A stretch of 64,000 nt of DNA, taken from NCBI GenBank assembly GCA_965637545.1, contig OZ281495.1, positions 26,226,001 to 26,290,000 of the forward strand, in the 5' to 3' direction. The notes below the pieces were generated by a model. That model made no database searches, was not told the origin of the DNA, and worked only from the letters and a program-made list of their open reading frames with translations. Shown here piece after piece: positions 1 to 64,000 of this stretch. Made by a program: the position numbers and the translations under genes. Each line of letters starts with the position of its first letter. The stretch's first letter is position 1. The stretch is from Phallusia mammillata. Its lineage: Eukaryota.

Positions 1-67
1 GTTTTGTTTTTCCGGTCTGTATGAACTTGTTTGCAACACATATTAAGCAGTAGTGAAATTTTTGCAG

Positions 68-858
68 CAATTTTCGGATTGGTTCGGAGACCGACAATTA
101 CCGTTTGAACATTTCGGGGTATGTAACGTCATCCACTGCTCCCGATGCGATGTTTCATACAAACAGGGTTAATTTATATCCGAATGGACATCACAACGGA
201 ATGCAATTTAGCACTTACGACAATGACAACGATATCGGGTGAGTGTTGTTTGGTTGATGCAACCTGAAGTGGTAATCCAATTCAGATGATTATTGACAAA
301 GTAAGCATGTCGTAGGGTTTCAATGCAAGGGATAGCAACAGGATAGAGACAAGTTTTCAGTGAAGTCGTAAGACTTAAGACAGGGGTTCTTAACCTGGGG
401 TGCACGCACCCCCAAGGGGTGCGAGAACTGTTCCTAGGGGGTGCGGGGATGCTGAATCATTAAGGTTGGTTAGGTCTATTCTATTTAAGCAATTACAGAA
501 GGGGGTGTTGCCTCTTTTAAGTGTTGCCTTTACCATCTGTTTGTTTTATTCCAATTCCCTTGATCGTCACACTTTTCTAGTATCTAAGTTTTGCTCGCCG
601 CTATTTTTTTGAGGAAGATACACCCGTGTCACCTACTATTAAACTTACTGATATCTAACCATGCCAATGTTTTCACCTAACAGAAGGGTCAATTGTGCCA
701 TCAGCCGGGGTGGAGGCTGGTGGTACGGTCAGTGCGACTGGACGAACCTCAATGCTCTGTGGGGCAACACGTGGCCTTACATTAAGTGGTATGCAGGCGG
801 TCCTGTTTCAAACAAAAAGGCGTTCAGCGCTGTTTCCATGGAAGTCCGGTGTGACTAA
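68..858 (+). CDS. g0: last two exons of a type-C fibrinogen-related (FReD) gene; 5' part lies outside the window
   Basis: Exons 68-238 and 684-858 with AG/GT boundaries. They translate to NFRIGSETDNYRLNISGY...[14 protein letters not shown] / [21 protein letters not shown]...MEVRCD*, which are FReD motifs. Paralogous to the last two exons of g4. Confidence 0.9.
381..530. mobile_element. Truncated hAT/Charlie-type terminus in the g0 last intron
   Basis: Starts CAGGGGTTCTTAACCT and is absent from the paralogous intron of g4 (~36940). Confidence 0.45.
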
Positions 859-1682
859 AGATTAGCTTGCTGTACATTGTGTTGTTTTTTGTTTCGATCA
901 ACAATATGTTCTGCGATGCCTTTGTACAAATACACCTGTCACATTTAATTGAAAAGTCATCGCATAGCAAAGTGGCATTTTTTTGCAGATTTCGTGTGTT
1001 GAAAGGACGACGTTTCGAGTGACTATATTTTAACATGCATAATGGATCACAGATTACCTTTCAGGCTAGCATTGCCGTAATGTGTTGATAATAAAAAACG
1101 CACCTGGGAAAAAAGGAACAATCTCTTTTAGCCGGCTATATCATTAACAGCATGTGACAAGATGTTTGTATTACAGAAGTGGCGTGTTGTAAGCAGGATG
1201 TCTGAACGAATTGGGTTGTGCTGAATATGTCCCTGCTAACCACGCCCAAATTAATTTAACATGTGTGTGGTTAAAAATCGAAATCAATTGACAAAGAAAA
1301 GTTGGTTTGGTATAAGCGGAAAGCATACAATGATAAACACATAAAGTATAAATCATTTACTGCGGTCAATTTAAGTCATTTACAATCGCTTAAAAGTAAA
1401 ATTATTGATTTACATCCAGTTTACTGGCAAGGCTGGTTGAAACAACAGCGGAATGTAGCTTTTTGGCTTATAACTCCTCTGTAAAATTACTGACTTTAAG
1501 ACGGCATAACCCTATTGGATTTGAAGCTTATATTCTTGCTAATTAGTTGAGTGACCTAATTTTGAGTGATGTTATCAACCGGGCCAGAATGTTAGCGGGA
1601 AACGTAGTACTATTTCGTGTTTTCTTTTGTTTGAAGGTAAAACAAGGTTCATAATTTTTCCGAAACAAGGTATTTTCTGATC

Positions 1683-4600
1683 ATGTATCGTTCATCCTGC
1701 TTGAATGTGTACGCGGCGATTGTGTTTATCTGGACGGTTTTCTTCGATGGGATCTCCACCGAATACAATCCTGCAAGTAAGACTAAAACTATAATTGCTA
1801 CTATAAGTTCAGCAATTTGAGGCAACTTGACTCGAGCAATTTGAAATATGGGTATATTTTTTTTTCGTCAAAGCAATTTGGCGCTAGGACTTATATTAAA
1901 ACTATGAATGACCGTTTAAAATCACAGTATTAAAGAATTCCACAAACAAAATTTAAAAAATATTGGAAAAAAGTTGCATTCGACTTTCAGCCCAAGCTGC
2001 AATAACAAAAACCTATAAGCGAAAAAACGTGGTAAACGTTAACCTTCGAAACACGATTTAGGGGCGATTATATATGTCTTTTATTGTGTAGTTACGTGCA
2101 AGACTCGGTTTGCCGACTTGAAGCATTCGATCACGAGCGTGATTTGTCCTGCCAACTGCTGGGAGGAAAATCCATCGTTGTGTGGAAATGGGGTCTACAC
2201 AAGCGGCCCGATATGTCTTGCAGCAATGCACGATCAACGGATTGACAGTGAGTTGAACAATATGTGCAAACAAAGTAAATGAACGCAAACGTCTTGTTTT
2301 ATTTGATTATATCGATGGTGAAGTATCTGACTTTCAAACTCACCCGACGACCATTAGTTAAACTTGTGTATTTTAGATGATGGTGGAGTTGTGACGATTT
2401 ATCGCAGCCCAACAGGAAAAAGTGGGTCTCGATACGGCAAAAAGAGCCAAGGTGTGAAAAGTCAAACATGTGCAAAGGGACAATACGGCTACACGTTTTC
2501 AAGTAAGCGCTTTTTCTTAAAGTCATATAAATAGATTTGAAGCCGAGATTTAGTCGGTTCAAAAACTTTGTTCCCCTGGTTAGTTCATTGGGGTTTGATT
2601 TCTCTTGTGTCGTTTCAACGATATCTGACATCGTATTTGTGTAGTTGTGTAGACGAGAGTTTTGTTAAAACAAAGTTTCTTATCTTGAACTGATTTACCC
2701 CCACCTCTCCCGTTGTATAGAGCATGGCCGAAGGCGTATACGATCACATTAGATGAAAATAGGTGAACGTGGAAATATTAGTCGCTTGCGAAAAAATTTC
2801 TTTCCTTTTGCTAGACAGCCAGTTTGTTTAGCTTTATGAAGCATCAGATCTGTAATCTGTAGCACAAGCCAATTCTGGCTGATAAGTTCCGTTCAAAATT
2901 GTTTACAGATGAAAATTTCTGTCCCAAGTCTTTGTGTCCTCTGAAATAAACGGCCTGTCGCCAAAATTCGTTTTGTTAGCTTCAACGCGACACACTGTTT
3001 TATATTTGTCTCGAATTGAACGACTCACCTAACTGGTTTGGCCTTTGGGACCCATAAACTACAACCACTTCAAAAATCAGTGTGACGTGTAAAATATATT
3101 TCAATTTGTGGTTTGTGGCCCGGAATTGATGCAAAATCATAAGTTTTGCCCCTGCTAGTAAATCCTGTGTCCGAGTTGTTTGTAGATACCGTTTGTGTGG
3201 TGTTTTTCTCATTGCATAAATGATTGACGGTTTCACAAACAAATCAACCGATCATTGTTATTGTTTTCTGCAGTGACATGCAAAACAACTGGCGACTGCG
3301 AATTACCGATTACTCATGTCTACTGTCCGGCGGAATGCAAGGGTGCTTCCTACACCTACAGGAGTGGAAAATATTTCACCAACAGCTCTGTCTGCGCTGC
3401 TGCGAAAAAGCGAGGAACGATTTCAGGTTTGTGGAAAGTCAAAAGGTTGATACATTACTGTAAACACATCAATACGTTGTTATCCAAACAGAGAACCCGT
3501 GTGTCTTCAAGCGTGCTTCCGTCGCGCAGACGTGTTTATCAGCAATGCTACCTGGTACAACAACGGAACATGCATTCAATTAAAATATCGTTTCCAAATT
3601 AGAATAAATTGTAAACTACAGAAAACGTTCTATCTTGGACCATGTACGACGTTGTTATTTCGATTCTAAATTTACTTTGGAAACATGTGGTTTTTTGACG
3701 ATCCCAATTTTTTTGTTGTAGATTGCTTAAACATGTTGTTGTACCAAAATTAGGCACCGTTTACAAAAGAGTTTGTTTTTTACAGACGCTGGTGGCAAGG
3801 TTGTCATCTACGCGATGAAGGCAAAGGCGTACAACGGCACAAATACAACAAACAACGATTGGTTTTCGTTCGATGGTAAATTTAGGATTATTGTGGATGG
3901 TTATTAGCGTAGAATTTAATATAAGGCTCTGTCCTACACAATGTTTCTTTCCAACTTACTGGTAATGGTATGGCTGCTAATAGGATAGGCTTAATTACTG
4001 TTTAAAAAAATAATTACGTAATAACTCGTAAACCGTTTAAAATAACCGACTCTGGTTTGATCAATTGTTCTCGTCAAGTTTCTGGAAGTGGTAAAGTTCA
4101 AATTTACACAATAATTTTTTTAATAACAATTTACCTTTGTCAACTTGACCTGAATTTGAATTTTTTAATACCGAAAGTATTCAGTGAGAATGCAAGTAGC
4201 CCAGCATCCTGCGTAACGATTTTACTGTTTTAGATTTCGATGTGTGCTCCTACGTTAACCCGTGTGGAAATAACGGCACATGCGTCGACTTGCTCGCTGA
4301 TTATGGCTGCATGTGTCCTGAAAAGCACACTGGAAGGAACTGTGAGACCGGTAAGTACATTTTATGCAGTATACCTCGTACGCAATTCTTGATTCTTACA
4401 AAGTATTAACGCAATGAATTGAACAAATGAAAAATTTACTGCGCAATGCATTGATTTGTTATATTTTATTCTTTTCGGCAGAATTGCCTTGTTCCCCGGG
4501 AAGTCAAGAATCTGCACTTGCCGAAAAACTGGAGAGTCTCTGTTCACAAGGATGGACTGTGAGTTATCAACATTCCACTTTACATTTCATTACACTAACG

Positions 4601-6657
4601 ATTGTATTTTAGACGATTCAAACGCGCTTTGATGGAAGGGTTAACTTTAAAAGACCCTGGGAAGATTACAAGACTGGATTCGGAAATCCGTCTGGGGAAT
4701 TTTGGCTAGGTTGGTTTTCACATACACAAGATTTTCAAGTTTTTAAATTAAAAAAATCTCGTTTATCACATGCTTCTGCATACGTAGGTTTGGATAAAAT
4801 CCACGCAATGACCCAATTAAAATCCTGCCGAGTTCGATTCGATTTGACAAACATCGGCGAAGAAGAGACATTTGCCGAATACAGGTGAACAAATATAACT
4901 AACCCCATAAAGCTTCTCTTCTCTAAGGAATGTTTGTACATATAGTTAACGCAGTTACCTAAGGTAAGTTAAATCGTGGATAAAATAGTTGCAATATCAC
5001 AATTTCGGACTATTTGTGACCAAAAGTTCGAAACGTGTTGGCCAATTATTTAATGGGAGAATAGAAAGTTTAATTATTTGCAGTGTCAAAATTTGTAAAA
5101 AAGAATATCAGAAGTGTTACCGAATTTATGTAAAAGCATCGTGCCAATAAATGATAAGCTGCAGATAATGCACATTGTTTCGACCTATAAGGTCTCAGGT
5201 CTCTCTATAGACTATAGTGTAGCCATTCAACGGCACTCCAGTTTGCTGAGAGTAACAGGGCAAAAACCCATGCCTCACCTAGTCTGTGCGATGCCACAAC
5301 TGGGCATACACCCCAGAGAAAACTGGCTCACAATGGCCAAGCAACTGCTTGAGAACCAAAGTGAAGTCGGCTCAGTGTCACAGTATCAATGTAAAAGCAT
5401 CGAGCCATTAAGTGATAAGCTACAGACAGTGCCCAGTGGTGGCATCGCAGTGACTATAGGTGAGGCATGGGTTTTTACCCCGTTACTCCCAGCAAACTGG
5501 GGTGCCGTTGAATGGCTACACTAGCCAATGCGGCCGTTCTCTAGTCACCAGCGGCACTGATGATACCTTGTAGGTCGAAACAGTGTGCACTGTCTGTTAG
5601 CGACTTGTTTTAGTCTTATAAGCCCTACCAATCTGATCTATTCCCCGAGACTGTCTCCCCCATTCAGTAAACGGTCCAGAACCCAACAATAACGGTTCAC
5701 CGCGAAAGCCGGATACACCTAACACTGCTTTTGCTAAAAGGGCGTCTCACAGTTTATTATATTATTAGTTATGTCACGTACAACGTCACACCAACGTAAA
5801 CAAATCAGGTCTCTTTACCTGAAAACTACCGCGGCATGTAAAAACAACGTCAAGAAAACGACCGTACACTAGACGCCCACAAGAAGACTGGCCGTCCATT
5901 AACATCACCGTTGATTAATCACCGGCTTACACATTTTTACAAGGTTGCCCGGTACATCCGGGAGCGACAATCGTGCGTGGAAAAAACATGCAACTTTAAC
6001 AAATAAAAATAAACCAAATGAAAACAGCTTTAGGTGGAAATAAGGGATTAGGTCAAAAATAAGAAAAGATGACTTCAAAAATATAACATGTAAGAAATAC
6101 ATTTAAAGGTGAACATAAGTGAAAAGTCATTTGCATAAGTGAAATATATAAAACGCAAGTGCGACATTTACACCAAATAGCATAAACAGATAAAAAAAAC
6201 GTGTCATAAGTTACAAACAAATCAACAAGAAAATTTACAGCGGCTGACATGTGAAACATTTTCGCCACAGACGTTTTGAAGGCCTTACCACTCCAGAGTT
6301 TAACTTTTTTGCAGGTTTTTCGAAATCGGTTCGGAAAGCGAAAACTACAGAATGATCATATCTGGCTATATGACGTCATCAACTCGTCCTGATTTGATGG
6401 ATTATCATAACGGGATGCAGTTCTCCACGTATGACAGGGACAACGACCTTTATTCGTAAGAATACTGATGTTTGCATTAAATTTCAGCTGAGTTATTTTT
6501 TGTTATTTCCAGTGGCAGTTGTGCGCTTGGTGGTGTTGGTGGTGGTGCTGGATGGTGGTACAGCGAGTGCATTCGTGCGAACCTGAATCGGATTCCCCAG
6601 GCCTATTGGAACCCATCAAAGTTTGACGTTGCTGCAATAAGCATAAAGTGCGATTAA
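1683..6657 (+). CDS. g1: secreted SP-LCCL-LCCL-EGF-FReD protein, open ORF of 430 aa
   Basis: Exons 1683-1776, 2092-2247, 2377-2502, 3274-3426, 3786-3875, 4234-4350, 4482-4558, 4613-4709, 4788-4884, 6315-6455, 6513-6657; all GT-AG, total 1293 nt, no internal stop. Signal peptide [25 protein letters not shown]-like [61 protein letters not shown]. FRe[37 protein letters not shown]. Confidence 0.9.
5130..5630. repeat. Foldback / inverted-repeat element in g1 intron 9 (copies at ~41970-42470 and ~20695-21125)
   Basis: Arms AAGCTGCAGATAATGCACATTGTTTCGACCTATAAGG and CCTTGTAGGTCGAAACAGTGTGCACTGTCTG are imperfect reverse complements. There is an internal direct repeat TGTAAAAGCATCG..TGATAAGCT. Confidence 0.7.
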
Positions 6658-8907
6658 CACGGTTTAAATGTTTGACATCAGCCTGATTTTGTTACTCTTG
6701 TTAGCTTTTAACGGAACGTTTATTTTTTCTTAACGTATCGGACAAAAACAGTTAAAACCTAAACTGAACAACGAACTATCATTACGCTAAAATGATTAGC
6801 GAAAAACACAAGTTAAAAGGTCTTCTCAGATGCAAATGCCATTTCTCAATTCTATGTGTAAACGCGTAATATTTTTGTGTCTGTTGATCCTAAAGCACTA
6901 ATAGACAAAAGTCACAAGATCGTGCTTAAAAAAAAACTTTATTACGCTGTTGCTCCCAAACGAGCGAGTATTTATTGTGTTTATGTATGATATGTGAATT
7001 TCTGTTTCATTTTGCTGTACACACTAATTTCAAATCGAACATCTCATTGCGAATTGTTTATTAAATCTTAATCAATTTATATATATCAGAATATTTAAAT
7101 TATCATTTCGTAATGTTCCAGCCTGACTTTTTTAAGAAAGGTCCATTACGCTGTTGATGCCTTTTTACAAAATACGAACTTGTAAATATGTTTTAAATGT
7201 TCTTGAGCTTAAAACAAAATGCACATTGCTGCATCTTCAATTATCAAGTGGATCCTGCGCTTTATCTTCGCAGTGTGATCCAGATTTGCAAATAAGTCCA
7301 CATTTTAAGCGCAAATGTAGAATAATAAAAATTCAGGCCCTTATCCGGCTGGTTTATCAACAAACGTAAGCCTAAACCTGTTCTGTCCCTTTACAACTCT
7401 GGTGTAAACTATCATTTTAATAAAAACCGGTGTGGATTTTGTCGATTGCTTTTCTTAAAATGTCAGCTTTGCAACTTTTGCTGTGTCACTATATCAACTC
7501 ATGGATGAAAGTCTTTCATGTAAAGAACATAAAACTTTTTTATTGTGTCATTTTATCGTTGTGCATGTGGTGATGTACTTACCGTTCACAAATATTGCTC
7601 TTTTCTTTTAAAACACGGTGATTGCAATTTCTCCGTTTACAAGCTGTTAAAATTGGGTTTTATCACAAGTCGACAACTAACATAATTACCACAAGGAAAA
7701 TAAAGGGATGGAATCAGCTCGACAAATGATAGTTTCACGGTAATATATACGTAACCGCAAAACTCAATTGACAGAAACGTACATTCGATTTGCTCATTTT
7801 GCAGTCCATTCCAGGTCATCATTTATGAATACGATGTGGGGAATCTGACCCAACCCAAAAATACAACAATGTAGTGTGCCTTGTTTTCATTATGAACGTG
7901 CAGATACAGTTCCAAAACGCTCCTTAAACAAAGGGTTGAAATAAGGCCGGTTCATGGAACTAAAGTCTCAATTAAAAAAGAACATCTGTAGTGTTTGTTG
8001 AGTAAAGTCGTGCTTGGTTAAGACGTAAGTAAACTTGTGTTCGGATCAGAATTGCAAAATTCGAACCCAACTCGAAAGTACAAGTCTGGACCCGGAACGC
8101 ATTTCAGGTATATATAGCAACTATAGCTAACTAGGGGGATATTTATGTATATTAGCTTGACCCATTGGCTAAGTGCATTTAACTGTTTTCTGTATAGAAA
8201 ATAAGGTAAATTGATTCATGGAGATTGATTAGGTTAGGTTGGGTTATTGTGTTTCTTAAACACAGAAGAATATGAAGCGTGAAACGTGATGTTAACGGTA
8301 TAGGAATGGTAGAAAGCATGAGATTTCAAATTGTGAAAATACGCACTAAAAGATAAGTCTAGAACTGAAAATGTGACGATGGCGAAATGCAATTTTCTTG
8401 CTATCATGTGACAAATTCATTAAGTCGATATTACGCGAGTATGCATTTTGCAAATATCAGAACTCTATTCTGGAATTTTACTCAACCTAAATTAAACCTA
8501 AAGAATTATCGTTGCGCTCCGTTGGATAACAAAGTCAGTGGCCCAGTCACACAAACCAATCTAATATATTTGTACTGTTTCAATAGAACGATTACTGCAT
8601 GTGAACGAATTTGTTGCAATTCAGTTAAGCTCACTGTACTATAGTACTATGGTGTACGACTGGACAAATCAATCAAATTTGGCGTGCAACCCAACAAGTA
8701 ACATCAAGTAGTCTATCACACAAACTAGAACATTGATATTACGGATGACAATGTAGGGTAAAAAGCTTTCAAAAACTTTAAGGACGCCCAAATAAGTAAT
8801 ATCGTGCCACCGCCAAGTAATTTTTTGAGTAAAACTTTTTACCACTTGAATACCGAACCACGTATTACTTCATTCCACGTTTTAGGAAAACTTAAGTTAC
8901 CGTAGAA

Positions 8908-9342
8908 CAGGGGTCACCAACTCTATGCCCGCGGGCACTCTGTCGCCCGTTGGCCCCTTTTAAGTCGCCCGTTGGACTAGTTCTTAACTAGCAAGGTGCA
9001 TTTGTGGTTTGCTAAAACATGCTGCGTCTTATGTTGATTCTGTTAATGTTCTAAACTTCTAACCACAGCCAATTACTACAAAGTTGGGCGACCATCATGT
9101 CAATTGACTTTTATTAGTAAATGAGAAAATGTTGTATCGTAGGGATCACATAAAACCCTGGTTTTGTGAGCAGGCCAATGATTATACGCGCTACAAATCT
9201 TCAAATATAGGCACTTGTTTACAAATACTTGCTAGCTTTTGTATATGCTTTATAATATTTTAAATATGTTTTCAACTGGTAGCCCTCGAGCTCTTTGATG
9301 ATATTAAAGTAGCCCTCGGCATAAAATGGTTGGTGACCCCTG
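8908..9342. mobile_element. hAT (Charlie-like) MITE
   Basis: TIR CAGGGGTCACCAAC / GTTGGTGACCCCTG. 8-bp flanks CCGTAGAA / CCATAGAA (one mismatch). Confidence 0.85.
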
Positions 9343-9629
9343 CCATAGAAGCTTCAAAAGAATTGAATTTTGGCAAACTCTTGTTTATTGATATTAAAGG
9401 TAAATAATTAGTAAACTTACCATGCTAAAATGATTTGAGACTCGTTGTAGAACTTTGGGAAAATGAAACTAGATGAAAAAAGATATGAGTACTTCTCTAT
9501 GAACAAGCAAATCGTTTGGCGTGCAAACAAAAATCACGTCTAGCCAGGGGTTGCCAACCCCTGATATAGATTGTGATTTGGTGTCTATAGACGGATTTGT
9601 TGTATGGGGATTTTAGGGTTAGAAATCCC

Positions 9630-11270
9630 GGAGAAAAATATGCGGCAATCGCAACGCACAGTCCGAGACCATGTTTTATTTTAAAACAGCTCGAAATGAA
9701 GTTTTCAGCTCAACATCCTAATCCCGGGTAAAAATCCCTGGAAATCCTAAACTCAGCACTTTCTAAATAGTTCCCAAATTAAAACCTACTTGTTTCAAGA
9801 CATTCCAATCGTATTATGGATAATGACATGGGACGATGCGTACTTGCATGCTAGTGTAACAAACCACACGACAACAAATCATCTTATCATAACAAGCACG
9901 TAAACATTGCATCGTGCAGTGAATCGTCTAATCTTCACACCGGACACATGTAACATCACGCTTTAACTGAGCACTTCCTTTGGCTCGCAACTGTATAAAC
10001 TAGCGTACCTTCTCAAGAAACGCCCCACGTTTACAAGCCACGTTGGGTCGCATAATTTATACATCGTTTGTGTGGTTTCGATAATCGCGCTTCACTTGTT
10101 TGAATTTCTAATGATGAGCAAATAGTTTAGCCGCCTTAAGAAAAGCAAATTAAACCCGAAAGCTTGTTTATAGTCAGTTATGTCGCAGCTGTTACACGTT
10201 GTCGCAATGCCTTGCGCAAACGAAAAAAAATGGTGAGAAATACTGGTTAATGCAAGGTTTTCTTCAATTGAACAAAGACGCAACCCGATAAGTGTTATAA
10301 GTTAGGCTCCAATTCCTGGGATTTAAAATTTTTCCTGAATCCGGGATTAGTTTTACTGACACCCGGGAATTGGAATAGCATTGCGACAACGTGTGGCAGC
10401 TGCAGCATACAGCTTCAACTTGTCAAGTAACGCGGTAAACTAAATAGATAGTAAAATAACGATGTGAAAATTGCGGTACATGGCACGTTCGTTCGCGCAC
10501 CCACACAAAAACAAAATTGCTAGTTTCAGTTTGGAAGGAATAATTGTATCTTCATTAAATGTACTTCAACTTGTGAAAATGTGCGGGAATCGCAACGCAC
10601 AGTCCGCCACCATGTTTTATTTTTAAATGAGCTCGAAATGAACTTTTTAGATCAATATCCTAATCCCGGGGTAAAAAAAATCCCGGGAAATCCCGGGAAA
10701 TACCGATCAAAGCACTTTATTAACAGTGGTTCTCGACCGAGGTTCCGCGGATCCCTAGGGGTCTGCAAAGCGTTTCCAGGGTTCCTAATTCGCGCACAAC
10801 GAGATAAATCACAAATTAAAAAAACGGTTGGACGTTTTAAATTTTTTTGGTTAAAACTTGTTTAAAATCGTTCTTCATAGGCTTCAAACCAAGATGCATT
10901 GTAACATTTAAACCCCAGTGTGATGCAACAGACGTAAATCGTTTTTTGGATAATGACATGCGACGAAGGGTACTTGAATGCCAGTGTAACAAACACATGA
11001 GAATCTCATCTTGTCATCAAGAAAACTTACGTGATCTAGCGTTAAGTATCACATCGTGCAGTGAATCGTCTAATTTTCACACCGGACACATGTATACAGC
11101 ACGATTTAACTGCGCACTTCCGTTGGCTTGCTTCCTTTGGCGGGTCACATATTTTAGACATCGTTTGTATGGTTTCGATAATCGGGCTTTATTTGCTTGA
11201 GTTTCTAATAAGCATGGATTAGTTCAGCCGCCTCAGAAAAGCAGATTAAACCTAAAAGCTTCATTTAGTC
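9630..11270 (+). repeat. Local direct duplication upstream of g2 (~9630-10170 versus ~10570-11270)
   Basis: Shared anchors ATCGCAACGCACAGTCCG..CATGTTTTATTTT, GCAGTGAATCGTCTAAT..CACACCGGACACATGTA and TTTCGATAATCG. The second copy is also homologous to the region upstream of g6 (47510-48150). Confidence 0.65.
10724..10800. mobile_element. Truncated hAT/Charlie-type terminus
   Basis: Starts CAGTGGTTCTCGACC and is absent from the duplicated partner segment (~9760). The second TIR was not found. Confidence 0.45.
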
Positions 11271-11666
11271 AGTTTATATTTCAGCGTATTTTATATTAAC
11301 CAATAAACACAGAATGTAGTTGATACAACAACATCACGAAGAATTTATTTGACATCAACACTTACTTTGCTGTTAGCATGAATTTGACTGTCGTTTTTGT
11401 TGAAGGGTAAACCATAAATAGTCTGTTGAAGGGTAAGAGCGTGTAAATATAAAGCCAGTTTGGGTCAATTTCGTGAAGATGTCACATGTTTCCATTAGAT
11501 GTTTACAATTAACCAATGTAGAATTAGCGTTCTTAGTACTAATCTGTTTTTGTTTTAAAGTATTCCAGCCAAAAATTGAGGCTAATGTTTGCATTTGGTT
11601 TGTGTTACTCTTGACCAGACTAGATAAAAGAGATAAACAACTGTTAAGAACTTCACTTGGACGGGA

Positions 11667-14600
11667 ATGAATTCACCGAAAGCTAGTGGCTTGGTGCTGA
11701 TTCTATTATTTGACATCATCACGGTTTTATTGGGACAGTCAGGTAACGCAATGATATTACCAAATGATGACTTAACTGTATTGTTCTATATTTGCATTGT
11801 TTATAATCGGGTGTAAATTAAAGGAAAACGGTTTAACGTTCCAGTAAAATAATTGCAATTATACTGCTGGTTTGAAGTACCGCTAAGAGTTTCATCGCGA
11901 AGGTATATCACATATTTTGGCCTTTTTGTATAATTTTTATTGATTAATATAATTTCTTGGACGGATGCATTGCGCCTAACATGACCCACACACAAAAATG
12001 TACAACGAATTTTAACTAGAAGTATTGCTTAAGTGACGTGCAAGACACAGTTTTCTGACTTGAAGCACTCAATCACGAGCGTGATTTGCCCTGCTAACTG
12101 CTGGGAAGAAAATCCGTCGTTGTGTGGAAATGGGGTCTACACAAGCGGCCCGATATGTCTCGCAGCAATGCACGACCAACAGATTGACAGTGAGTGAAAC
12201 CAAATGCCTGTTGTCGTTTTATAAGAAGCATCATATAAATGAATATTGCTCTAGATTTCGGGGGACTTGTTCAGGTTTTTCGCAATCCGGGCCAAGGAGC
12301 TCATTTGTACGGACAACAAAGAAATGGCGTTCAATCTCAAACCTGCTCTGCGGGCAAATACTCTTACACATTTTCAAGTAAGAATTTGTTAAACAGACAT
12401 AGTGTTTTATTACCTTAAAATTGTGTTAGTGACTTGCAAAACAACTGGCGACAGTGAATTAGCGATTACCCATGTATACTGTCCGGCAAAATGCACCGGT
12501 GCTTCGTACACGTACAAGAGTGGAAAATATTTCACCAACAGCTCTGTCTGCGCTGCTGCAAAAAAGCGAGGAACGATTTCAGGTTCGTGAAATGTTAAAA
12601 CTGTACGAAGATGTTGGTTCGGCAAAAGTTTTTATTTTCAAGCAAAAGCGAATGCCTGCAAGCTTGATTGCTCTTGGCTGATCTGTTTGTCGCTTCTACG
12701 ACTTGATACTAAAACTGTGTGGATTTGTATTTCACTTGCGAAAAACATTTTTAGGAATATTAGGTTGTCTCATCACGATTTTTTTAGCACAATAAAAATG
12801 TGGATCTGTAATTAGCTTGAGAAAACGTGTTTCAGTATTATGAAGGTTGTTTCATTTGTTTTTACAGACGCTGGTGGCAAGGTTGTTATCTATGCGATGA
12901 AGGCAAAGGCGTACAACGGCACAAACACGACCAACACCGACTGGTTTTCGTTCGATGGTAAAACATTTTTTAACGTTTTGCACTATGCTGTAGACAACGA
13001 AAATGTTAAAGACTGTAAATATGGTTTTACTGGTGACGCAAATGCTCCAAGCATTAATTAGCATTTTAGTTTACCTCACTAGCACCAACTTATAATGCAA
13101 TATTAACATGAAAAGGACTCCCGGAACCCACTTGACCGTCGACCCTTAGGTTGCACATTTATGTTTTGCTGTTTTAGATTTTGACGTTTGCTCCTACGTG
13201 AACCCGTGTGCAAATAACGGCACATGCGTCGACTTGTTCGCTGATTATGGCTGCTTGTGTCCAGAAAAGTACACTGGAAGGAACTGTGAGACCGGTAAGT
13301 CGATTTCATAAATATAAATCATAAATTTCATAAATTACCTCGTGCGCACTCGGTTCTTGGTTCTTACGCAGTATTTCGCAATAAATTAGACAATAGGAAA
13401 TTTCACTGTGCATACATTTGTTTGTGATCCTGAGATTAGTTTAAAACCAGAAAGACATTTGTATTCGGGCACAAATGTTTTGTTGCACCTATTTAGTAAT
13501 TACAAATTATTCTTTTTGACAGAATTGCATTGTGCCCCGGGAAGCCAAGAATCTCTACTTGCCGAAAAATTAAAGAGTCTCTGTTCACAAGGATGGGCTG
13601 TGAGTTATCATCACTATACTTTAAATTTCCTCTAGCTAACGGTTGTATTTTAGACGATTCAAACTCGCTTTGACGGAAGTGTTAGCTTTTTAAGAGCCTG
13701 GGAACCTTACAAAACTGGGTTTGGAAAACCGCCCGGGGAATTTTGGCTAGGTTCGTTATGGATTTTGTTGTGTTTAAATCAATTGTATTTTTATTTTTTT
13801 GAAATAAATGTTTCCAGTTACGAAAACTGCCACAATCACGAGCCGATAGGTTTCAACACTAAAGAGGATATTACTAAATCGAATGTTTGAGCCATAATAC
13901 TTCACTGTATTACCTGAATATTTTTCTAAATACTCCCCAAACCTGTTTAATTTTGAAAAATTCTTACCGCTACCAACAGTAAAAGTACACAAATACAGTT
14001 TTCACATAAACAAGAAAAAGTTTTTCACAAGATTTTCATCAAGTTTTGAATTAAAAAGAAATCTTATTTCAACTCATGCTTTTGCATACGTAGGTTTGGA
14101 AAAAATTCACGCGATGACCCAATCAAAATCCTGCCGCGTTCGATTCGATTTGATTTGACAAACCCCGGCGAGGAAGGGAAATTTGCCGAATACAGGTGAA
14201 CAAATAAAACTAACTCCATAAAGCTTCTCTTCTTTAGATAATATTTGGAAAGATTGTTAACGCGGATAACTAAGCTAACACCTACAACACCATACTTGCC
14301 AAAAGTTGTTTGTAAATAAAAGTTTAAAACGTATTTGCTACCTATTCAATAGGCGATAAGAAGGTTGAACTATTTGCAGTGTCGAAATTTGTGAAAAACT
14401 TTATCAAAAGTATTAAAAGCGTTTCGAATCAGTTTGACTTTTTTTGCAGTATTTTTCAAATTGGACCGGAAAGCGACAACTACAGACTAAGCGTTTCCGG
14501 CTATATGACGTCATCAACTCTTGTTGATCGGATGTATTCTCACAACGGGATGCAGTTCTCCACTTACGACAGGGACAACGACCTTTGGGCGTAAGAATGC

Positions 14601-14782
14601 TGATGTTTGCATTAAATTTCAGCTGTGTGATTTTTGTTATTTACAGTAACAAATGTGCGGTGGAAGAAGGAGGTGGATGGTGGTACCACACCTGCTCTAA
14701 TGCCAACCTGAATCGGATTCCCCGAGCGCGTTGGGACACATTATATTTTGACGTTGCGGCAATAAGCATAAAATGCGATTGA
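11667..14782 (+). pseudogene. g2: SP-LCCL-LCCL-EGF-FReD paralog with a single frameshift in FReD exon 9
   Basis: Exons 11667-11742, 12034-12189, 12255-12377, 12430-12582, 12868-12957, 13178-13294, 13523-13599, 13654-13750, 14094-14195, 14450-14590, 14647-14782. Exon 9 is 102 nt versus 97 nt in paralogs because of a 5-nt duplication (GATTTGATTTGA), giving TGA at 14156-14158. All other exons are open. Confidence 0.85.
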
Positions 14783-17700
14783 CACGATCAAAATGTTTGA
14801 TAACAGCCTATATTTTTTTGTTAGCTTTTTGTTTAACCTAACATTTCTTTTTTCTCAACGTACCAGTCAAAAACAGTAAAAACCTAAATTAAACAGCGCA
14901 ACATCTGCAGTCTTACATGACTAGCAAAAAAAATAAAAATAAAAAAGGTCTCCTCAAATGCAAATGCCCACCACAATTCTATGTGTAAACGCGTAATATT
15001 TGTGTGTCTGTTGATCCTAAAGCACTAATAGGCAAAAGTCACACGGTCGTGCTTAAAAAAGGACTATATTACGCTGTTGATCCCAAACGAGCGAGAATGT
15101 ATTGTGTTGTTGCAGTTGGAACTTACACACTAATTTCAAATCGAATATATGACGGCAAATTATTTATTAAATCATAATCAAGTCAAGCTGCAGACAGTGC
15201 ACACTTTTGCAGCTTATCATTTTTTTGGTCAATGGTTTTACATAATCAATTTATAAAAATCAAAATATTTCAATTATCATTTAACAAAGTTCCTGACTCT
15301 TCATGAGAAAGTTCTGTTGATGCCTTTTTACACAATACGAACTTGTAAATATGTTTAAAATGTTCTTGAGCTCAAAACAAAATGCACATTACTGCATCTG
15401 TAATTACCAAGCGGATCCTGCGCTGCATCTTTGCTGTGTGATCCCGATTTGAAAAACAAGTCCACATTTTAAACGCAAATGTAGAATACAAAAAATCAGA
15501 GCCTTTCCGGTTTGTTTGTTAACAAACGTATGAATCCAACCTGAAAAGCCCGTCTCGATTTACAACTCTGGTGTAAACTATCATTTTGAGAAAAAAATAT
15601 GTAGCTTTTGTTGATTGTTTGTCCTAAAATGCCAGTTTGGAAATTTCGGCTGTGTTTCTGCCTATATATACACTGGTTGGATTAAAGTCTTTCATGAAAT
15701 GAACATAAAACATTTTTTATTGTGTCATTTTATCGTTGTGCATGGGGATGTGCTTACCGTTCACAAATGTTGCTTTTTTTGTTTTAAAACACGGTGATTG
15801 TAATTTATCTGTTTACAAGCTGTTAAAGTTGGGTTTTAGCACAGCCTGACAATCAACATAATTACCGCAAGAAAAATATAGGGATTCAATCAGCTCGACG
15901 AATGATATTTTACGGTAATATATTCGCAACCGAAAAACTCCATTGATAGAAACGTATATTTGATTTGCTTAAAGTACATCCCAGTTCATCATTTATGAAT
16001 ACGCTCTGGGGAATCTAACCCAACAAAAAAATCCATGCATGTAGTGTGCAGTGTGCCTTGTTTTCATTATGAACGTGCTTACAGTTCCGAAACGCCCTTT
16101 AAACACAGGGATTTAACCGATTCGTGAAACTATAGTCTCACTTATACAAGAACATTTGTAATGTTTGTTGAGTAAAATCGTGCTTGGTTAAGACGGAAGT
16201 TTAACTGAACTGAGAACTGATAAAATGACAAAATGCAGTTTTATAATCATCATGTGCATGAGCGTCCGCAGGAAAAAACACAGTGGAGGGCAATACTATC
16301 GTCACATCGACGTTCAGGAAACGGTTTTTGAGAACCAAAATCATCTGACTCCCTTACTCATTCTTGCAATCCTAAAATGACATACTATGCGGACGCCCAT
16401 GATTATGTGACAATTACATAAAGTCGCTATGATGTAAGTTTGCATTTTTTATGATGTACGTTTGTACTATTTAGGCTTATACGCAACGCAAATTGTAACT
16501 TAGAGAATTATCTTTTGCCACTTTGTCTGGGCCTCTTTTTGTATATTTGTGATCATTAAACGTTCAAATTATCTCATTTTAGCCTACTATGTATGCATTT
16601 ATTTGCCGAAATGATGTTTAATTTGGTCGTAAGGTGTCGCTCCTGGGTTATTACATCACTTGATCGTATATCAGCGTACAGCGTGTTAAGCATGGCATTC
16701 ACTGCAGGTGATCTTTTGAAGGGTTGGATAGTTTGTTTGTTGTGGCATTTGTTGTAAAGTGTCAGAAGCAAAAAAAGAAACATAAAGTATTTTACCGCCT
16801 TAAACCATGCAATGGAGAGGACTTACAAAACTGGTTCAAGTTTTTTGGTGGATTCGTTGTTTGTTTGAAAGCTTTTCAATGTAGCTCCACATTTTGGAAT
16901 AACAAAGTTTTTAACATTTAAACTTATTTACATCCTTGCGAAATAGAAAAGATAGAGGCTTGTTTGAGAAATTAAAGAGAGGTTTAATACTGTCATTACT
17001 GTCTGTGAAACAGTGTAGGTTTTGGTGACTGTTGTGCCTCACTCATAATAAGTTAATTTAATATTTGCATGCATATAATACATAATATGTTCCATCAGCT
17101 TTTCCAATGTTTACTGGGAAAAGAAGTTTAAGCTAAAAGCAGACATACCTATACATATAAATGAAACAAACATTTTTTATCATTTACAAAAGTGCATATA
17201 CTGTCCGTTTCTTGTAAAAGGTTTTAAATGAAGATGATAGCCTATAACCCTTAATATAGCTTTTAAAATGTGCATTGTGGATGAAGCAATTTCAACCACG
17301 AGGCAATCAACCAACGGCACCTGGAGTTTGCAGATTCTGCGCGTGGCAACAAAACGTCAGAGCGTTCCCTGCCCGGGGAAAGCGTGTTTAAAGTGTTGTG
17401 GGAGGAAGCACTTCGCTCGATTTTGCAAGGCGACTAATCAACGTGCTGAAACCATTGTCCAATATGTAAGTATTACTCGCTCAACTAAAAGATTGTGTGG
17501 TTGCTATTTTTTGCTTTCTAACATTGTGCACTTAAGTAAAAATGATACTAAAACCCCATTTATGTCACAAAAAAGCTTCTAAAATTTTCAGACACGCCCA
17601 AACAAGGACTCTTGACCCATACTTGTGCACCGTGCAATCGAAGTTGTTCTATGGAGTGCAACCTGAAGCATTGACAAGATAATATCAAGGTTCGCCGCCC

Positions 17701-18789
17701 AGTACAATAGTGTTAATTTTGGATTCTCTACTAGATTTTCACTGGTCTGTGACTCATTTTCTGACTTTTGGAAAGTAAAATTAGATGAAAAGAGATCTGT
17801 CCTTTCTACCCCGTAGTTTTTGTTCTTAGCACGACGTTTTAACAAACTACAGCGCCCATGATATTCAACTTATAGACCGGGTGGTGGCGTCCGTTGGCGG
17901 ATTTGTGGTGTGGGGTTGCACGAAATCAGGAGACAGCTAAAACATGCTTTGTGCATTATCTGACACAGCCATCTCCAATCCCGCAAAAACTAGTTGTAAT
18001 CAAGCAAGAAAAGATTACGTTTGATGACAAAATAATACAGGTTTTAAATGTTCAACCTGAATTAAGGTGTGAGCAATTGAGTCCTGTAAATATGAAGGAT
18101 GTTATATTTCCGCTTTAAAGACAAACAATATTTTGTGATTATTATCTGGGACAACTGGGAGTGGGTACAAAAAAAGAAACACAAAACAACAAGTTACAAC
18201 TTGTAAATTACTACAGATTTTCGACAAAAACTATTAAACTTTTAGAACTCCGTGGATTGCCTTCAAAAACCACACTTGTTCAAATGACCTAGGAAAAAAG
18301 GAACAACCTCTTTTAGTGGCCTATATCATCATGCGCATGTTACAAGATGTTTGCATAACAGATGTTGCATGTTATATGCAGCATGTGTGAATGGATTGGG
18401 TAATTGCATTGAATTGTCGCTGCTAACCACACCCAACTATAAAGTTTTCGATTGATGAAAGGTGGTATTTGTTATAAACGTAAAACATGAAGGTTAGGGT
18501 TACGTCTGTTGGAGGTGCTGTCTTTTAAGACAAAATCCCTCTATCATTTCAAACAAATTTTAGAATATTACTTTCAATCAATCTGTAACCAAGAGAATCG
18601 ATAACACAAGGTTATTTTTAGACGTTGCCTTGTTATTTAGTAGAAGTTGTAGGTTTTCATTCGCAAGGATTACAGTTTTCCGTTTTTTTGTATTATTTAA
18701 CGCAACGCGGCAGCTTGGTAAAAACGTGTTGTTTGTTACGAAGGTAAACACGGTCTACTTTCTCCTCCCAAACAAGGTATCTTCTGATC

Positions 18790-21700
18790 ATGCATCGTTC
18801 ATCCTGCTTGAATGTGTACGCGGCGATTGTGTTTATCTGGACGGTTTGTTTCGATGGCATCTCCACCGAATACAATCCTGCAAATCAGACAAATAAACTT
18901 TAGATTTTATCTTAAAGTATGTGAATATATATAACCGCAAAAAATCTCATTTTGCACTCGATGTTGTCTAAATTTCAAAAATGCTGGATGATAATTGGTT
19001 TTCTATCACCTGTACGTTTGAGCCAGCGACGAAGCTAATCATAAAACAGTATTTAAACGAACCAAATAACACACAACCGGTTACAAACTAACGTATCACG
19101 TTTTGGCCACAATCTGCAACAGCAAAAAAAATTAAATTGTAACGTCGGGAATTTGCGCGCCTGGTACCGCGCTGGCGTCACACTAGAGAAGTCCAATTTC
19201 TGGAAACGCGTGAATTTATTTTACACGTCGACACGGTTCAATACGACACGGTAATCGCGTCACGTTCACGGTAGACACGACACGCCACGGTTTTCTGCAA
19301 AGAGAACATTCACTCAAAAATGGGAAACAGAAATTAATTTTAAGCCGGCAGAAATAAAGCTTACCAGAGTTTTGGACCAGGGTATCAAAGATAAACACAG
19401 TTTGATATCGTCAGAAAGCGTTCTACACAGATGAAAATCGATAATTCAAATGTACGGCAAATCGGGCAACTGAAATACAAATCAAGCTTACCTTGCAAAG
19501 GCAACATTATTCCTTTTCGTCAGAGTTTTTAAGTTTATAAAGCATTACCATCTATTAATGACAAACAAATTATAATTAGTCACTTTCATTACTTTATCTA
19601 ACGGCTGCAAATTCAAGTCAGCAACTAACGAACTACACGTGGTTCAAACAAAACTCAAATACTAAATGGCCAAAGCACAGCATAGAGAAATAAACTACAA
19701 TGGTATTGTTACGTCATAGGGGATTCTGGCATTGTGGTGCAATCACACCATATAAGATGTGACGAAGTTACGGTTGAGTGATTTACGATGTTACATAAAT
19801 AATCACCTGTAAAATTGCTTGAAAAACTAAACTTGGCAGATATACGTACTTTCTGACTTTTTTGTATGTTTTGTACAATTACGTGCAAGACTCGGTTTGC
19901 CGACTTGAAGCACTCGATCACGAGCGTGATTTGCCCGGCTAACTGCTGGGAAAAAAATCCGTCGTTGTGTGGAAATGGGGTCTACATCTACACAAGCGGC
20001 CCGATATGTCTTGCAGCAATGCACGACCAACAGATTGATAGTGCGTAAAACTATATGCCTGTTGTCGTATTTTAAGAAGCACCATGTAAAAGAACATTAC
20101 TTTAGATTCCGGTGGAATTGTTCAGGTTTTTTGCAATTCGGGCCAAGGAGCTCATTTGTACGGAAAACAAAGAAATGGCGTTCAAACCCAAACCTGCTCT
20201 GCGGGCAAATACTTTTACACATTTTCAAGTAAGAATATGTTAAACTGACATAGTGTTTTTTTACCTTAAAATTGTGTTAGTGACATGCAAAACAACTGGC
20301 GACTGCGATTTACCGATCACCCATGTCTACTGTCCGGCAAAATGCACCGGTGCTTCCTACACGTACACGAGTGGAAAATATTTTACTAACAGCTCTGTCT
20401 GCGCTGCTGCGAAAAAGCGAGGAACGATTTCAGGTTCGTGCAATATTAAAACTGTACGAAGATGTAGGTGTGGCAAATTTTTTTGACAAACAAGGCTAAT
20501 GTGTACAAGCTTGATTGCTCTCGGCTGGTCTGTTCAGAATTGTAAACGGGCCTAAAATTGGAGCCCGAACCCGGACCGAACTTGTAAGTACAAGCCCGAA
20601 ACCCGGCCTGAACCCGAATCGTTTTTGAGAAGCCCATTTAGATGCGAAAGTTCGATTGACAGGCCTATACAAGCCTCAGAAAAGAAAAAGACAACAAACA
20701 CAATAGACAATGAGCTGCAGACAATAAGCTGCAGACAGTGCACACTGTTTCGACCTATAGTCACCAGCTGCATTGATGATACCTTATAGGTCGAAACCGT
20801 GTGCACTGTCTGCAGCTTAATGTCTATTGGCTCTATGCTTTTTCATTGATACTGTGACTCTGAGCCCACTTTACTTTGGTTCCCAAGCAATTGCTTGGCC
20901 ATTGTGAGCCAATTTCATCTGTGCTGTATACCCAGTTGTGGCACCGCACAGACTAGGTGAAGCATGGGTTTTTACCCTGTTACTACCAACAAACTGGTGT
21001 GCAGTTGAATGGCTACACTAGCCAATGCGGCCGATCTCTCGTCACCAGCTGCACTGATAAGACCGTATATGTTGAAACAGTGTGCAAAGTCTGCAGCTTA
21101 TCATTTATTGGCTTTATGCTTTTACTATAGACAATCGTTCTTAAAACAAGGCACTTTTGGCCTGTTCGGTCAGATCCAGCAACTGGCTACTTAGCCCGTT
21201 AAATTTATGGCTAAAAATTGTGAAAGTCAGGCCCGATCAAGCCCATGTCGTTGAAGAAACTTTAGCCCAAACCCGGCCCGAACCCGGTCCGAGCCCGACC
21301 CTAAAAGCCCAGGGTTGTCATCTACGCGATGAAGGCAAAGGCGTACAACGGCACAAATACGACCAACACCAACTGGTTTTCTTTCGATGGTAAAACATTT
21401 TTATACGTTTTGCCATATGCTGCAGAAGAACAACAATGTAAAAGACAGTAAATATGGTTTTTCTAGTGAGGCATATGCGCCCAAGTATCAAATAGCATTT
21501 TAGCCTATATTACCAAGGCTACACAAACGGTTGACAAATGGTTTGAATCAGGGATAACCTCATTACTTAAAGACCAATTAACCTTAATACAATAACCTCA
21601 TAAGCCGAGCTTTTTGTGTAACTAAAGTTTTGTTGTTTATCAATCACACTTAAATGCTCAGACACAGTTTACAGTAAAATTGGAGTGGTTTTGTTATATT

Positions 21701-23463
21701 GCGGTGAAAAAAAACTTTCAATCTTTTTTGAACAATATTCTCTCACAAACAAAATACAAAACAAAAATGATATAATTCCTCACTAGCACCATCTTATGAT
21801 GTAAATGTACGTCTCTTTGCTGGCCACAGATTCCCTTAAATAGGATCCCCGGACCTCATTTGACCGGTGACCCTTATGTTGCACATCCCTGTTTTACTGT
21901 TTTAGATTTCGATGTTTGCTCCTACGTGAACCCATGTGCAAATAAGTGCACTTGCGTCGACTTGCTCGCTGATTATGGCTGCTTGTGTCCGGAAAACTGG
22001 AAGGAACTGTGAGACCGGTAAGTCGATTTAAGACATTACAACGTGCGCAATTGGTTATTGGTTTCTACACATTACTTACGCAATGAATTGGACAAATGGA
22101 AAATTTACTGTGCAATACATTAGTCTGTAGTCCAGGGATTTGTTTAGACTAGAAATACTTTTGTATTTGGCCACAGAAGTTTTGTTGCACCTTTTTAGCA
22201 ATTAAGAATATTCATTTTGCAGAATTGCCTTGTTCCCCGGAAAGTAAAGAATTTTCACTTGCTGAAAACATAGAGTGTCTCAGTTCACAAGGATGGACTG
22301 TGAGTTATTATTAGTCAACTTTACTTTTCCTTAAAGTAACGGTTGTATTTTAGACGGTTCAGACTCGCTTTGACGAGAGTGTTAGCTTTAATAGACCCTG
22401 GGAAGATTAAAAAACTGGATTTGGAAATCTGTCTGGGGAATTTTGGCGAGGTTGGTTTTTGATTCTTGTGTGTAACCGCGGTAGTAGCTTTTTTGTTGTT
22501 GAAAAAACATTTTTCCCTAAGAAATTTGACATAAAACACAAACTGATAGGTTTCAATACGCGAGGGGGTGTAGTTTACTAAAACAAACGTTTCGCCATAA
22601 TTGTTCACTGTGATACCTGAATATATTTCTAAACACTCCCTAACCCTGTTAAATTTTGAAAAATTATTACTGCTACCAACAGTAAAAAGTACACATATAC
22701 AGTATTTACGTAAACAAGATTTAAGTTTTTGATTAAAAAAAATTTCGTTTAAACACATGCTTGTGCATTCGTAGGTTTGAAAAAAATCCACGCGATGACC
22801 CAATCAAAATCCTGCCGAGTTCGATTCTATTTGACAAACCGCTGCAAGGAAGAGAAATTTGCCGACTACAGGTAAACAAATATAACTAACCCCATAAAGC
22901 TTCTCTTCTTTAGGTAATCTTTGTAAATATTAAAACAAAGGGAGGTTTAATCATGGATAAAATATTTGCAATATCACAACTCGCGAAAAATTATGACTAA
23001 AAGTTTAAAACGTATTTGCCAATTATTCAATACTCAAAAAGAAAGTTTAACTATTTGCAGTGTCGAAATTTGTGAAACAAATTATTAAAAGTATTTAAAG
23101 CCTTTGGAATCAGAAGTTTTACTGTTTTTAAAGTTTTTTCGAAATTGGCTCGGAAAGCGAAAACTACAGACTGAGCATTTCCGGCTATATGACGTCATCA
23201 ACTCTTGATGATCGGATGGCTTATCACAATGGGATGCAGTTCTCCACGTACGACAGCGACAACGACCGTGTTACGTAAGAATGCTGATGTTTACAGTAAA
23301 TTTCAGCTGGGTAATTTTTGTTATTTACAGTTCCAATTGTGCGGAGGTTTATGGAGGTGGATGGTGGCACAAAAGCTGTTTTAGTGCCAACCTGAATCGG
23401 GATCCCAAGCCTGATTGGGGACCATACTTTGACGTGTCCACAATGAGTATAAAGTGCGATTGA
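18790..23463 (+). pseudogene. g3: multiply disabled SP-LCCL-LCCL-EGF-FReD pseudogene
   Basis: Exon-1 donor GT>AT at 18884. Exon-2 acceptor AG>AA at 19877-19878. The 5' end of the LCCL2b exon is replaced by an insertion (junction ~21312). There is a 5-nt deletion in the EGF exon (21906-22017) and a TAC>TAA nonsense in the FReD1 exon (~22408). The remaining exons (20106-20228, 20281-20433, 22223-22299, 22775-22871, 23134-23274, 23331-23463) are recognisable. Confidence 0.9.
20536..21312 (+). mobile_element. Composite insertion: CCCGAACCCG-type element ends enclosing a foldback repeat, truncating the g3 LCCL2b exon
   Basis: Starts CAGAATTGTAAACGGGCC. CCCGAACCCG motifs occur at both sides. The internal palindromic segment (~20695-21125) is homologous to 5130-5630 in reverse orientation. 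Confidence 0.6.
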
Positions 23464-25608
23464 CACGGTTTTAACGTTTGACAACAACCTGATTTTGTTA
23501 CTTTTGTTAGCTTTTAATTTAACGCAATATTTCTTTCTTCTCAAAATTCCTGCGCTAACGGCTTATAGCTAAAACCAATTGTTACAACGGTGACTTCGCT
23601 GCTGGCCAAAAATATTATATATTGTAATTAATAAAACCTTTGAAAGGTAACGTTCGATCACGTTACGTTACAGCAATTATCACGTTGCGTTATTGCAAAA
23701 CAAAAAAGCAGCACAACAGCACTAAAACTATCGCGCACACTTCACCGGGGCCAGGAGAGAACTGCCTCACCAAACACGAGGAAAAACGACGTCAAATGCT
23801 TCCCGGAATGTGACCAATCACAACGCGCCACGGGAAATAACTGAAGCGGGGATGCGTTCGAATTTTACCGGTGTTATAAAGTACAAAAAATATATTAAAG
23901 TGAAAAAGGGTGAAAATGGAACACAGGAAAACAAAAGCGGAAAAACAAAGAAGTGAAAGAAATAACGTGAAAATAAATATGGCTAAACAAAAAAACGAAC
24001 ATTATGAAACAAAACAACTAATAAGCGTATATCAAACTGAACGTACACAGTGAAACACACATATATTGATAGATAAATATAAATAAAGTTACTGTGAAAA
24101 TCAAGTGCAATAATTAAATAAGCGTATGCCAAACTAAGTGAACACAGTGAACAAACAAACTAAGTGAACACCGATTTACATTACACTTACACACTAAATT
24201 TAAATCGAATTTGACGGCAAATTATTTATCAAATCATAATCAATTTATGTATATCAGAATATTCCAATTATCAGTTAATAAAGTTCCAGCCTGACTCTTT
24301 ATAAGAAGGGTTTCTTGCGCTGTTGATGCCTTTTCACACAATAAGAACTTGTCCATATGTTTAAATGTGCTTGAAGTACGAGCTTATGACAAATTCACTT
24401 TGCTGCATTTTTAATTACCTTGTTGATCCTGTGCTTTATCGCTGCAGTGTGAGCCAGATTTTCGAAACTGGCACACATTATGATACTCCACTTGCAATTC
24501 CAGTGAAAATACCTTTTGTGAGAAAAAACAAGTGTAGAATATATTATTGCTAATTTTAGCAAACCAAAAGCGATACCTACACCGTTAGACCAATGCAGTA
24601 ACATTTGTCGACAAAAATCTTATCAAAATTCACTTACGTGTCTTTTTTGAGTCCTGAAACTTTCGTTTGTTTCCGTATATATTATCTTATGGATTAAAGT
24701 ATTTGTACGAACAGAAACTGTTTTATTGTGTCATTTTATCGTTGTGTGGGAATATACTTATCGTACACTCATGTTGGTGTTTTGCTTTCATGGTGATTTG
24801 GTGATTGTAAATTATTTGTTTCCAAGCTGTTAAAATTGGGTTTTAGCACACCCGACAAATGAAATAATTAACTCAAAGAAAATAAAGGGATGGAATCAGC
24901 TTAACAAATGATAGTTTCGCGGTGATATATACGCACACGCAAAACTCAAGTGATAGAAACGTACATTATGTTTACTCAATTCGAAATACATTCCAGTTCA
25001 TCATTTATAAATATATTCAGTGTGAGAAAATCGGACCCAAAAAAACAACAACCATGCATGCGGTGTGTAGTGTGACTTGTTTTTATATGAACGTACACAT
25101 ACCGTTCTGCAACGCTTCTTCAACCCACAAAGTGTAATGAGACCGATTCGTGGAACTAAAGCCTCACTTATACACGAATAGTGATTGTTGAATAAAGTCG
25201 TGCTTGGTTATGGCGGAAGTTCAACTTGTGTTGGATTAGAATAGCAAAATTCGGGCCCAATTCGAATGTATTATGGTATACCACTGGACAAACCAATCAA
25301 ATATGGCGCTTAATTCCATAAGTAAAACCAAGTGATTTCTGTCTATCACATCAGCTGGAAATTTGTTATAATGGATAAAGGGTAAAAATATTTTTTAAAC
25401 CTTTTCCTAGGCGTGTTATTATACTTTATTGGTAATTAACAATTGAAACTATCTCATTTTAGCCTACTATGTATGCAATTATGTGCGGAGTTTTTGTTTA
25501 ATGTGATCGTAAGGTGTCGCTCCTGGGGTGTGGCAACACTTGATCGAGTAGTAGTCTACAGCGTGTTGATTCTATGTTGGCGCTCGTAGCGAGCGGACGC
25601 AAGCAGCA

Positions 25609-26988
25609 ATGGAAAAAAGTCCTAGTTTTGCGCAAGTTACAACAAAGAGGTGGGGAACGTTTGAAGAGACGCACTTGCATGAGCTTTAAAACAAGAAGTC
25701 AAAGCAAAAGAGAAGATGTTGTCAATATGATAGAAAAAGAAAGCTTTTCAATAAAGAAGCTGGTGGGAATATCTGAACGAAAGGGAAATTTAGTGGACGT
25801 GACGTGTACCACAAGAAAAGCTGTACTGGAGTTGTACGAAAAATTGGTACAAGTTGATGAAGTATATTCGGTAAGACTGTATGAATCCGACAACTTAAAT
25901 GTGGCGGTGGGTTGGGTACCTATACCCTTTCCTAACGAGGAAATTAAAAAAGAATCTGAGAAAAGATATGGTGATGTAAAAAATATCCAACACCGGAAAG
26001 ATAAAAAAGGACTATTAACTGGAATGAGAATTCTCACTCTTGACAGAGCCGATGTGGAGAAAAACCCAATCCCAAGCTATGTTACGATGAACGGATATGA
26101 ATTTTACTGCACGTACAACGGGCAACAAATAACGTGCAAATACTGCACAAAACCTGGGCACAAACAACAAAACTGCCCTGAAAGAATAAAAGACTACCCG
26201 AAACTGGAAACAAGCCAAAAAGTAACCGCGAAAGGCGTTGATTGCCCCGCCACCGATAAGAGTGGCAACAAGGGCGCTGGAGAAGATAAGAGTTCAGACA
26301 AGCCGATTGGGGAACCGCTAGATTTGGACACCGCCGACACCTTCACCAAAACGGGTGAAATTGAGATAAGCAACACAGAAACAAGGTTGCCTGAAACAAA
26401 GCAAATTAGCAAGCCCCCTATGGAACTAAAGCAGGGTTCGTCGAGAAAACGCCATGAAAGAAGCCCAACTGAACCAAACCTGCACCAAGCAAAATCAATC
26501 AGCCTTAGCGAGCTAAAAATCCCCATTTCCTGCCCAATATGCGATGAAGATGGATACGTGACAGAGAAACACACCAGTTTCTTTTGTTGGAAATGCTCGT
26601 TGGAGTTTAACATTGCCACAGCGTGCTGCAACGAACTGGACCGATTTCTGGTCCCGGATAAGGAGGTGACAACGAACTGCACCATCTGCAATCAACCTAT
26701 GAGGAAAATGCCCTGCTGTCACAAGTTTCAGAGTATCAAACCGACGAAGGTACTTTCGAATGTCTGGAATGCGAAAGGTACGCGATGTTTTGCGTGTGTA
26801 AAACCGTTAACGCAATACCCAAACGAACCATGACGACCAACTGTCTAAACAACTATTGCAAGTACACAATTGTTAATTGTAACTGTGGGAAGAAAACCTG
26901 CCAACTTTTGGGGCTTAACAAACCCTATCTTTGCGAATGCGGCTTTGAATATGAATTTGACATCGAAATAGGTGTAGAACGCGTTTAA
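25609..26988 (+). pseudogene. L1/Tx1 ORF1 (RNA-binding, zinc knuckle, Cys-rich tail), two inferred frameshifts
   Basis: ATG 25609 gives MEKSPSFAQVTT and must shift into the long ORF (25574-26833). The Cys-rich frame DEGTFECLECERYAMFCVC...CECGFEYEFDIEIGVERV ends with TAA 26986-26988, directly before the ORF2 ATG at 26989. Confidence 0.7.
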
Positions 26989-29900
26989 ATGCCGCTTTCT
27001 ATCATAACTTACAACGTTGCTGGGTTGCAAAACCCCAAGAAACGAAGAAGTGTGTTTTATTTTCTGCGTCAGAAAAAAATTGATATAATTTGTCTACAAG
27101 AAACGCACACATCCGCATCCTGCCTCAAACAATGGAAATTAGAATGGGGTGGGGAAATTATAGCCTCGCACGGCACAACAAAAAGCAAAGGAGTGGCGGT
27201 ATTGTTCTCCAAGAATCTATCGTACTTAAAACACGAAGTGATAGTTGACAATCTTGGGCGCTTTGTTATGATAGACCTTGAAATATCTGACCAGCGTTTA
27301 ACACTATGTAATGTTTACGGACCTAACAAAGACAGCCCGCATTTTTATGACAATCTGTTTAGCCGCTTGGAGGAGCAACGCGCCGAAAGCGGAACAGATG
27401 AATTTATTTTAGCCGGGGACTTCAACTGCGTACTTAATGATGAAGTAGATAAAACCGGAGGAAAAACTACGCATAGCAACCGCCGCGCGAAAAATACAAT
27501 TTTACAAGCGATGGAAAGATTTGAGTTATATGACGTGTTTCGCATCAAAAATCCGACTCTAAAACAATACACTCGCACACAAAAACACCCACACACAGCA
27601 AGTCGCATATAGACTTTATACTCGTCACAAATACACTTTTGAACAGGACCACCCAAATTCAGATAGAACCAAGCACACAATCAGACCATTCCATCGTCAA
27701 ACTCGTAATTAATCTCGATAAAATACCTAGGGGAAGAGGGTATTGGAAGATGAACACGTCCTTGTTGGACGACGCAAAATTTGTAAAAAAAAATAAAACA
27801 TGGATCGCCGAAAAAAGTATAAAAATAACGATAATGGGTCTGTATCTCCCCAAGTCCTCTGGGAAGCACTAAAATGCAACCTAAGGGGATCTATTATCAA
27901 ATACGCTTGCGAAAAGGGAAAAAAAATGAAAGCCCAACAAACAGAGCTAGAAAATAAACTTTCAGAAATGCAAAAATCACCCCAACCCCATGACGAACGC
28001 ACGACGAGCGAAATCGCAATAACCCAACAACAATACGACAATATTATTGAAAGATACAGCAAAAGCGCAATAGTAAGAAGTAGGGCGCGGTGGGCAGAAT
28101 ATGGTGGCAAAAACAACTCATACTTCCTAAATCTGGAGAAACGAAGAATGGAGAAACAGGCCATTACTAGATTAAACTCAAACTCCAAAATAGAAAGTTC
28201 TAAAAGACCATTTGAAAGTCTCCAAAATAAAAAGTTCTAAAAGACCATTTTGAAACGCTGTATCAGGCAAGTAAAAACCCGTGCCGCACTACAAATGATG
28301 AAATGAACGACTACGTAAACAGTGTAGGGTGTCCAAGATTAGATAAGGAAAACACGAACGCGTGTGAAGGGAAACTGACTGTTGAGCAATGCTATGAAGC
28401 ATTAAAGACAATGAAAAACAACAAATCCCCGGGTCTAGACGGCTTTCCGGCGGAGTTTTACAAAGTATTTTGGAAAGATATAAAATGTCCGTTGGTTAAT
28501 GCATTTAACCATGCGTTTGAAACAGGTGCCTTTTCTGGGCAAATGACTTGGGGGGTCGTAACTTTAATCCCCAATCCAGAAAAAGACCTTTTATACGCCG
28601 AAAACTATCGTCCTATTACCCTATTGAACGCAGATTATAACATAGCTTCTGAAGCCATCAACAGTTGCTTAAAAAAAGTACTCGCCACGATTATAGCACC
28701 TGAACAGTCGGGGTTTGTAAAAGGTAGATACATAGGAGATAATATAAGAACGCTTTTCAACATTTGGGATCATATTTCTGAGCAAGGATTGCATGGGGCC
28801 CTACTGTTTTTAGATATATGTAAAGCCTTTGATTCAGTGGATTGGAACTTTGTTAACATAGCTTGTTCCAAATTTGGATTTGGAAAATAGATGTGCAGAT
28901 GGATTAAAACATTCTATGTTAACTCACAATGCTTGATCATTAATAACAACCACATGTCTACCCCTTTTAGGATAGAAAGAGGCGTTCGACAAGGGGATCC
29001 GCTGTCCCCTTTGTTGTTTGTTATAGTCATAGAATTCCTGGCCTTGTCTATTAAACAGAACAAAGCCGTAAAAGGAATTAACGTAGGTGCAAAGGAAGTT
29101 AAAATTTCGCTTTTTGCGGACGACTCGTTACTTTTTCTAGACGGTTTAGAAAAAAAGCTTTCGTGCAGCTTTTGCAGAAGCAAAGGAATTTGGCAAACAC
29201 ACTGGCTGTAACATTAATCTTGCGAAATCATGCGCCATGTATATAGGCGAAAGACAACCTAACGCCAATCAGCACCTTTCTTCGGAAGGTCTTTCATGGC
29301 CAAATACGTTCATAAAATATCTAGGCGTAAAAATTCCAGTGATTAGAAACAAAACCAATCTGTTTTCACTCAACTTTGAATCTATAGGAAAGGAAATTGA
29401 AGCTGTAACAAAACCATGGCTAGCAAGATCACTCTCGTTATTAGGACGAGTGATCATTATCAAAACCCTTGCGATACCCAAACTGCTGTACAAACTGAGC
29501 GTTTTGCCCATTAGTATACCGCAAAAATTTCTGAAAGAAATTAAACGAAAACTTTTTACTTTTCTTTGGGTCTCCAACTGGGAGAGAGTCGGCAGGAAAA
29601 TATTGTATTGCAGAATAGAGGACGGTGGCGTGGAAATGATAGACCTAGAAGCCTATGCAAAATCACTTCGTTTCTCCTGGATACGGAAACTATTTGATGC
29701 TGACTATGATTCTTATTGGAAAACAATTGAAACTAGTATTACTTCACTGAACGCCATGATTTGCATTGCAGCCACCAATTTAAAACTCTCGCACAAAGAG
29801 GTCACTAAACTAACTCCCCTCTCGACATTCTGGTCATCGATTGACCTATGGAAAGAATGTGTAACCCAATTTTGGAAGCAGAACACATTTTATAACTACG

Positions 29901-30796
29901 GTATCTGGTTAAACAACAAAGTAATATTCAAACGAAAACCCATCGCCTTCGAAAGCTTTATAAACGCTGGTATACTAAAGTACCAACAAATTATAGACAA
30001 CAATTTAGACTATCACAGCTTCGAAAGCGTTTGCGAAAATTACCAATTGATAAACAACAATCAAAACCATGCAAACTACCAGTGCCTTATTGCGGCAATT
30101 CCAACAACTTGGGAAACTTTTACACCTGACAAACCAGACAGAGAAACAGTCCTGGACAAAATATGGACAGGAATAAAAGACAAATTATCCACAGCCAAAA
30201 ATGCGTACGAGTTCTTTGCTTCGGGTAATAAACAGCAACCGATCGAGCAGCAACAAAAATGGGAACTAATTCTACAAGCGGCGCCCTTAAACTGGTCAAA
30301 CATCCACAAAAACTTGCATGAATGTACAATGGAAACTAGACTGCGCTCCTTCCAAATTAAATTCAACCTAAGAGCCATTGTTCTAAACGATGGGCTTTAT
30401 GGATTTGGGATTGCGGATGCTGATGTGTGCACATTTTGTGGTGTGTGCAGAGAAACCATGTATCATTTATTTTGTGAATGTATTCATGTCCAGGTATACT
30501 AGGAAAACGTAAGTGCCTGGATTGACAGTGCCATGTGTAATCGAATCGACCTTAACAATTGTATAAAACTCTTTGGAATCCACAATGAATGCTTTGAAAA
30601 AGGTTTTTTAACTTGATTAACTGCTTGCTTTTGATGGTTAGATTTGTTATTTACAAAAGTAAGATTCAAAAACTGAGGCCAAAGGTGGAAATGTTTGTTT
30701 ATGAGATGAAACGTTGTAAGTGCAATGAAAAATTTGTTTCTCGAAAAAATGATACTATGTGGAAATATAGATTGAAGTGGAATGCCCAACTGCGCT
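26989..30796 (+). pseudogene. L1/Tx1 ORF2 (APE endonuclease + reverse transcriptase + zinc finger), disrupted
   Basis: Consecutive ORF fragments 26989-27612, 27639-27872, 27800-28240, 28303-28890, 28891-29211, 29237-30502, 30613-30798, separated by small indels and TAG stops. Confidence 0.92.
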
Positions 30797-31556
30797 AATG
30801 GCTATATGTGTTTGCTCGTTATAATCGTCTTTTTGTCGTGATGTTTATGCGCAACAAATAAAAAAAAAAACGACAAAAACGGAATCGCGACCGCATTAAA
30901 AGTTCGTATTTCGGGTTTGCGAACCATGCCACAAAGCGACGCGTTCTGGGACCCATGTGCAATAAACCATGAGCCTACGCACTGTCATATCACGACACGC
31001 AAGTGGTCGAGCCATCATTTACAAAGCGTGCAGTGAAAAGCATCTAAATCTAACCCTGGCTACATGTAGACGTCACGCTTATCCGCTAACTTTAGTGGAC
31101 TTGCCATAAAGTGGCATATGTTACAGTATAATCCCAGTTCTAAGTCAGGTTCAGTCACAAACTCGCTTCGTTTGTTCGGTTTCCAAATGAGCGGTAATTA
31201 CGTTAGTCGGGTTAGTAAAGAAGATCAAATTGTAGACTTGTCCGTTGTTGGATGAATCACCTTTTCAGTGTCAACAAGTAAAATCAGTGTAGTTAAAACA
31301 ACAACATGATAAAGAATAACTAGCAGGCTACTAACAGAACTTTGCTGTTTACACAACCCTGTTTAAAGTTTTAGAAGAAAAGCTTGGTCGTGCGCTGTAT
31401 AAGCTTAACATCCCGGAAATTCCTTACCATTTCAACACGTCTACATTAGTTTGATGTTTACAATTTATCAATATGAAGTTTGTGCCGAAAAGTTTTGTTT
31501 TGTGGCAGGCTACTCCAGGAATAGTAACCCTAGCTATAGGAAACACTGGAAGGGGA

Positions 31557-34500
31557 ATGAATTCACTAAAAACTGTTGCCTTGGTCCTGATATTCGTATC
31601 TGACTTTATCACGATTATAAAGGGGCACACAGGTAATGAGATAATACTAGCCGCCTGATGTATTTTATATGTGCACTGTGTTGTTACAACTTTTGGTAAA
31701 AAAACCAAACAATTGGTCGTTCTGGTAATGAAATTGGTGCTGGTTGAACTTACCATTATGTCCCAAGTGTTTTCGATTTAAACAAGCTTTTTACAGTGAC
31801 GTGCAAGACACAGTTTTCTAACCTAAGGCATTCGATCACGAGCGTGATTTGCCCGGCAAACTGTTGGGAAGAAAATCCGTCGTTGTGTGGAAATGGGGTT
31901 TACACAAGCGGCCCGATATGTCTTGCAGCAATGCACGACCAACAGATTGACAGTAAACGATACTGCATTTGTGTGTCAAAAAACAAGCCCGACGCAAATT
32001 ACTATTACTTTAGATTCGGGTGGACTTGTTCAAGTTTTTCGCAATCCAGGCCGAGGAGCTCATTTGTACGGAAAACAAAGAAATGGCGTTCAAACTCAAA
32101 CCTGCTCTGCGAGCAAATACTCTTACACATTTTCAAGTAGGAATATGTTCAAATGACATAGTGTTTTTTTTCGACGCGATAAGTTAATAATGTTTTAGTG
32201 ACTTGCGAAACAACTGGCGAATGCGAACTACCGATTACCCATGTCTACTGTCCGGCGAATTGCAAAGCTGTTTCGTACACCTACGCAAGTGGAAAATATT
32301 TTACCAACAGCTCTGTCTGCGCTGCTGCTAGAAAAGAAAGGAAGATTTCGTGTACGTGAAATAGCCAAGTAAAAAACTATAAAATTATATACTTAAGTTA
32401 TATTAAAACTTTATTTTTTTAGCCGCTGGTGGAAAAGTGGTTATCTACTCTCTGAAGGCAAAACCATACAACAATTCGTCAACAAACAACACCAAGTGGT
32501 TTTCGTTTGAAGGTAAAATTGTGACCAAGTAGTTTGGTCATCCACGATTATGTTGTTTTGTACACTTTGTTTTCCTGGTTTGGCACCGTCACCCGCATTT
32601 CTTGTGTCTTGTGTTATTTGGTTTGTGGCACGTTGTTAGCCTTCCCTTCGTTTGCCTGTACGGTTACACGAGTTGCGCTGATTGGTCTGGAGCGCGCTGC
32701 TTTACCAATCAGGCACTTACAAAAGCAACTTCTGCTATGTAAAACGGGCTTTTTCTCTGGGTGGCGCGTGTAACGAGTGGTGTTGGTTGGTTAAAGCTGG
32801 TTGCCACGTGTTGTTGCATTTTAACGTAGCTACTTTTATCGTTGTTGATTTTAAGGTTTTTAATAAAGTTGCGCCGCCCAAAATTAAACCAGTGCGCGGT
32901 ATCTTTGGCTTTGGTGGTGAGCCGTTATTGCAGGGTTCGGGCCAAGAATAATTCTGTAACAAATTGGCGAGCACGCCAGGACCCTGTCACCATCACCCGC
33001 TGGTTTAGTTTAAAGAGAAAAGTCAATTTTTGGGCAACGTTTTGTTCATTTGGATGAACTATAATCGAGATTAACCATGTTTTTATATGCTTTATCGCAA
33101 TCACCGCGTTACGGCGGAAGGTTAAGCCTTTATGACTTTGCTATACTGTTAGAAACCTATTGTGATCACGTCAAAGCGCCGGAACGAGATAAGCAAGCGC
33201 TATTAAAGAGGCTGGTTGCTGAAGATCAGTTGGCCTATTTGCAAGAAACTGTGCCTGATCTGCAGGCTGCGCCTTATTAGGATCTAAAGCGAAGCGCAGC
33301 AAAGTTCGATTCTAGGATCCAGGATCAAGAGGAAATGCGAGAACGGTTTGCGCCGCCAGAAACGACGCCCGCTGTGGTACAAAAGTGTGATTTGCCAGTG
33401 GAACGTGTGGCAGCCGTTGAATTTTGCAGACCGTGTGACGTGCCCGTGGAACGTGTGCCACCCGATGAATTCTGCAGAGATTGTGATGTGCCGGTGGGAC
33501 ATGTACCACCCAATGAATTCTGCAGACTGTGTGACGTGCCGTTGGAACGTTTGCCACCCGATGAATTCTGCGGAGATTGTGATGTGCCGGTGAAACGTTT
33601 GCCACCCGATGAATTCTGCAGAGATTGAGATGTGTCGGTGGAACGTGTGCCACCTGATGAATTCAGCGGAGAGTGTAACTTGCCACAGGAACTTGTGCGG
33701 CTCGATAACCCCTGTGTCAAGGAAAAACCAAAGCGGCGGGCAACGACTCAAAATTCCTGCATGAAGTGCTACGTCTTGCGATGGCCAATCGACCAACATA
33801 GATTAAGATTCATTTGCTACCTCAAGAAGGTTGACCGGCTAAAGTCTGATTATACTGCGCGTCAGGAGTTGCGCCAAAGATAGCCCCAACCAGTACAATT
33901 CTTTGCATAAAGTATTCCTCTTCGGAGATAATCCTGAGCCATCCGTCAACAAGCGACGGAAAAGCAGAAGACGATCGGTGCGGGAACGGTTGCAGTTGAG
34001 CAAGGGTCAACCTTTGTGTGTCATTAGTGAAAAACGTTTATAGGCTGCAGCCTCACAGAATGACGCATTGCAGCGAATGATTTCAAAGGCGTTATATAAA
34101 CAAATTTCGACGCAGGTGTGGTCCTACAGGGGTCGGACACATCTAGGCTGGGGGAAATGTGACCAAATAGTTTGGTCATGCACGATTATGTTGTTTTGTA
34201 CACTTTGTTTTCCTGATTTGGCACCGTCACGCGCATTTCTCGTGTTATTTGGTTTGTGGCACGTTGTTAGCATTCCCTTCGTTTGCCTGTACGGTTACAT
34301 GAGTTGCGCTGATTGGTCTGAAACGCGCTGCTTTACCAATTAGGCACTTACAAAAGCAACTTCTGCTATGTAAAACGGGCTTTTTCTCTGGGTGGCGCGT
34401 GTAACGCGAGGTGTTGGTTGGTTAAAGGTCGCCACGTGTTGTTGCATTTTAACGTAGCTAGTTTTATCGTTGTTGATTTTAAGGTTTTTAATAAAGTTGC

Positions 34501-37406
34501 GCCGCCCAAAATTAAACCAGTGCGCGGTATCTTTGGCTTTGGTGGTGAGCCGTTATTGCAGGGTTTGGCCCAAGAATAATTCCACCAGGGTAACATCAAA
34601 ACTGACATTAAAACGGACGTGTACGTCGCTCTCTGGTTGGTGCCGGAAGTTGTTTAAAGCTTTTGATTGGAGGTGCTTAAAATCTTTACGCTTGTCATAT
34701 AGGTGCTTGCGTTTTTACCCTTTTAAATTTTGCTCATCGCGGTTTTAATTTTTTTTTTACTTTTGCTGTGATATTACCTTGATGAAGGCGACCTGAATCG
34801 GACGTTGAAACGTCGGTTAAAACAAAACGTTTGCACAAAAAGCATTATTTAGTTGATAAATTACGCCTGGCACCAACAGTTTACATGCAGTTTAATCGGA
34901 TAAATACAGCCATGATAAGCATAGCTGTTATTAGGTTGAATGCTTTCAAAAAACCTGCACAGGGCATTATGGTAATAATCATGTTTTGCTTTCATTCCAG
35001 ACTTCAATGTTTGTTTGTTGTTCAACCCATGCGCGCTTCCCGGCGCTTGTGTGAACCTACTTGCCGATTTTGCCTGCCAATGTCCTGCAAGATACACAGG
35101 AAAATACTGTGAAACTGGTAAGTCGAATTTAATATACTGTTTAGCAACGACAAAGAGGCTGGTAACTTCTGACACGCGTGGTATTTTAAGTTTCTGGTAG
35201 ACAATTTTAACCGAACTTAGATATATCTCGAAAAAGTTTCTTTGTTATTTCTTCTGCTTAGTTTTGCCCAATTCGTTACAGCAAAATACCTTAAAAATCT
35301 TTTTTTGAAATTTTTTGACTTCACTCAATTCTTTGTTGTATATATTGTCAAAATTTGGCATCACAAAGACGGCAAAAAAAGCTTATTTAATATTTTACCT
35401 CAAGAAATGAAATGCTGGGATGGAAACTACAGTGGAACTTATAACGCCGGAGGAAAATTATTGTTGTGTGTCCAAGGTTGGCTGGTAAGTCTGGCTGGTT
35501 GGATGATCGTTCCTGTCAATCTCACTTGAATAATTTTGTTTCGTTTCAGGTAATTCAGCGACGTGCCACAGGGCAAGTAGATTTTAATAAAACGTGGACA
35601 GAGTACAAACAGGGATTTGGATCTACGTCCAACGAGTTTTGGCTTGGTAGGTTTTTTGAACAAATCGCGTCAACGCAACAACACGAACAAAAACAACAAC
35701 AACACCAACACGAACAATAACAGCAACAACACGAATCTAGCTTGGTACATTATTTGAAAGAATAGCGAAACACAACATTTGAAAGACTCGCGACAACAAC
35801 ACGCACAACAACAACAGCAACAATTTTGAACAACAGTTTGCAGGGTCCGAGTTAAAAAAAGGAATTCTTCCATCTTGGAGAGCCTGCATGTATTTGAATT
35901 AATTTACAGTGGCGTTAAGACAATTATCTATGATCAACATTTGTGATAGACTGGTGCAATCCCAACTGCTTTAGAACCTGGTTGGTTCAGAAAATAATTT
36001 TTTTTGTCTGTTCATCATACCAAACATAGCTGACAACATGCCGAAGATGTTCGCAAATCACCAGCAAACGATCAAAAATATATTGATTTTGCCAATAGAG
36101 TGCGGTACAGGTAACCAATACTTTTTTGTGTGCAGGATTAGAAGCGATCCACCGAGTGACTAAGACAAAACCTTGCCGAATTAGATTTAACTTGACTGAT
36201 TATGCGTCCAAGTTTGTACAAGCAACATACAAGTAAAATCAATAATTTTTGTTCCAAATACTTTTTAATAAAAGATTGTAACAACTGACTCAATTCTTTT
36301 ATATTTATAGTGTAACGAGCATTGTTGAATTATTTGACAGAAATCGTCCTTAAAAGCAGTTATCACATTACATCAAGCAAACATAAGACGTTTTATTGAA
36401 TCTAGTCTCCTAGTCTCGAAGCACTTTTTTATCCGACAAGGGATAGGAAAATTAAAAACTGGAGCTTACGAAGCCAAAGCAGGCTATAATTTTAGCCTAT
36501 ACATTGTTGCATAGAGATATGCTTGTGAGATTGGCTCAATTGTGATGTCCTGTGTTTTGTTGTTCCGGTCTGTATGAACTTGTTTGCAACACATATTAAG
36601 CAGTAGTGCAAATTTTGCAGCGATTTTCGTATTGGCCCGGAGACCGACAATTACCGTTTAAACATATCGGGGTATGTGACGTCATCCACTGCTCCCGATG
36701 CGATGTTTTATACAAACAGAATTGTTTTATATCCGAATGGACATCACAACGGAATGCAATTTAGCACTTACGACAATGACAACGATATCGGGTGAGTGTT
36801 GCTTGGCTGCTGCAACCTGATGTGGTAATTCAATTTAGATGATTATTGACAAAGTAAGCATGTCGTAGGGTTTCAATGCAAGGGTTTCAACGCATTAGCA
36901 AAAGGATTGAGAGTTTTCAGTGAAGTCTCAAGACTTCAGACATTCGTTATCCTACATTCTCAAATTCAAAAATATGCCTAAAAATAAACAGTTCACTTAG
37001 TGATATAAATTTATCCGCATTAAAAAATCACTTTGGCACCTGGAGGATCAGTGTCACGATGGTCTTTTAAGTGTTGTCTTCACAATCTGTTTTATTCCAA
37101 TACCTTTAATCGTCACACTTTTCCAGTATCTAAGTTCTGCTCGCCGCTATTTTGTTGAGAGGAGCATGCACCCGTGTCGCCTACTATTAAACTTACTGAT
37201 ATCTAACCATGCCAATGTTTTCACATAACAGAGGGGCCAATTGTGCCAGCAGCCGGGGTGGTGGCTGGTGGTACGGTCAGTGCGACTGGACGAATCTCAA
37301 TGCTCTGTGGGGCAACATGTGGCCGTACATTAAGTGGTATGCAGGTGGTCCTGTTTCAAACAAAAAGGCTTTCAAGGCTGTTTCTATGGAGGTTCGGTGT
37401 GGCTAA
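31557..37406 (+). CDS. g4: divergent type-C SP-LCCL-LCCL-EGF-FReD protein, open ORF of 444 aa
   Basis: Exons 31557-31632, 31797-31952, 32014-32136, 32199-32351, 32423-32512, 35001-35117, 35405-35484, 35550-35646, 36136-36232, 36621-36791, 37232-37406; total 1335 nt, open. FReD reads VIQRRATGQVDFNKTWTEYKQGFG..EFWLGLEAIH. Intron 5 hosts an LTR element. Confidence 0.88.
33077..33883 (+). pseudogene. Internal ORF of the LTR element: gag-like N-terminus plus Cys-rich 16-aa repeats, two in-frame stops
   Basis: ORFs 33077-33280, 33335-33628 and 33632-33883 share one frame, separated only by TAG (33278-33280) and TGA (33626-33628). The N-terminal YGGRLSLYDFAILLETYC..DKQALL resembles a retrotransposon gag capsid start (inference). 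Confidence 0.65.
33386..33721 (+). repeat. 48-bp tandem repeat, 6 good units + 1 degenerate
   Basis: Units start at 33386, 33434, 33482, 33530, 33578, 33626 and 33674. Consensus peptide CDVPVERVPPDEFCRD. Confidence 0.92.
35670..35840. repeat. CAA-rich low-complexity tract in g4 intron 8
   Basis: Imperfect (CAA)n / CAACAACACG runs. Confidence 0.7.
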
Positions 37407-38166
37407 AGATTAGCTTGCTGTATATTGTGTTGTTTTTTTGTTTCGATCATCAATATGTTATATGATAGCTTTGCGCAAATACAACTGTCATATTTCATTG
37501 AACAGTCATCGCATACCAAAGTAGCATTTTTTCGCAGATTTCGTGTGTTTAAAGTATGACGTTTCGAGTGACTATATTTTAACATACATAATGGATCACA
37601 GATTGCCTTTCAGGCTAGCATTGCCGTAATGTGTTGATAATAAAAAACGCACCTGGGAAAAAGGTACAATCTCTTTTAGCCGTCTATATCATTAACAGTA
37701 TGTGACAAGATGTTTGTATTACAGATGTGGCGTGTTGTAAGCAGGATGTCTGAACGAATTGGCTTGTACCTATATGTCCCTGCTAACCACGCCCAAATTG
37801 ATTTGAAATGTATGTGGCAAAAAAAGGTGGTTTTGTATTAGCGGGAAGCATACAATGATAAATATATAAAGTATAACTCGTTTACTATGGCCAATTTAAG
37901 TCATTTACAATCGCCTAAAAGTAAAATTATTGATTTACATCTAGTTTACTGGCAATGCGCCGATTAAAACAACGAAAGCAGTTTTTTGTGCTTATAACTC
38001 CTCTGTAAAATTACTGACTTTTACACGGCATAAACATTAGGTTTCGAAGCTTATATTCTTGCCAATTATTTGAGGTACTTCTTTTTGAGGGATGGTAGTT
38101 TTTTTTTCAAAAAAACAACAACAAAAAAACAAACCAAATTTTTTTTTAGCCAGGCCAGAATGTCAA

Positions 38167-38546
38167 GCCGGGTTCGGGCCGGGTTCGGGCCGGGTTCGGG
38201 CCGGGTTCGGGCCGGGTTCGGGCCGGGTTCGGGCCGGGTTCGGGCCGGGTTCGGGCCGGGTTCGGGCCGGGTTCGGGCTTAGGTATTTGTGAGAAAACGG
38301 GCTTAAAACGGGCCTGACGTAACGTTCCGTGTCCGCCACTGTTTTTTAAATAAAATCACTCAGCTAAGAAATAATTATCCAGCTTTGACCTAATGCCCAC
38401 TTTCCTCTAAAACGTATTGTTTACCCCTTTGTCTGTCAATCAAATTTCGGGCCTAAACGGGCTTTGCAAAAACGTTTCGGGTTTGGGCCGGGCTTCGGGC
38501 TTATACTTTCGGGTTCGGGCTCAAATTTCGGGCCCGCTTGCAACTC
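38167..38546 (-). mobile_element. GGGTTCGGGCC-rich DNA transposon remnant (hAT-like end CAGAGTTGCAAGCGGGCCCG on the minus strand)
   Basis: 11-bp unit CGGGTTCGGGC repeated ~10 times (38169-38278). 38460-38546 is the reverse complement of 20536-20635. Related decayed ends occur at ~8047, ~25237, ~44837 and ~56597. Confidence 0.65.
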
Positions 38547-38593
38547 TGTTTCAAACTCACCCAGCGATCATTGGTTAAACTTGTATATTTTAG

Positions 38594-43493
<4,900 letters not shown>

Positions 43494-46029
43494 CACGGTT
43501 TAAATGTTTGACATCAGCCTGATTTTGTTACTCTTGTTAGCTTTTAACGGAACGTTTATTTTTTCTTAACGTATCGGACAAAAACAGTTAAAACCTAAAC
43601 TGAACAACGAACTATCATTACGCTAAAATGATTAGCGAAAAACACAAGTTAAAAGGTCTTCTCAGATGCAAATGCCATTTCTCAATTCTATGTGTAAACG
43701 CGTAATATTTTTGTCTCTGTTGATCCTAAAGCACTAATAGACAAAAGTCACAAGATCGTGCTTAAAAAAAAACTTTATTACGCTGTTGCTCCCAAACGAG
43801 CGAGTATTTATTGTGTTTATGTATGATATGTGAATTTCTGTTTTATTTTGCAGTTAAGACTTACACACTATTTTCAAATCGAACATCTCATTGCGTAATG
43901 TTCCAGCCTGACTTTTTTAAGAAAGGTCCATTACGCTGTTGATGCCTTTTTACAAAATACGAACTTGTAAATATGTTTTAAATGTTCTTGAGCTTAAAAC
44001 AAAATGCACATTGCTGCATCTTCAATTATTAAGTGGATCCTGCGCTTTATTTTCGCAGTGTGATCCAGATTTGCAAATAAGTCCACATTTTAAGCGCAAA
44101 TGTAGAATAATAAAAATTCAGGCCCTTATCCGGCTGGTTTATCAACAAACGTAAGCCTAAACCTGTTCTGTCCCTTTACAACTCTGGTGTAAACTATCAT
44201 TTTAATAAAAACCCGTGTGGATTTTGTCGATTGCTTTTCTTAAAATGTCAGCTTTGCAACTTTTGCTGTGTCACTGCCAATATATCAACTTATGGATGAA
44301 AGTCTTTCATGTAAAGAACATAAAACTTTTTTATTGTGTCATTTTGTCGTTGTGCATGTGGTGATGTACTTACCGTTCACAAATATTGCTCTTTTCTTTT
44401 AAAACACGGTGATTGCAATTTCTCCGTTTACAAGCTGTTAAAATTGGGTTTAATCACAAGTCGACAACTAACATAATTACCACAAGGAAAATAAAGGGAT
44501 GAAATCAGCTCAACAAATAATAGTTTCATATACCACCCAAAACTCAATCGACAGAAACGTACATTTGGTTTGCTCAATTTAAAATACATTCCTGTAAATC
44601 ATTTACTAATACGCTCTGAGGAATCTGACCCAACAAGAAATACCACCATGCATGTAGTGTGCAGTGTGCCTTGTTTTCATTATGAACGTGTTTACAGTTC
44701 AAACAAACGCCTCTTAAACACAGGGATGTAATGAGACTGATTCGTGGAACTAAAGTCTCACTTATACAAGAACATTTGTGGTGTTTGTTGAGTAAAGTCG
44801 TGCTTGGTTAAGACGTAAGTTCAACTTGTGTTCGGATCAGAATTGCAAAATTCGAGCCCAGCTTGAAAGTACAAGCCCGGAACCGGTCGGAACCCCAGTC
44901 GTCAGATGGGTGCCATTAACAAGATTGCTTTCTGAGAAAAAATACGGTAAATTGATCCTTGGAGATTGTTTTAGGTTGGTTGGGATATTATGGTTACAAA
45001 ACGCAGAAGAATATGAATGGTGACCAAATTATGTAACAAATACATTAAGTAGCTTTTAGGTAAGTATGCATTTTGGACATCTCATAAGTCTATTCTGAGC
45101 TTATACCACAACACAAATTATAACCTAGAGAATTATCGTTGCGACCTGTTGGATTACAAACTCAGTGGTCCAGTCACACATCCCAATCTAATATATTTAC
45201 ACTGTTTCAATCGACCAATGACTAAATGTAAACGGATTTGTTTACAGTTTAGTTAAGCTCACTGTACTAAAGTACTATGGTATACGATTGAACAAACCAA
45301 TCAAATTAGGCGTGCAACCCTATGAGTAAAATCAAGTGGTTGAAGTCTATTACACAAGCTAGATATTTGTCATAAGATACAAGCATCTTTCGCCATGGTA
45401 CCTTGGCGTTTTTTTTTTATTTTTTTTTTTGTAATAATGAAACGTTAAAATTATCTCATTTTAGCCTACAATGTATGTATTTTACGCGGAAATTGTATTT
45501 TATGTGGTCGGTAGGTGTCTCCCCTGCGCTGTAATATCACTCAATCAAACAGCCTTGTGCATGGCATTCAGTGCAGGTGACCTTTTGAAGGGTTGGGAAG
45601 TTTGTGTTTTGGGATATTTTTTAGTGTCAGAAGGTCAGAACAGATATATAGTGTGTAAATAAATGTAAAGCGTTTTTCACGCCTTAAATCATGGAATGGA
45701 GAGGTCTTACAAAACTGGGATTATTCTAAATATATTTGATCAGATTTTCTAAAATTTGCTGCCAAAAAAAGCTTCAACAAGAAACAGAAAGGCCTGTAGG
45801 CTACATGTGATTAAAACATGACTTTTAATGCAGTTTTTGTCGTTTGCTAAAATGCATCAACTGTCTGTTTCTTTTGAAGAGCTTTTGAATGAACAAGATG
45901 TAATCATTACGATATCTATTAAAATGTGTGCGTTACGGATGAAGTAGTCTTGTCCTAAATGACAGAATTATTCAGCGGTTTGCCTCGGACGTTTTTTTAA
46001 TTCAAACCACGTGGTGATCAATTAAGGGC

Positions 46030-46640
46030 GCCTCGAGTTTGCAGATTCTGCCCGTTGCAACAAACCGGCAGAGCGTTACCTGCCTTGGGGAAGCGATGTT
46101 TAAAGTGTTGTGGGAGGAAGCACTTTGCTCGATTTTGCAAGGTGGCCAATCAACCACAGACATAACGTGCTGAAACCACCATGCAATTTGTAAGTACTTT
46201 TAGTTTACCAAAAAATTGTGTCGTTGATGTGTTTGGTATGTTGTCCACTTGTTTTAAAATTGATACTGGAACACCATTGTTGTCATCGAAGAGCTTCAGG
46301 GATGTCCCAAAATGACTTGCATTCATATTTGCTTATTGTCGTGCATTCATCAAGATATCCCAGGGTGAAAGACATTTTAATCTCCTTGTTGGTGACAGTA
46401 TTAGTTATTACATTTATCATAATAAACCAAGAATCTGTTGTTTCACTTCGATTATCAAGTAGGCTTAAGGAAGTTTTATGTTACCAACAAGATGTGCTGC
46501 CTACATTGTCAAGTTTTTTAAATATTGGATTCTGTTTAGGATTTCACTGATTAAGGGTCAAACGATTACAAAGTTTGTCTCGCATTCCGTCATGGTCGAA
46601 GAAAATCCATTTGCGCTTAAGAAACATTAAGCTACAGAGG
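46030..46640 (+). mobile_element. Decayed Gypsy LTR-retrotransposon gag/protease relic in the spacer (partial copies ~17320-17560, ~55480-55900, ~63620-63860)
   Basis: GKRCLKCCGRKHFARFC (Cx2Cx4Hx4C) at 46097-46138, FKIDTG protease motif at ~46253-46270, and a PFALK motif near 46610. Many stops and frameshifts. Confidence 0.6.
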
Positions 46641-47258
46641 AAACTTCAAACAATTAAAAACACCCAAGTGACTGCAAGAGTAAAAGTAAGTATGTAAGTC
46701 TTGTTTACAAGTATTAAAGGGAAAGGGAAATTATGAAATGTAAGAATAAATTTTGCGGGAGTATTTTCGTCTCGCCGACTAAGGAAACTAATTGCTCCAT
46801 TTTTGATGCTAAGATAATTTGAAACTCCTTGTATGGCTTTTAAAAAGTAAAATTAAACGTAAAAAGAACTGCACTTTGCATTTTTTTAAAATTTGTCCCT
46901 CGTCTGAAGTTTTAACAAGTTAGTGTCCATGATATGTAACATAAACCTGATGTTTTGACGTCCATAGACGGATGTATTGCGTGGGGTTGCACGGGAGCAG
47001 AATATGACAGTCGACTAAAATTTGCTTTGTCCATTTGCTAAGACGACATCTCAAATTTCATGGAGACAATATTACGTTTGATGGCGAAGTTACATCGTTT
47101 ACTCTGATCCACGTACGGTATGAGTGATCGAGTCTCGTAACTAAACGATGTTTTATTTCCGTTTGGTTAACGATATATTTAATTCTGTGGTTATTGTTTG
47201 TAAACCCGTAACAATCAGTTACAACTTTTACATTATATTACAGTTTTCGAGCCTAATT

Positions 47259-47358
47259 ATAAAAGTTTCAGATTTCCGCAGATTATATGCGTACGCGGCG
47301 ATCGTGATTCTCACGGCGGTTTTCATTGACCTGATCTCCACTAAATTTATCCCTGCAA
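47259..47358 (+). pseudogene. Orphan signal-peptide exon related to the type-A leader; lacks ATG at the expected position
   Basis: Reads (ATA)KVSDFRRLYAYAAIVILTAVFIDLISTKFIPA followed by CAA|GTAAG. This is homologous to g1 exon 1 (..[22 protein letters not shown]|GTAAG) and has the same phase. Confidence 0.65.
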
Positions 47359-48148
47359 GTAAGACAATAAAACAATAACTTTATTTTCCAACTTAAGCTG
47401 TGTAAATATATACAAGCGCAAAAAATCTTGTTCTGGACACAATTTTGTCTTAATTTTTTACAACAGTTTTTCGAGCCCAATTAACAAAATTTCAAATTTG
47501 CGCAAATTACCTTTTAAACAAACACATGAGAACATCGCATCTTGTCATCAAGTACGTGATCTAGCGTGAAGTATCACATCGTGCAATGAATTGTCCAATT
47601 TGTACACCGGACACATGTATACAGCACGATTTAACTGCGCACTTCCTTTTGCTTGTTACCATTGGCGGGTCACATACTTCAGACATCGTTTGTATGGTTT
47701 CGATAATCGCGCTTCACTTGCTTGAGTTTGTAAAAAGGAGTAATTAGTTCAGCCACCTCAGAAAGCAGATTAAACCTAAAAGCTTAATTTAGTCAGTTTA
47801 TATTTCAGCGTATTTTATATTAACCAATAGAAATATAATGTAGTTGATACAACAACATCACGAAGAATTTATTTGATAGAAACACTTAATTTTCTGTTGG
47901 CATGAATTTGACTGTCGTTTTTGTTGAAGGATTAACCATAAATGGTCTGTTGTGAAGACGTCACACGTTTACATGAGATGTTTGCAGTGCTATTAACAAA
48001 TGTGGAATTAGCGTTCTTAGTACTAGTCTGTTTTTGTTTAAAGTATACCAACCAAAAGTATTGCGGCAAAATATTTTGATTTGGTTTGCGTTACACTGGA
48101 CTCGAGTAAAGAGATAAACATCTGATTATAGACTACACGTGGAGGGCA

Positions 48149-51100
48149 ATGATTTCACCGAAAGCTAGTGGCTTGGTGCTGACTTTCTTATTTGACTTCA
48201 TCGCTGTGTCATTGGGACAGTCAGGTAACGTAATGACATTACCAACTGATGACTTAACTGTATTGTTTTATATTTGCATTGTTTACAATCAGTCGTAAAT
48301 TAAGGAATAACGGTTCGACGTCCTGACAAAACAATTGCTACTGGATAGACGAACCGCTAAGAGTCCCATCGCAAATGTATCACATATATCAACTTTTAAA
48401 ATACTGTTTCAAAAATTCATTTATAGTCAGTACTACTTTCTGGGCGAATGCATTGCGCCTAACATGACCTACACAAAAAATGTACAACGAATTTAAACTA
48501 AAAGTATTGCTTAAGTGACGTGCAAGACACAGTTTTCTGACTTGAAGCACTCGATCACGAGCGTGATTTGCCCGGCCAATTGCTGGGAAGAAAATCTGTC
48601 GTTGTGTGGAAATGGGGTCTACACAAGCGGCCCGATATGTCTTGCAGCAATGCACGACCAACAGATTGATAGTGAGTGAAACCAAATGCCTGTTGTCGTT
48701 TTATAACAGGGGTGGGCAAACTTTTCAGTGCAAGGGCCGCATTCAAAAGTTTATAGACTTATCGGGCCGCATGGTATTTCACCAACGGCCGCCAATTGCT
48801 TGCTTGTTGTTTTGTTTTAAAACAACTGATGTAAAGAATAAGGTTTGTATCATATATATACCATTTAAAGTCGCCGAAGATGCTCTAATTAACAATTTCT
48901 AACTTGTGCACAAGTTTAGCTGAACAGAGCTAACTGTTTATGACGTCATAAACTGTATTGTGACGATTGCAGTGCCCGTTTTTTCGCATTGTTTGCACAT
49001 AATAAGCGGATAAAAAGCCTGGCGCATATGGTTACTAGATTGGTAATCTTTTTTCCAGTCCCACGAAATCTGTTTCAGCAGTTTGAAAATCAAAATATTT
49101 AGCAAAATAGATTGCGGCCGCAGGTTGTGCACCCCTGCGCAAAATTATTACATAGTATATTTTCAGCTTTATGCAAATACGTTTGTTCATGATTGTACAA
49201 ACAGTGGTTGAAACGCTACAATTGTAGGCTAATTGTTTTTTTTTTAAAAACAAGGGTTTGTTGCAACAAAGGCTGAATTTTTTAAGGTGTTTAATTTCTC
49301 CAGCGGTTTCCCAAAATTTGGAAATGGCTATTTTTTGGTATTTAAATGAAACACTTGCGGTCTCTTAAAACTACTTTGCGGTCACCCAAACCAAACCTTA
49401 TAAAAAACTGATCGTGCGGGTACAGATACTGCACATGATATTGGTATCGGCAAGTCACACCCCCGGTATTTTTAAAACTCTGCGCCTGTGCTCATAGTAC
49501 TATTCAGCGTTACTCGGAAACATTTGGCGGGCCGCATGCGGCCCGCGGGCCGTAGTTTGCCCACCCCTGTTTTATAAGAAGCACCATGTAAAAAAAAACA
49601 TTACTCTAGATTCCGGTGGACTTGTTCAGGTTTTTCGCAATCCGGGCCAAGGAGCTCATTTGTATGGAAAACAAAAAAATGGCGTTCAAACTCAAACCTG
49701 CTCTGCGGGGAAATACTCTTACACATTTTCAAGTAAGAATATGTTAAACTGACATAGTGTTTTTATTACCTTAAAATTGTGTCAGTGACCTGCACAACAA
49801 CTGGCGACTGCGAATTACCGATCACCCATGTCTACTGTCCGGCAAAATGCACCGGTGCTTCCTACATGTACACGAGTGGAAAATATTTTACTAACAGCTC
49901 TGTCTGCGCTGCTGCAAAAAAGCGAGGAACGATTTCAGGTTCGTGGAATGTTGAAACTGTACGAAGATGTAGGTGCAGTAAAAGTTTTTTATTTTCAAGC
50001 AAAAACGATTGCCTGCAAGCTTGATTGCTCTTGGGTTGTCTGTTTGTTGCTTCCACGACTTGATACAAAAACTATGTGGTTTGGTAAATCACTTGAGAAA
50101 AGCATTTTTTAGGAATACGAGGCTGCGTTTTTTGTTCAATAAAAAAGTAGATGTGAAATTCGCTCGCGAAAACATGTTTTAGTAATATGAAGTCCTTTCA
50201 CAAACAATTTCTTTTCACAGATGCTGGTGGCAAGGTTGTCATCTATGCGATGAAGGCAAAGGCATACAACGGCACAAACACGAGCAACACCGACTGGTTT
50301 TCTTTTGATGGTAAAACATTTTGTAACGTTTTGCAATAAGCTGTAGACAACGACAATGTTAAAGCCTTTAAATATGGTTATACTGGTGACGCAAATGCTC
50401 CAAGCATCAATTAGCATTTTAGTTTATATTACCAAGACCACACAAATGGTTTACAACTGGATTGAATCAGGGGACCAAATAAATTACCAATATTGAAATA
50501 ACCCTAAACGATCCTTTTTTCAAACAAAAGTTTTGTTGTTTATCAATCAAGCTTATATTCTCACAAACAGTATTCATGAAATTAACAACCGATTGATGTG
50601 GTACTGTTATGCTGTGGTAAAACTTCAATTTTGTAAACAATATTCTCTCACAAACAAAATACAAAACAAAAATGATATAATTCCTCACTAGCACAAACTT
50701 ATAATGTAAAAATAACATCTGTTTGGTGGCCACATATTCACTTCAAAAAGGACCCCCTGAACCTTGCACATCTCTGTTTTACTGTTTTAGACTTCGATGT
50801 TTGCTCCTACGTGAACCCGTGTGCAAATACCGGTACATGCGTCGACTTGCTCGCTGATTATGGCTGCTTGTGTCCGGAAAAGTACACCGGAAGGAACTGT
50901 GAAACCGGTAAGTCAGTTTTGGACCCAGGTTTGTCGTGTTTCTACCTTGCATTCATGCAATATCAATTCAGCGAATGAAAAATGTGATAGTTGCATTGCA
51001 TGCTGAAAAAATAAAATGTACGGTGCATTGATTTGTGGACCACGGATAAGTTTCAGACCATAAGGGCATTTGTTTTTTGTCGCATGATTTTCTTCACACC

Positions 51101-52377
51101 TATTCATGTAGCAATTAAACATTATTCTTTTTGACAGAATTGCCTTGTGCCCCGGGAAACCAAAAATCTGCACTTGCCGAAAAGTTAAAGAGTCTCTGTT
51201 CACAAGGATGGACTGTAAGTTATCATCAGTCTATACTTCACATTGTCTTAAACTAACGATTGCGGTTTAGACGATTCAAACTCGCTTTGATGGAAGTGTT
51301 AGCTTTCGTAGAACCTGGGAAGATTATAAAACTGGGTTTGGAAATCCGTCTGGTGAATTTTGGCTGGGTTGGTTTTTGATTCTTGTGCGGAAATCAATTA
51401 CATATAAGAAATCGGCCACAAACACAAACCGATAGGTTTCAACACTGGAAAGGATATTACTCAATCGAATTTACTAAATCGAGTGTTTGAGTCATGATTC
51501 CTCACTGCAAAACCTGAATATTTTTCTACATACTTCCCAACCGTGTTAAATCTTGAAAAATTATTACCGCTACCAACGGTAAAAGCACACAAATACAGTG
51601 TTCCCATATACGTTTTTCCGAGATTTTCATCAAGTTTTGAATTTAAAAAAAAATCTCATTTAAACACATACTTCTGCATACGTAGGTTTGGATAAAATTC
51701 ACGCGATGACCCAATCAAAATCCTGCCGAGTTCGATTCGATTTGACAAACCCCGGCGCGGAAGAGAAATTTGCCGAATACAGGTGAACAAATATAACTAA
51801 CCCCGTAAAGCTTCTCTTCTCTAGTTAATATTTGGAAACATTGTTAAAGCGGATAACTAAGAACGTTTGATCATAGATAAAATAGTTGGAATATCACAAC
51901 CTGCAAATGTTTGTGATTAAATGTGTAAAAAATATTTGTTAACTATTCAATGGGCGATAAGAAAGTTTGCAATGTCGATATTTGTGAAAATTTTTGTTAC
52001 AAGTTCTAAAAGCCTTCGACTCAAGATTTGTTTTGCAGTTTATTTAGAATCGGCTCGGAAAGCGACAAGTACAGACTGACCATTTACGGCTATATGACGT
52101 CATCAACTCTTATTGATAAGATGGATTATCAGAAAGGGGTGCAGTTCTCCACGAATGACAGAGATAACGACCGTTCTCAGTAAGAATGCTGACGTTTGCA
52201 TTAAATTTCAGCTGAGTGATTTTGGTTATTTACAGTAACAATTGTGCGGTGGTAGATGGAGGTGGAGGTGGATGGTGGTACAACAACTGCGCTCAAGCCG
52301 ACCTTAATCGGAATTCTCATCCTTATTGGCAACCATTTTATTTTGACGTTGCCGCAATTAGCATAAATTGCGATTGA
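48149..52377 (+). CDS. g6: secreted SP-LCCL-LCCL-EGF-FReD protein, open ORF of 422 aa
   Basis: Exons 48149-48224, 48516-48671, 49610-49732, 49786-49938, 50221-50310, 50791-50907, 51138-51214, 51271-51367, 51686-51782, 52039-52179, 52236-52377; GT-AG, total 1269 nt, open. Leader [25 protein letters not shown]. Confidence 0.9.
48707..49569. mobile_element. Non-autonomous hAT (Charlie-like) transposon in intron 2 of g6
   Basis: Perfect 16-bp TIR CAGGGGTGGGCAAACT / AGTTTGCCCACCCCTG and perfect 8-bp TSD TTTTATAA. The empty site is visible in g2 (~12215-12225). Confidence 0.93.
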
Positions 52378-55004
52378 CACGGTTTAAATGTTTGAAATCA
52401 GCCTGATTTTGTTACTTTTGTTAGGCGTTAGTTTGACGCAACATTTCTGTTTTCTTAACGTGTCAGGCAAAAACAGTTAAAACTTAAATTGAACAACGCA
52501 ATATTATTACGCTAAAGTCAAACATGCAAAAGACGCAAAGAAGTCTTATTCAGATGCAACTGAATTCCATAATACAATTCTATGTGTAAACGCTTAATAT
52601 TTGTGTGTCTGTTGAAAGCACTAATAGACCAAAGTCACATTATCGTGCTGAAAAATAAAACTCAATTACGCTGTTGATCCAAAACGGGCGAGAATTGAAT
52701 GTGTTTATGTATGTATGATATGCGATTTTTGTTTTGTAGCTGGAACTTACACAATAAATTCCAATCGAACATTTGACGGCAAATTATTTATTACATCAAA
52801 ATCAATTTATATGTATCAGAATATCCTAATTATCACTTAATAATAAAAATAAGTTCCAGTCTGACTCCTTATAGGAAGGATTCTTTGCGCTGTAGATGCG
52901 TTTTCACACAATCCGAACTTGTACATATGTTTTAAATGTTCTTGAACTCAAAACCAACTGCACTTTGCTGCATCTTCAATTATCATATTAATCCTGCGCT
53001 TTATCTTCGCAGCAGTGTGATTCAGATTTGGAAAACAAGCCCACATTTTAAACGCAAATCCAGAAAAATAAACATTCAGGCCCTTATCCGGCTTGTTTGT
53101 CAACACACATAAGCCTGAATCTGACCTTAAAAGCCCGTTTCGATTTACAACTCTGGTGTAAACTATCATTTTGAAAAAAACGTGTGGAATTTGTCGATTG
53201 TTTATCCTATTGTGCCAGTTTAGAACCGTTTGCTGCGTTTTTTGCACACATATCCACCTGTGGATTAATGTCTTTCATGTAAAGAACATAAATCTGATTT
53301 TATTGTTTCTTTTTATCGTTGTAAATGTGTGGATGTAAGCTTACTTACCGTACACAAATGTTGCTATTTTTCTTTTAAAACGCGGTGATTGCAATTTCTC
53401 TGTTTACAAAATGTTTAAAGTATGTTTTAGCACAGCGCGACAATTAACACAATTACAGTGTAACTCTTGAAGTATAACAATTACCATATCGGTAGAACTC
53501 TTGAAAAATACAGGAATGGAATCAGCTCGACAAATCATAGTTTGACGGTAATATTTAAAAACTCAATTGATAGAAATGTACATTTGGTTTGCTTAATTCG
53601 AAGTACATTCCAGGTACAATCCAAATACAAGCATGTATGTAGCAATTCCAAGTACATTTCAGTTCATCACTTGTGAATACGCTCTGGGAATCTGGCCCAA
53701 CCTTAAAATATAACCATGCATGTAGCATAGTGTGCCTTGCTTTCATTATAAACGTGCCTACAGTTCTAAACGCACTTAAACGCAGCGATGTAATGAGACC
53801 GATTCGTAGAACTAAAGTCCCACTTATGCAAGAACATTTGTAGTGTTTGTTGAGTAAAGACGTGCTTGGTTATGGCGTAAGTTCAACCTGTGGTCGGATC
53901 AGAACTGCAAAAAACGCATTTCAGTTCGTTTTGTTGATATAGGTCCAGCAATTATAACGCCTTGCAAGGGAGATATTTATGTATTTTAGATTGATCCATT
54001 AACTGGGGTCCAATTTGAAAAGTTCTTAGAAAAAATACGGTAAACTGATTTATAGATATTGATTAGGTTAAGTTGAGTTATGTGTTTACAAACTCAGGCG
54101 AACATGAAGTGAGCAACGTGATTTTACCGTAAAGATATAGGAATGATAGAAATCATGACATTCTAAATGGCGAATTTAAGCATTATGGGTCTAGAACTGA
54201 AAATATGACGATGACGAAATCCTATTTTATTGCTCTCATGTGACAAATCTATAAAGTCGCTATTATGTAAGTTTGGATTTTGGTTATATCATCACTCTGT
54301 TCTGGGCTTATACTGAACCCAAATTATCGTTTATCGTTACGACCCATTGGAATACAAAGCCAGTGGTTCAGACACTCACACTGTTTCAATCGAACAACTG
54401 CTGCATGTGAACGGACTTGTTAACGGTTTAATTAAGCTCAATGTTCTATAGCACTATGGTTACGGCTGGACAAACCAATCAAATTTGTCGTACAACACCA
54501 CAAGTAAAACCAAGTGGTTGGATTCTATCACACAAGCTAGAAGTTTGTCACAATGGATGACAATGTAGGGTAAAACTATATTTCGCCACTTTGCCTAGAC
54601 GTTTTTTTTATTTTCTTGTGAAACTATGTCATTTTAGCCTACTATGTTTGCATTTTTTTGCAGAATTGATATTTAATTTTGTTGTAAGGTGTCGCCCCTG
54701 GGTAGTTTGTTTGTTGAGGAATTTGTTGTATAGTGTCAGAAGCAAAAAGAAAATATGAAGATGTATTTTTGCCGTGCATTTCGAAGAGTGAACTTTTTTT
54801 ATAAAACTGAATCAAGTTTATTTGTGTATTTAATATTTGTTTTGGAGCTATTCAATGTTGCTCCACATTTTGGAATAACAAAGTTGAAAAAAAATGATAA
54901 TTAAAGATTTAATATTTATTATTACTGACTAGAAAACAGTAAAGGTTTCGGTGACTGTTGTGACTCTAATTTAGGGTTTATTTAATATTTGCATGTATAT
55001 AGTA

Positions 55005-55239
55005 CAGTGGTCGACAACCGCCGGGCCGCGGCCCGGTACCGGTCCGCGAGGAGTTTGTTACAGAGCCGTATATATTTTCAAGTTAAATGGTATGAAACAT
55101 TTTGCCCATGTATCCCGGGGATGATAAACTATTTTAAGCGTTTTTATTGCTGAATATTTGTGGTTTTTTGAAGACCGGTCCGCGATAAAATTTCACTTTC
55201 AAAAACGGTCCGCAGTGCAAAAAAGGTTGCCGACCCCTG
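55005..55239. mobile_element. hAT MITE
   Basis: Imperfect TIR CAGTGGTCGACAACC / GGTTGCCGACCCCTG and perfect 8-bp TSD ATATAGTA. An empty site occurs in a paralogous spacer near 63345. Confidence 0.88.
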
Positions 55240-55999
55240 ATATAGTACATAAGATATTTAATCAGCTTTTCCAAAGTATGATGCAAAAAGAAGTTTAAAC
55301 AAGAAACATACCTATACATATTTTTAAACGTTTTTAAACGAACAAGATTTAACTCCTAATTAAGCTAGTATATACTGTACGTTACAAACGAAACAGTGAA
55401 GTCTCAACAGTGTTATCAAGCAGGTTTTGTCTTAGATGTTGTTCAATTTCAACCACGTTCCAATAAGCCAACGGCGCCCCGAGTTTGCAGATTCTGCGCG
55501 TTGCAACAAAACGTCAGAGCGTTACCTGCCTTGGGGCCACTTGATTCGCAGGCATTATGTGCTGAAACCACCAGCCATTTTATGAGTACTACTAGTTCAT
55601 CAAAAGATTGTATCGTTAATATGTTTGGTTTGTGGTCCGCTTTTGAAATTGATGTTGAAATTGTTGTCACTGAAGAGTTTTAGGGACGTCCCAAAATGAT
55701 TTGCATTCATATTTGCTTACTATCGTGCATTCGTCAAGATATCCCAAGTAGCAATACATTTTACTCTCCTTCCGTGTTGTTGATGCTATTAGTTATTGCA
55801 TTAATCATTATAAAAGGAAACAGAAAAACCTAAACGATTTTGTTTCACTTACATTAATAAATAGGCTTGAAGCAATTTCATGTGACCAACCAGTTGTGCT
55901 GGCTACATTGTCAAGGTTTTTCATATTGGCTTTTTTTTTCTTTATTCCACCCTGAAATAATGCGGCGAAATGTTTTGATTTGTTTTGTATTAGGCTACT

Positions 56000-57554
56000 C
56001 CAGGAATACTAACATTTGGTTATAGGAATTCACAAAAAATTGCTTTGGTTCTCATATTCATATCTGACTTGATCAGGACTCAATGGGACATACAGGTGAA
56101 GTAACAATACTAGCCACCTGATGTTTTTTATATGTGCACTGTGTTGTTTCAACTAGTGGTAGAAGCGATCCACCAAGTGACTAAGACTAAATCTTGCCGA
56201 ATTAGGTTTAACTTGACTGATTATGCGTCCAAGTTTGTACAAGCAACATACAAGTAAAATCATTAGCCATAGTTTGTGTTCCAAATACTTTTTAATAAAA
56301 GATTGTAACAACTGACTCAATTCTTTCATAATGATAGTGTAACAAGTATTGTTGAATTATTTGACAAAAATCATCCCGCCATATCGATTTAAGCTAGTTT
56401 TCGAAGCTCTTCTGTATGCGACACGGCATAGGATAGGAAAATTAGAAAGTACGACAAGAGCTTACAACGCCAAAGCAGGCTGTAATTTTAGCCTATACTG
56501 TTGCTTGGAGATATGCTTGAGAGATTTGTTCGATTGTGGCGTGCTGTAAAGTAAAGTCGTGCTTGGTTAAGACGGAAGTTAAACTTGTGTTCGGATCAAA
56601 ATTGCAAAATTTGGGCCCAATCGGAAAGTACAAGCCCAAACCCTGTCCGAACCCGAATCTTTTTTTTGGAAGCCTCTTAATGCCCGAAAGTTTAATTGAC
56701 ATGCATATATGCAAGCCTACAAAAGTACATCCGTACATAATATAATAACGAACACATATACATTGGAGAATAATATACAATGGCCTAAAACGCATTTTAG
56801 GTCGGTTTGGTAGTAGGTCCAGCAACTTTAGCTACATGCAAGGAGAATATTTATGTATTTTAGCGTGAGTCATGGGCTAGGTCCAATTAACAAGACTGCT
56901 TTCTGAGAAAAAAATACGGTAAATTGCCCCTATAAGAGCTTTCATGTCGTGAAATTAAAGTAGATAGTCAGATGTTTGTCGTAAATAACCCGACTGATTT
57001 AAATCAAAAAGCAAAACTTGATTTTCATTTAAAACATTTTACGAAATCAACATCACACGGTGGTACTCATGATTTAGTTACTTTGAAATCTATCCAATCC
57101 TTATCACTTGCAGGCTATTTAGCGAACGCCGTTTCGTTATCCTTCATTCTCATGTTCATAAACATGGCTAGAAGTAAACAGACCACTTAGTGATGTAAAG
57201 TCACCCGCATTAAAATCACATTGGCAGCTGGGTATCGGTGTCACGATGGTCTTTTGAAGTGTTGTCTTCACAAACTGTGACAATCTGTTTTATTTCAATA
57301 CCCCTGATCGTCACACTTTTCTTGTATCCAAATTTATTACTTATTGATCTCTAACTATATTAATGTTTTCATCTAACAGAGGGGCCAATTGTGCCAGCAA
57401 CCGGGGTGGTGGCTGGTGGTACGGTCAGTGCGACTGGACGAACCTCAATGCTCTGTGGTGCAACACGTGGCCGTACATTAAGTGGTATGCAGGCGGTCCT
57501 GCTTCAAACAAAAAGGCGTTCAAGGCTGTTTCCATGCAAGTCCGGTGTGACTAA
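56000..57554 (+). pseudogene. g7: fragmented relic of a type-C (g4-like) gene
   Basis: The signal exon has lost its ATG by deletion (~56025-56095). Intron 1 is fused directly to the FReD2 exon (~56160-56252, EAIHQVTKTKSCRIRFNLTDYASKFVQATY). The FReD3 exon is missing and replaced by spacer-type sequence. The last exon 57380-57554 is intact (..GGGWWYGQCDWTNLN..MQVRCD*). Confidence 0.85.
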
Positions 57555-58374
57555 AGACTTGCTTGCTGCATATAGTGTTGTTTTTTGTTACGATCTTCAA
57601 CATGTTCTGCGATAACTTTGCGCATATACAACTGTCCTGTTTCATTGAACAGTCATCGCACACCAGAGCAGCGATTTTTTGCAAATTTTAAGTGTTTAAA
57701 GTATGACGTTTCGAGTGACTATAATATAGTCACTATATTTTAACATGCATAATGGATCACAGATTGCCTTTCAGGCTAGCATTGCCGTAATGTGTTGATA
57801 ATAAAAAACGCACCTCGGAAAAAAGGAACAATCTCTTTGACAAGATGTTTGTATTACAGATGTGGCGTGTTGTAAGCAGGATGTCTGAACGAATTGGGTT
57901 GTACCTATATGCCCAAATTGATTTGAAATGTATGTGGCAAAGAAAAGGTGGTTTTGTATTACCGGGGAGCATACAATGATAAATATATAAAGTATAACTC
58001 GTTTATTATGGCCAATTTAAGTCATTTACAATCGCCTAAAATTAAAATTATTGATTTACATCTAGTTTACTGGCAATGCGCCTGGTTAAAACAACAATCG
58101 AATGTAGTTTTTTGTGCTTATAGCTCCTCGGTAAAATTACTGACTTTTACACGGCATAAACATTAGGTTTCGAAGCTTATATTCTTTCCAATTAGTTGAG
58201 GTACTTCTTTTTGAGGGATGTTAGTTTTTGCCCCCCCCAAAAAAAAAAACGAAAAAACTTTTCAGCCAGGCCAGAATGTCAACGGGAAACGCAGTACTAG
58301 TTCGTGTTTTCTTTTGCTTGAAGGTAAAACAAGTTTCATAATTTTTCTCATCCGAAACAAGGTCTCTTCTGATC

Positions 58375-60668
58375 ATGTATCGTTCATCCTGCTTGAATGT
58401 GTACGCGGCGATTGTGTTTATCTGGACGGGTTTCTTCGATGGGATCTCCACCGAATACAATCCTGCAAGTAAGACTAAAACTTTAATTGTGGCTGCTATC
58501 TGTTCTATAGGACAGACCAAATTATTTTTTCAAAATAAACTTTACAGCAATAATTTACAATAAAGTGTTGCGTGAATTTACAAGTATTTCAAACATATAA
58601 AATAAAACGGTAAAGTGGCTTGATAGATATTATAATCCAATCAACATTTTGTCGCATATAGTATACTTCATGTATAATTTGTAAACGTTACTCTTTTGTT
58701 ATGAACATACAAGTCAATAATTGTGGGTATAGTTTTTCCGTTTATACCCGAAAACAATGCACATCAGTGTTAAAACGTTTTATAACCAGGAATCGGCTTG
58801 CATTTTCCTGTCAAGACTACTTCATGCGGTTATCAATGGTTTATATTAAACTGAACGGAGAAACGAACGGAAAAAAAGAAGTGTAATCTTAATTACTTGT
58901 TGCACATTGGCCACACGTCCGAAATTGTGAGACCGGCAAGAATCCTAAAGTACAAACCAAAAACCCGGCCCTGTTTTTTTTTAACTAAACAATGTCCGCA
59001 TTAGGCCGTAAAATAATCGGTATTAGGTCAAACGCATTGCAGTGTGAAGTAGATACCGAAATAAGCCTGTTTAAAGCAAACATTAGTTGAAAACCCGGTT
59101 TGAACATGCGCGGTCCTCGGATTGCAAACTCTTTGGTTAACAGTTTTACTTTTATAGATTTTGACGTTTGCTCCTACGTGAACCCGTGTGCAAATAACGG
59201 CATTTGTGTCGACTTGCTTGCTGATTATGGCTGCTTGTGTCCGGACAAATACACTGGAAGAAACTGTGAAACCGGTAAGTCGATGTTAGAGACTACTCCT
59301 GCGCAATTGGACATTGATTCTTACACGGTATTTACGCAATGAATTGGACAAATAGAAAATGTATTGTCCAATGCATTGATTTGTAGTCCTGGGATTAGTA
59401 AAAACCAGAAATACATTTGTATTCGGTCACATAAGTTTTGTTGCACTTATTAAGCAGTTAAGAATATTTTTTTGGGCAGAACTGCTTTGTTCCCCGGGAA
59501 GCCAAGCATCCCCACTTGCCGAAACTCTGAAGAGTCTCTGTTTACAAGGATGGACAGTGAGTTATAATAATTCCATTTTACATTTCCCTAAACTAATAAT
59601 TGTATTTTAGACGATTCAAACTCGCTTTGATGGAAGTGTTAGCTTCAATAGACCCTGGGAAGATTACAAAACTGGATTTGGAAATCCGTCTGTAGAATTT
59701 TGGCTCGGTTTGTTTTTGATTCTTTTGTTCAACCGAAATAGTAGCTTATTTCTTCGTTAAAAAATAGTTTTCCGTAAAAAAGTGACACGAACACAAACCG
59801 ACAGGTTTTAACACTAAGGGAGATATAGCTTACTAAAACAAACTTTTAACCACTATTCATCACTGTAATACCTGAATATATTTCTTAATACTCCCCAACC
59901 CTGTTAAAATTTTGAAAATAATGATCCCGTTTAACCACATGCATCTGCATACGTAGGTTTGGAAAAAATTCACGCAATGACCCAGTCAAAACCTTGCCGA
60001 GTTCGATTCGATTTGACAAACATCGGCGAGAAAGAGACATTTGCCGAATACAGGTAAACAAATATAACTAACCCTATAAAGCTTCTCTTCTCCTGTTAAT
60101 ATTTGTAAACAATGTTACCGCGGATACTTAAAGTAAGGTAAACCGTGGATAAAATAGTTGCATAAAAATAGTTAAGCAATATCACAACTTGCGAAAAAAT
60201 GTGATTAAAAGTTTAAAACGTATTTGCCAACTATGTAATGGGCGATAAGAAAGTTTGACAATTTGCAGTTTCGAAGTTTGTGATAAGTTTTATTAGAAGT
60301 TTTGAAAGTCTTTCGAATCAGAAGTTTTACTCTTTTATAGTTTTTTCGAAATCGGCTCGGAAAGCGACAACTACAGACTGAACATTACCGGTTATATAAC
60401 GTCATCAACTCTTGTTGGTCGGATGAACTATCACAACAGGATGCAGTTCTCCACGTACGACAGGGACAACGACCTTCGCACGACGTAAGAATGCTTATGT
60501 TTGCATTAAACTCCAAGTGATTTTTTTTCCAGTCACAATTGTGCGGAGAGTCGTGGAGGTGGATGGTGGTACAGTAGTTACGGACGTGCCAACCTTAATC
60601 GGAACCTTCAGGCTTATTGGAGCCCATCACTATTTGACGTTGCCGCAATAAGCATAAAGTGCTATTGA
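58375..60668 (+). CDS. g8: LCCL-less SP-EGF-FReD paralog, open ORF of 253 aa
   Basis: Exons 58375-58468, 59158-59274, 59480-59556, 59611-59707, 59957-60053, 60341-60484, 60533-60668; total 762 nt, in frame (phase-1 exon 1 to phase-1 EGF exon). No LCCL exons lie between 58469 and 59157. Confidence 0.85.
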
Positions 60669-63600
60669 CACGATTTGAACGTTTTTTTAATCAGCCTGAT
60701 TTTAAAACTTTTGTTTTAAGGCAAAAATAGTTAAATCCTAAAATGAACAACGCGATATCATTACGCTGAAATGATTAGCAAAAAACACAAATTGAAGGTC
60801 TTCTCAGATGCAAATGCCTTCCTCAATTATTTGTGTTTGTTGATCCTGAAGCACTAATAGACAAAAGTTAAACAAAGACTATACTACGCTGTTGATCTCA
60901 AACGAGCGAGAATTTGTTGTGTTTATATATGTATGATATGTGATTTATGTTTTATTTTGCAGTTGGAACTTACACACTAATTTTAAACCGAACATTTGAC
61001 GGGAATTATTTATTAAATCATAATCAATATTTATTATTTTTCCAGAATATTCCAGTTATCATTTATTAACGTTTCAGCCTTAGTTTTGATAAGAACGGTT
61101 ACTTGCGCGGTTGATGCTCTTTTACACAATACGAACTTGTCCATATGTTTTAAATGTGCTTGAAGTACAAGTTTATGACAAATTCACTTTGCTGCATTTT
61201 TAATTAACTTGTTGATTCTGCGCTTTATCGCTGCAGTGTGATCCAGATTTTGGAAACGAGCACACATTATGAGAATCCACTTACAACTCAAGTGTAAATA
61301 CCTTTTGTGAGAAAAAACAAGTATGGAATATATTATTGCCAATTTCAGCAAACCAAAAGCGATACCTATACCGTTAGAACCAATGCAGTAACATTTGTCG
61401 ACAAAAATCTCATCAAAATTCACTTACATGTCTTTTTTTGAGTTCTGAAACTTTTGTTTGTTTCTGTACATATATTATCTTATGGATTATAGTTTTTTCT
61501 ACGAACAGAAAACTGTTTTATCGTGTCATTTTATCGTTGTGTGGGAATATACTTATTGTACACTCATGTTGGTGTTTTGCTTTCAAAACTTGGTGATTGT
61601 AAATTATTTGTTTCCAAGCTGTTAAAATTGGGTTTTACCACACGACAAATGAAATATTTAACGCAAAGAAAATAAAGGGATGGAATAAGCTTAACAAATG
61701 ATAGTTTCACGGTAATATATGCGCACACGCAAAACTCAAGTGATAGAAACGTACATTAGGTTTGCTCAATTCGAAATACATTCCAGTGCATCATATATTA
61801 GTATATATTCAGTGTATACACTGTGAGAAAATCTGACCCAAAAACACATCCATGCACATAGTGTGTAGTGTGAGTTGTTTTCATTATGAACGTGCAGTTC
61901 ATAAACGCCATTTAAACACAGGGATGTAATGAGACCGTGCGAACCCCAAAAATCGTTTTTGAAAAGCCCGATTAGTCCCGAAAGTTTGATTGACATTCCT
62001 ACATTCAAGCCTACAAAAGTAAGTCTATACATAATATAATAAAGAAAACATACACATTGGAGAATAATATACAATGGCCTAAAAACGCATTTTAGGTCGG
62101 TTTGGTGGTAGGTCCAGCAACTATAGCTATATTTGCAAGGTGAATATTTATGCATTTTAGCCTGAGCCATTGGTTAAGTCCAATTAACAAGACTGCTTTC
62201 TGATGCAAAAAATACGGTAAATTGGTTCTTGGAGATTGATTAGGTTAGGTTGGGTTATTGTGTTTATAAAACACTGGAGAATATGAAGCAAGAAACGTGA
62301 TGTTAACGTTAAGGTATGAAATAGTAGAAAGCATGAAATTCCAAATGGTGAAAATAAGCATTATGTGTCGAGAACTGATAATGTGACGATGACGAAATGC
62401 AATGTTATTGCCATCATGTGACAAATCCATAAAGTCGCTATAACGTAAGTTTGCATTTTGGATATATCATAATTTTATGTAGGCGTATAATCAACGCATA
62501 ATATAACTGAGAGAATTATGGTTGATACCAGTTGGAATACAAAGTCAGTGGCTCAGGCACACAAACCAATCTAATATATTTGCACTGTTTCAATCGAACG
62601 ATTACTGCATGTGAACGGATTTGTTTACAGTTCAGCTAAGTCCACAGTACTGTAGTATACTATGGTATACGACTGCACAAACCAATTAAATTTGGCGTGC
62701 AACCCCATAAGTAAAATCAAGTGATTGAAGTTTATCACACAAGCTAGAAATTTGTTATAATGGAGGACAATGTCGGGTAAAAGTATCTTTCGCTACGTTA
62801 CCTATGTGTTTTATTTTTATTTCGTTTGATAACTAAAGGTTGAAATTATTTCAATTGAGCCTACAATGTTTGATTTTTGTGCGGAATTTATATTTAATGT
62901 GGTCGTTAGGTGTCGCCCCTCGGTTGTGACATCACTTGATTGAAGAGTAGCATGGCATTCAGTGCAGGTGCAGAGCTTTTTAAAGGTTAAATAGTATGTA
63001 TGTTGTGGCATTTGTTGTATAGTGTCAGAAACAAAAAGAAAATATAACGGTGTGTTTTTATCGCTTTAAAGTTACACCATGCAATGGAGGGGTCTTACAA
63101 AACAGGGTCAAATTTGATAGTGGATTTATTCTTTGTTTGGGAACTTTTCAATGTTACTCCGCATTTTGGAATAATAAAGTTCTAAACTTTTAAACTTGGT
63201 AACATCGTTTCGAAACAGAAGAGATATAGGTTTGTTTGAGAAACTGAACAATTAAAGGTTTATTATGTTATTAGTAACTATGAAACAGTGTAAGTTTTGT
63301 TGTCTGTTGTGACTCACTAATGAAAAGGTAACTTAATATTTGCAGGTATGTAGTACATAATATATTTAATCAGCTTTTCCAAAGTTTGCTGCGAAAAAAA
63401 GTTTCAGCAAGAAACAGACAAACCTATACAATCGAATAACACATAGATTTAAAACAGTTTTTGTCATTAACAAAAATACATCTGTTTCTTGTAAAAACCT
63501 CTTAAATGAACAAGATTTATCCTCTAATTAAGCTATGAAACTGTACATTACAGATGAAGCAGTCAAGTCTCAAATGAATGTTGTTTAATTTCAACCACGT

Positions 63601-64000
63601 GGCAATCAACCAACGGCACCACGAGGTTGCGCGTTGTAACAAAACGTCAGAGCGTTACCTGCTTTGGGAAAGCGATTTTTAAAGTGTTGTGGGAGGAAGC
63701 ACTTCGCTCGATGTTGCAAGGCAACTAATCAACCACAGGCATAACATGCTGAAACCACCATGCATTTTGTGAGTACTATAGCTCACCACAAGAACGTTGG
63801 AGCTCTTGCTTTATTGCATTGTGCCATTCTTTTAAAAATTGACACTAGAACCCCATTCATGTTATAGCAAAGCTTTCAAAAACTATAAGGACGCCCAAAT
63901 GAGTAATATCGTGAAATCGTTATTCTTTTGGGTAAGACTTTTTGACACTTGAATGCCAAGCCACGTATTATTACTCTTCATTCAACGTTTTAGGAAAATT

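Follow-up and report, generated by a model that had tools for sequence, protein, structure and literature searches.

Organization of the gene cluster

The window analyzed here is a 64-kb stretch of Phallusia mammillata DNA, for which gene models g0 to g8 were considered over a cluster range of positions 1683 to 60668. According to tblastn, all units bearing a fibrinogen-related domain (FReD) are on the + strand, as are all other features described below unless noted otherwise. Nine such units are present if g0, which is cut off before position 1683, and the fragment g7 are included, while eight (g1 to g8) lie inside the range. Only three of them (g1, g4, and g6) have all 11 exons intact in the order LCCL-LCCL-EGF-FReD, and four of the eight units are broken (g2 by a frameshift; g3, g5, and g7 as pseudogenes). 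The initial annotation had described nine same-strand copies of an 11-exon gene. The shared strand is correct, but nine exceeds the number of units in the range, most of which are not intact 11-exon genes; either g0 was taken as the ninth copy or fragment g7 was counted. Self-alignment of the window yielded many matches of 0.3 to 3.4 kb at 66 to 94% identity, far above chance.

Gene g1 (1683 to 6657) encodes a 430-amino-acid protein with a predicted signal peptide (first-exon type E1a), two LCCL domains, an EGF domain, and an A-type FReD. Exons E1 to E6 occupy 1683-1776, 2092-2247, 2377-2502, 3274-3426, 3786-3875, and 4234-4350, and exons E7 to E11 occupy 4482-4558, 4613-4709, 4788-4884, 6315-6455, and 6513-6657. 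Internal boundaries are AG/GT throughout, the phases are consistent, and the reading frame is open. Gene g6 (48149 to 52377; 422 amino acids) has the same domains and FReD type behind a first exon of the E1b type (E1 to E6 at 48149-48224, 48516-48671, 49610-49732, 49786-49938, 50221-50310, and 50791-50907; E7 to E11 at 51138-51214, 51271-51367, 51686-51782, 52039-52179, and 52236-52377). Gene g4 (31557 to 37406; 444 amino acids) likewise has AG/GT at all boundaries and an open frame (E1 to E6 at 31557-31632, 31797-31952, 32014-32136, 32199-32351, 32423-32512, and 35001-35117; E7 to E11 at 35405-35484, 35550-35646, 36136-36232, 36621-36791, and 37232-37406). It is a mosaic in which E1b and the first LCCL domain resemble g2 and g6, and the EGF domain and FReD are of a divergent B type. 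Synonymous divergence (dS) of g4 from g2 and g6 is 0.24 in the first LCCL domain, ∼0.65 to 0.68 in the second, and saturated beyond.

The eighth unit, g8 (58375 to 60668), is an intact seven-exon reading frame of 253 amino acids (exons at 58375-58468, 59158-59274, 59480-59556, 59611-59707, 59957-60053, 60341-60484, and 60533-60668) with an E1a signal peptide, an EGF domain, and a FReD. Exons E2 to E5, and with them both LCCL domains, are deleted in frame, and the DNA of intron 1 matches that of g5 intron 5 (58509-59728 to 40262-41408).

The remaining units are damaged or partial. Projection and translation placed g2 at 11667 to 14782 as a unit of 11 exons that starts with the alternative first exon E1b, which was located through the N terminus of a database relative (P0076, below); it is disabled by a single 5-nt tandem duplication in E9 (14094-14195) that shifts the frame, as seen in the DNA alignment of that exon. 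By the same approach, g3 (18790 to 23463) is a pseudogene with an AT donor at E1, an AA acceptor at E2, an E5 whose 5′ part is gone or truncated, a 5-nt deletion in E6, and an in-frame stop in E8. Pseudogene g5 (38594 to 43493) has no E1 or E2, a GC donor at E3, and a −1 frameshift in E7; a short tandem repeat at ∼38150-38280 occupies the expected site of the two missing exons. Two further units are of the B type. One, g0 (60 to 858), consists of the last two exons (E10 and E11) of a gene cut by the window start, with tblastn matches at 60-236 and 700-855 that are ∼91% identical in amino acids to E10 and E11 of g4; DNA of this region (1-382 and 513-1574) aligns to 36554-36942 and 37063-38097 on the g4 side. 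The other, g7 (56159 to 57551), is a fragment that retains only E9 and E11 (tblastn, 56159-56254 and 57405-57551); in DNA it matches the 36139-36553 and 36943-38166 stretches of g4, the stretch with E10 being absent. Upstream of g6, tblastn also detected a relic of an E1a-type first exon (47283 to 47358; 61% identity) with no nearby in-frame ATG.

Domain architecture

Pfam searches of successive + strand exons of g1, the first copy, returned LCCL (E values, 8e-08 and 7e-05), EGF (2.5e-05), and Fibrinogen_C (1.6e-15 and 4e-08). The nearest database proteins are two P. mammillata UniProt entries, A0A6F9DDD3 (P0006) and A0A6F9DDK6 (P0076), both unreviewed and automatically named "ficolin-2-like." These full-length relatives matched Fibrinogen_C at 2e-41, LCCL at 2e-22 in two stretches, and EGF. 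Thus, the LCCL-LCCL-EGF-fibrinogen order first proposed from the sequence is borne out on predicted exons and on the two database proteins. Its N-terminal repeats also pass the LCCL profile (PF03815), since both g1 matches (32.8 bits for exon 2 and 23.4 bits for exon 4) exceed the curated cutoff of 22.6; for P0006, the LCCL score is 79.6 bits over two stretches. Translations of both LCCL domains contain C...CPxxC...SxxCxAAxH followed by a GG-x-V strand, which we take to be the conserved cysteine framework of this domain. Because the alignment for that half is poor, residues 2 to 248 of P0006 have pLDDT values of <50 in the AlphaFold model.

In each intact 11-exon gene, two exons encode each LCCL domain, one the EGF domain, and five a shortened FReD; the EGF exon precedes the FReD exons in all copies that have one, and g8 consists of just this pairing. 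The uniform phase-1 ends of exons 1 to 6 permit in-frame removal or swapping of entire domains, as in the loss of both LCCL domains from g8. Both first-exon types encode hydrophobic N termini, and the products are predicted, from inspection of these signal peptides by eye, to be secreted.

The fibrinogen-related domain and its ligand pocket

The FReD (PF00147) of P0006 scored 142.5 bits, with a match that covers only profile positions 41 to 184 of 221, and was modeled with pLDDT values of 80 to 96. Its best structural matches were the heads of M- and L-ficolin (TM score, ∼0.7; 36 to 37% identity), and Foldseek retrieved ficolin, ANGPTL, and tenascin heads at an E value of 1e-17.

The C-terminal framework of the domain is retained, namely, the Ca2+ motif FSTYDRDND, a Cys-Cys loop, and GGWWY...NLN. 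The Ca2+ motif is kept in g1, g2, g5, and g8 and carries one substitution in g3, g4, and g6. The P-domain loop cysteines are retained in g1, g4, g6, P0006, and P0076 but not in g8, where the second cysteine of the pocket loop is replaced by tyrosine. Variable columns flank this second cysteine and include the residue aligned to the histidine of M-ficolin CHASNLNG, a position at which the different copies carry I, A, S, F, T, R, G, or D. The loop after this position is ∼12 residues shorter in A-type copies, and the stretch past NLN is ∼20 residues shorter than in ficolins. In tachylectin-5A (TL5A) and ficolin structures, the acetyl pocket is formed by the histidine past the second loop cysteine together with the Tyr-Ala and Tyr of the next loop. 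In our alignment, pocket residues of this ficolin/TL5A type are not conserved across copies. Because the histidine is not conserved and the post-NLN stretch is shortened, the canonical acetyl-binding site is not intact.

Selection and variation among paralogues

At similar dS, dN/dS is 0.1 to 0.25 in the LCCL and EGF exons and 0.4 to 0.65 in exons 10 and 11 (the C-terminal half of the FReD). Between intact copies, the LCCL and EGF values are 0.06 to 0.25, and these exons are clearly under purifying selection. Relative to silent differences, amino acid replacements are 2.6 to 7.9 times more frequent in exons 10 and 11 than in the LCCL and EGF exons (odds ratios; Fisher P values, 0.0001 to 0.03). 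Amino acid changes in the FReD are concentrated at ligand-pocket positions, in the loops that correspond to those of ficolins and tachylectin-5A. The proposed pairing of a conserved LCCL/EGF part with a variable FReD is therefore upheld, the most variable columns being pocket positions. For a 12-codon loop in exon 10, the pooled dN/dS is 1.2, a value drawn from nonindependent pairs. Positive selection was not detected across the domain, as domain-wide dN/dS in the FReD is <1, and the asymmetry fits relaxed constraint as well as it fits diversifying selection.

These data bear on a reading in which the genes encode a matrix, tunic, or developmental signaling family, with LCCL-EGF as a cochlin-like extracellular matrix anchor, the FReD as a protein-binding head of the tenascin/angiopoietin kind, and variability reflecting weak constraint. 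Sequence and fold matches of the FReD to angiopoietins, ANGPTL2/6, tenascin, and MFAP4 equal those to ficolins, canonical acetyl-pocket residues are not conserved, and dN/dS stays <1. In addition, cochlin binds sulfated glycosaminoglycans (PMC9987951). We nevertheless consider this reading unlikely: matrix and signaling FReD proteins tend to be conserved and encoded by one copy, not members of fast-turnover tandem clusters rich in pseudogenes, and the variation seen here concentrates in pocket loops, with the Ca2+ motif and framework fixed.

Cluster turnover and transcription

Two-gene blocks are duplicated, copies exchange segments, transposons insert, and units decay, so that the cluster is turning over. 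The 3′ part of g5 (41554-44886) is 93.7% identical in DNA to g1 at 4714-8095. A degenerate LINE, or non-LTR retrotransposon, separates g3 from g4 (25574 to 30502) and was identified by Pfam matches of separate broken reading frames to Exo_endo_phos (9.7e-12), RVT_1 (8.6e-12), and zf-RVT. Self-alignment located an LTR-like nonautonomous element in intron 5 of g4 (32517 to 34582), bounded by direct repeats at 32517-32954 and 34155-34582 (89 to 97% identity) and containing a 48-nt tandem repeat of at least six copies. Intron 9 of g1 holds a high-copy interspersed repeat (5120 to 5662; no strand assigned), where word depth in a DNA run is 40,000 to 115,000 versus ∼100 to 2,000 in the flanks; it recurs in g5 (41974-42279) and, inverted, in g3 (20800-21125).

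Contigs from an RNA run were confined to exons. Their ends or joins confirm five splice sites, namely, the E1 donor and junctions E2-E3, E3-E4, E4-E5, and E5-E6, and they derive mostly from g2/g6-like copies; one spliced contig over E5-E6 is g2-like, and one with the E2-E3 junction best fits g6. For g1 there are two short contigs, one across the E4-E5 junction with two mismatches and one in E6 with none, and exons E1, E3, E7, E8, E10, and E11 have no contig cover at 92% identity. No contig specific to g4 or g8 was found among the RNA-run contigs. Transcription of g1, g4, g6, and g8 as modeled is thus supported in part, by spliced contigs that are g6-like and g1-like, and not for g4 or g8. The broken copy g2 also seems to be transcribed.

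Could the locus be mostly a decaying remnant, with the excess change in the FReD marking family-wide loss of function and the open frames being pseudogenes in waiting? Four of the eight units are broken, g8 lacks a conserved cysteine, and transcription apparently extends to a disabled copy. However, the LCCL and EGF exons of intact copies are under clear purifying selection, the FReD framework is kept in g1, g4, and g6 as well as in two database proteins with no genomic contig on record, and spliced transcripts are present. We regard general decay as quite improbable.

Relationship to known proteins

P0006 and P0076 share with the window genes the LCCL-LCCL-EGF-FReD order, similar lengths (422 and 427 amino acids), and an E1b-type signal peptide, and they are 82 to 84% identical to g6 and 75% identical to g1. 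Neither is identical to any window copy, which makes them candidate further paralogues. Their "ficolin" name was rejected, as they have no collagen domain; neither a Collagen (PF01391) match nor a Gly-X-Y run was found in g1, g4, g6, P0006, or P0076. Full-text literature searches for LCCL in combination with fibrinogen-related proteins, ficolins, ascidians, or amphioxus yielded no study of this architecture. The initial view of an undescribed family therefore holds in the sense that the family is unstudied, although its proteins are already public as the two unreviewed entries.

Ficolins of vertebrates and of Halocynthia roretzi resemble the family in being secreted and in having a C-terminal FReD with the Ca2+ motif and Cys-Cys loop. 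They differ in their collagen-like region or MASP-binding stalk, in place of which LCCL-LCCL-EGF is found here, and their FReD is neither shortened at both ends nor devoid of a conserved pocket histidine. The mollusc FReM proteins (Biomphalaria Bg40437) have an EGF-like domain directly upstream of the FReD, so that g8 has exactly the FReM order (PMC7588048). The EGF-FReD order of g8 also recurs in EGF + FBG clusters of molluscs, echinoderms, and cnidarians (Atlas). FReM and other EGF + FBG proteins are without LCCL; the likeness described is one of architecture. Snail FREPs and mosquito FBN/FREP proteins also form lineage-specific tandem FReD expansions, in which partial genes are numerous and constant parts are joined to variable ones (PMC7588048). 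In Biomphalaria FREPs, FBG is preceded by one or two IgSF domains, with a coiled coil in between (PMC7588048); Pfam found no IgSF domain here, so the family does not classify as FREPs. In FREPs the IgSF part is diversified, whereas here the FReD varies and its partner is LCCL-EGF.

Among LCCL proteins (cochlin, CRISPLD1/2, DCBLD, and Limulus factor C), none has a FReD, nor do the closest LCCL relatives, which are multi-LCCL proteins of other ascidians (Ciona and Clavelina) and amphibians. Outside this family, one protein was found to combine Fibrinogen_C with two copies of LCCL, namely, Branchiostoma lanceolatum "ANGPTL1" (A0A8J9YIU5; P0066), a single automatic gene model that differs in having no EGF, a FReD cut at profile position 123, and an exact internal duplication; the two domains co-occur in none of its best 119 listed relatives. 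Plasmodium CCp/LAP proteins are secreted multi-lectin proteins that combine LCCL with an NEC module, the N-terminal subdomain of the fibrinogen globe (PMC2211786), but they have the NEC piece only, with ricin, discoidin, and levanase partners, and are unrelated in descent.

Ciona v-Themis is likewise an ascidian fibrinogen-like protein of variable sequence used in recognition (PMC7018956). A self/non-self determinant in fertilization or allorecognition, like v-Themis on the Ciona vitelline coat, would accord with the variable head of these ascidian FReD proteins and with the polymorphism of fibrinogen-like v-Themis (PMC7018956). v-Themis genes are, however, single genes with allelic hypervariability, each nested within intron 1 of a PKD1-like s-Themis gene that runs on the opposite strand (PMC7018956). 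Outside the genes, the 64-kb window has no coding-looking minus-strand frames of ≥75 amino acids, although short exons or a host gene larger than the window may escape such a search. The variation seen is between paralogues rather than alleles, and DNA-run contigs over g1 exons 10 and 11 are only 0 to 4 letters off the window in 237 to 436 bases, although the run may be from the assembly's own sample. We therefore hold such a role to be very doubtful.

A candidate family of recognition lectins

On balance, we modestly favor the interpretation that the cluster is a lineage-restricted, tandem, birth-and-death family of secreted mosaic FReD recognition lectins in a Phallusia-type ascidian. The products would act as humoral recognition molecules in which a variable FReD pocket might give each paralogue its own ligand specificity, the ligands probably being glycan or acetyl-group-like surface patterns that are bound in a Ca2+-dependent manner. 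The constant LCCL-LCCL-EGF part could supply a shared function, for example, docking to host matrix or cells or a further binding activity by which microbes are entrapped or aggregated. The latter is modeled on the cochlin LCCL fragment, which acts in innate defense by pathogen entrapment (PMC7526977). Several points count against recognition lectins: there is no collagen or coiled coil for the multimers usual in lectin avidity, the FReD match is partial (positions 41 to 184 of 221), the canonical acetyl site is not intact, half of the copies are dead, and g8 is without a conserved cysteine.

A more far-reaching version, which we think improbable, is that the recognition-lectin cluster works as a germline cassette system, with exchange among copies, pseudogenes included, continually yielding new combinations of LCCL, EGF, and FReD pocket. 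If so, dead copies would serve as sequence donors, and individuals or populations would differ in their repertoire of a chordate-lineage recognition molecule without counterpart elsewhere. The phase-1 ends of exons 1 to 6, together with ongoing segment exchange, would allow new exon combinations to arise, and exon 3, the first exon, and the FReD each come in two types that are observed in differing combinations.

Domain architecture and gene model

The window (G+C content of about 38%, eukaryotic) is composed of repeated units on the + strand. Pfam models scanned over the stop-free frames of the first unit matched, in order, LCCL (frame 2043-2279, +; E = 8e-08), LCCL (frame 3228-3599, +; E = 7e-05), EGF (frame 4200-4406, +; E = 2.5e-05), and Fibrinogen_C (frames 4613-4885, 6304-6456, and 6481-6654, all +; E = 1.6e-15, 4e-08, and 0.04, respectively). 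This is the domain order proposed by the initial annotation, and judged by HMM match, the LCCL and fibrinogen-related domains (FReDs) are bona fide. Visual reading of the splice sites yielded an 11-exon model of this gene (g1, 1683-6657), with AG/GT at all internal boundaries and an open reading frame (ORF) of 1,293 nt encoding 430 aa. Exon 1 is hydrophobic and serves as the signal-peptide exon; two exons encode each LCCL domain, one the EGF domain, and five the FReD. Each of exons 1 to 6 ends in phase 1, and those that follow end in phases 0, 1, 2, and 2. In exon 5 of all copies, where the second LCCL domain (LCCL2) ends, clustered N-glycosylation sequons (YNGTNTTN; e.g., 3825-3850) are conserved.

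State of the copies

Copies were located by tblastn with the g1 exon peptides, exon borders were projected by DNA alignment, and the results were translated. The expectation of nine same-strand copies of an 11-exon gene was confirmed in part. Three of the units, all on the + strand, are intact full-length genes, namely g1, g4 (31557-37406, 444 aa), and g6 (48149-52377, 422 aa). The remainder are short, broken, or cut: one is a short derivative that is itself intact, one has a single lesion, three are pseudogenes or fragments, and one is truncated where the window begins. The short derivative, g8 (58375-60668, +), has an open 253-aa frame without both LCCL domains. Its exon 1 is joined straight to exon 6, and the frame is preserved because both introns are in phase 1; intron 1 of g8 aligns with intron 5 of g5. 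In g2 (11667-14782, +), all splice sites are intact, and the sole lesion is a 5-nt tandem duplication that shifts the frame of exon 9 (14094-14195; TTCGATTCGATTTGATTTG versus TTCGATTCGATTTG in other copies). The gene may have been inactivated very recently, or the duplication may be polymorphic or an error of assembly.

The third unit, g3 (18790-23463, +), is dead, with an AT donor at exon 1, an AA acceptor at exon 2, a truncated exon 5, a 5-nt deletion in exon 6, and a stop in exon 8. The g5 copy (38594-43493, +) is without exons 1 and 2 and has a GC donor at exon 3 and a -1 frameshift in exon 7. Two further units carry the divergent type of FReD (B-type, as opposed to the A-type of g1): g7 (56159-57551, +) is a fragment without exon 10, and g0 (60-858, +), cut by the window start, is represented by its final two exons only. 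ORFs of at least 75 aa outside the units appear to be noncoding, and Pfam gave no match for the two frames tested, which lie within an intron of g1 and downstream of g8. We consider it unlikely that g1 is an assembly artefact, as contigs from a DNA run, which may be the assembly's own sample, match its unique intron and exon stretches with only 0 to 4 differences.

Transcription

Public sequencing runs comprised DNA-like runs with 36 to 84% of words and small runs labeled "RNA?" with 0 to 9%. When the RNA runs were aligned to 1500-6900 at 92% identity, cover was confined to exon bins and a high-copy repeat; exons 1, 3, 7, 8, 10, and 11 of g1 were without RNA cover in this alignment. RNA contigs ended or joined at the predicted borders (1776, the exon 1 donor; 2245/2247; 3274; 3426 to 3786; and 4233/4234). 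On this evidence, the family is transcribed and spliced as modeled.

At the level of individual genes, the proposed transcription is directly supported for g6 and partially supported for g1. A contig joining exons 2 and 3 fits g6: it has two differences from g1, both shared with g6, and its loose end matches 49609-49637 in g6 with one mismatch. Contigs fitting g1 were found for exons 4 to 5 (two differences) and exon 6 (no differences, with every other copy at least 5 positions off), and one contig of exons 5 to 6 fits the frameshifted g2. Contigs of exons 3 to 4 match no window copy exactly. The exon 1 contig (on 1667-1776) differs from g1, g3, and g8 at 7, 5, and 3 positions, respectively, and the exon 4 contigs (on 3274-3373) show 5 to 7 differences together with an exon 3 end of the g2 type. 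Spliced contigs that have no exact match in the window show that there are more expressed paralogues, or divergent alleles, elsewhere.

Relatives of the family

With the 51-aa peptide of exon 2 as the query, an exhaustive HMMER protein search matched 75 proteins, mostly multi-LCCL proteins from amphibians, Clavelina, Ciona, and amphioxus. Only two of these also contained a FReD. The first (UniProt A0A6F9DDD3, hereafter P0006; 422 aa) and its relative P0076 (A0A6F9DDK6, 427 aa) are P. mammillata proteins named "ficolin-2-like" whose four domains follow the same order and for which no genomic contig is recorded. Both are 82 to 84% identical to g6 and about 75% identical to g1; by sequence, they may be paralogues other than the window copies. 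The second is a Branchiostoma lanceolatum "ANGPTL1" model (A0A8J9YIU5) with two LCCL domains, a cut FReD, no EGF domain, and an exact internal duplication. It is doubtful as a single gene model, and LCCL and FReD did not occur together in any of its 119 best listed relatives.

Outside Phallusia, searches with P0006 retrieved only FReD-only or EGF-FReD proteins without LCCL, and a word-indexed search with its LCCL-EGF half returned the two Phallusia proteins and nothing else. The nearest ESM Atlas entries were EGF-FReD clusters from molluscs, echinoderms, and cnidarians, none with LCCL; a single 50-aa LCCL exon as the Atlas query was uninformative (scores of ≤0.74). In the searches made here, the LCCL-FReD combination was found only in Phallusia and one amphioxus gene model. 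A full-text literature search also found no paper on an LCCL-FReD family, in keeping with the earlier view that the architecture is not known as a named family.

Despite the database name, membership in the ficolins was rejected: ficolins possess a collagen region, while the window-family proteins have none. Likewise, FREPs are defined by an IgSF domain that these proteins do not contain, and FREP membership was rejected. The nearest published combination is that of the Plasmodium CCp proteins, in which LCCL is joined to NEC, the fibrinogen N-subdomain (PMC2211786), rather than to a FReD as in the window genes. Mollusc proteins combining EGF and fibrinogen domains have been described as FReM (PMC7588048).

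Selection and variation in the fibrinogen head

Pairwise dN/dS values (Nei-Gojobori) for the first LCCL domain (LCCL1), LCCL2, and EGF were 0.06 to 0.25 among intact copies and at most 0.45 when the pair included a pseudogene, with a dN of 0.02 to 0.05 for LCCL2 and EGF among A-type copies. In FReD exons 10 and 11, dN/dS rose to 0.4 to 0.65, with a dN of about 0.2 and a similar dS (0.3 to 0.45). Nonsynonymous versus synonymous counts differed significantly between exons 10 and 11 and the LCCL and EGF exons in all five pairs tested (Fisher tests, p = 0.0001 to 0.03; odds ratios of 2.6 to 7.9), bearing out the contrast drawn by the initial annotation between a constant LCCL/EGF portion and a variable FReD. 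General decay of the family is improbable given the purifying selection on LCCL and EGF and the presence of spliced transcripts.

While the FReD framework (Ca2+ motif and last strand) is retained, changes cluster in an exon 10 loop (12 codons; pooled dN/dS of 1.2), in the loop bounded by the two P-domain cysteines, and on both sides of the second of these cysteines. Across eight A-type sequences, the residue directly after this cysteine takes seven states; its counterpart in the M-ficolin motif "CHASNLNG" is the His, which, together with neighboring loops, lines the acetyl-binding pocket in tachylectin-5A and ficolin structures. As judged from this alignment, the acetyl pocket is not preserved in its canonical form. 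The FReD is shortened as well, covering Pfam profile positions 41 to 184 of 221; compared with solved FReDs, the stretch following NLN lacks about 20 residues, although B-type g4 keeps a longer loop there. Two additional family-specific cysteines are present in all A- and B-type copies, one in exon 9 (K-S-C-R-V-R-F; e.g., 4822-4830) and one at the C terminus (K-C-D or R-C-G; e.g., 6649-6654), and could form an extra disulfide or a subunit link. The AlphaFold model of P0006 is confident for residues 255 to 422 only (pLDDT of <50 over the N-terminal 250 residues, from a mixed alignment), and its best structural matches are the heads of M- and L-ficolin.

Possible functions

Expanded fibrinogen-domain families are a recurrent invertebrate substitute for antibodies (e.g., snail FREPs, mosquito FBNs, and amphioxus FREPs), and lineage-specific FReD expansions with unusual partner domains are common. 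Tunicates are vertebrates' nearest relatives; among their fibrinogen-domain proteins, only ficolins and v-Themis are known to have been studied well. The present family, which fits a lineage-restricted, fast-turnover group of secreted mosaic FReD proteins, would be of the fibrinogen-domain recognition type with an undescribed partner module. LCCL-LCCL-EGF is the constant part, and the FReD pocket is the part that differs between paralogues. Humoral pattern recognition is somewhat favored as the function, on the model of other expanded FReD families and of the LCCL fragment of cochlin, which traps bacteria (PMC7526977). The absence of an oligomerizing region, the nonintact pocket, and a domain-wide dN/dS below 1 limit this reading, and the interpretation in the initial annotation, a variable FReD sensor acting in immunity, allorecognition, or gamete recognition, is partly supported.

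A matrix or signaling role with a weakly constrained head is a less probable explanation, as FReD proteins of that kind are usually single copy and conserved. A role in gamete recognition or allorecognition seems less probable still: v-Themis is nested within an opposite-strand s-Themis (PMC7018956), and no s-Themis is visible in the window. Should both ends of the molecule bind microbial or self ligands, these proteins would constitute a new kind of two-headed recognition molecule.

Mosaic history of the cluster

Local DNA alignment found no counterpart of the g1 first exon (E1a) upstream of g2, g4, or g5. The N terminus of P0076 matches 11667-11741 and 48149-48250, revealing a second type of signal-peptide exon (E1b). 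E1b occurs in g2, g4, and g6 and lies upstream of exon 2 by 290 to 370 nt (g2 and g6) or 164 nt (g4), while E1a occurs in g1, g3, and g8. An E1a relic with no usable ATG is retained by g6 (47283-47358); no E1b relic was found in intron 1 of g1, g3, or g8.

Stretches 1-1797, 36554-38166, and 57133-58489 align with one another; a two-gene block, B-type first and E1a A-type second, has therefore undergone three duplications (g0-g1, g4-g5, and g7-g8). Relative to g2 and g6, the dS of g4 is 0.24 in LCCL1 and about 0.65 to 0.68 in LCCL2, and it reaches saturation in EGF and FReD. Exons 10 and 11 of g1 and g5 are almost identical (dS of 0.018), but their EGF exons are not (dS of 0.38). Exon 3 occurs in two types (g1/g5 versus g2/g3/g4/g6) that share only 50% protein identity, next to an exon 2 that is about 90% identical. 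Together, the dS values and the two exon 3 types indicate unequal crossing-over or gene conversion among copies. The cluster represents small-scale exon shuffling, in which a gene that lost two domains in frame (g8), a chimera (g4), two types of signal-peptide exon, and recently formed pseudogenes stand next to one another, and provides a good natural case for the origin of mosaic proteins.

Mobile elements also contribute to this history. Between g3 and g4 lies a degenerate non-LTR retrotransposon (LINE; 25574-30502, +) with, in order, an ORF1-like frame with a weak zinc finger match, an apurinic-type endonuclease, a reverse transcriptase, and zf-RVT (Pfam); it is frameshift broken, as the domain matches fall on separate frames. 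Intron 5 of g4 contains an LTR-like element (32517-34582, +) with terminal direct repeats of about 438 bp (89 to 97% identical), no pol gene, and an interior of at least six tandem 48-nt units encoding a repeated CDVPVERVPPDEFCR-like peptide. An interspersed repeat of very high copy number is found in intron 9 of g1 (5120-5662) and g5 (41974-42279) and, inverted, in g3 (20800-21125), immediately upstream of the truncated exon 5. In the DNA-like run, its word depth reaches 40,000 to 115,000, compared with about 100 to 2,000 alongside, and it also appears in RNA-run contigs with many different flanks.

In g5, 38098-38548 contains no counterpart of g1 1575-2331, and a short tandem repeat (about 38150-38280), one frame of which reads GFGPGSGRVRA several times, occupies the expected site of exons 1 and 2. 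Finally, several kilobases downstream of each A-type gene (6700-8763, 14800-17602, 23500-25270, 43500-46537, 52400-55938, and 60700-63899) are 66 to 87% identical in DNA between units and contain no convincing ORFs; these stretches could represent regulatory sequence common to the units or an old repeat.

Follow-up and report, generated by a model that had tools for sequence, protein, structure and literature searches.

Genes of the array

The window examined here, a stretch of 64,000 nucleotides of Phallusia mammillata DNA (contig OZ281495.1, positions 26,226,001 to 26,290,000), contains a tandem array of six type-A genes (g1, g2, g3, g5, g6 and g8), built of a signal peptide, two LCCL domains, an EGF domain and a FReD, together with three type-B copies (g0, g4 and g7). 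GT-AG borders were present at every splice site. The original prediction describes something real but claims too much, and its gene list was incomplete in that it left out g5, the sixth type-A copy, whose sequence is 97% identical to the 3' half of g1, a likeness that stems from a 2.3-kb duplication. The last-exon peptides that it quoted for five type-A copies were all matched exactly on the forward strand. The gene features, numbered from the first letter of the window, are as follows:

691..855, + strand: g0 type-B last exon (partial gene with a long P domain; control)
1683 (start), + strand: g1 candidate signal-peptide exon
2091..6657, + strand: g1 gene body, LCCL1a to stop, no lesion seen
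6315..6455, + strand: g1 exon F4 of the FReD, its 3' end encoding the Ca-site DRDND plus Leu-Tyr (from GT-AG borders and frame)
6514-6630, + strand: g1 quoted peptide, exact match
14648-14755, + strand: g2 quoted peptide, exact match
23332-23436, + strand: g3 quoted peptide, exact match
37239-37403: g4 type-B last exon
43349-43493, + strand: g5 last exon
48149..52377, + strand: g6 gene, signal-peptide exon to stop, no lesion seen
52237-52350, + strand: g6 quoted peptide, exact match
57387-57551: g7 type-B last exon
60534-60641, + strand: g8 quoted peptide, exact match

The type-A genes belong to the FReD family. Pfam profiles for LCCL, EGF and Fibrinogen_C all matched window exons, with PF00147 Fibrinogen_C scoring 36.8 bits on exon F2 and 35.5 bits on exon F4 (cut-off 22), the latter value having been obtained on the homologous g2 exon rather than on that of g1. 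The last exon by itself scored 21.3 bits against the same profile (cut-off 22). The EGF exon was 91% identical among copies, as expected from an earlier estimate of ~90% for the LCCL and EGF exons; the estimate does not hold for LCCL1b, in which g1 and g5 share only 51% of amino acids with g2.

Three P. mammillata transcripts, named "Ficolin-2-like" in UniProt (P0002, P0151 and P0191), were compared with the window as protein sequences. They are about 84-94% identical to the window exons, share their splice junctions and keep both the scaffold and an open frame, while carrying further variants of the patch described below. A database search returned no contig encoding P0004. P0002 is annotated with PF00147, and its residues 236-422 are about 86-94% identical to window exons. 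An AF2 model of this region (pLDDT 84.6) gave M- and L-ficolin as its top Foldseek matches (TM 0.80, rmsd 1.5-1.8 A), so that the fold, as modelled on the paralogue P0002 and not on a window protein, is that of a FReD. Word-limited protein searches matched the LCCL-LCCL-EGF-FReD arrangement in Phallusia only; judged from these searches, it is a lineage-restricted architecture.

Three of the six type-A copies (g2, g3 and g5) carry disabling lesions in the form of frameshifts or a stop, and the pseudogene status of half the copies had been left out of account in the original prediction. The lesions with defined positions are:

14139..14159, + strand: g2, 5-nt tandem duplication GATTT within exon F3 (102 nt, not 97), frame shifted
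22408..22410, + strand: g3, in-frame TAA in exon F2
41194..41210, + strand: g5, 1-nt deletion in exon F1 (76 nt, not 77)

In g3, moreover, 5 nt are missing from the EGF exon near 21996, the LCCL1a acceptor is gone and there is an insertion at the LCCL2b acceptor; g5 lacks the LCCL1a exon. The g8 gene looks intact apart from the loss of its second P-domain Cys, where a TAC codon (60579-60581) gives Tyr.

The variable patch and the short intron before it

The most diverged exonic stretch of the type-A genes is formed by the first ~100 nt of the last exon, hereafter the variable patch. It is followed by a conserved tail and preceded by a short intron:

6456..6512, + strand: g1 last intron, 57 nt, motif match, 4-6 differences from g2, g3 and g6
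6513..6621, + strand: g1 patch, covering the Ca-loop and the two P-domain Cys, on to residues past the conserved Trp
6622..6657, + strand: g1 conserved tail [11 protein letters not shown] plus stop, tail dN/dS 0.17
14591..14646, + strand: g2 last intron, 56 nt, motif match
14647..14746, + strand: g2 patch
23275..23330, + strand: g3 last intron, motif match
23331..23427, + strand: g3 patch
43292..43348, + strand: g5 last intron, motif match
43349..43457, + strand: g5 patch, two changes from g1, both non-synonymous
52180..52235, + strand: g6 last intron, motif match
52236..52341, + strand: g6 patch, Gly run with an extra GGAGGT repeat unit
60485..60532, + strand: g8 last intron, 48 nt (8-nt deletion), 7-11 differences from the other copies over 48 nt
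60533..60632, + strand: g8 patch

Within the patch pN was 0.303 and pS 0.319, compared with 0.101 and 0.239 for exons EGF to F4; by exon, pS outside the patch ranged from 0.14 to 0.30 (0.25 in F4). Of all 56-column exonic windows, the one in the patch had diverged most (p = 0.345), and its divergence was higher than the median for noncoding sequence (0.277). The patch accumulates amino-acid changes roughly three times as fast as the remainder of the gene, and overall close to the neutral rate. The loops had been called hypervariable; they are not hyper-mutated, since pS (0.32) lies near that of the other exons and introns. As had been proposed, a scaffold is fixed (the DxD Ca ligands, Cys-Ala, GGWW(Y), the second Cys, NLNR and Trp) and the residues between its elements vary, with at least four residues among five copies at 10 of the 37 patch codons but at only 6 of 186 elsewhere (Fisher 2e-5). 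No such variability was seen in the last exon of the three type-B copies (pN 0.046, dN/dS 0.27).

Decay of pseudogenes was considered as the main cause of the variability and rejected, patch pN being equal in pairs with and without pseudogenes; the variability is therefore older than the lesions. Outside the patch, pN was also uniform (0.085-0.117).

A local mutational hotspot, in which slippage and error-prone repair near the G-rich (GGN)n run act without any part played by selection, would account for the length variation, which sits in this run (a GGT-rich stretch in g1 and g5, the extra GGAGGT in g6), and is consistent with a patch pS 1.3 times that of the other exons. The excess is, however, almost entirely non-synonymous (pN 3-fold), the most variable codons lie as far as 60 nt from the Gly run, and the type-B exons are conserved despite an identical GGGGWW core. 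We regard such a hotspot as very improbable. In the reading favoured below, slippage in the GGN run does alter loop length.

A 35-nt motif from the intron occurs five times in the window with no more than two mismatches (6456, 14591, 23275, 43292 and 52180; none expected). The original prediction had described this intron as near-invariant. This was an overstatement: mean pairwise difference is 12.5% (p = 0.125), or 8.3% (0.083) without g8, compared with 0.22-0.31 in the other introns and 0.22 in the size-matched F1-F2 intron (54-56 nt). Among 777 overlapping noncoding windows it was the least diverged, tied with the first 56 nt past exon F3, and so is slow and unusual but not unique. The contrast with the patch is real, at about 2-3 fold. 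Its rate of evolution is roughly a third to a half of the neutral one, most likely because splice signals take up most of a minimal intron; the freely diverged intron of the otherwise intact-looking g8 weakens a strict form of this reading. An RNA structure or small RNA in the intron was considered and rejected, as the consensus fold (-5.7 kcal/mol) contained zero compensatory pairs and the single-sequence z-score was -0.74. Rfam gave no match anywhere within the window, and the motif had no matches in a metagenome scan. Gene conversion confined to the intron was set aside as unlikely, given ordinary synonymous divergence in F4 (0.25) and intron changes that are mostly private to single copies.

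Possible explanations: positive selection, relaxed constraint or segment exchange

Codon models were fitted with our own M1a/M2a code, which was validated by a small null simulation alone, to six sequences, three of them pseudogenes and two almost identical to each other over this segment. On exons F4+F5, M2a was preferred to M1a (LRT 14.5, chi-square p = 7e-4), with 23% of codons in a class of omega 3.4 (omega2 = 3.4, p2 = 0.23); for exons EGF to F3 the same comparison gave p = 0.08. None of 59 replicates simulated under M1a, with branch lengths fixed in proportion, reached the real statistic (maximum 9.1, against 13.7 for the real data under the same fitting). Since the array as a whole is recombinant, these site tests are inflated. 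The expected clustering was borne out: of the 14 flagged codons, 11 lie among the 37 of the patch and the other three among the 46 of F4, and none of the 11 tail codons was flagged.

Counting methods were less decisive. Whole-patch dN/dS was 0.94 (bootstrap 0.52-1.60) and rose to 1.31 (0.72-2.50) when restricted to the 26 codons of the patch that vary across the FReD superfamily; neither value excludes omega = 1. In the three pairs formed by the apparently intact copies g1, g6 and g8, pN was lower than pS. The proposed signature of diversifying selection is supported by the site model and by clustering, and not by counting omega or by the intact pairs. The evidence for selection as the driver of patch variability is suggestive, not conclusive, and positive selection on the patch is plausible but unproven.

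The counting results are what relaxed constraint would produce, that is, a truncated P domain whose loops bind nothing specific and drift neutrally, with the scaffold held for folding in a decaying array. In addition to a whole-patch omega near 1, patch pN is near both pS and intron divergence, the bootstrap intervals span 1, three of six copies are pseudogenes, g8 is without a disulfide Cys, and the pocket wall has lost ~17 residues. On the other hand, M1a already includes a neutral class and still fits less well than M2a, with no null simulation reaching the real value. Four to five residues among five copies at 10 of 37 columns is more than drift readily gives, three distinct expressed transcripts retain scaffold and open frame, and the scaffold and the tail of the same exon are strongly constrained (omega 0.17). 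Relaxed constraint is a possibility that we take seriously while thinking it unlikely.

The array is mosaic, g5 grouping with g3 upstream and with g1 downstream (PHI-like test p = 0.001), and this recombinant nature had been left out of account in the original prediction. It raises the question of whether the patch is swapped among members by gene conversion, with the intron and the tail/3'UTR as homology anchors and with pseudogenes as possible donors, as in the "ASSET" of snake three-finger toxin genes, which sets a precedent (PMC2474615). The variable segment is indeed bracketed by conserved flanks, incompatibility affects 32% of the informative site pairs of F4+F5, and sub-blocks occur in varying combinations, P0002 agreeing with g2 at CAVEE and RWDTLY though not in the middle block. 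Against this, no two copies have a whole patch in common save the recent g1/g5 duplicate, no recombination signal was detected inside F4+F5 (PHI-like test p = 0.35), patch pS is not clearly above that of the flanking exons, as it would be for old cassettes in young flanks, and F4, which adjoins the intron, has ordinary pS. Exchange of this kind is highly improbable as the source of the variation. Slightly more doubtful still is the extended version, in which g2, g3 and g5 would serve as donors of a patch cassette in the germ line or even somatically; if true, the array would generate FReD binding sites combinatorially, in a chordate without antibodies.

On balance, we lean towards the view that these secreted lectin-like genes form a tandem array evolving by birth and death, and that their binding site is diversifying. 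The data establish the anatomy, the rates, the clustering of variable sites and the family membership, whereas positive selection, an altered ligand and an immune function are inferred from them, with about 10-14 rim codons probably selected for new ligand specificities.

The binding pocket and known FReD systems

In FIBCD1, Ca is bound by Asp393, Asp395 and the main-chain carbonyls of 397 and 399, the S1 pocket is formed by Tyr405, cis Asn413-Cys414 and His415, and the acetyl-pocket wall by Tyr431, Ala432 and Trp443 (PMC3908420). The flagged codons fall, with identical spacing, at positions 397-399 of the Ca-loop and at 403-405, 412-413 and 415-416 of S1, a register based on FIBCD1 spacing and the paralogue model and not on coordinates of window proteins. 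The prediction that the variable loops lie at the ligand site is borne out by this spacing. Together with the last two codons of the preceding exon, the patch encodes the Ca-binding loop, the disulfide-bridged loop and the segment after NLNR, from which the S1 ligand pocket and its rim are built in solved FReD lectins.

The DxDND motif is kept in every copy, as had been noted. Replacement of the Cys-His pair was also correctly described: the second P-domain Cys is followed by D in type B and, in type A, by any of I, S, F, A and G, with T and R added when all equivalents of His415 are counted. This description understates the change, however, as type A also lacks the ~17 residues that bear the Tyr431/Ala432/Trp443 wall. 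Neither the Cys-His nor the Tyr/Ala/Tyr(Trp) wall of an acetyl-group-binding S1 site is thus found in type A. With these residues missing, the acetyl pocket as described cannot form; the canonical pocket is dismantled, and the ligands are accordingly unlikely to be simple N-acetyl groups. P-domain Cys spacing is 13 in g2 and g3 and 15-16 in g6, g1 and g5, the wider spacing being due to extra Gly.

Tunicates, the sister group of vertebrates, lack antibody-type adaptive immunity. An LCCL-LCCL-EGF-FReD array with the acetyl pocket gone and the remaining rim different in nearly every copy may bear on how they broaden innate recognition. If the diversification is adaptive, the copies would offer natural binding-site variants on one scaffold, suited to glycan arrays and to studies of FReD specificity.

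Human FIBCD1, M-, L- and H-ficolin and horseshoe-crab tachylectin 5A share the fold of the paralogue model (sequence E-values 1e-22 to 1e-32), as well as the Asp-x-Asp Ca site, a Cys...Cys spacing of 13 and the GGWWY and NLN motifs. They differ in that the type-A A subdomain is shortened, His415 is replaced and ~17 residues are missing. Ficolins have a collagen-like stalk and FIBCD1 a transmembrane/coiled-coil part; type A instead has an LCCL-LCCL-EGF N-terminus, its upstream exons encoding a signal peptide, two LCCL and one EGF, and no collagen-like Gly-X-Y region was found in P0002 or P0151. In true ficolins the collagen-like domain binds MASPs. Type A has no such domain, and complement activation via the ficolin route therefore cannot be assumed. 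Among ascidians, ficolins are known from Halocynthia roretzi and Botryllus, as cited in a review (PMC5465252), and these resemble the present proteins as FReD-bearing humoral tunicate proteins, in keeping with the "Ficolin-2-like" name of the Phallusia transcripts.

The ASSET segment switching of viperid three-finger toxin genes (PMC2474615) is similar in that introns are more alike than the short exon segments for the interacting surface. In contrast, the Phallusia patch is alignable, with many point substitutions at a roughly neutral rate, and is not swapped for unrelated sequence; also, a single short intron stands out here, whereas the other introns diverge like synonymous sites.

Variation concentrated at the rim of a binding pocket is common among immune-receptor gene families. 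Expanded, highly variable FReD/FREP families exist in snail, oyster, mussel and mosquito (FBN/FREP). Like the present array, they show tandem FReD duplication, diversity concentrated in the recognition domain and presumed pattern recognition. The FReD is joined there to an IgSF partner (snail), or to a coiled coil or to nothing (many others), and here to LCCL-LCCL-EGF, no IgSF-type exon having been found upstream of the FReD in the type-A genes. The host here is, moreover, a chordate, and the array gave no evidence of somatic diversification. Tandem immune lectins with variable binding loops are what one would expect from these other invertebrates, and the Phallusia array extends known biology rather than overturning it.

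Architecture and expression of the gene array

Nine related gene copies with a fibrinogen-related domain (FReD) were found in tandem in the window, all on the + strand, using tblastn with g2 exon peptides, self-BLAST and MAFFT alignments.

Gene copies (tblastn, self-BLAST and MAFFT)
72-855, +, g0, type B, partial
2091-6657, +, g1, type A
12034-14782, +, g2, type A
19878-23463, +, g3, type A
31796-37403, +, g4, type B
38599-43493, +, g5, type A
48149-52377, +, g6, type A
up to 57551, +, g7, type B, fragment
59158-60668, +, g8, type A

The type-A copies named in the original prediction all exist, and its five last-exon peptides matched the window exactly, but a sixth copy, g5, had been overlooked. 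All six type-A last exons share an ending of 11 residues (the FDV tail), while the three type-B copies have a longer P domain and the C-terminus ...SMEVRCD. Exon borders were GT-AG in all copies, and LCCL, EGF and Fibrinogen_C were each confirmed on single exons by Pfam. In type A, the exons come in the order signal peptide, LCCL1a, LCCL1b, LCCL2a, LCCL2b, EGF and then F1, F2, F3, F4 and F5 for the FReD.

A profile of the F4 exon was searched against 1.84 billion representative proteins, yielding P0002 (422 aa) as the second-best match; P0151 (427 aa) and the partial P0191 (231 aa) were found by follow-up searches. The three are transcripts named 'Ficolin-2-like' from Phallusia mammillata, an ascidian, with about 84-94% identity to the window exons (none exact), the same splice junctions as those inferred for the window genes, and each another variant of the variable segment. 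A further protein, P0004 (205 aa), was 100% identical to the g4 FReD exons. These matches place the origin of the window in P. mammillata or a very close relative and show that the family is transcribed. Relatives of the LCCL pair outside Phallusia were not found in a word-limited protein search, nor was an LCCL-FReD protein in tunicates found in the literature. The array forms a birth-and-death family whose secreted products have the architecture LCCL-LCCL-EGF-FReD; novel here, in a tunicate, are this architecture and the truncation of the P domain.

Several copies bear traces of rearrangement. The 3' 2.3 kb of g5 is 97% identical to g1 (self-BLAST), and an insertion of ~1.2 kb in the F3-F4 intron is common to g1 (5100-6250, +) and g5 (41940-43090, +) but absent from g2, g3, g6 and g8, indicating that both are products of one recent 2.3-kb duplication. 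A 136-aa ORF inside the g1 insertion (5114-5524) had no Pfam match. The LCCL1b exons of g1 (2382-2504, +) and g5 (38599-38721, +) have only 51% aa identity to those of g2, g3, g4 and g6, whereas neighbouring LCCL exons are ~90% identical, which makes the LCCL module mosaic or divergent as well. A candidate signal-peptide exon common to g1 (1683-1760, +) and g8 (58375-58450, +) is unlike that of g2 and g6 (M[NI]SPKASGLVL...), which points to two alternatives for the 5' exon within this array. In g4 (31796-37403, +), LCCL1a/1b with 90-94% aa identity to g2/g6 are joined to a type-B EGF (61% aa identity) and FReD. Between g3 and g4 lies a degenerate non-LTR (LINE-type) retrotransposon (25574-30502, +), with Exo_endo_phos AP-endonuclease (9.7e-12), RVT_1 reverse transcriptase (8.6e-12) and zf-RVT matches in separate ORFs.

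Divergence of the last exon and last intron

Divergence was compared among g1, g2, g3, g6 and g8, with g5 excluded as a near-duplicate of g1.

Pairwise differences among the five copies
Exons EGF, F1, F2, F3 and F4: 9-17%
Last exon: 25%
Last intron (~56 nt, between F4 and F5): 12.5% (8.3% without g8)
Size-matched F1-F2 intron: 22%
Four other introns: 22-31%

The last-intron motif occurred five times with ≤2 mismatches (expected 0), g8 having a diverged version of 48 nt. Among 777 overlapping noncoding 56-column windows, the conservation of this intron was equalled only by the first 56 nt after F3. The most diverged exonic 56-column window (p = 0.345, above the noncoding median of 0.277) fell in the patch, i.e., the first ~100 nt of the type-A last exon, where 10 of 37 codons encoded at least four residues among the five copies, versus 6 of 186 elsewhere (Fisher 2e-5). 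The predicted contrast between variable loops and conserved intron is thus real, although the intron is neither near-invariant nor unique.

No conserved RNA structure and no Rfam match were found in the last intron, and most substitutions seen in its alignment occur in one copy only. Because the adjacent F4 exon shows ordinary synonymous divergence, a conversion tract restricted to this intron is unlikely. Its low divergence (the middle of the intron reads TGTTTGCATTAAATTTCAGCTG) is most simply explained by purifying selection acting on the splice signals that a minimal intron carries; these signals may bear exon definition, since the start of the exon can vary freely. The freely diverged intron of g8 argues against strict constraint. 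The F3-F4 intron begins with a stretch (GTGAACAAATATAACTAACCCCATAAAGCTTCTCTTCTC...; 4885-4945, 14196-14255, 51783-51845) that equals the last intron in conservation (p = 0.123) and holds a branch-site-like motif, TAACTAAC, near the 5' splice site.

Codon tests, lesions and recombination

Nei-Gojobori estimates
Patch (37 codons): pN 0.303, pS 0.319, omega 0.94
EGF-F4: pN 0.101, pS 0.239, omega 0.38
Tail (conserved 3' end of F5): omega 0.17

In the patch pN is raised while pS is about as elsewhere, so that the excess divergence is non-synonymous. This speaks against both hypermutation and the presence of old cassettes in young flanks. We consider cassette-type exchange improbable, and a mutational hotspot more improbable still. 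The last exon of type B, which served as an internal control, gave an omega of 0.27 (pN 0.046, pS 0.158). When superfamily-conserved columns were defined a priori from 38 distant FReDs, the 26 non-conserved patch codons had an omega of 1.31 (bootstrap 0.72-2.50), versus 0.68 for comparable codons outside the patch, and pN was below pS when only the intact g1, g6 and g8 were paired. Thus, counts by themselves do not tell positive selection from neutrality.

Likelihood models were fitted using our own Goldman-Yang codon program with F3x4 codon frequencies. For F4+F5 on its own tree, M2a (lnL -1052.35; omega2 = 3.4, p2 = 0.23) was preferred over M1a (lnL -1059.59), with an LRT of 14.5 (chi-square p = 7e-4); for EGF-F3 the same comparison gave p = 0.08. 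With branch lengths fixed in proportion to the M1a estimates, the real-data LRT was 13.7, and 59 sets simulated under M1a reached at most 9.1 (95th percentile 6.6). Posteriors of at least 0.8 were obtained for 11/37 codons in the patch, 3/46 in F4 and 0/11 in the tail. The proposed diversifying selection is favoured by the codon models on F4+F5, while the counts are compatible with neutrality and with positive selection alike.

Lesions were found in g2 (5-nt duplication in F3), g3 (in-frame TAA in F2, 5-nt deletion in EGF, lost LCCL1a acceptor, insertion at LCCL2b) and g5 (1-nt deletion in F1, LCCL1a missing), so that three of the six type-A copies are probably pseudogenes, barring assembly errors behind the lesions. 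In g8, the second P-domain Cys is replaced by Tyr. Tree topology changes along the gene: g5 clusters with g3 in the EGF-F3 tree (support 93) but with g1 in that of F4-F5 (support 100). A PHI-like test reached significance over the full CDS (p = 0.001); within F4+F5 it gave no significant recombination signal (p = 0.35).

Variable codons and the binding pocket

The model of the P0002 FReD (pLDDT 84.6, pTM 0.83) matched M- and L-ficolin, FIBCD1 and TL5A with TM 0.78-0.81, its confidence falling to 68-75 in blocks 141-150 and 161-180, home of most variable loops, and to pLDDT <50 over its 12 N-terminal residues. The FReD A subdomain is much shortened (F1 exons, e.g., 4482-4558), with ~25 residues from the first Cys to GWT where ~45 are usual.

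In FIBCD1, calcium is bound by Asp393, Asp395 and the main-chain carbonyls of 397 and 399, a disulfide joins Cys401 to Cys414, the Asn413-Cys414 peptide is cis, and Tyr405, His415, Tyr431, Ala432 and Trp443 form the acetyl pocket (PMC3908420). In g2, g3 and g8, the spacing is six residues from D-x-D to Cys and 13 from one Cys position to the other (the second being Tyr in g8), as in FIBCD1, making the register unambiguous. By this register, the flagged codons correspond to calcium-loop and S1-pocket residues 397, 398, 399, 404, 405, 412, 413, 415 and 416, and the original prediction was right to assign the loops to the pocket; position 403 had a posterior of only 0.5, and two or three further codons were flagged around the conserved Trp after NLNR. 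The strongest sites were 397, 399, the His415 position and the residue following the Trp. As calcium binds through the carbonyls of 397 and 399, their side chains are free. The acetyl-binding Cys-His is indeed mutated, but its replacement understated the change: type A is without the ~17 residues that carry Tyr431, Ala432 and Trp443, so that the canonical acetyl pocket is largely removed.

The rim of the binding site is far more variable than the rest of the protein. The main rival explanation, possible if rather doubtful, is that constraint relaxed once the acetyl pocket was lost. The best-supported explanation, towards which we lean modestly, is that about a dozen rim codons are under positive selection. 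The pattern of this array resembles that of expanded invertebrate FREP families, and its conserved intron beside a fast exon segment is like that of snake toxin genes (PMC2474615).
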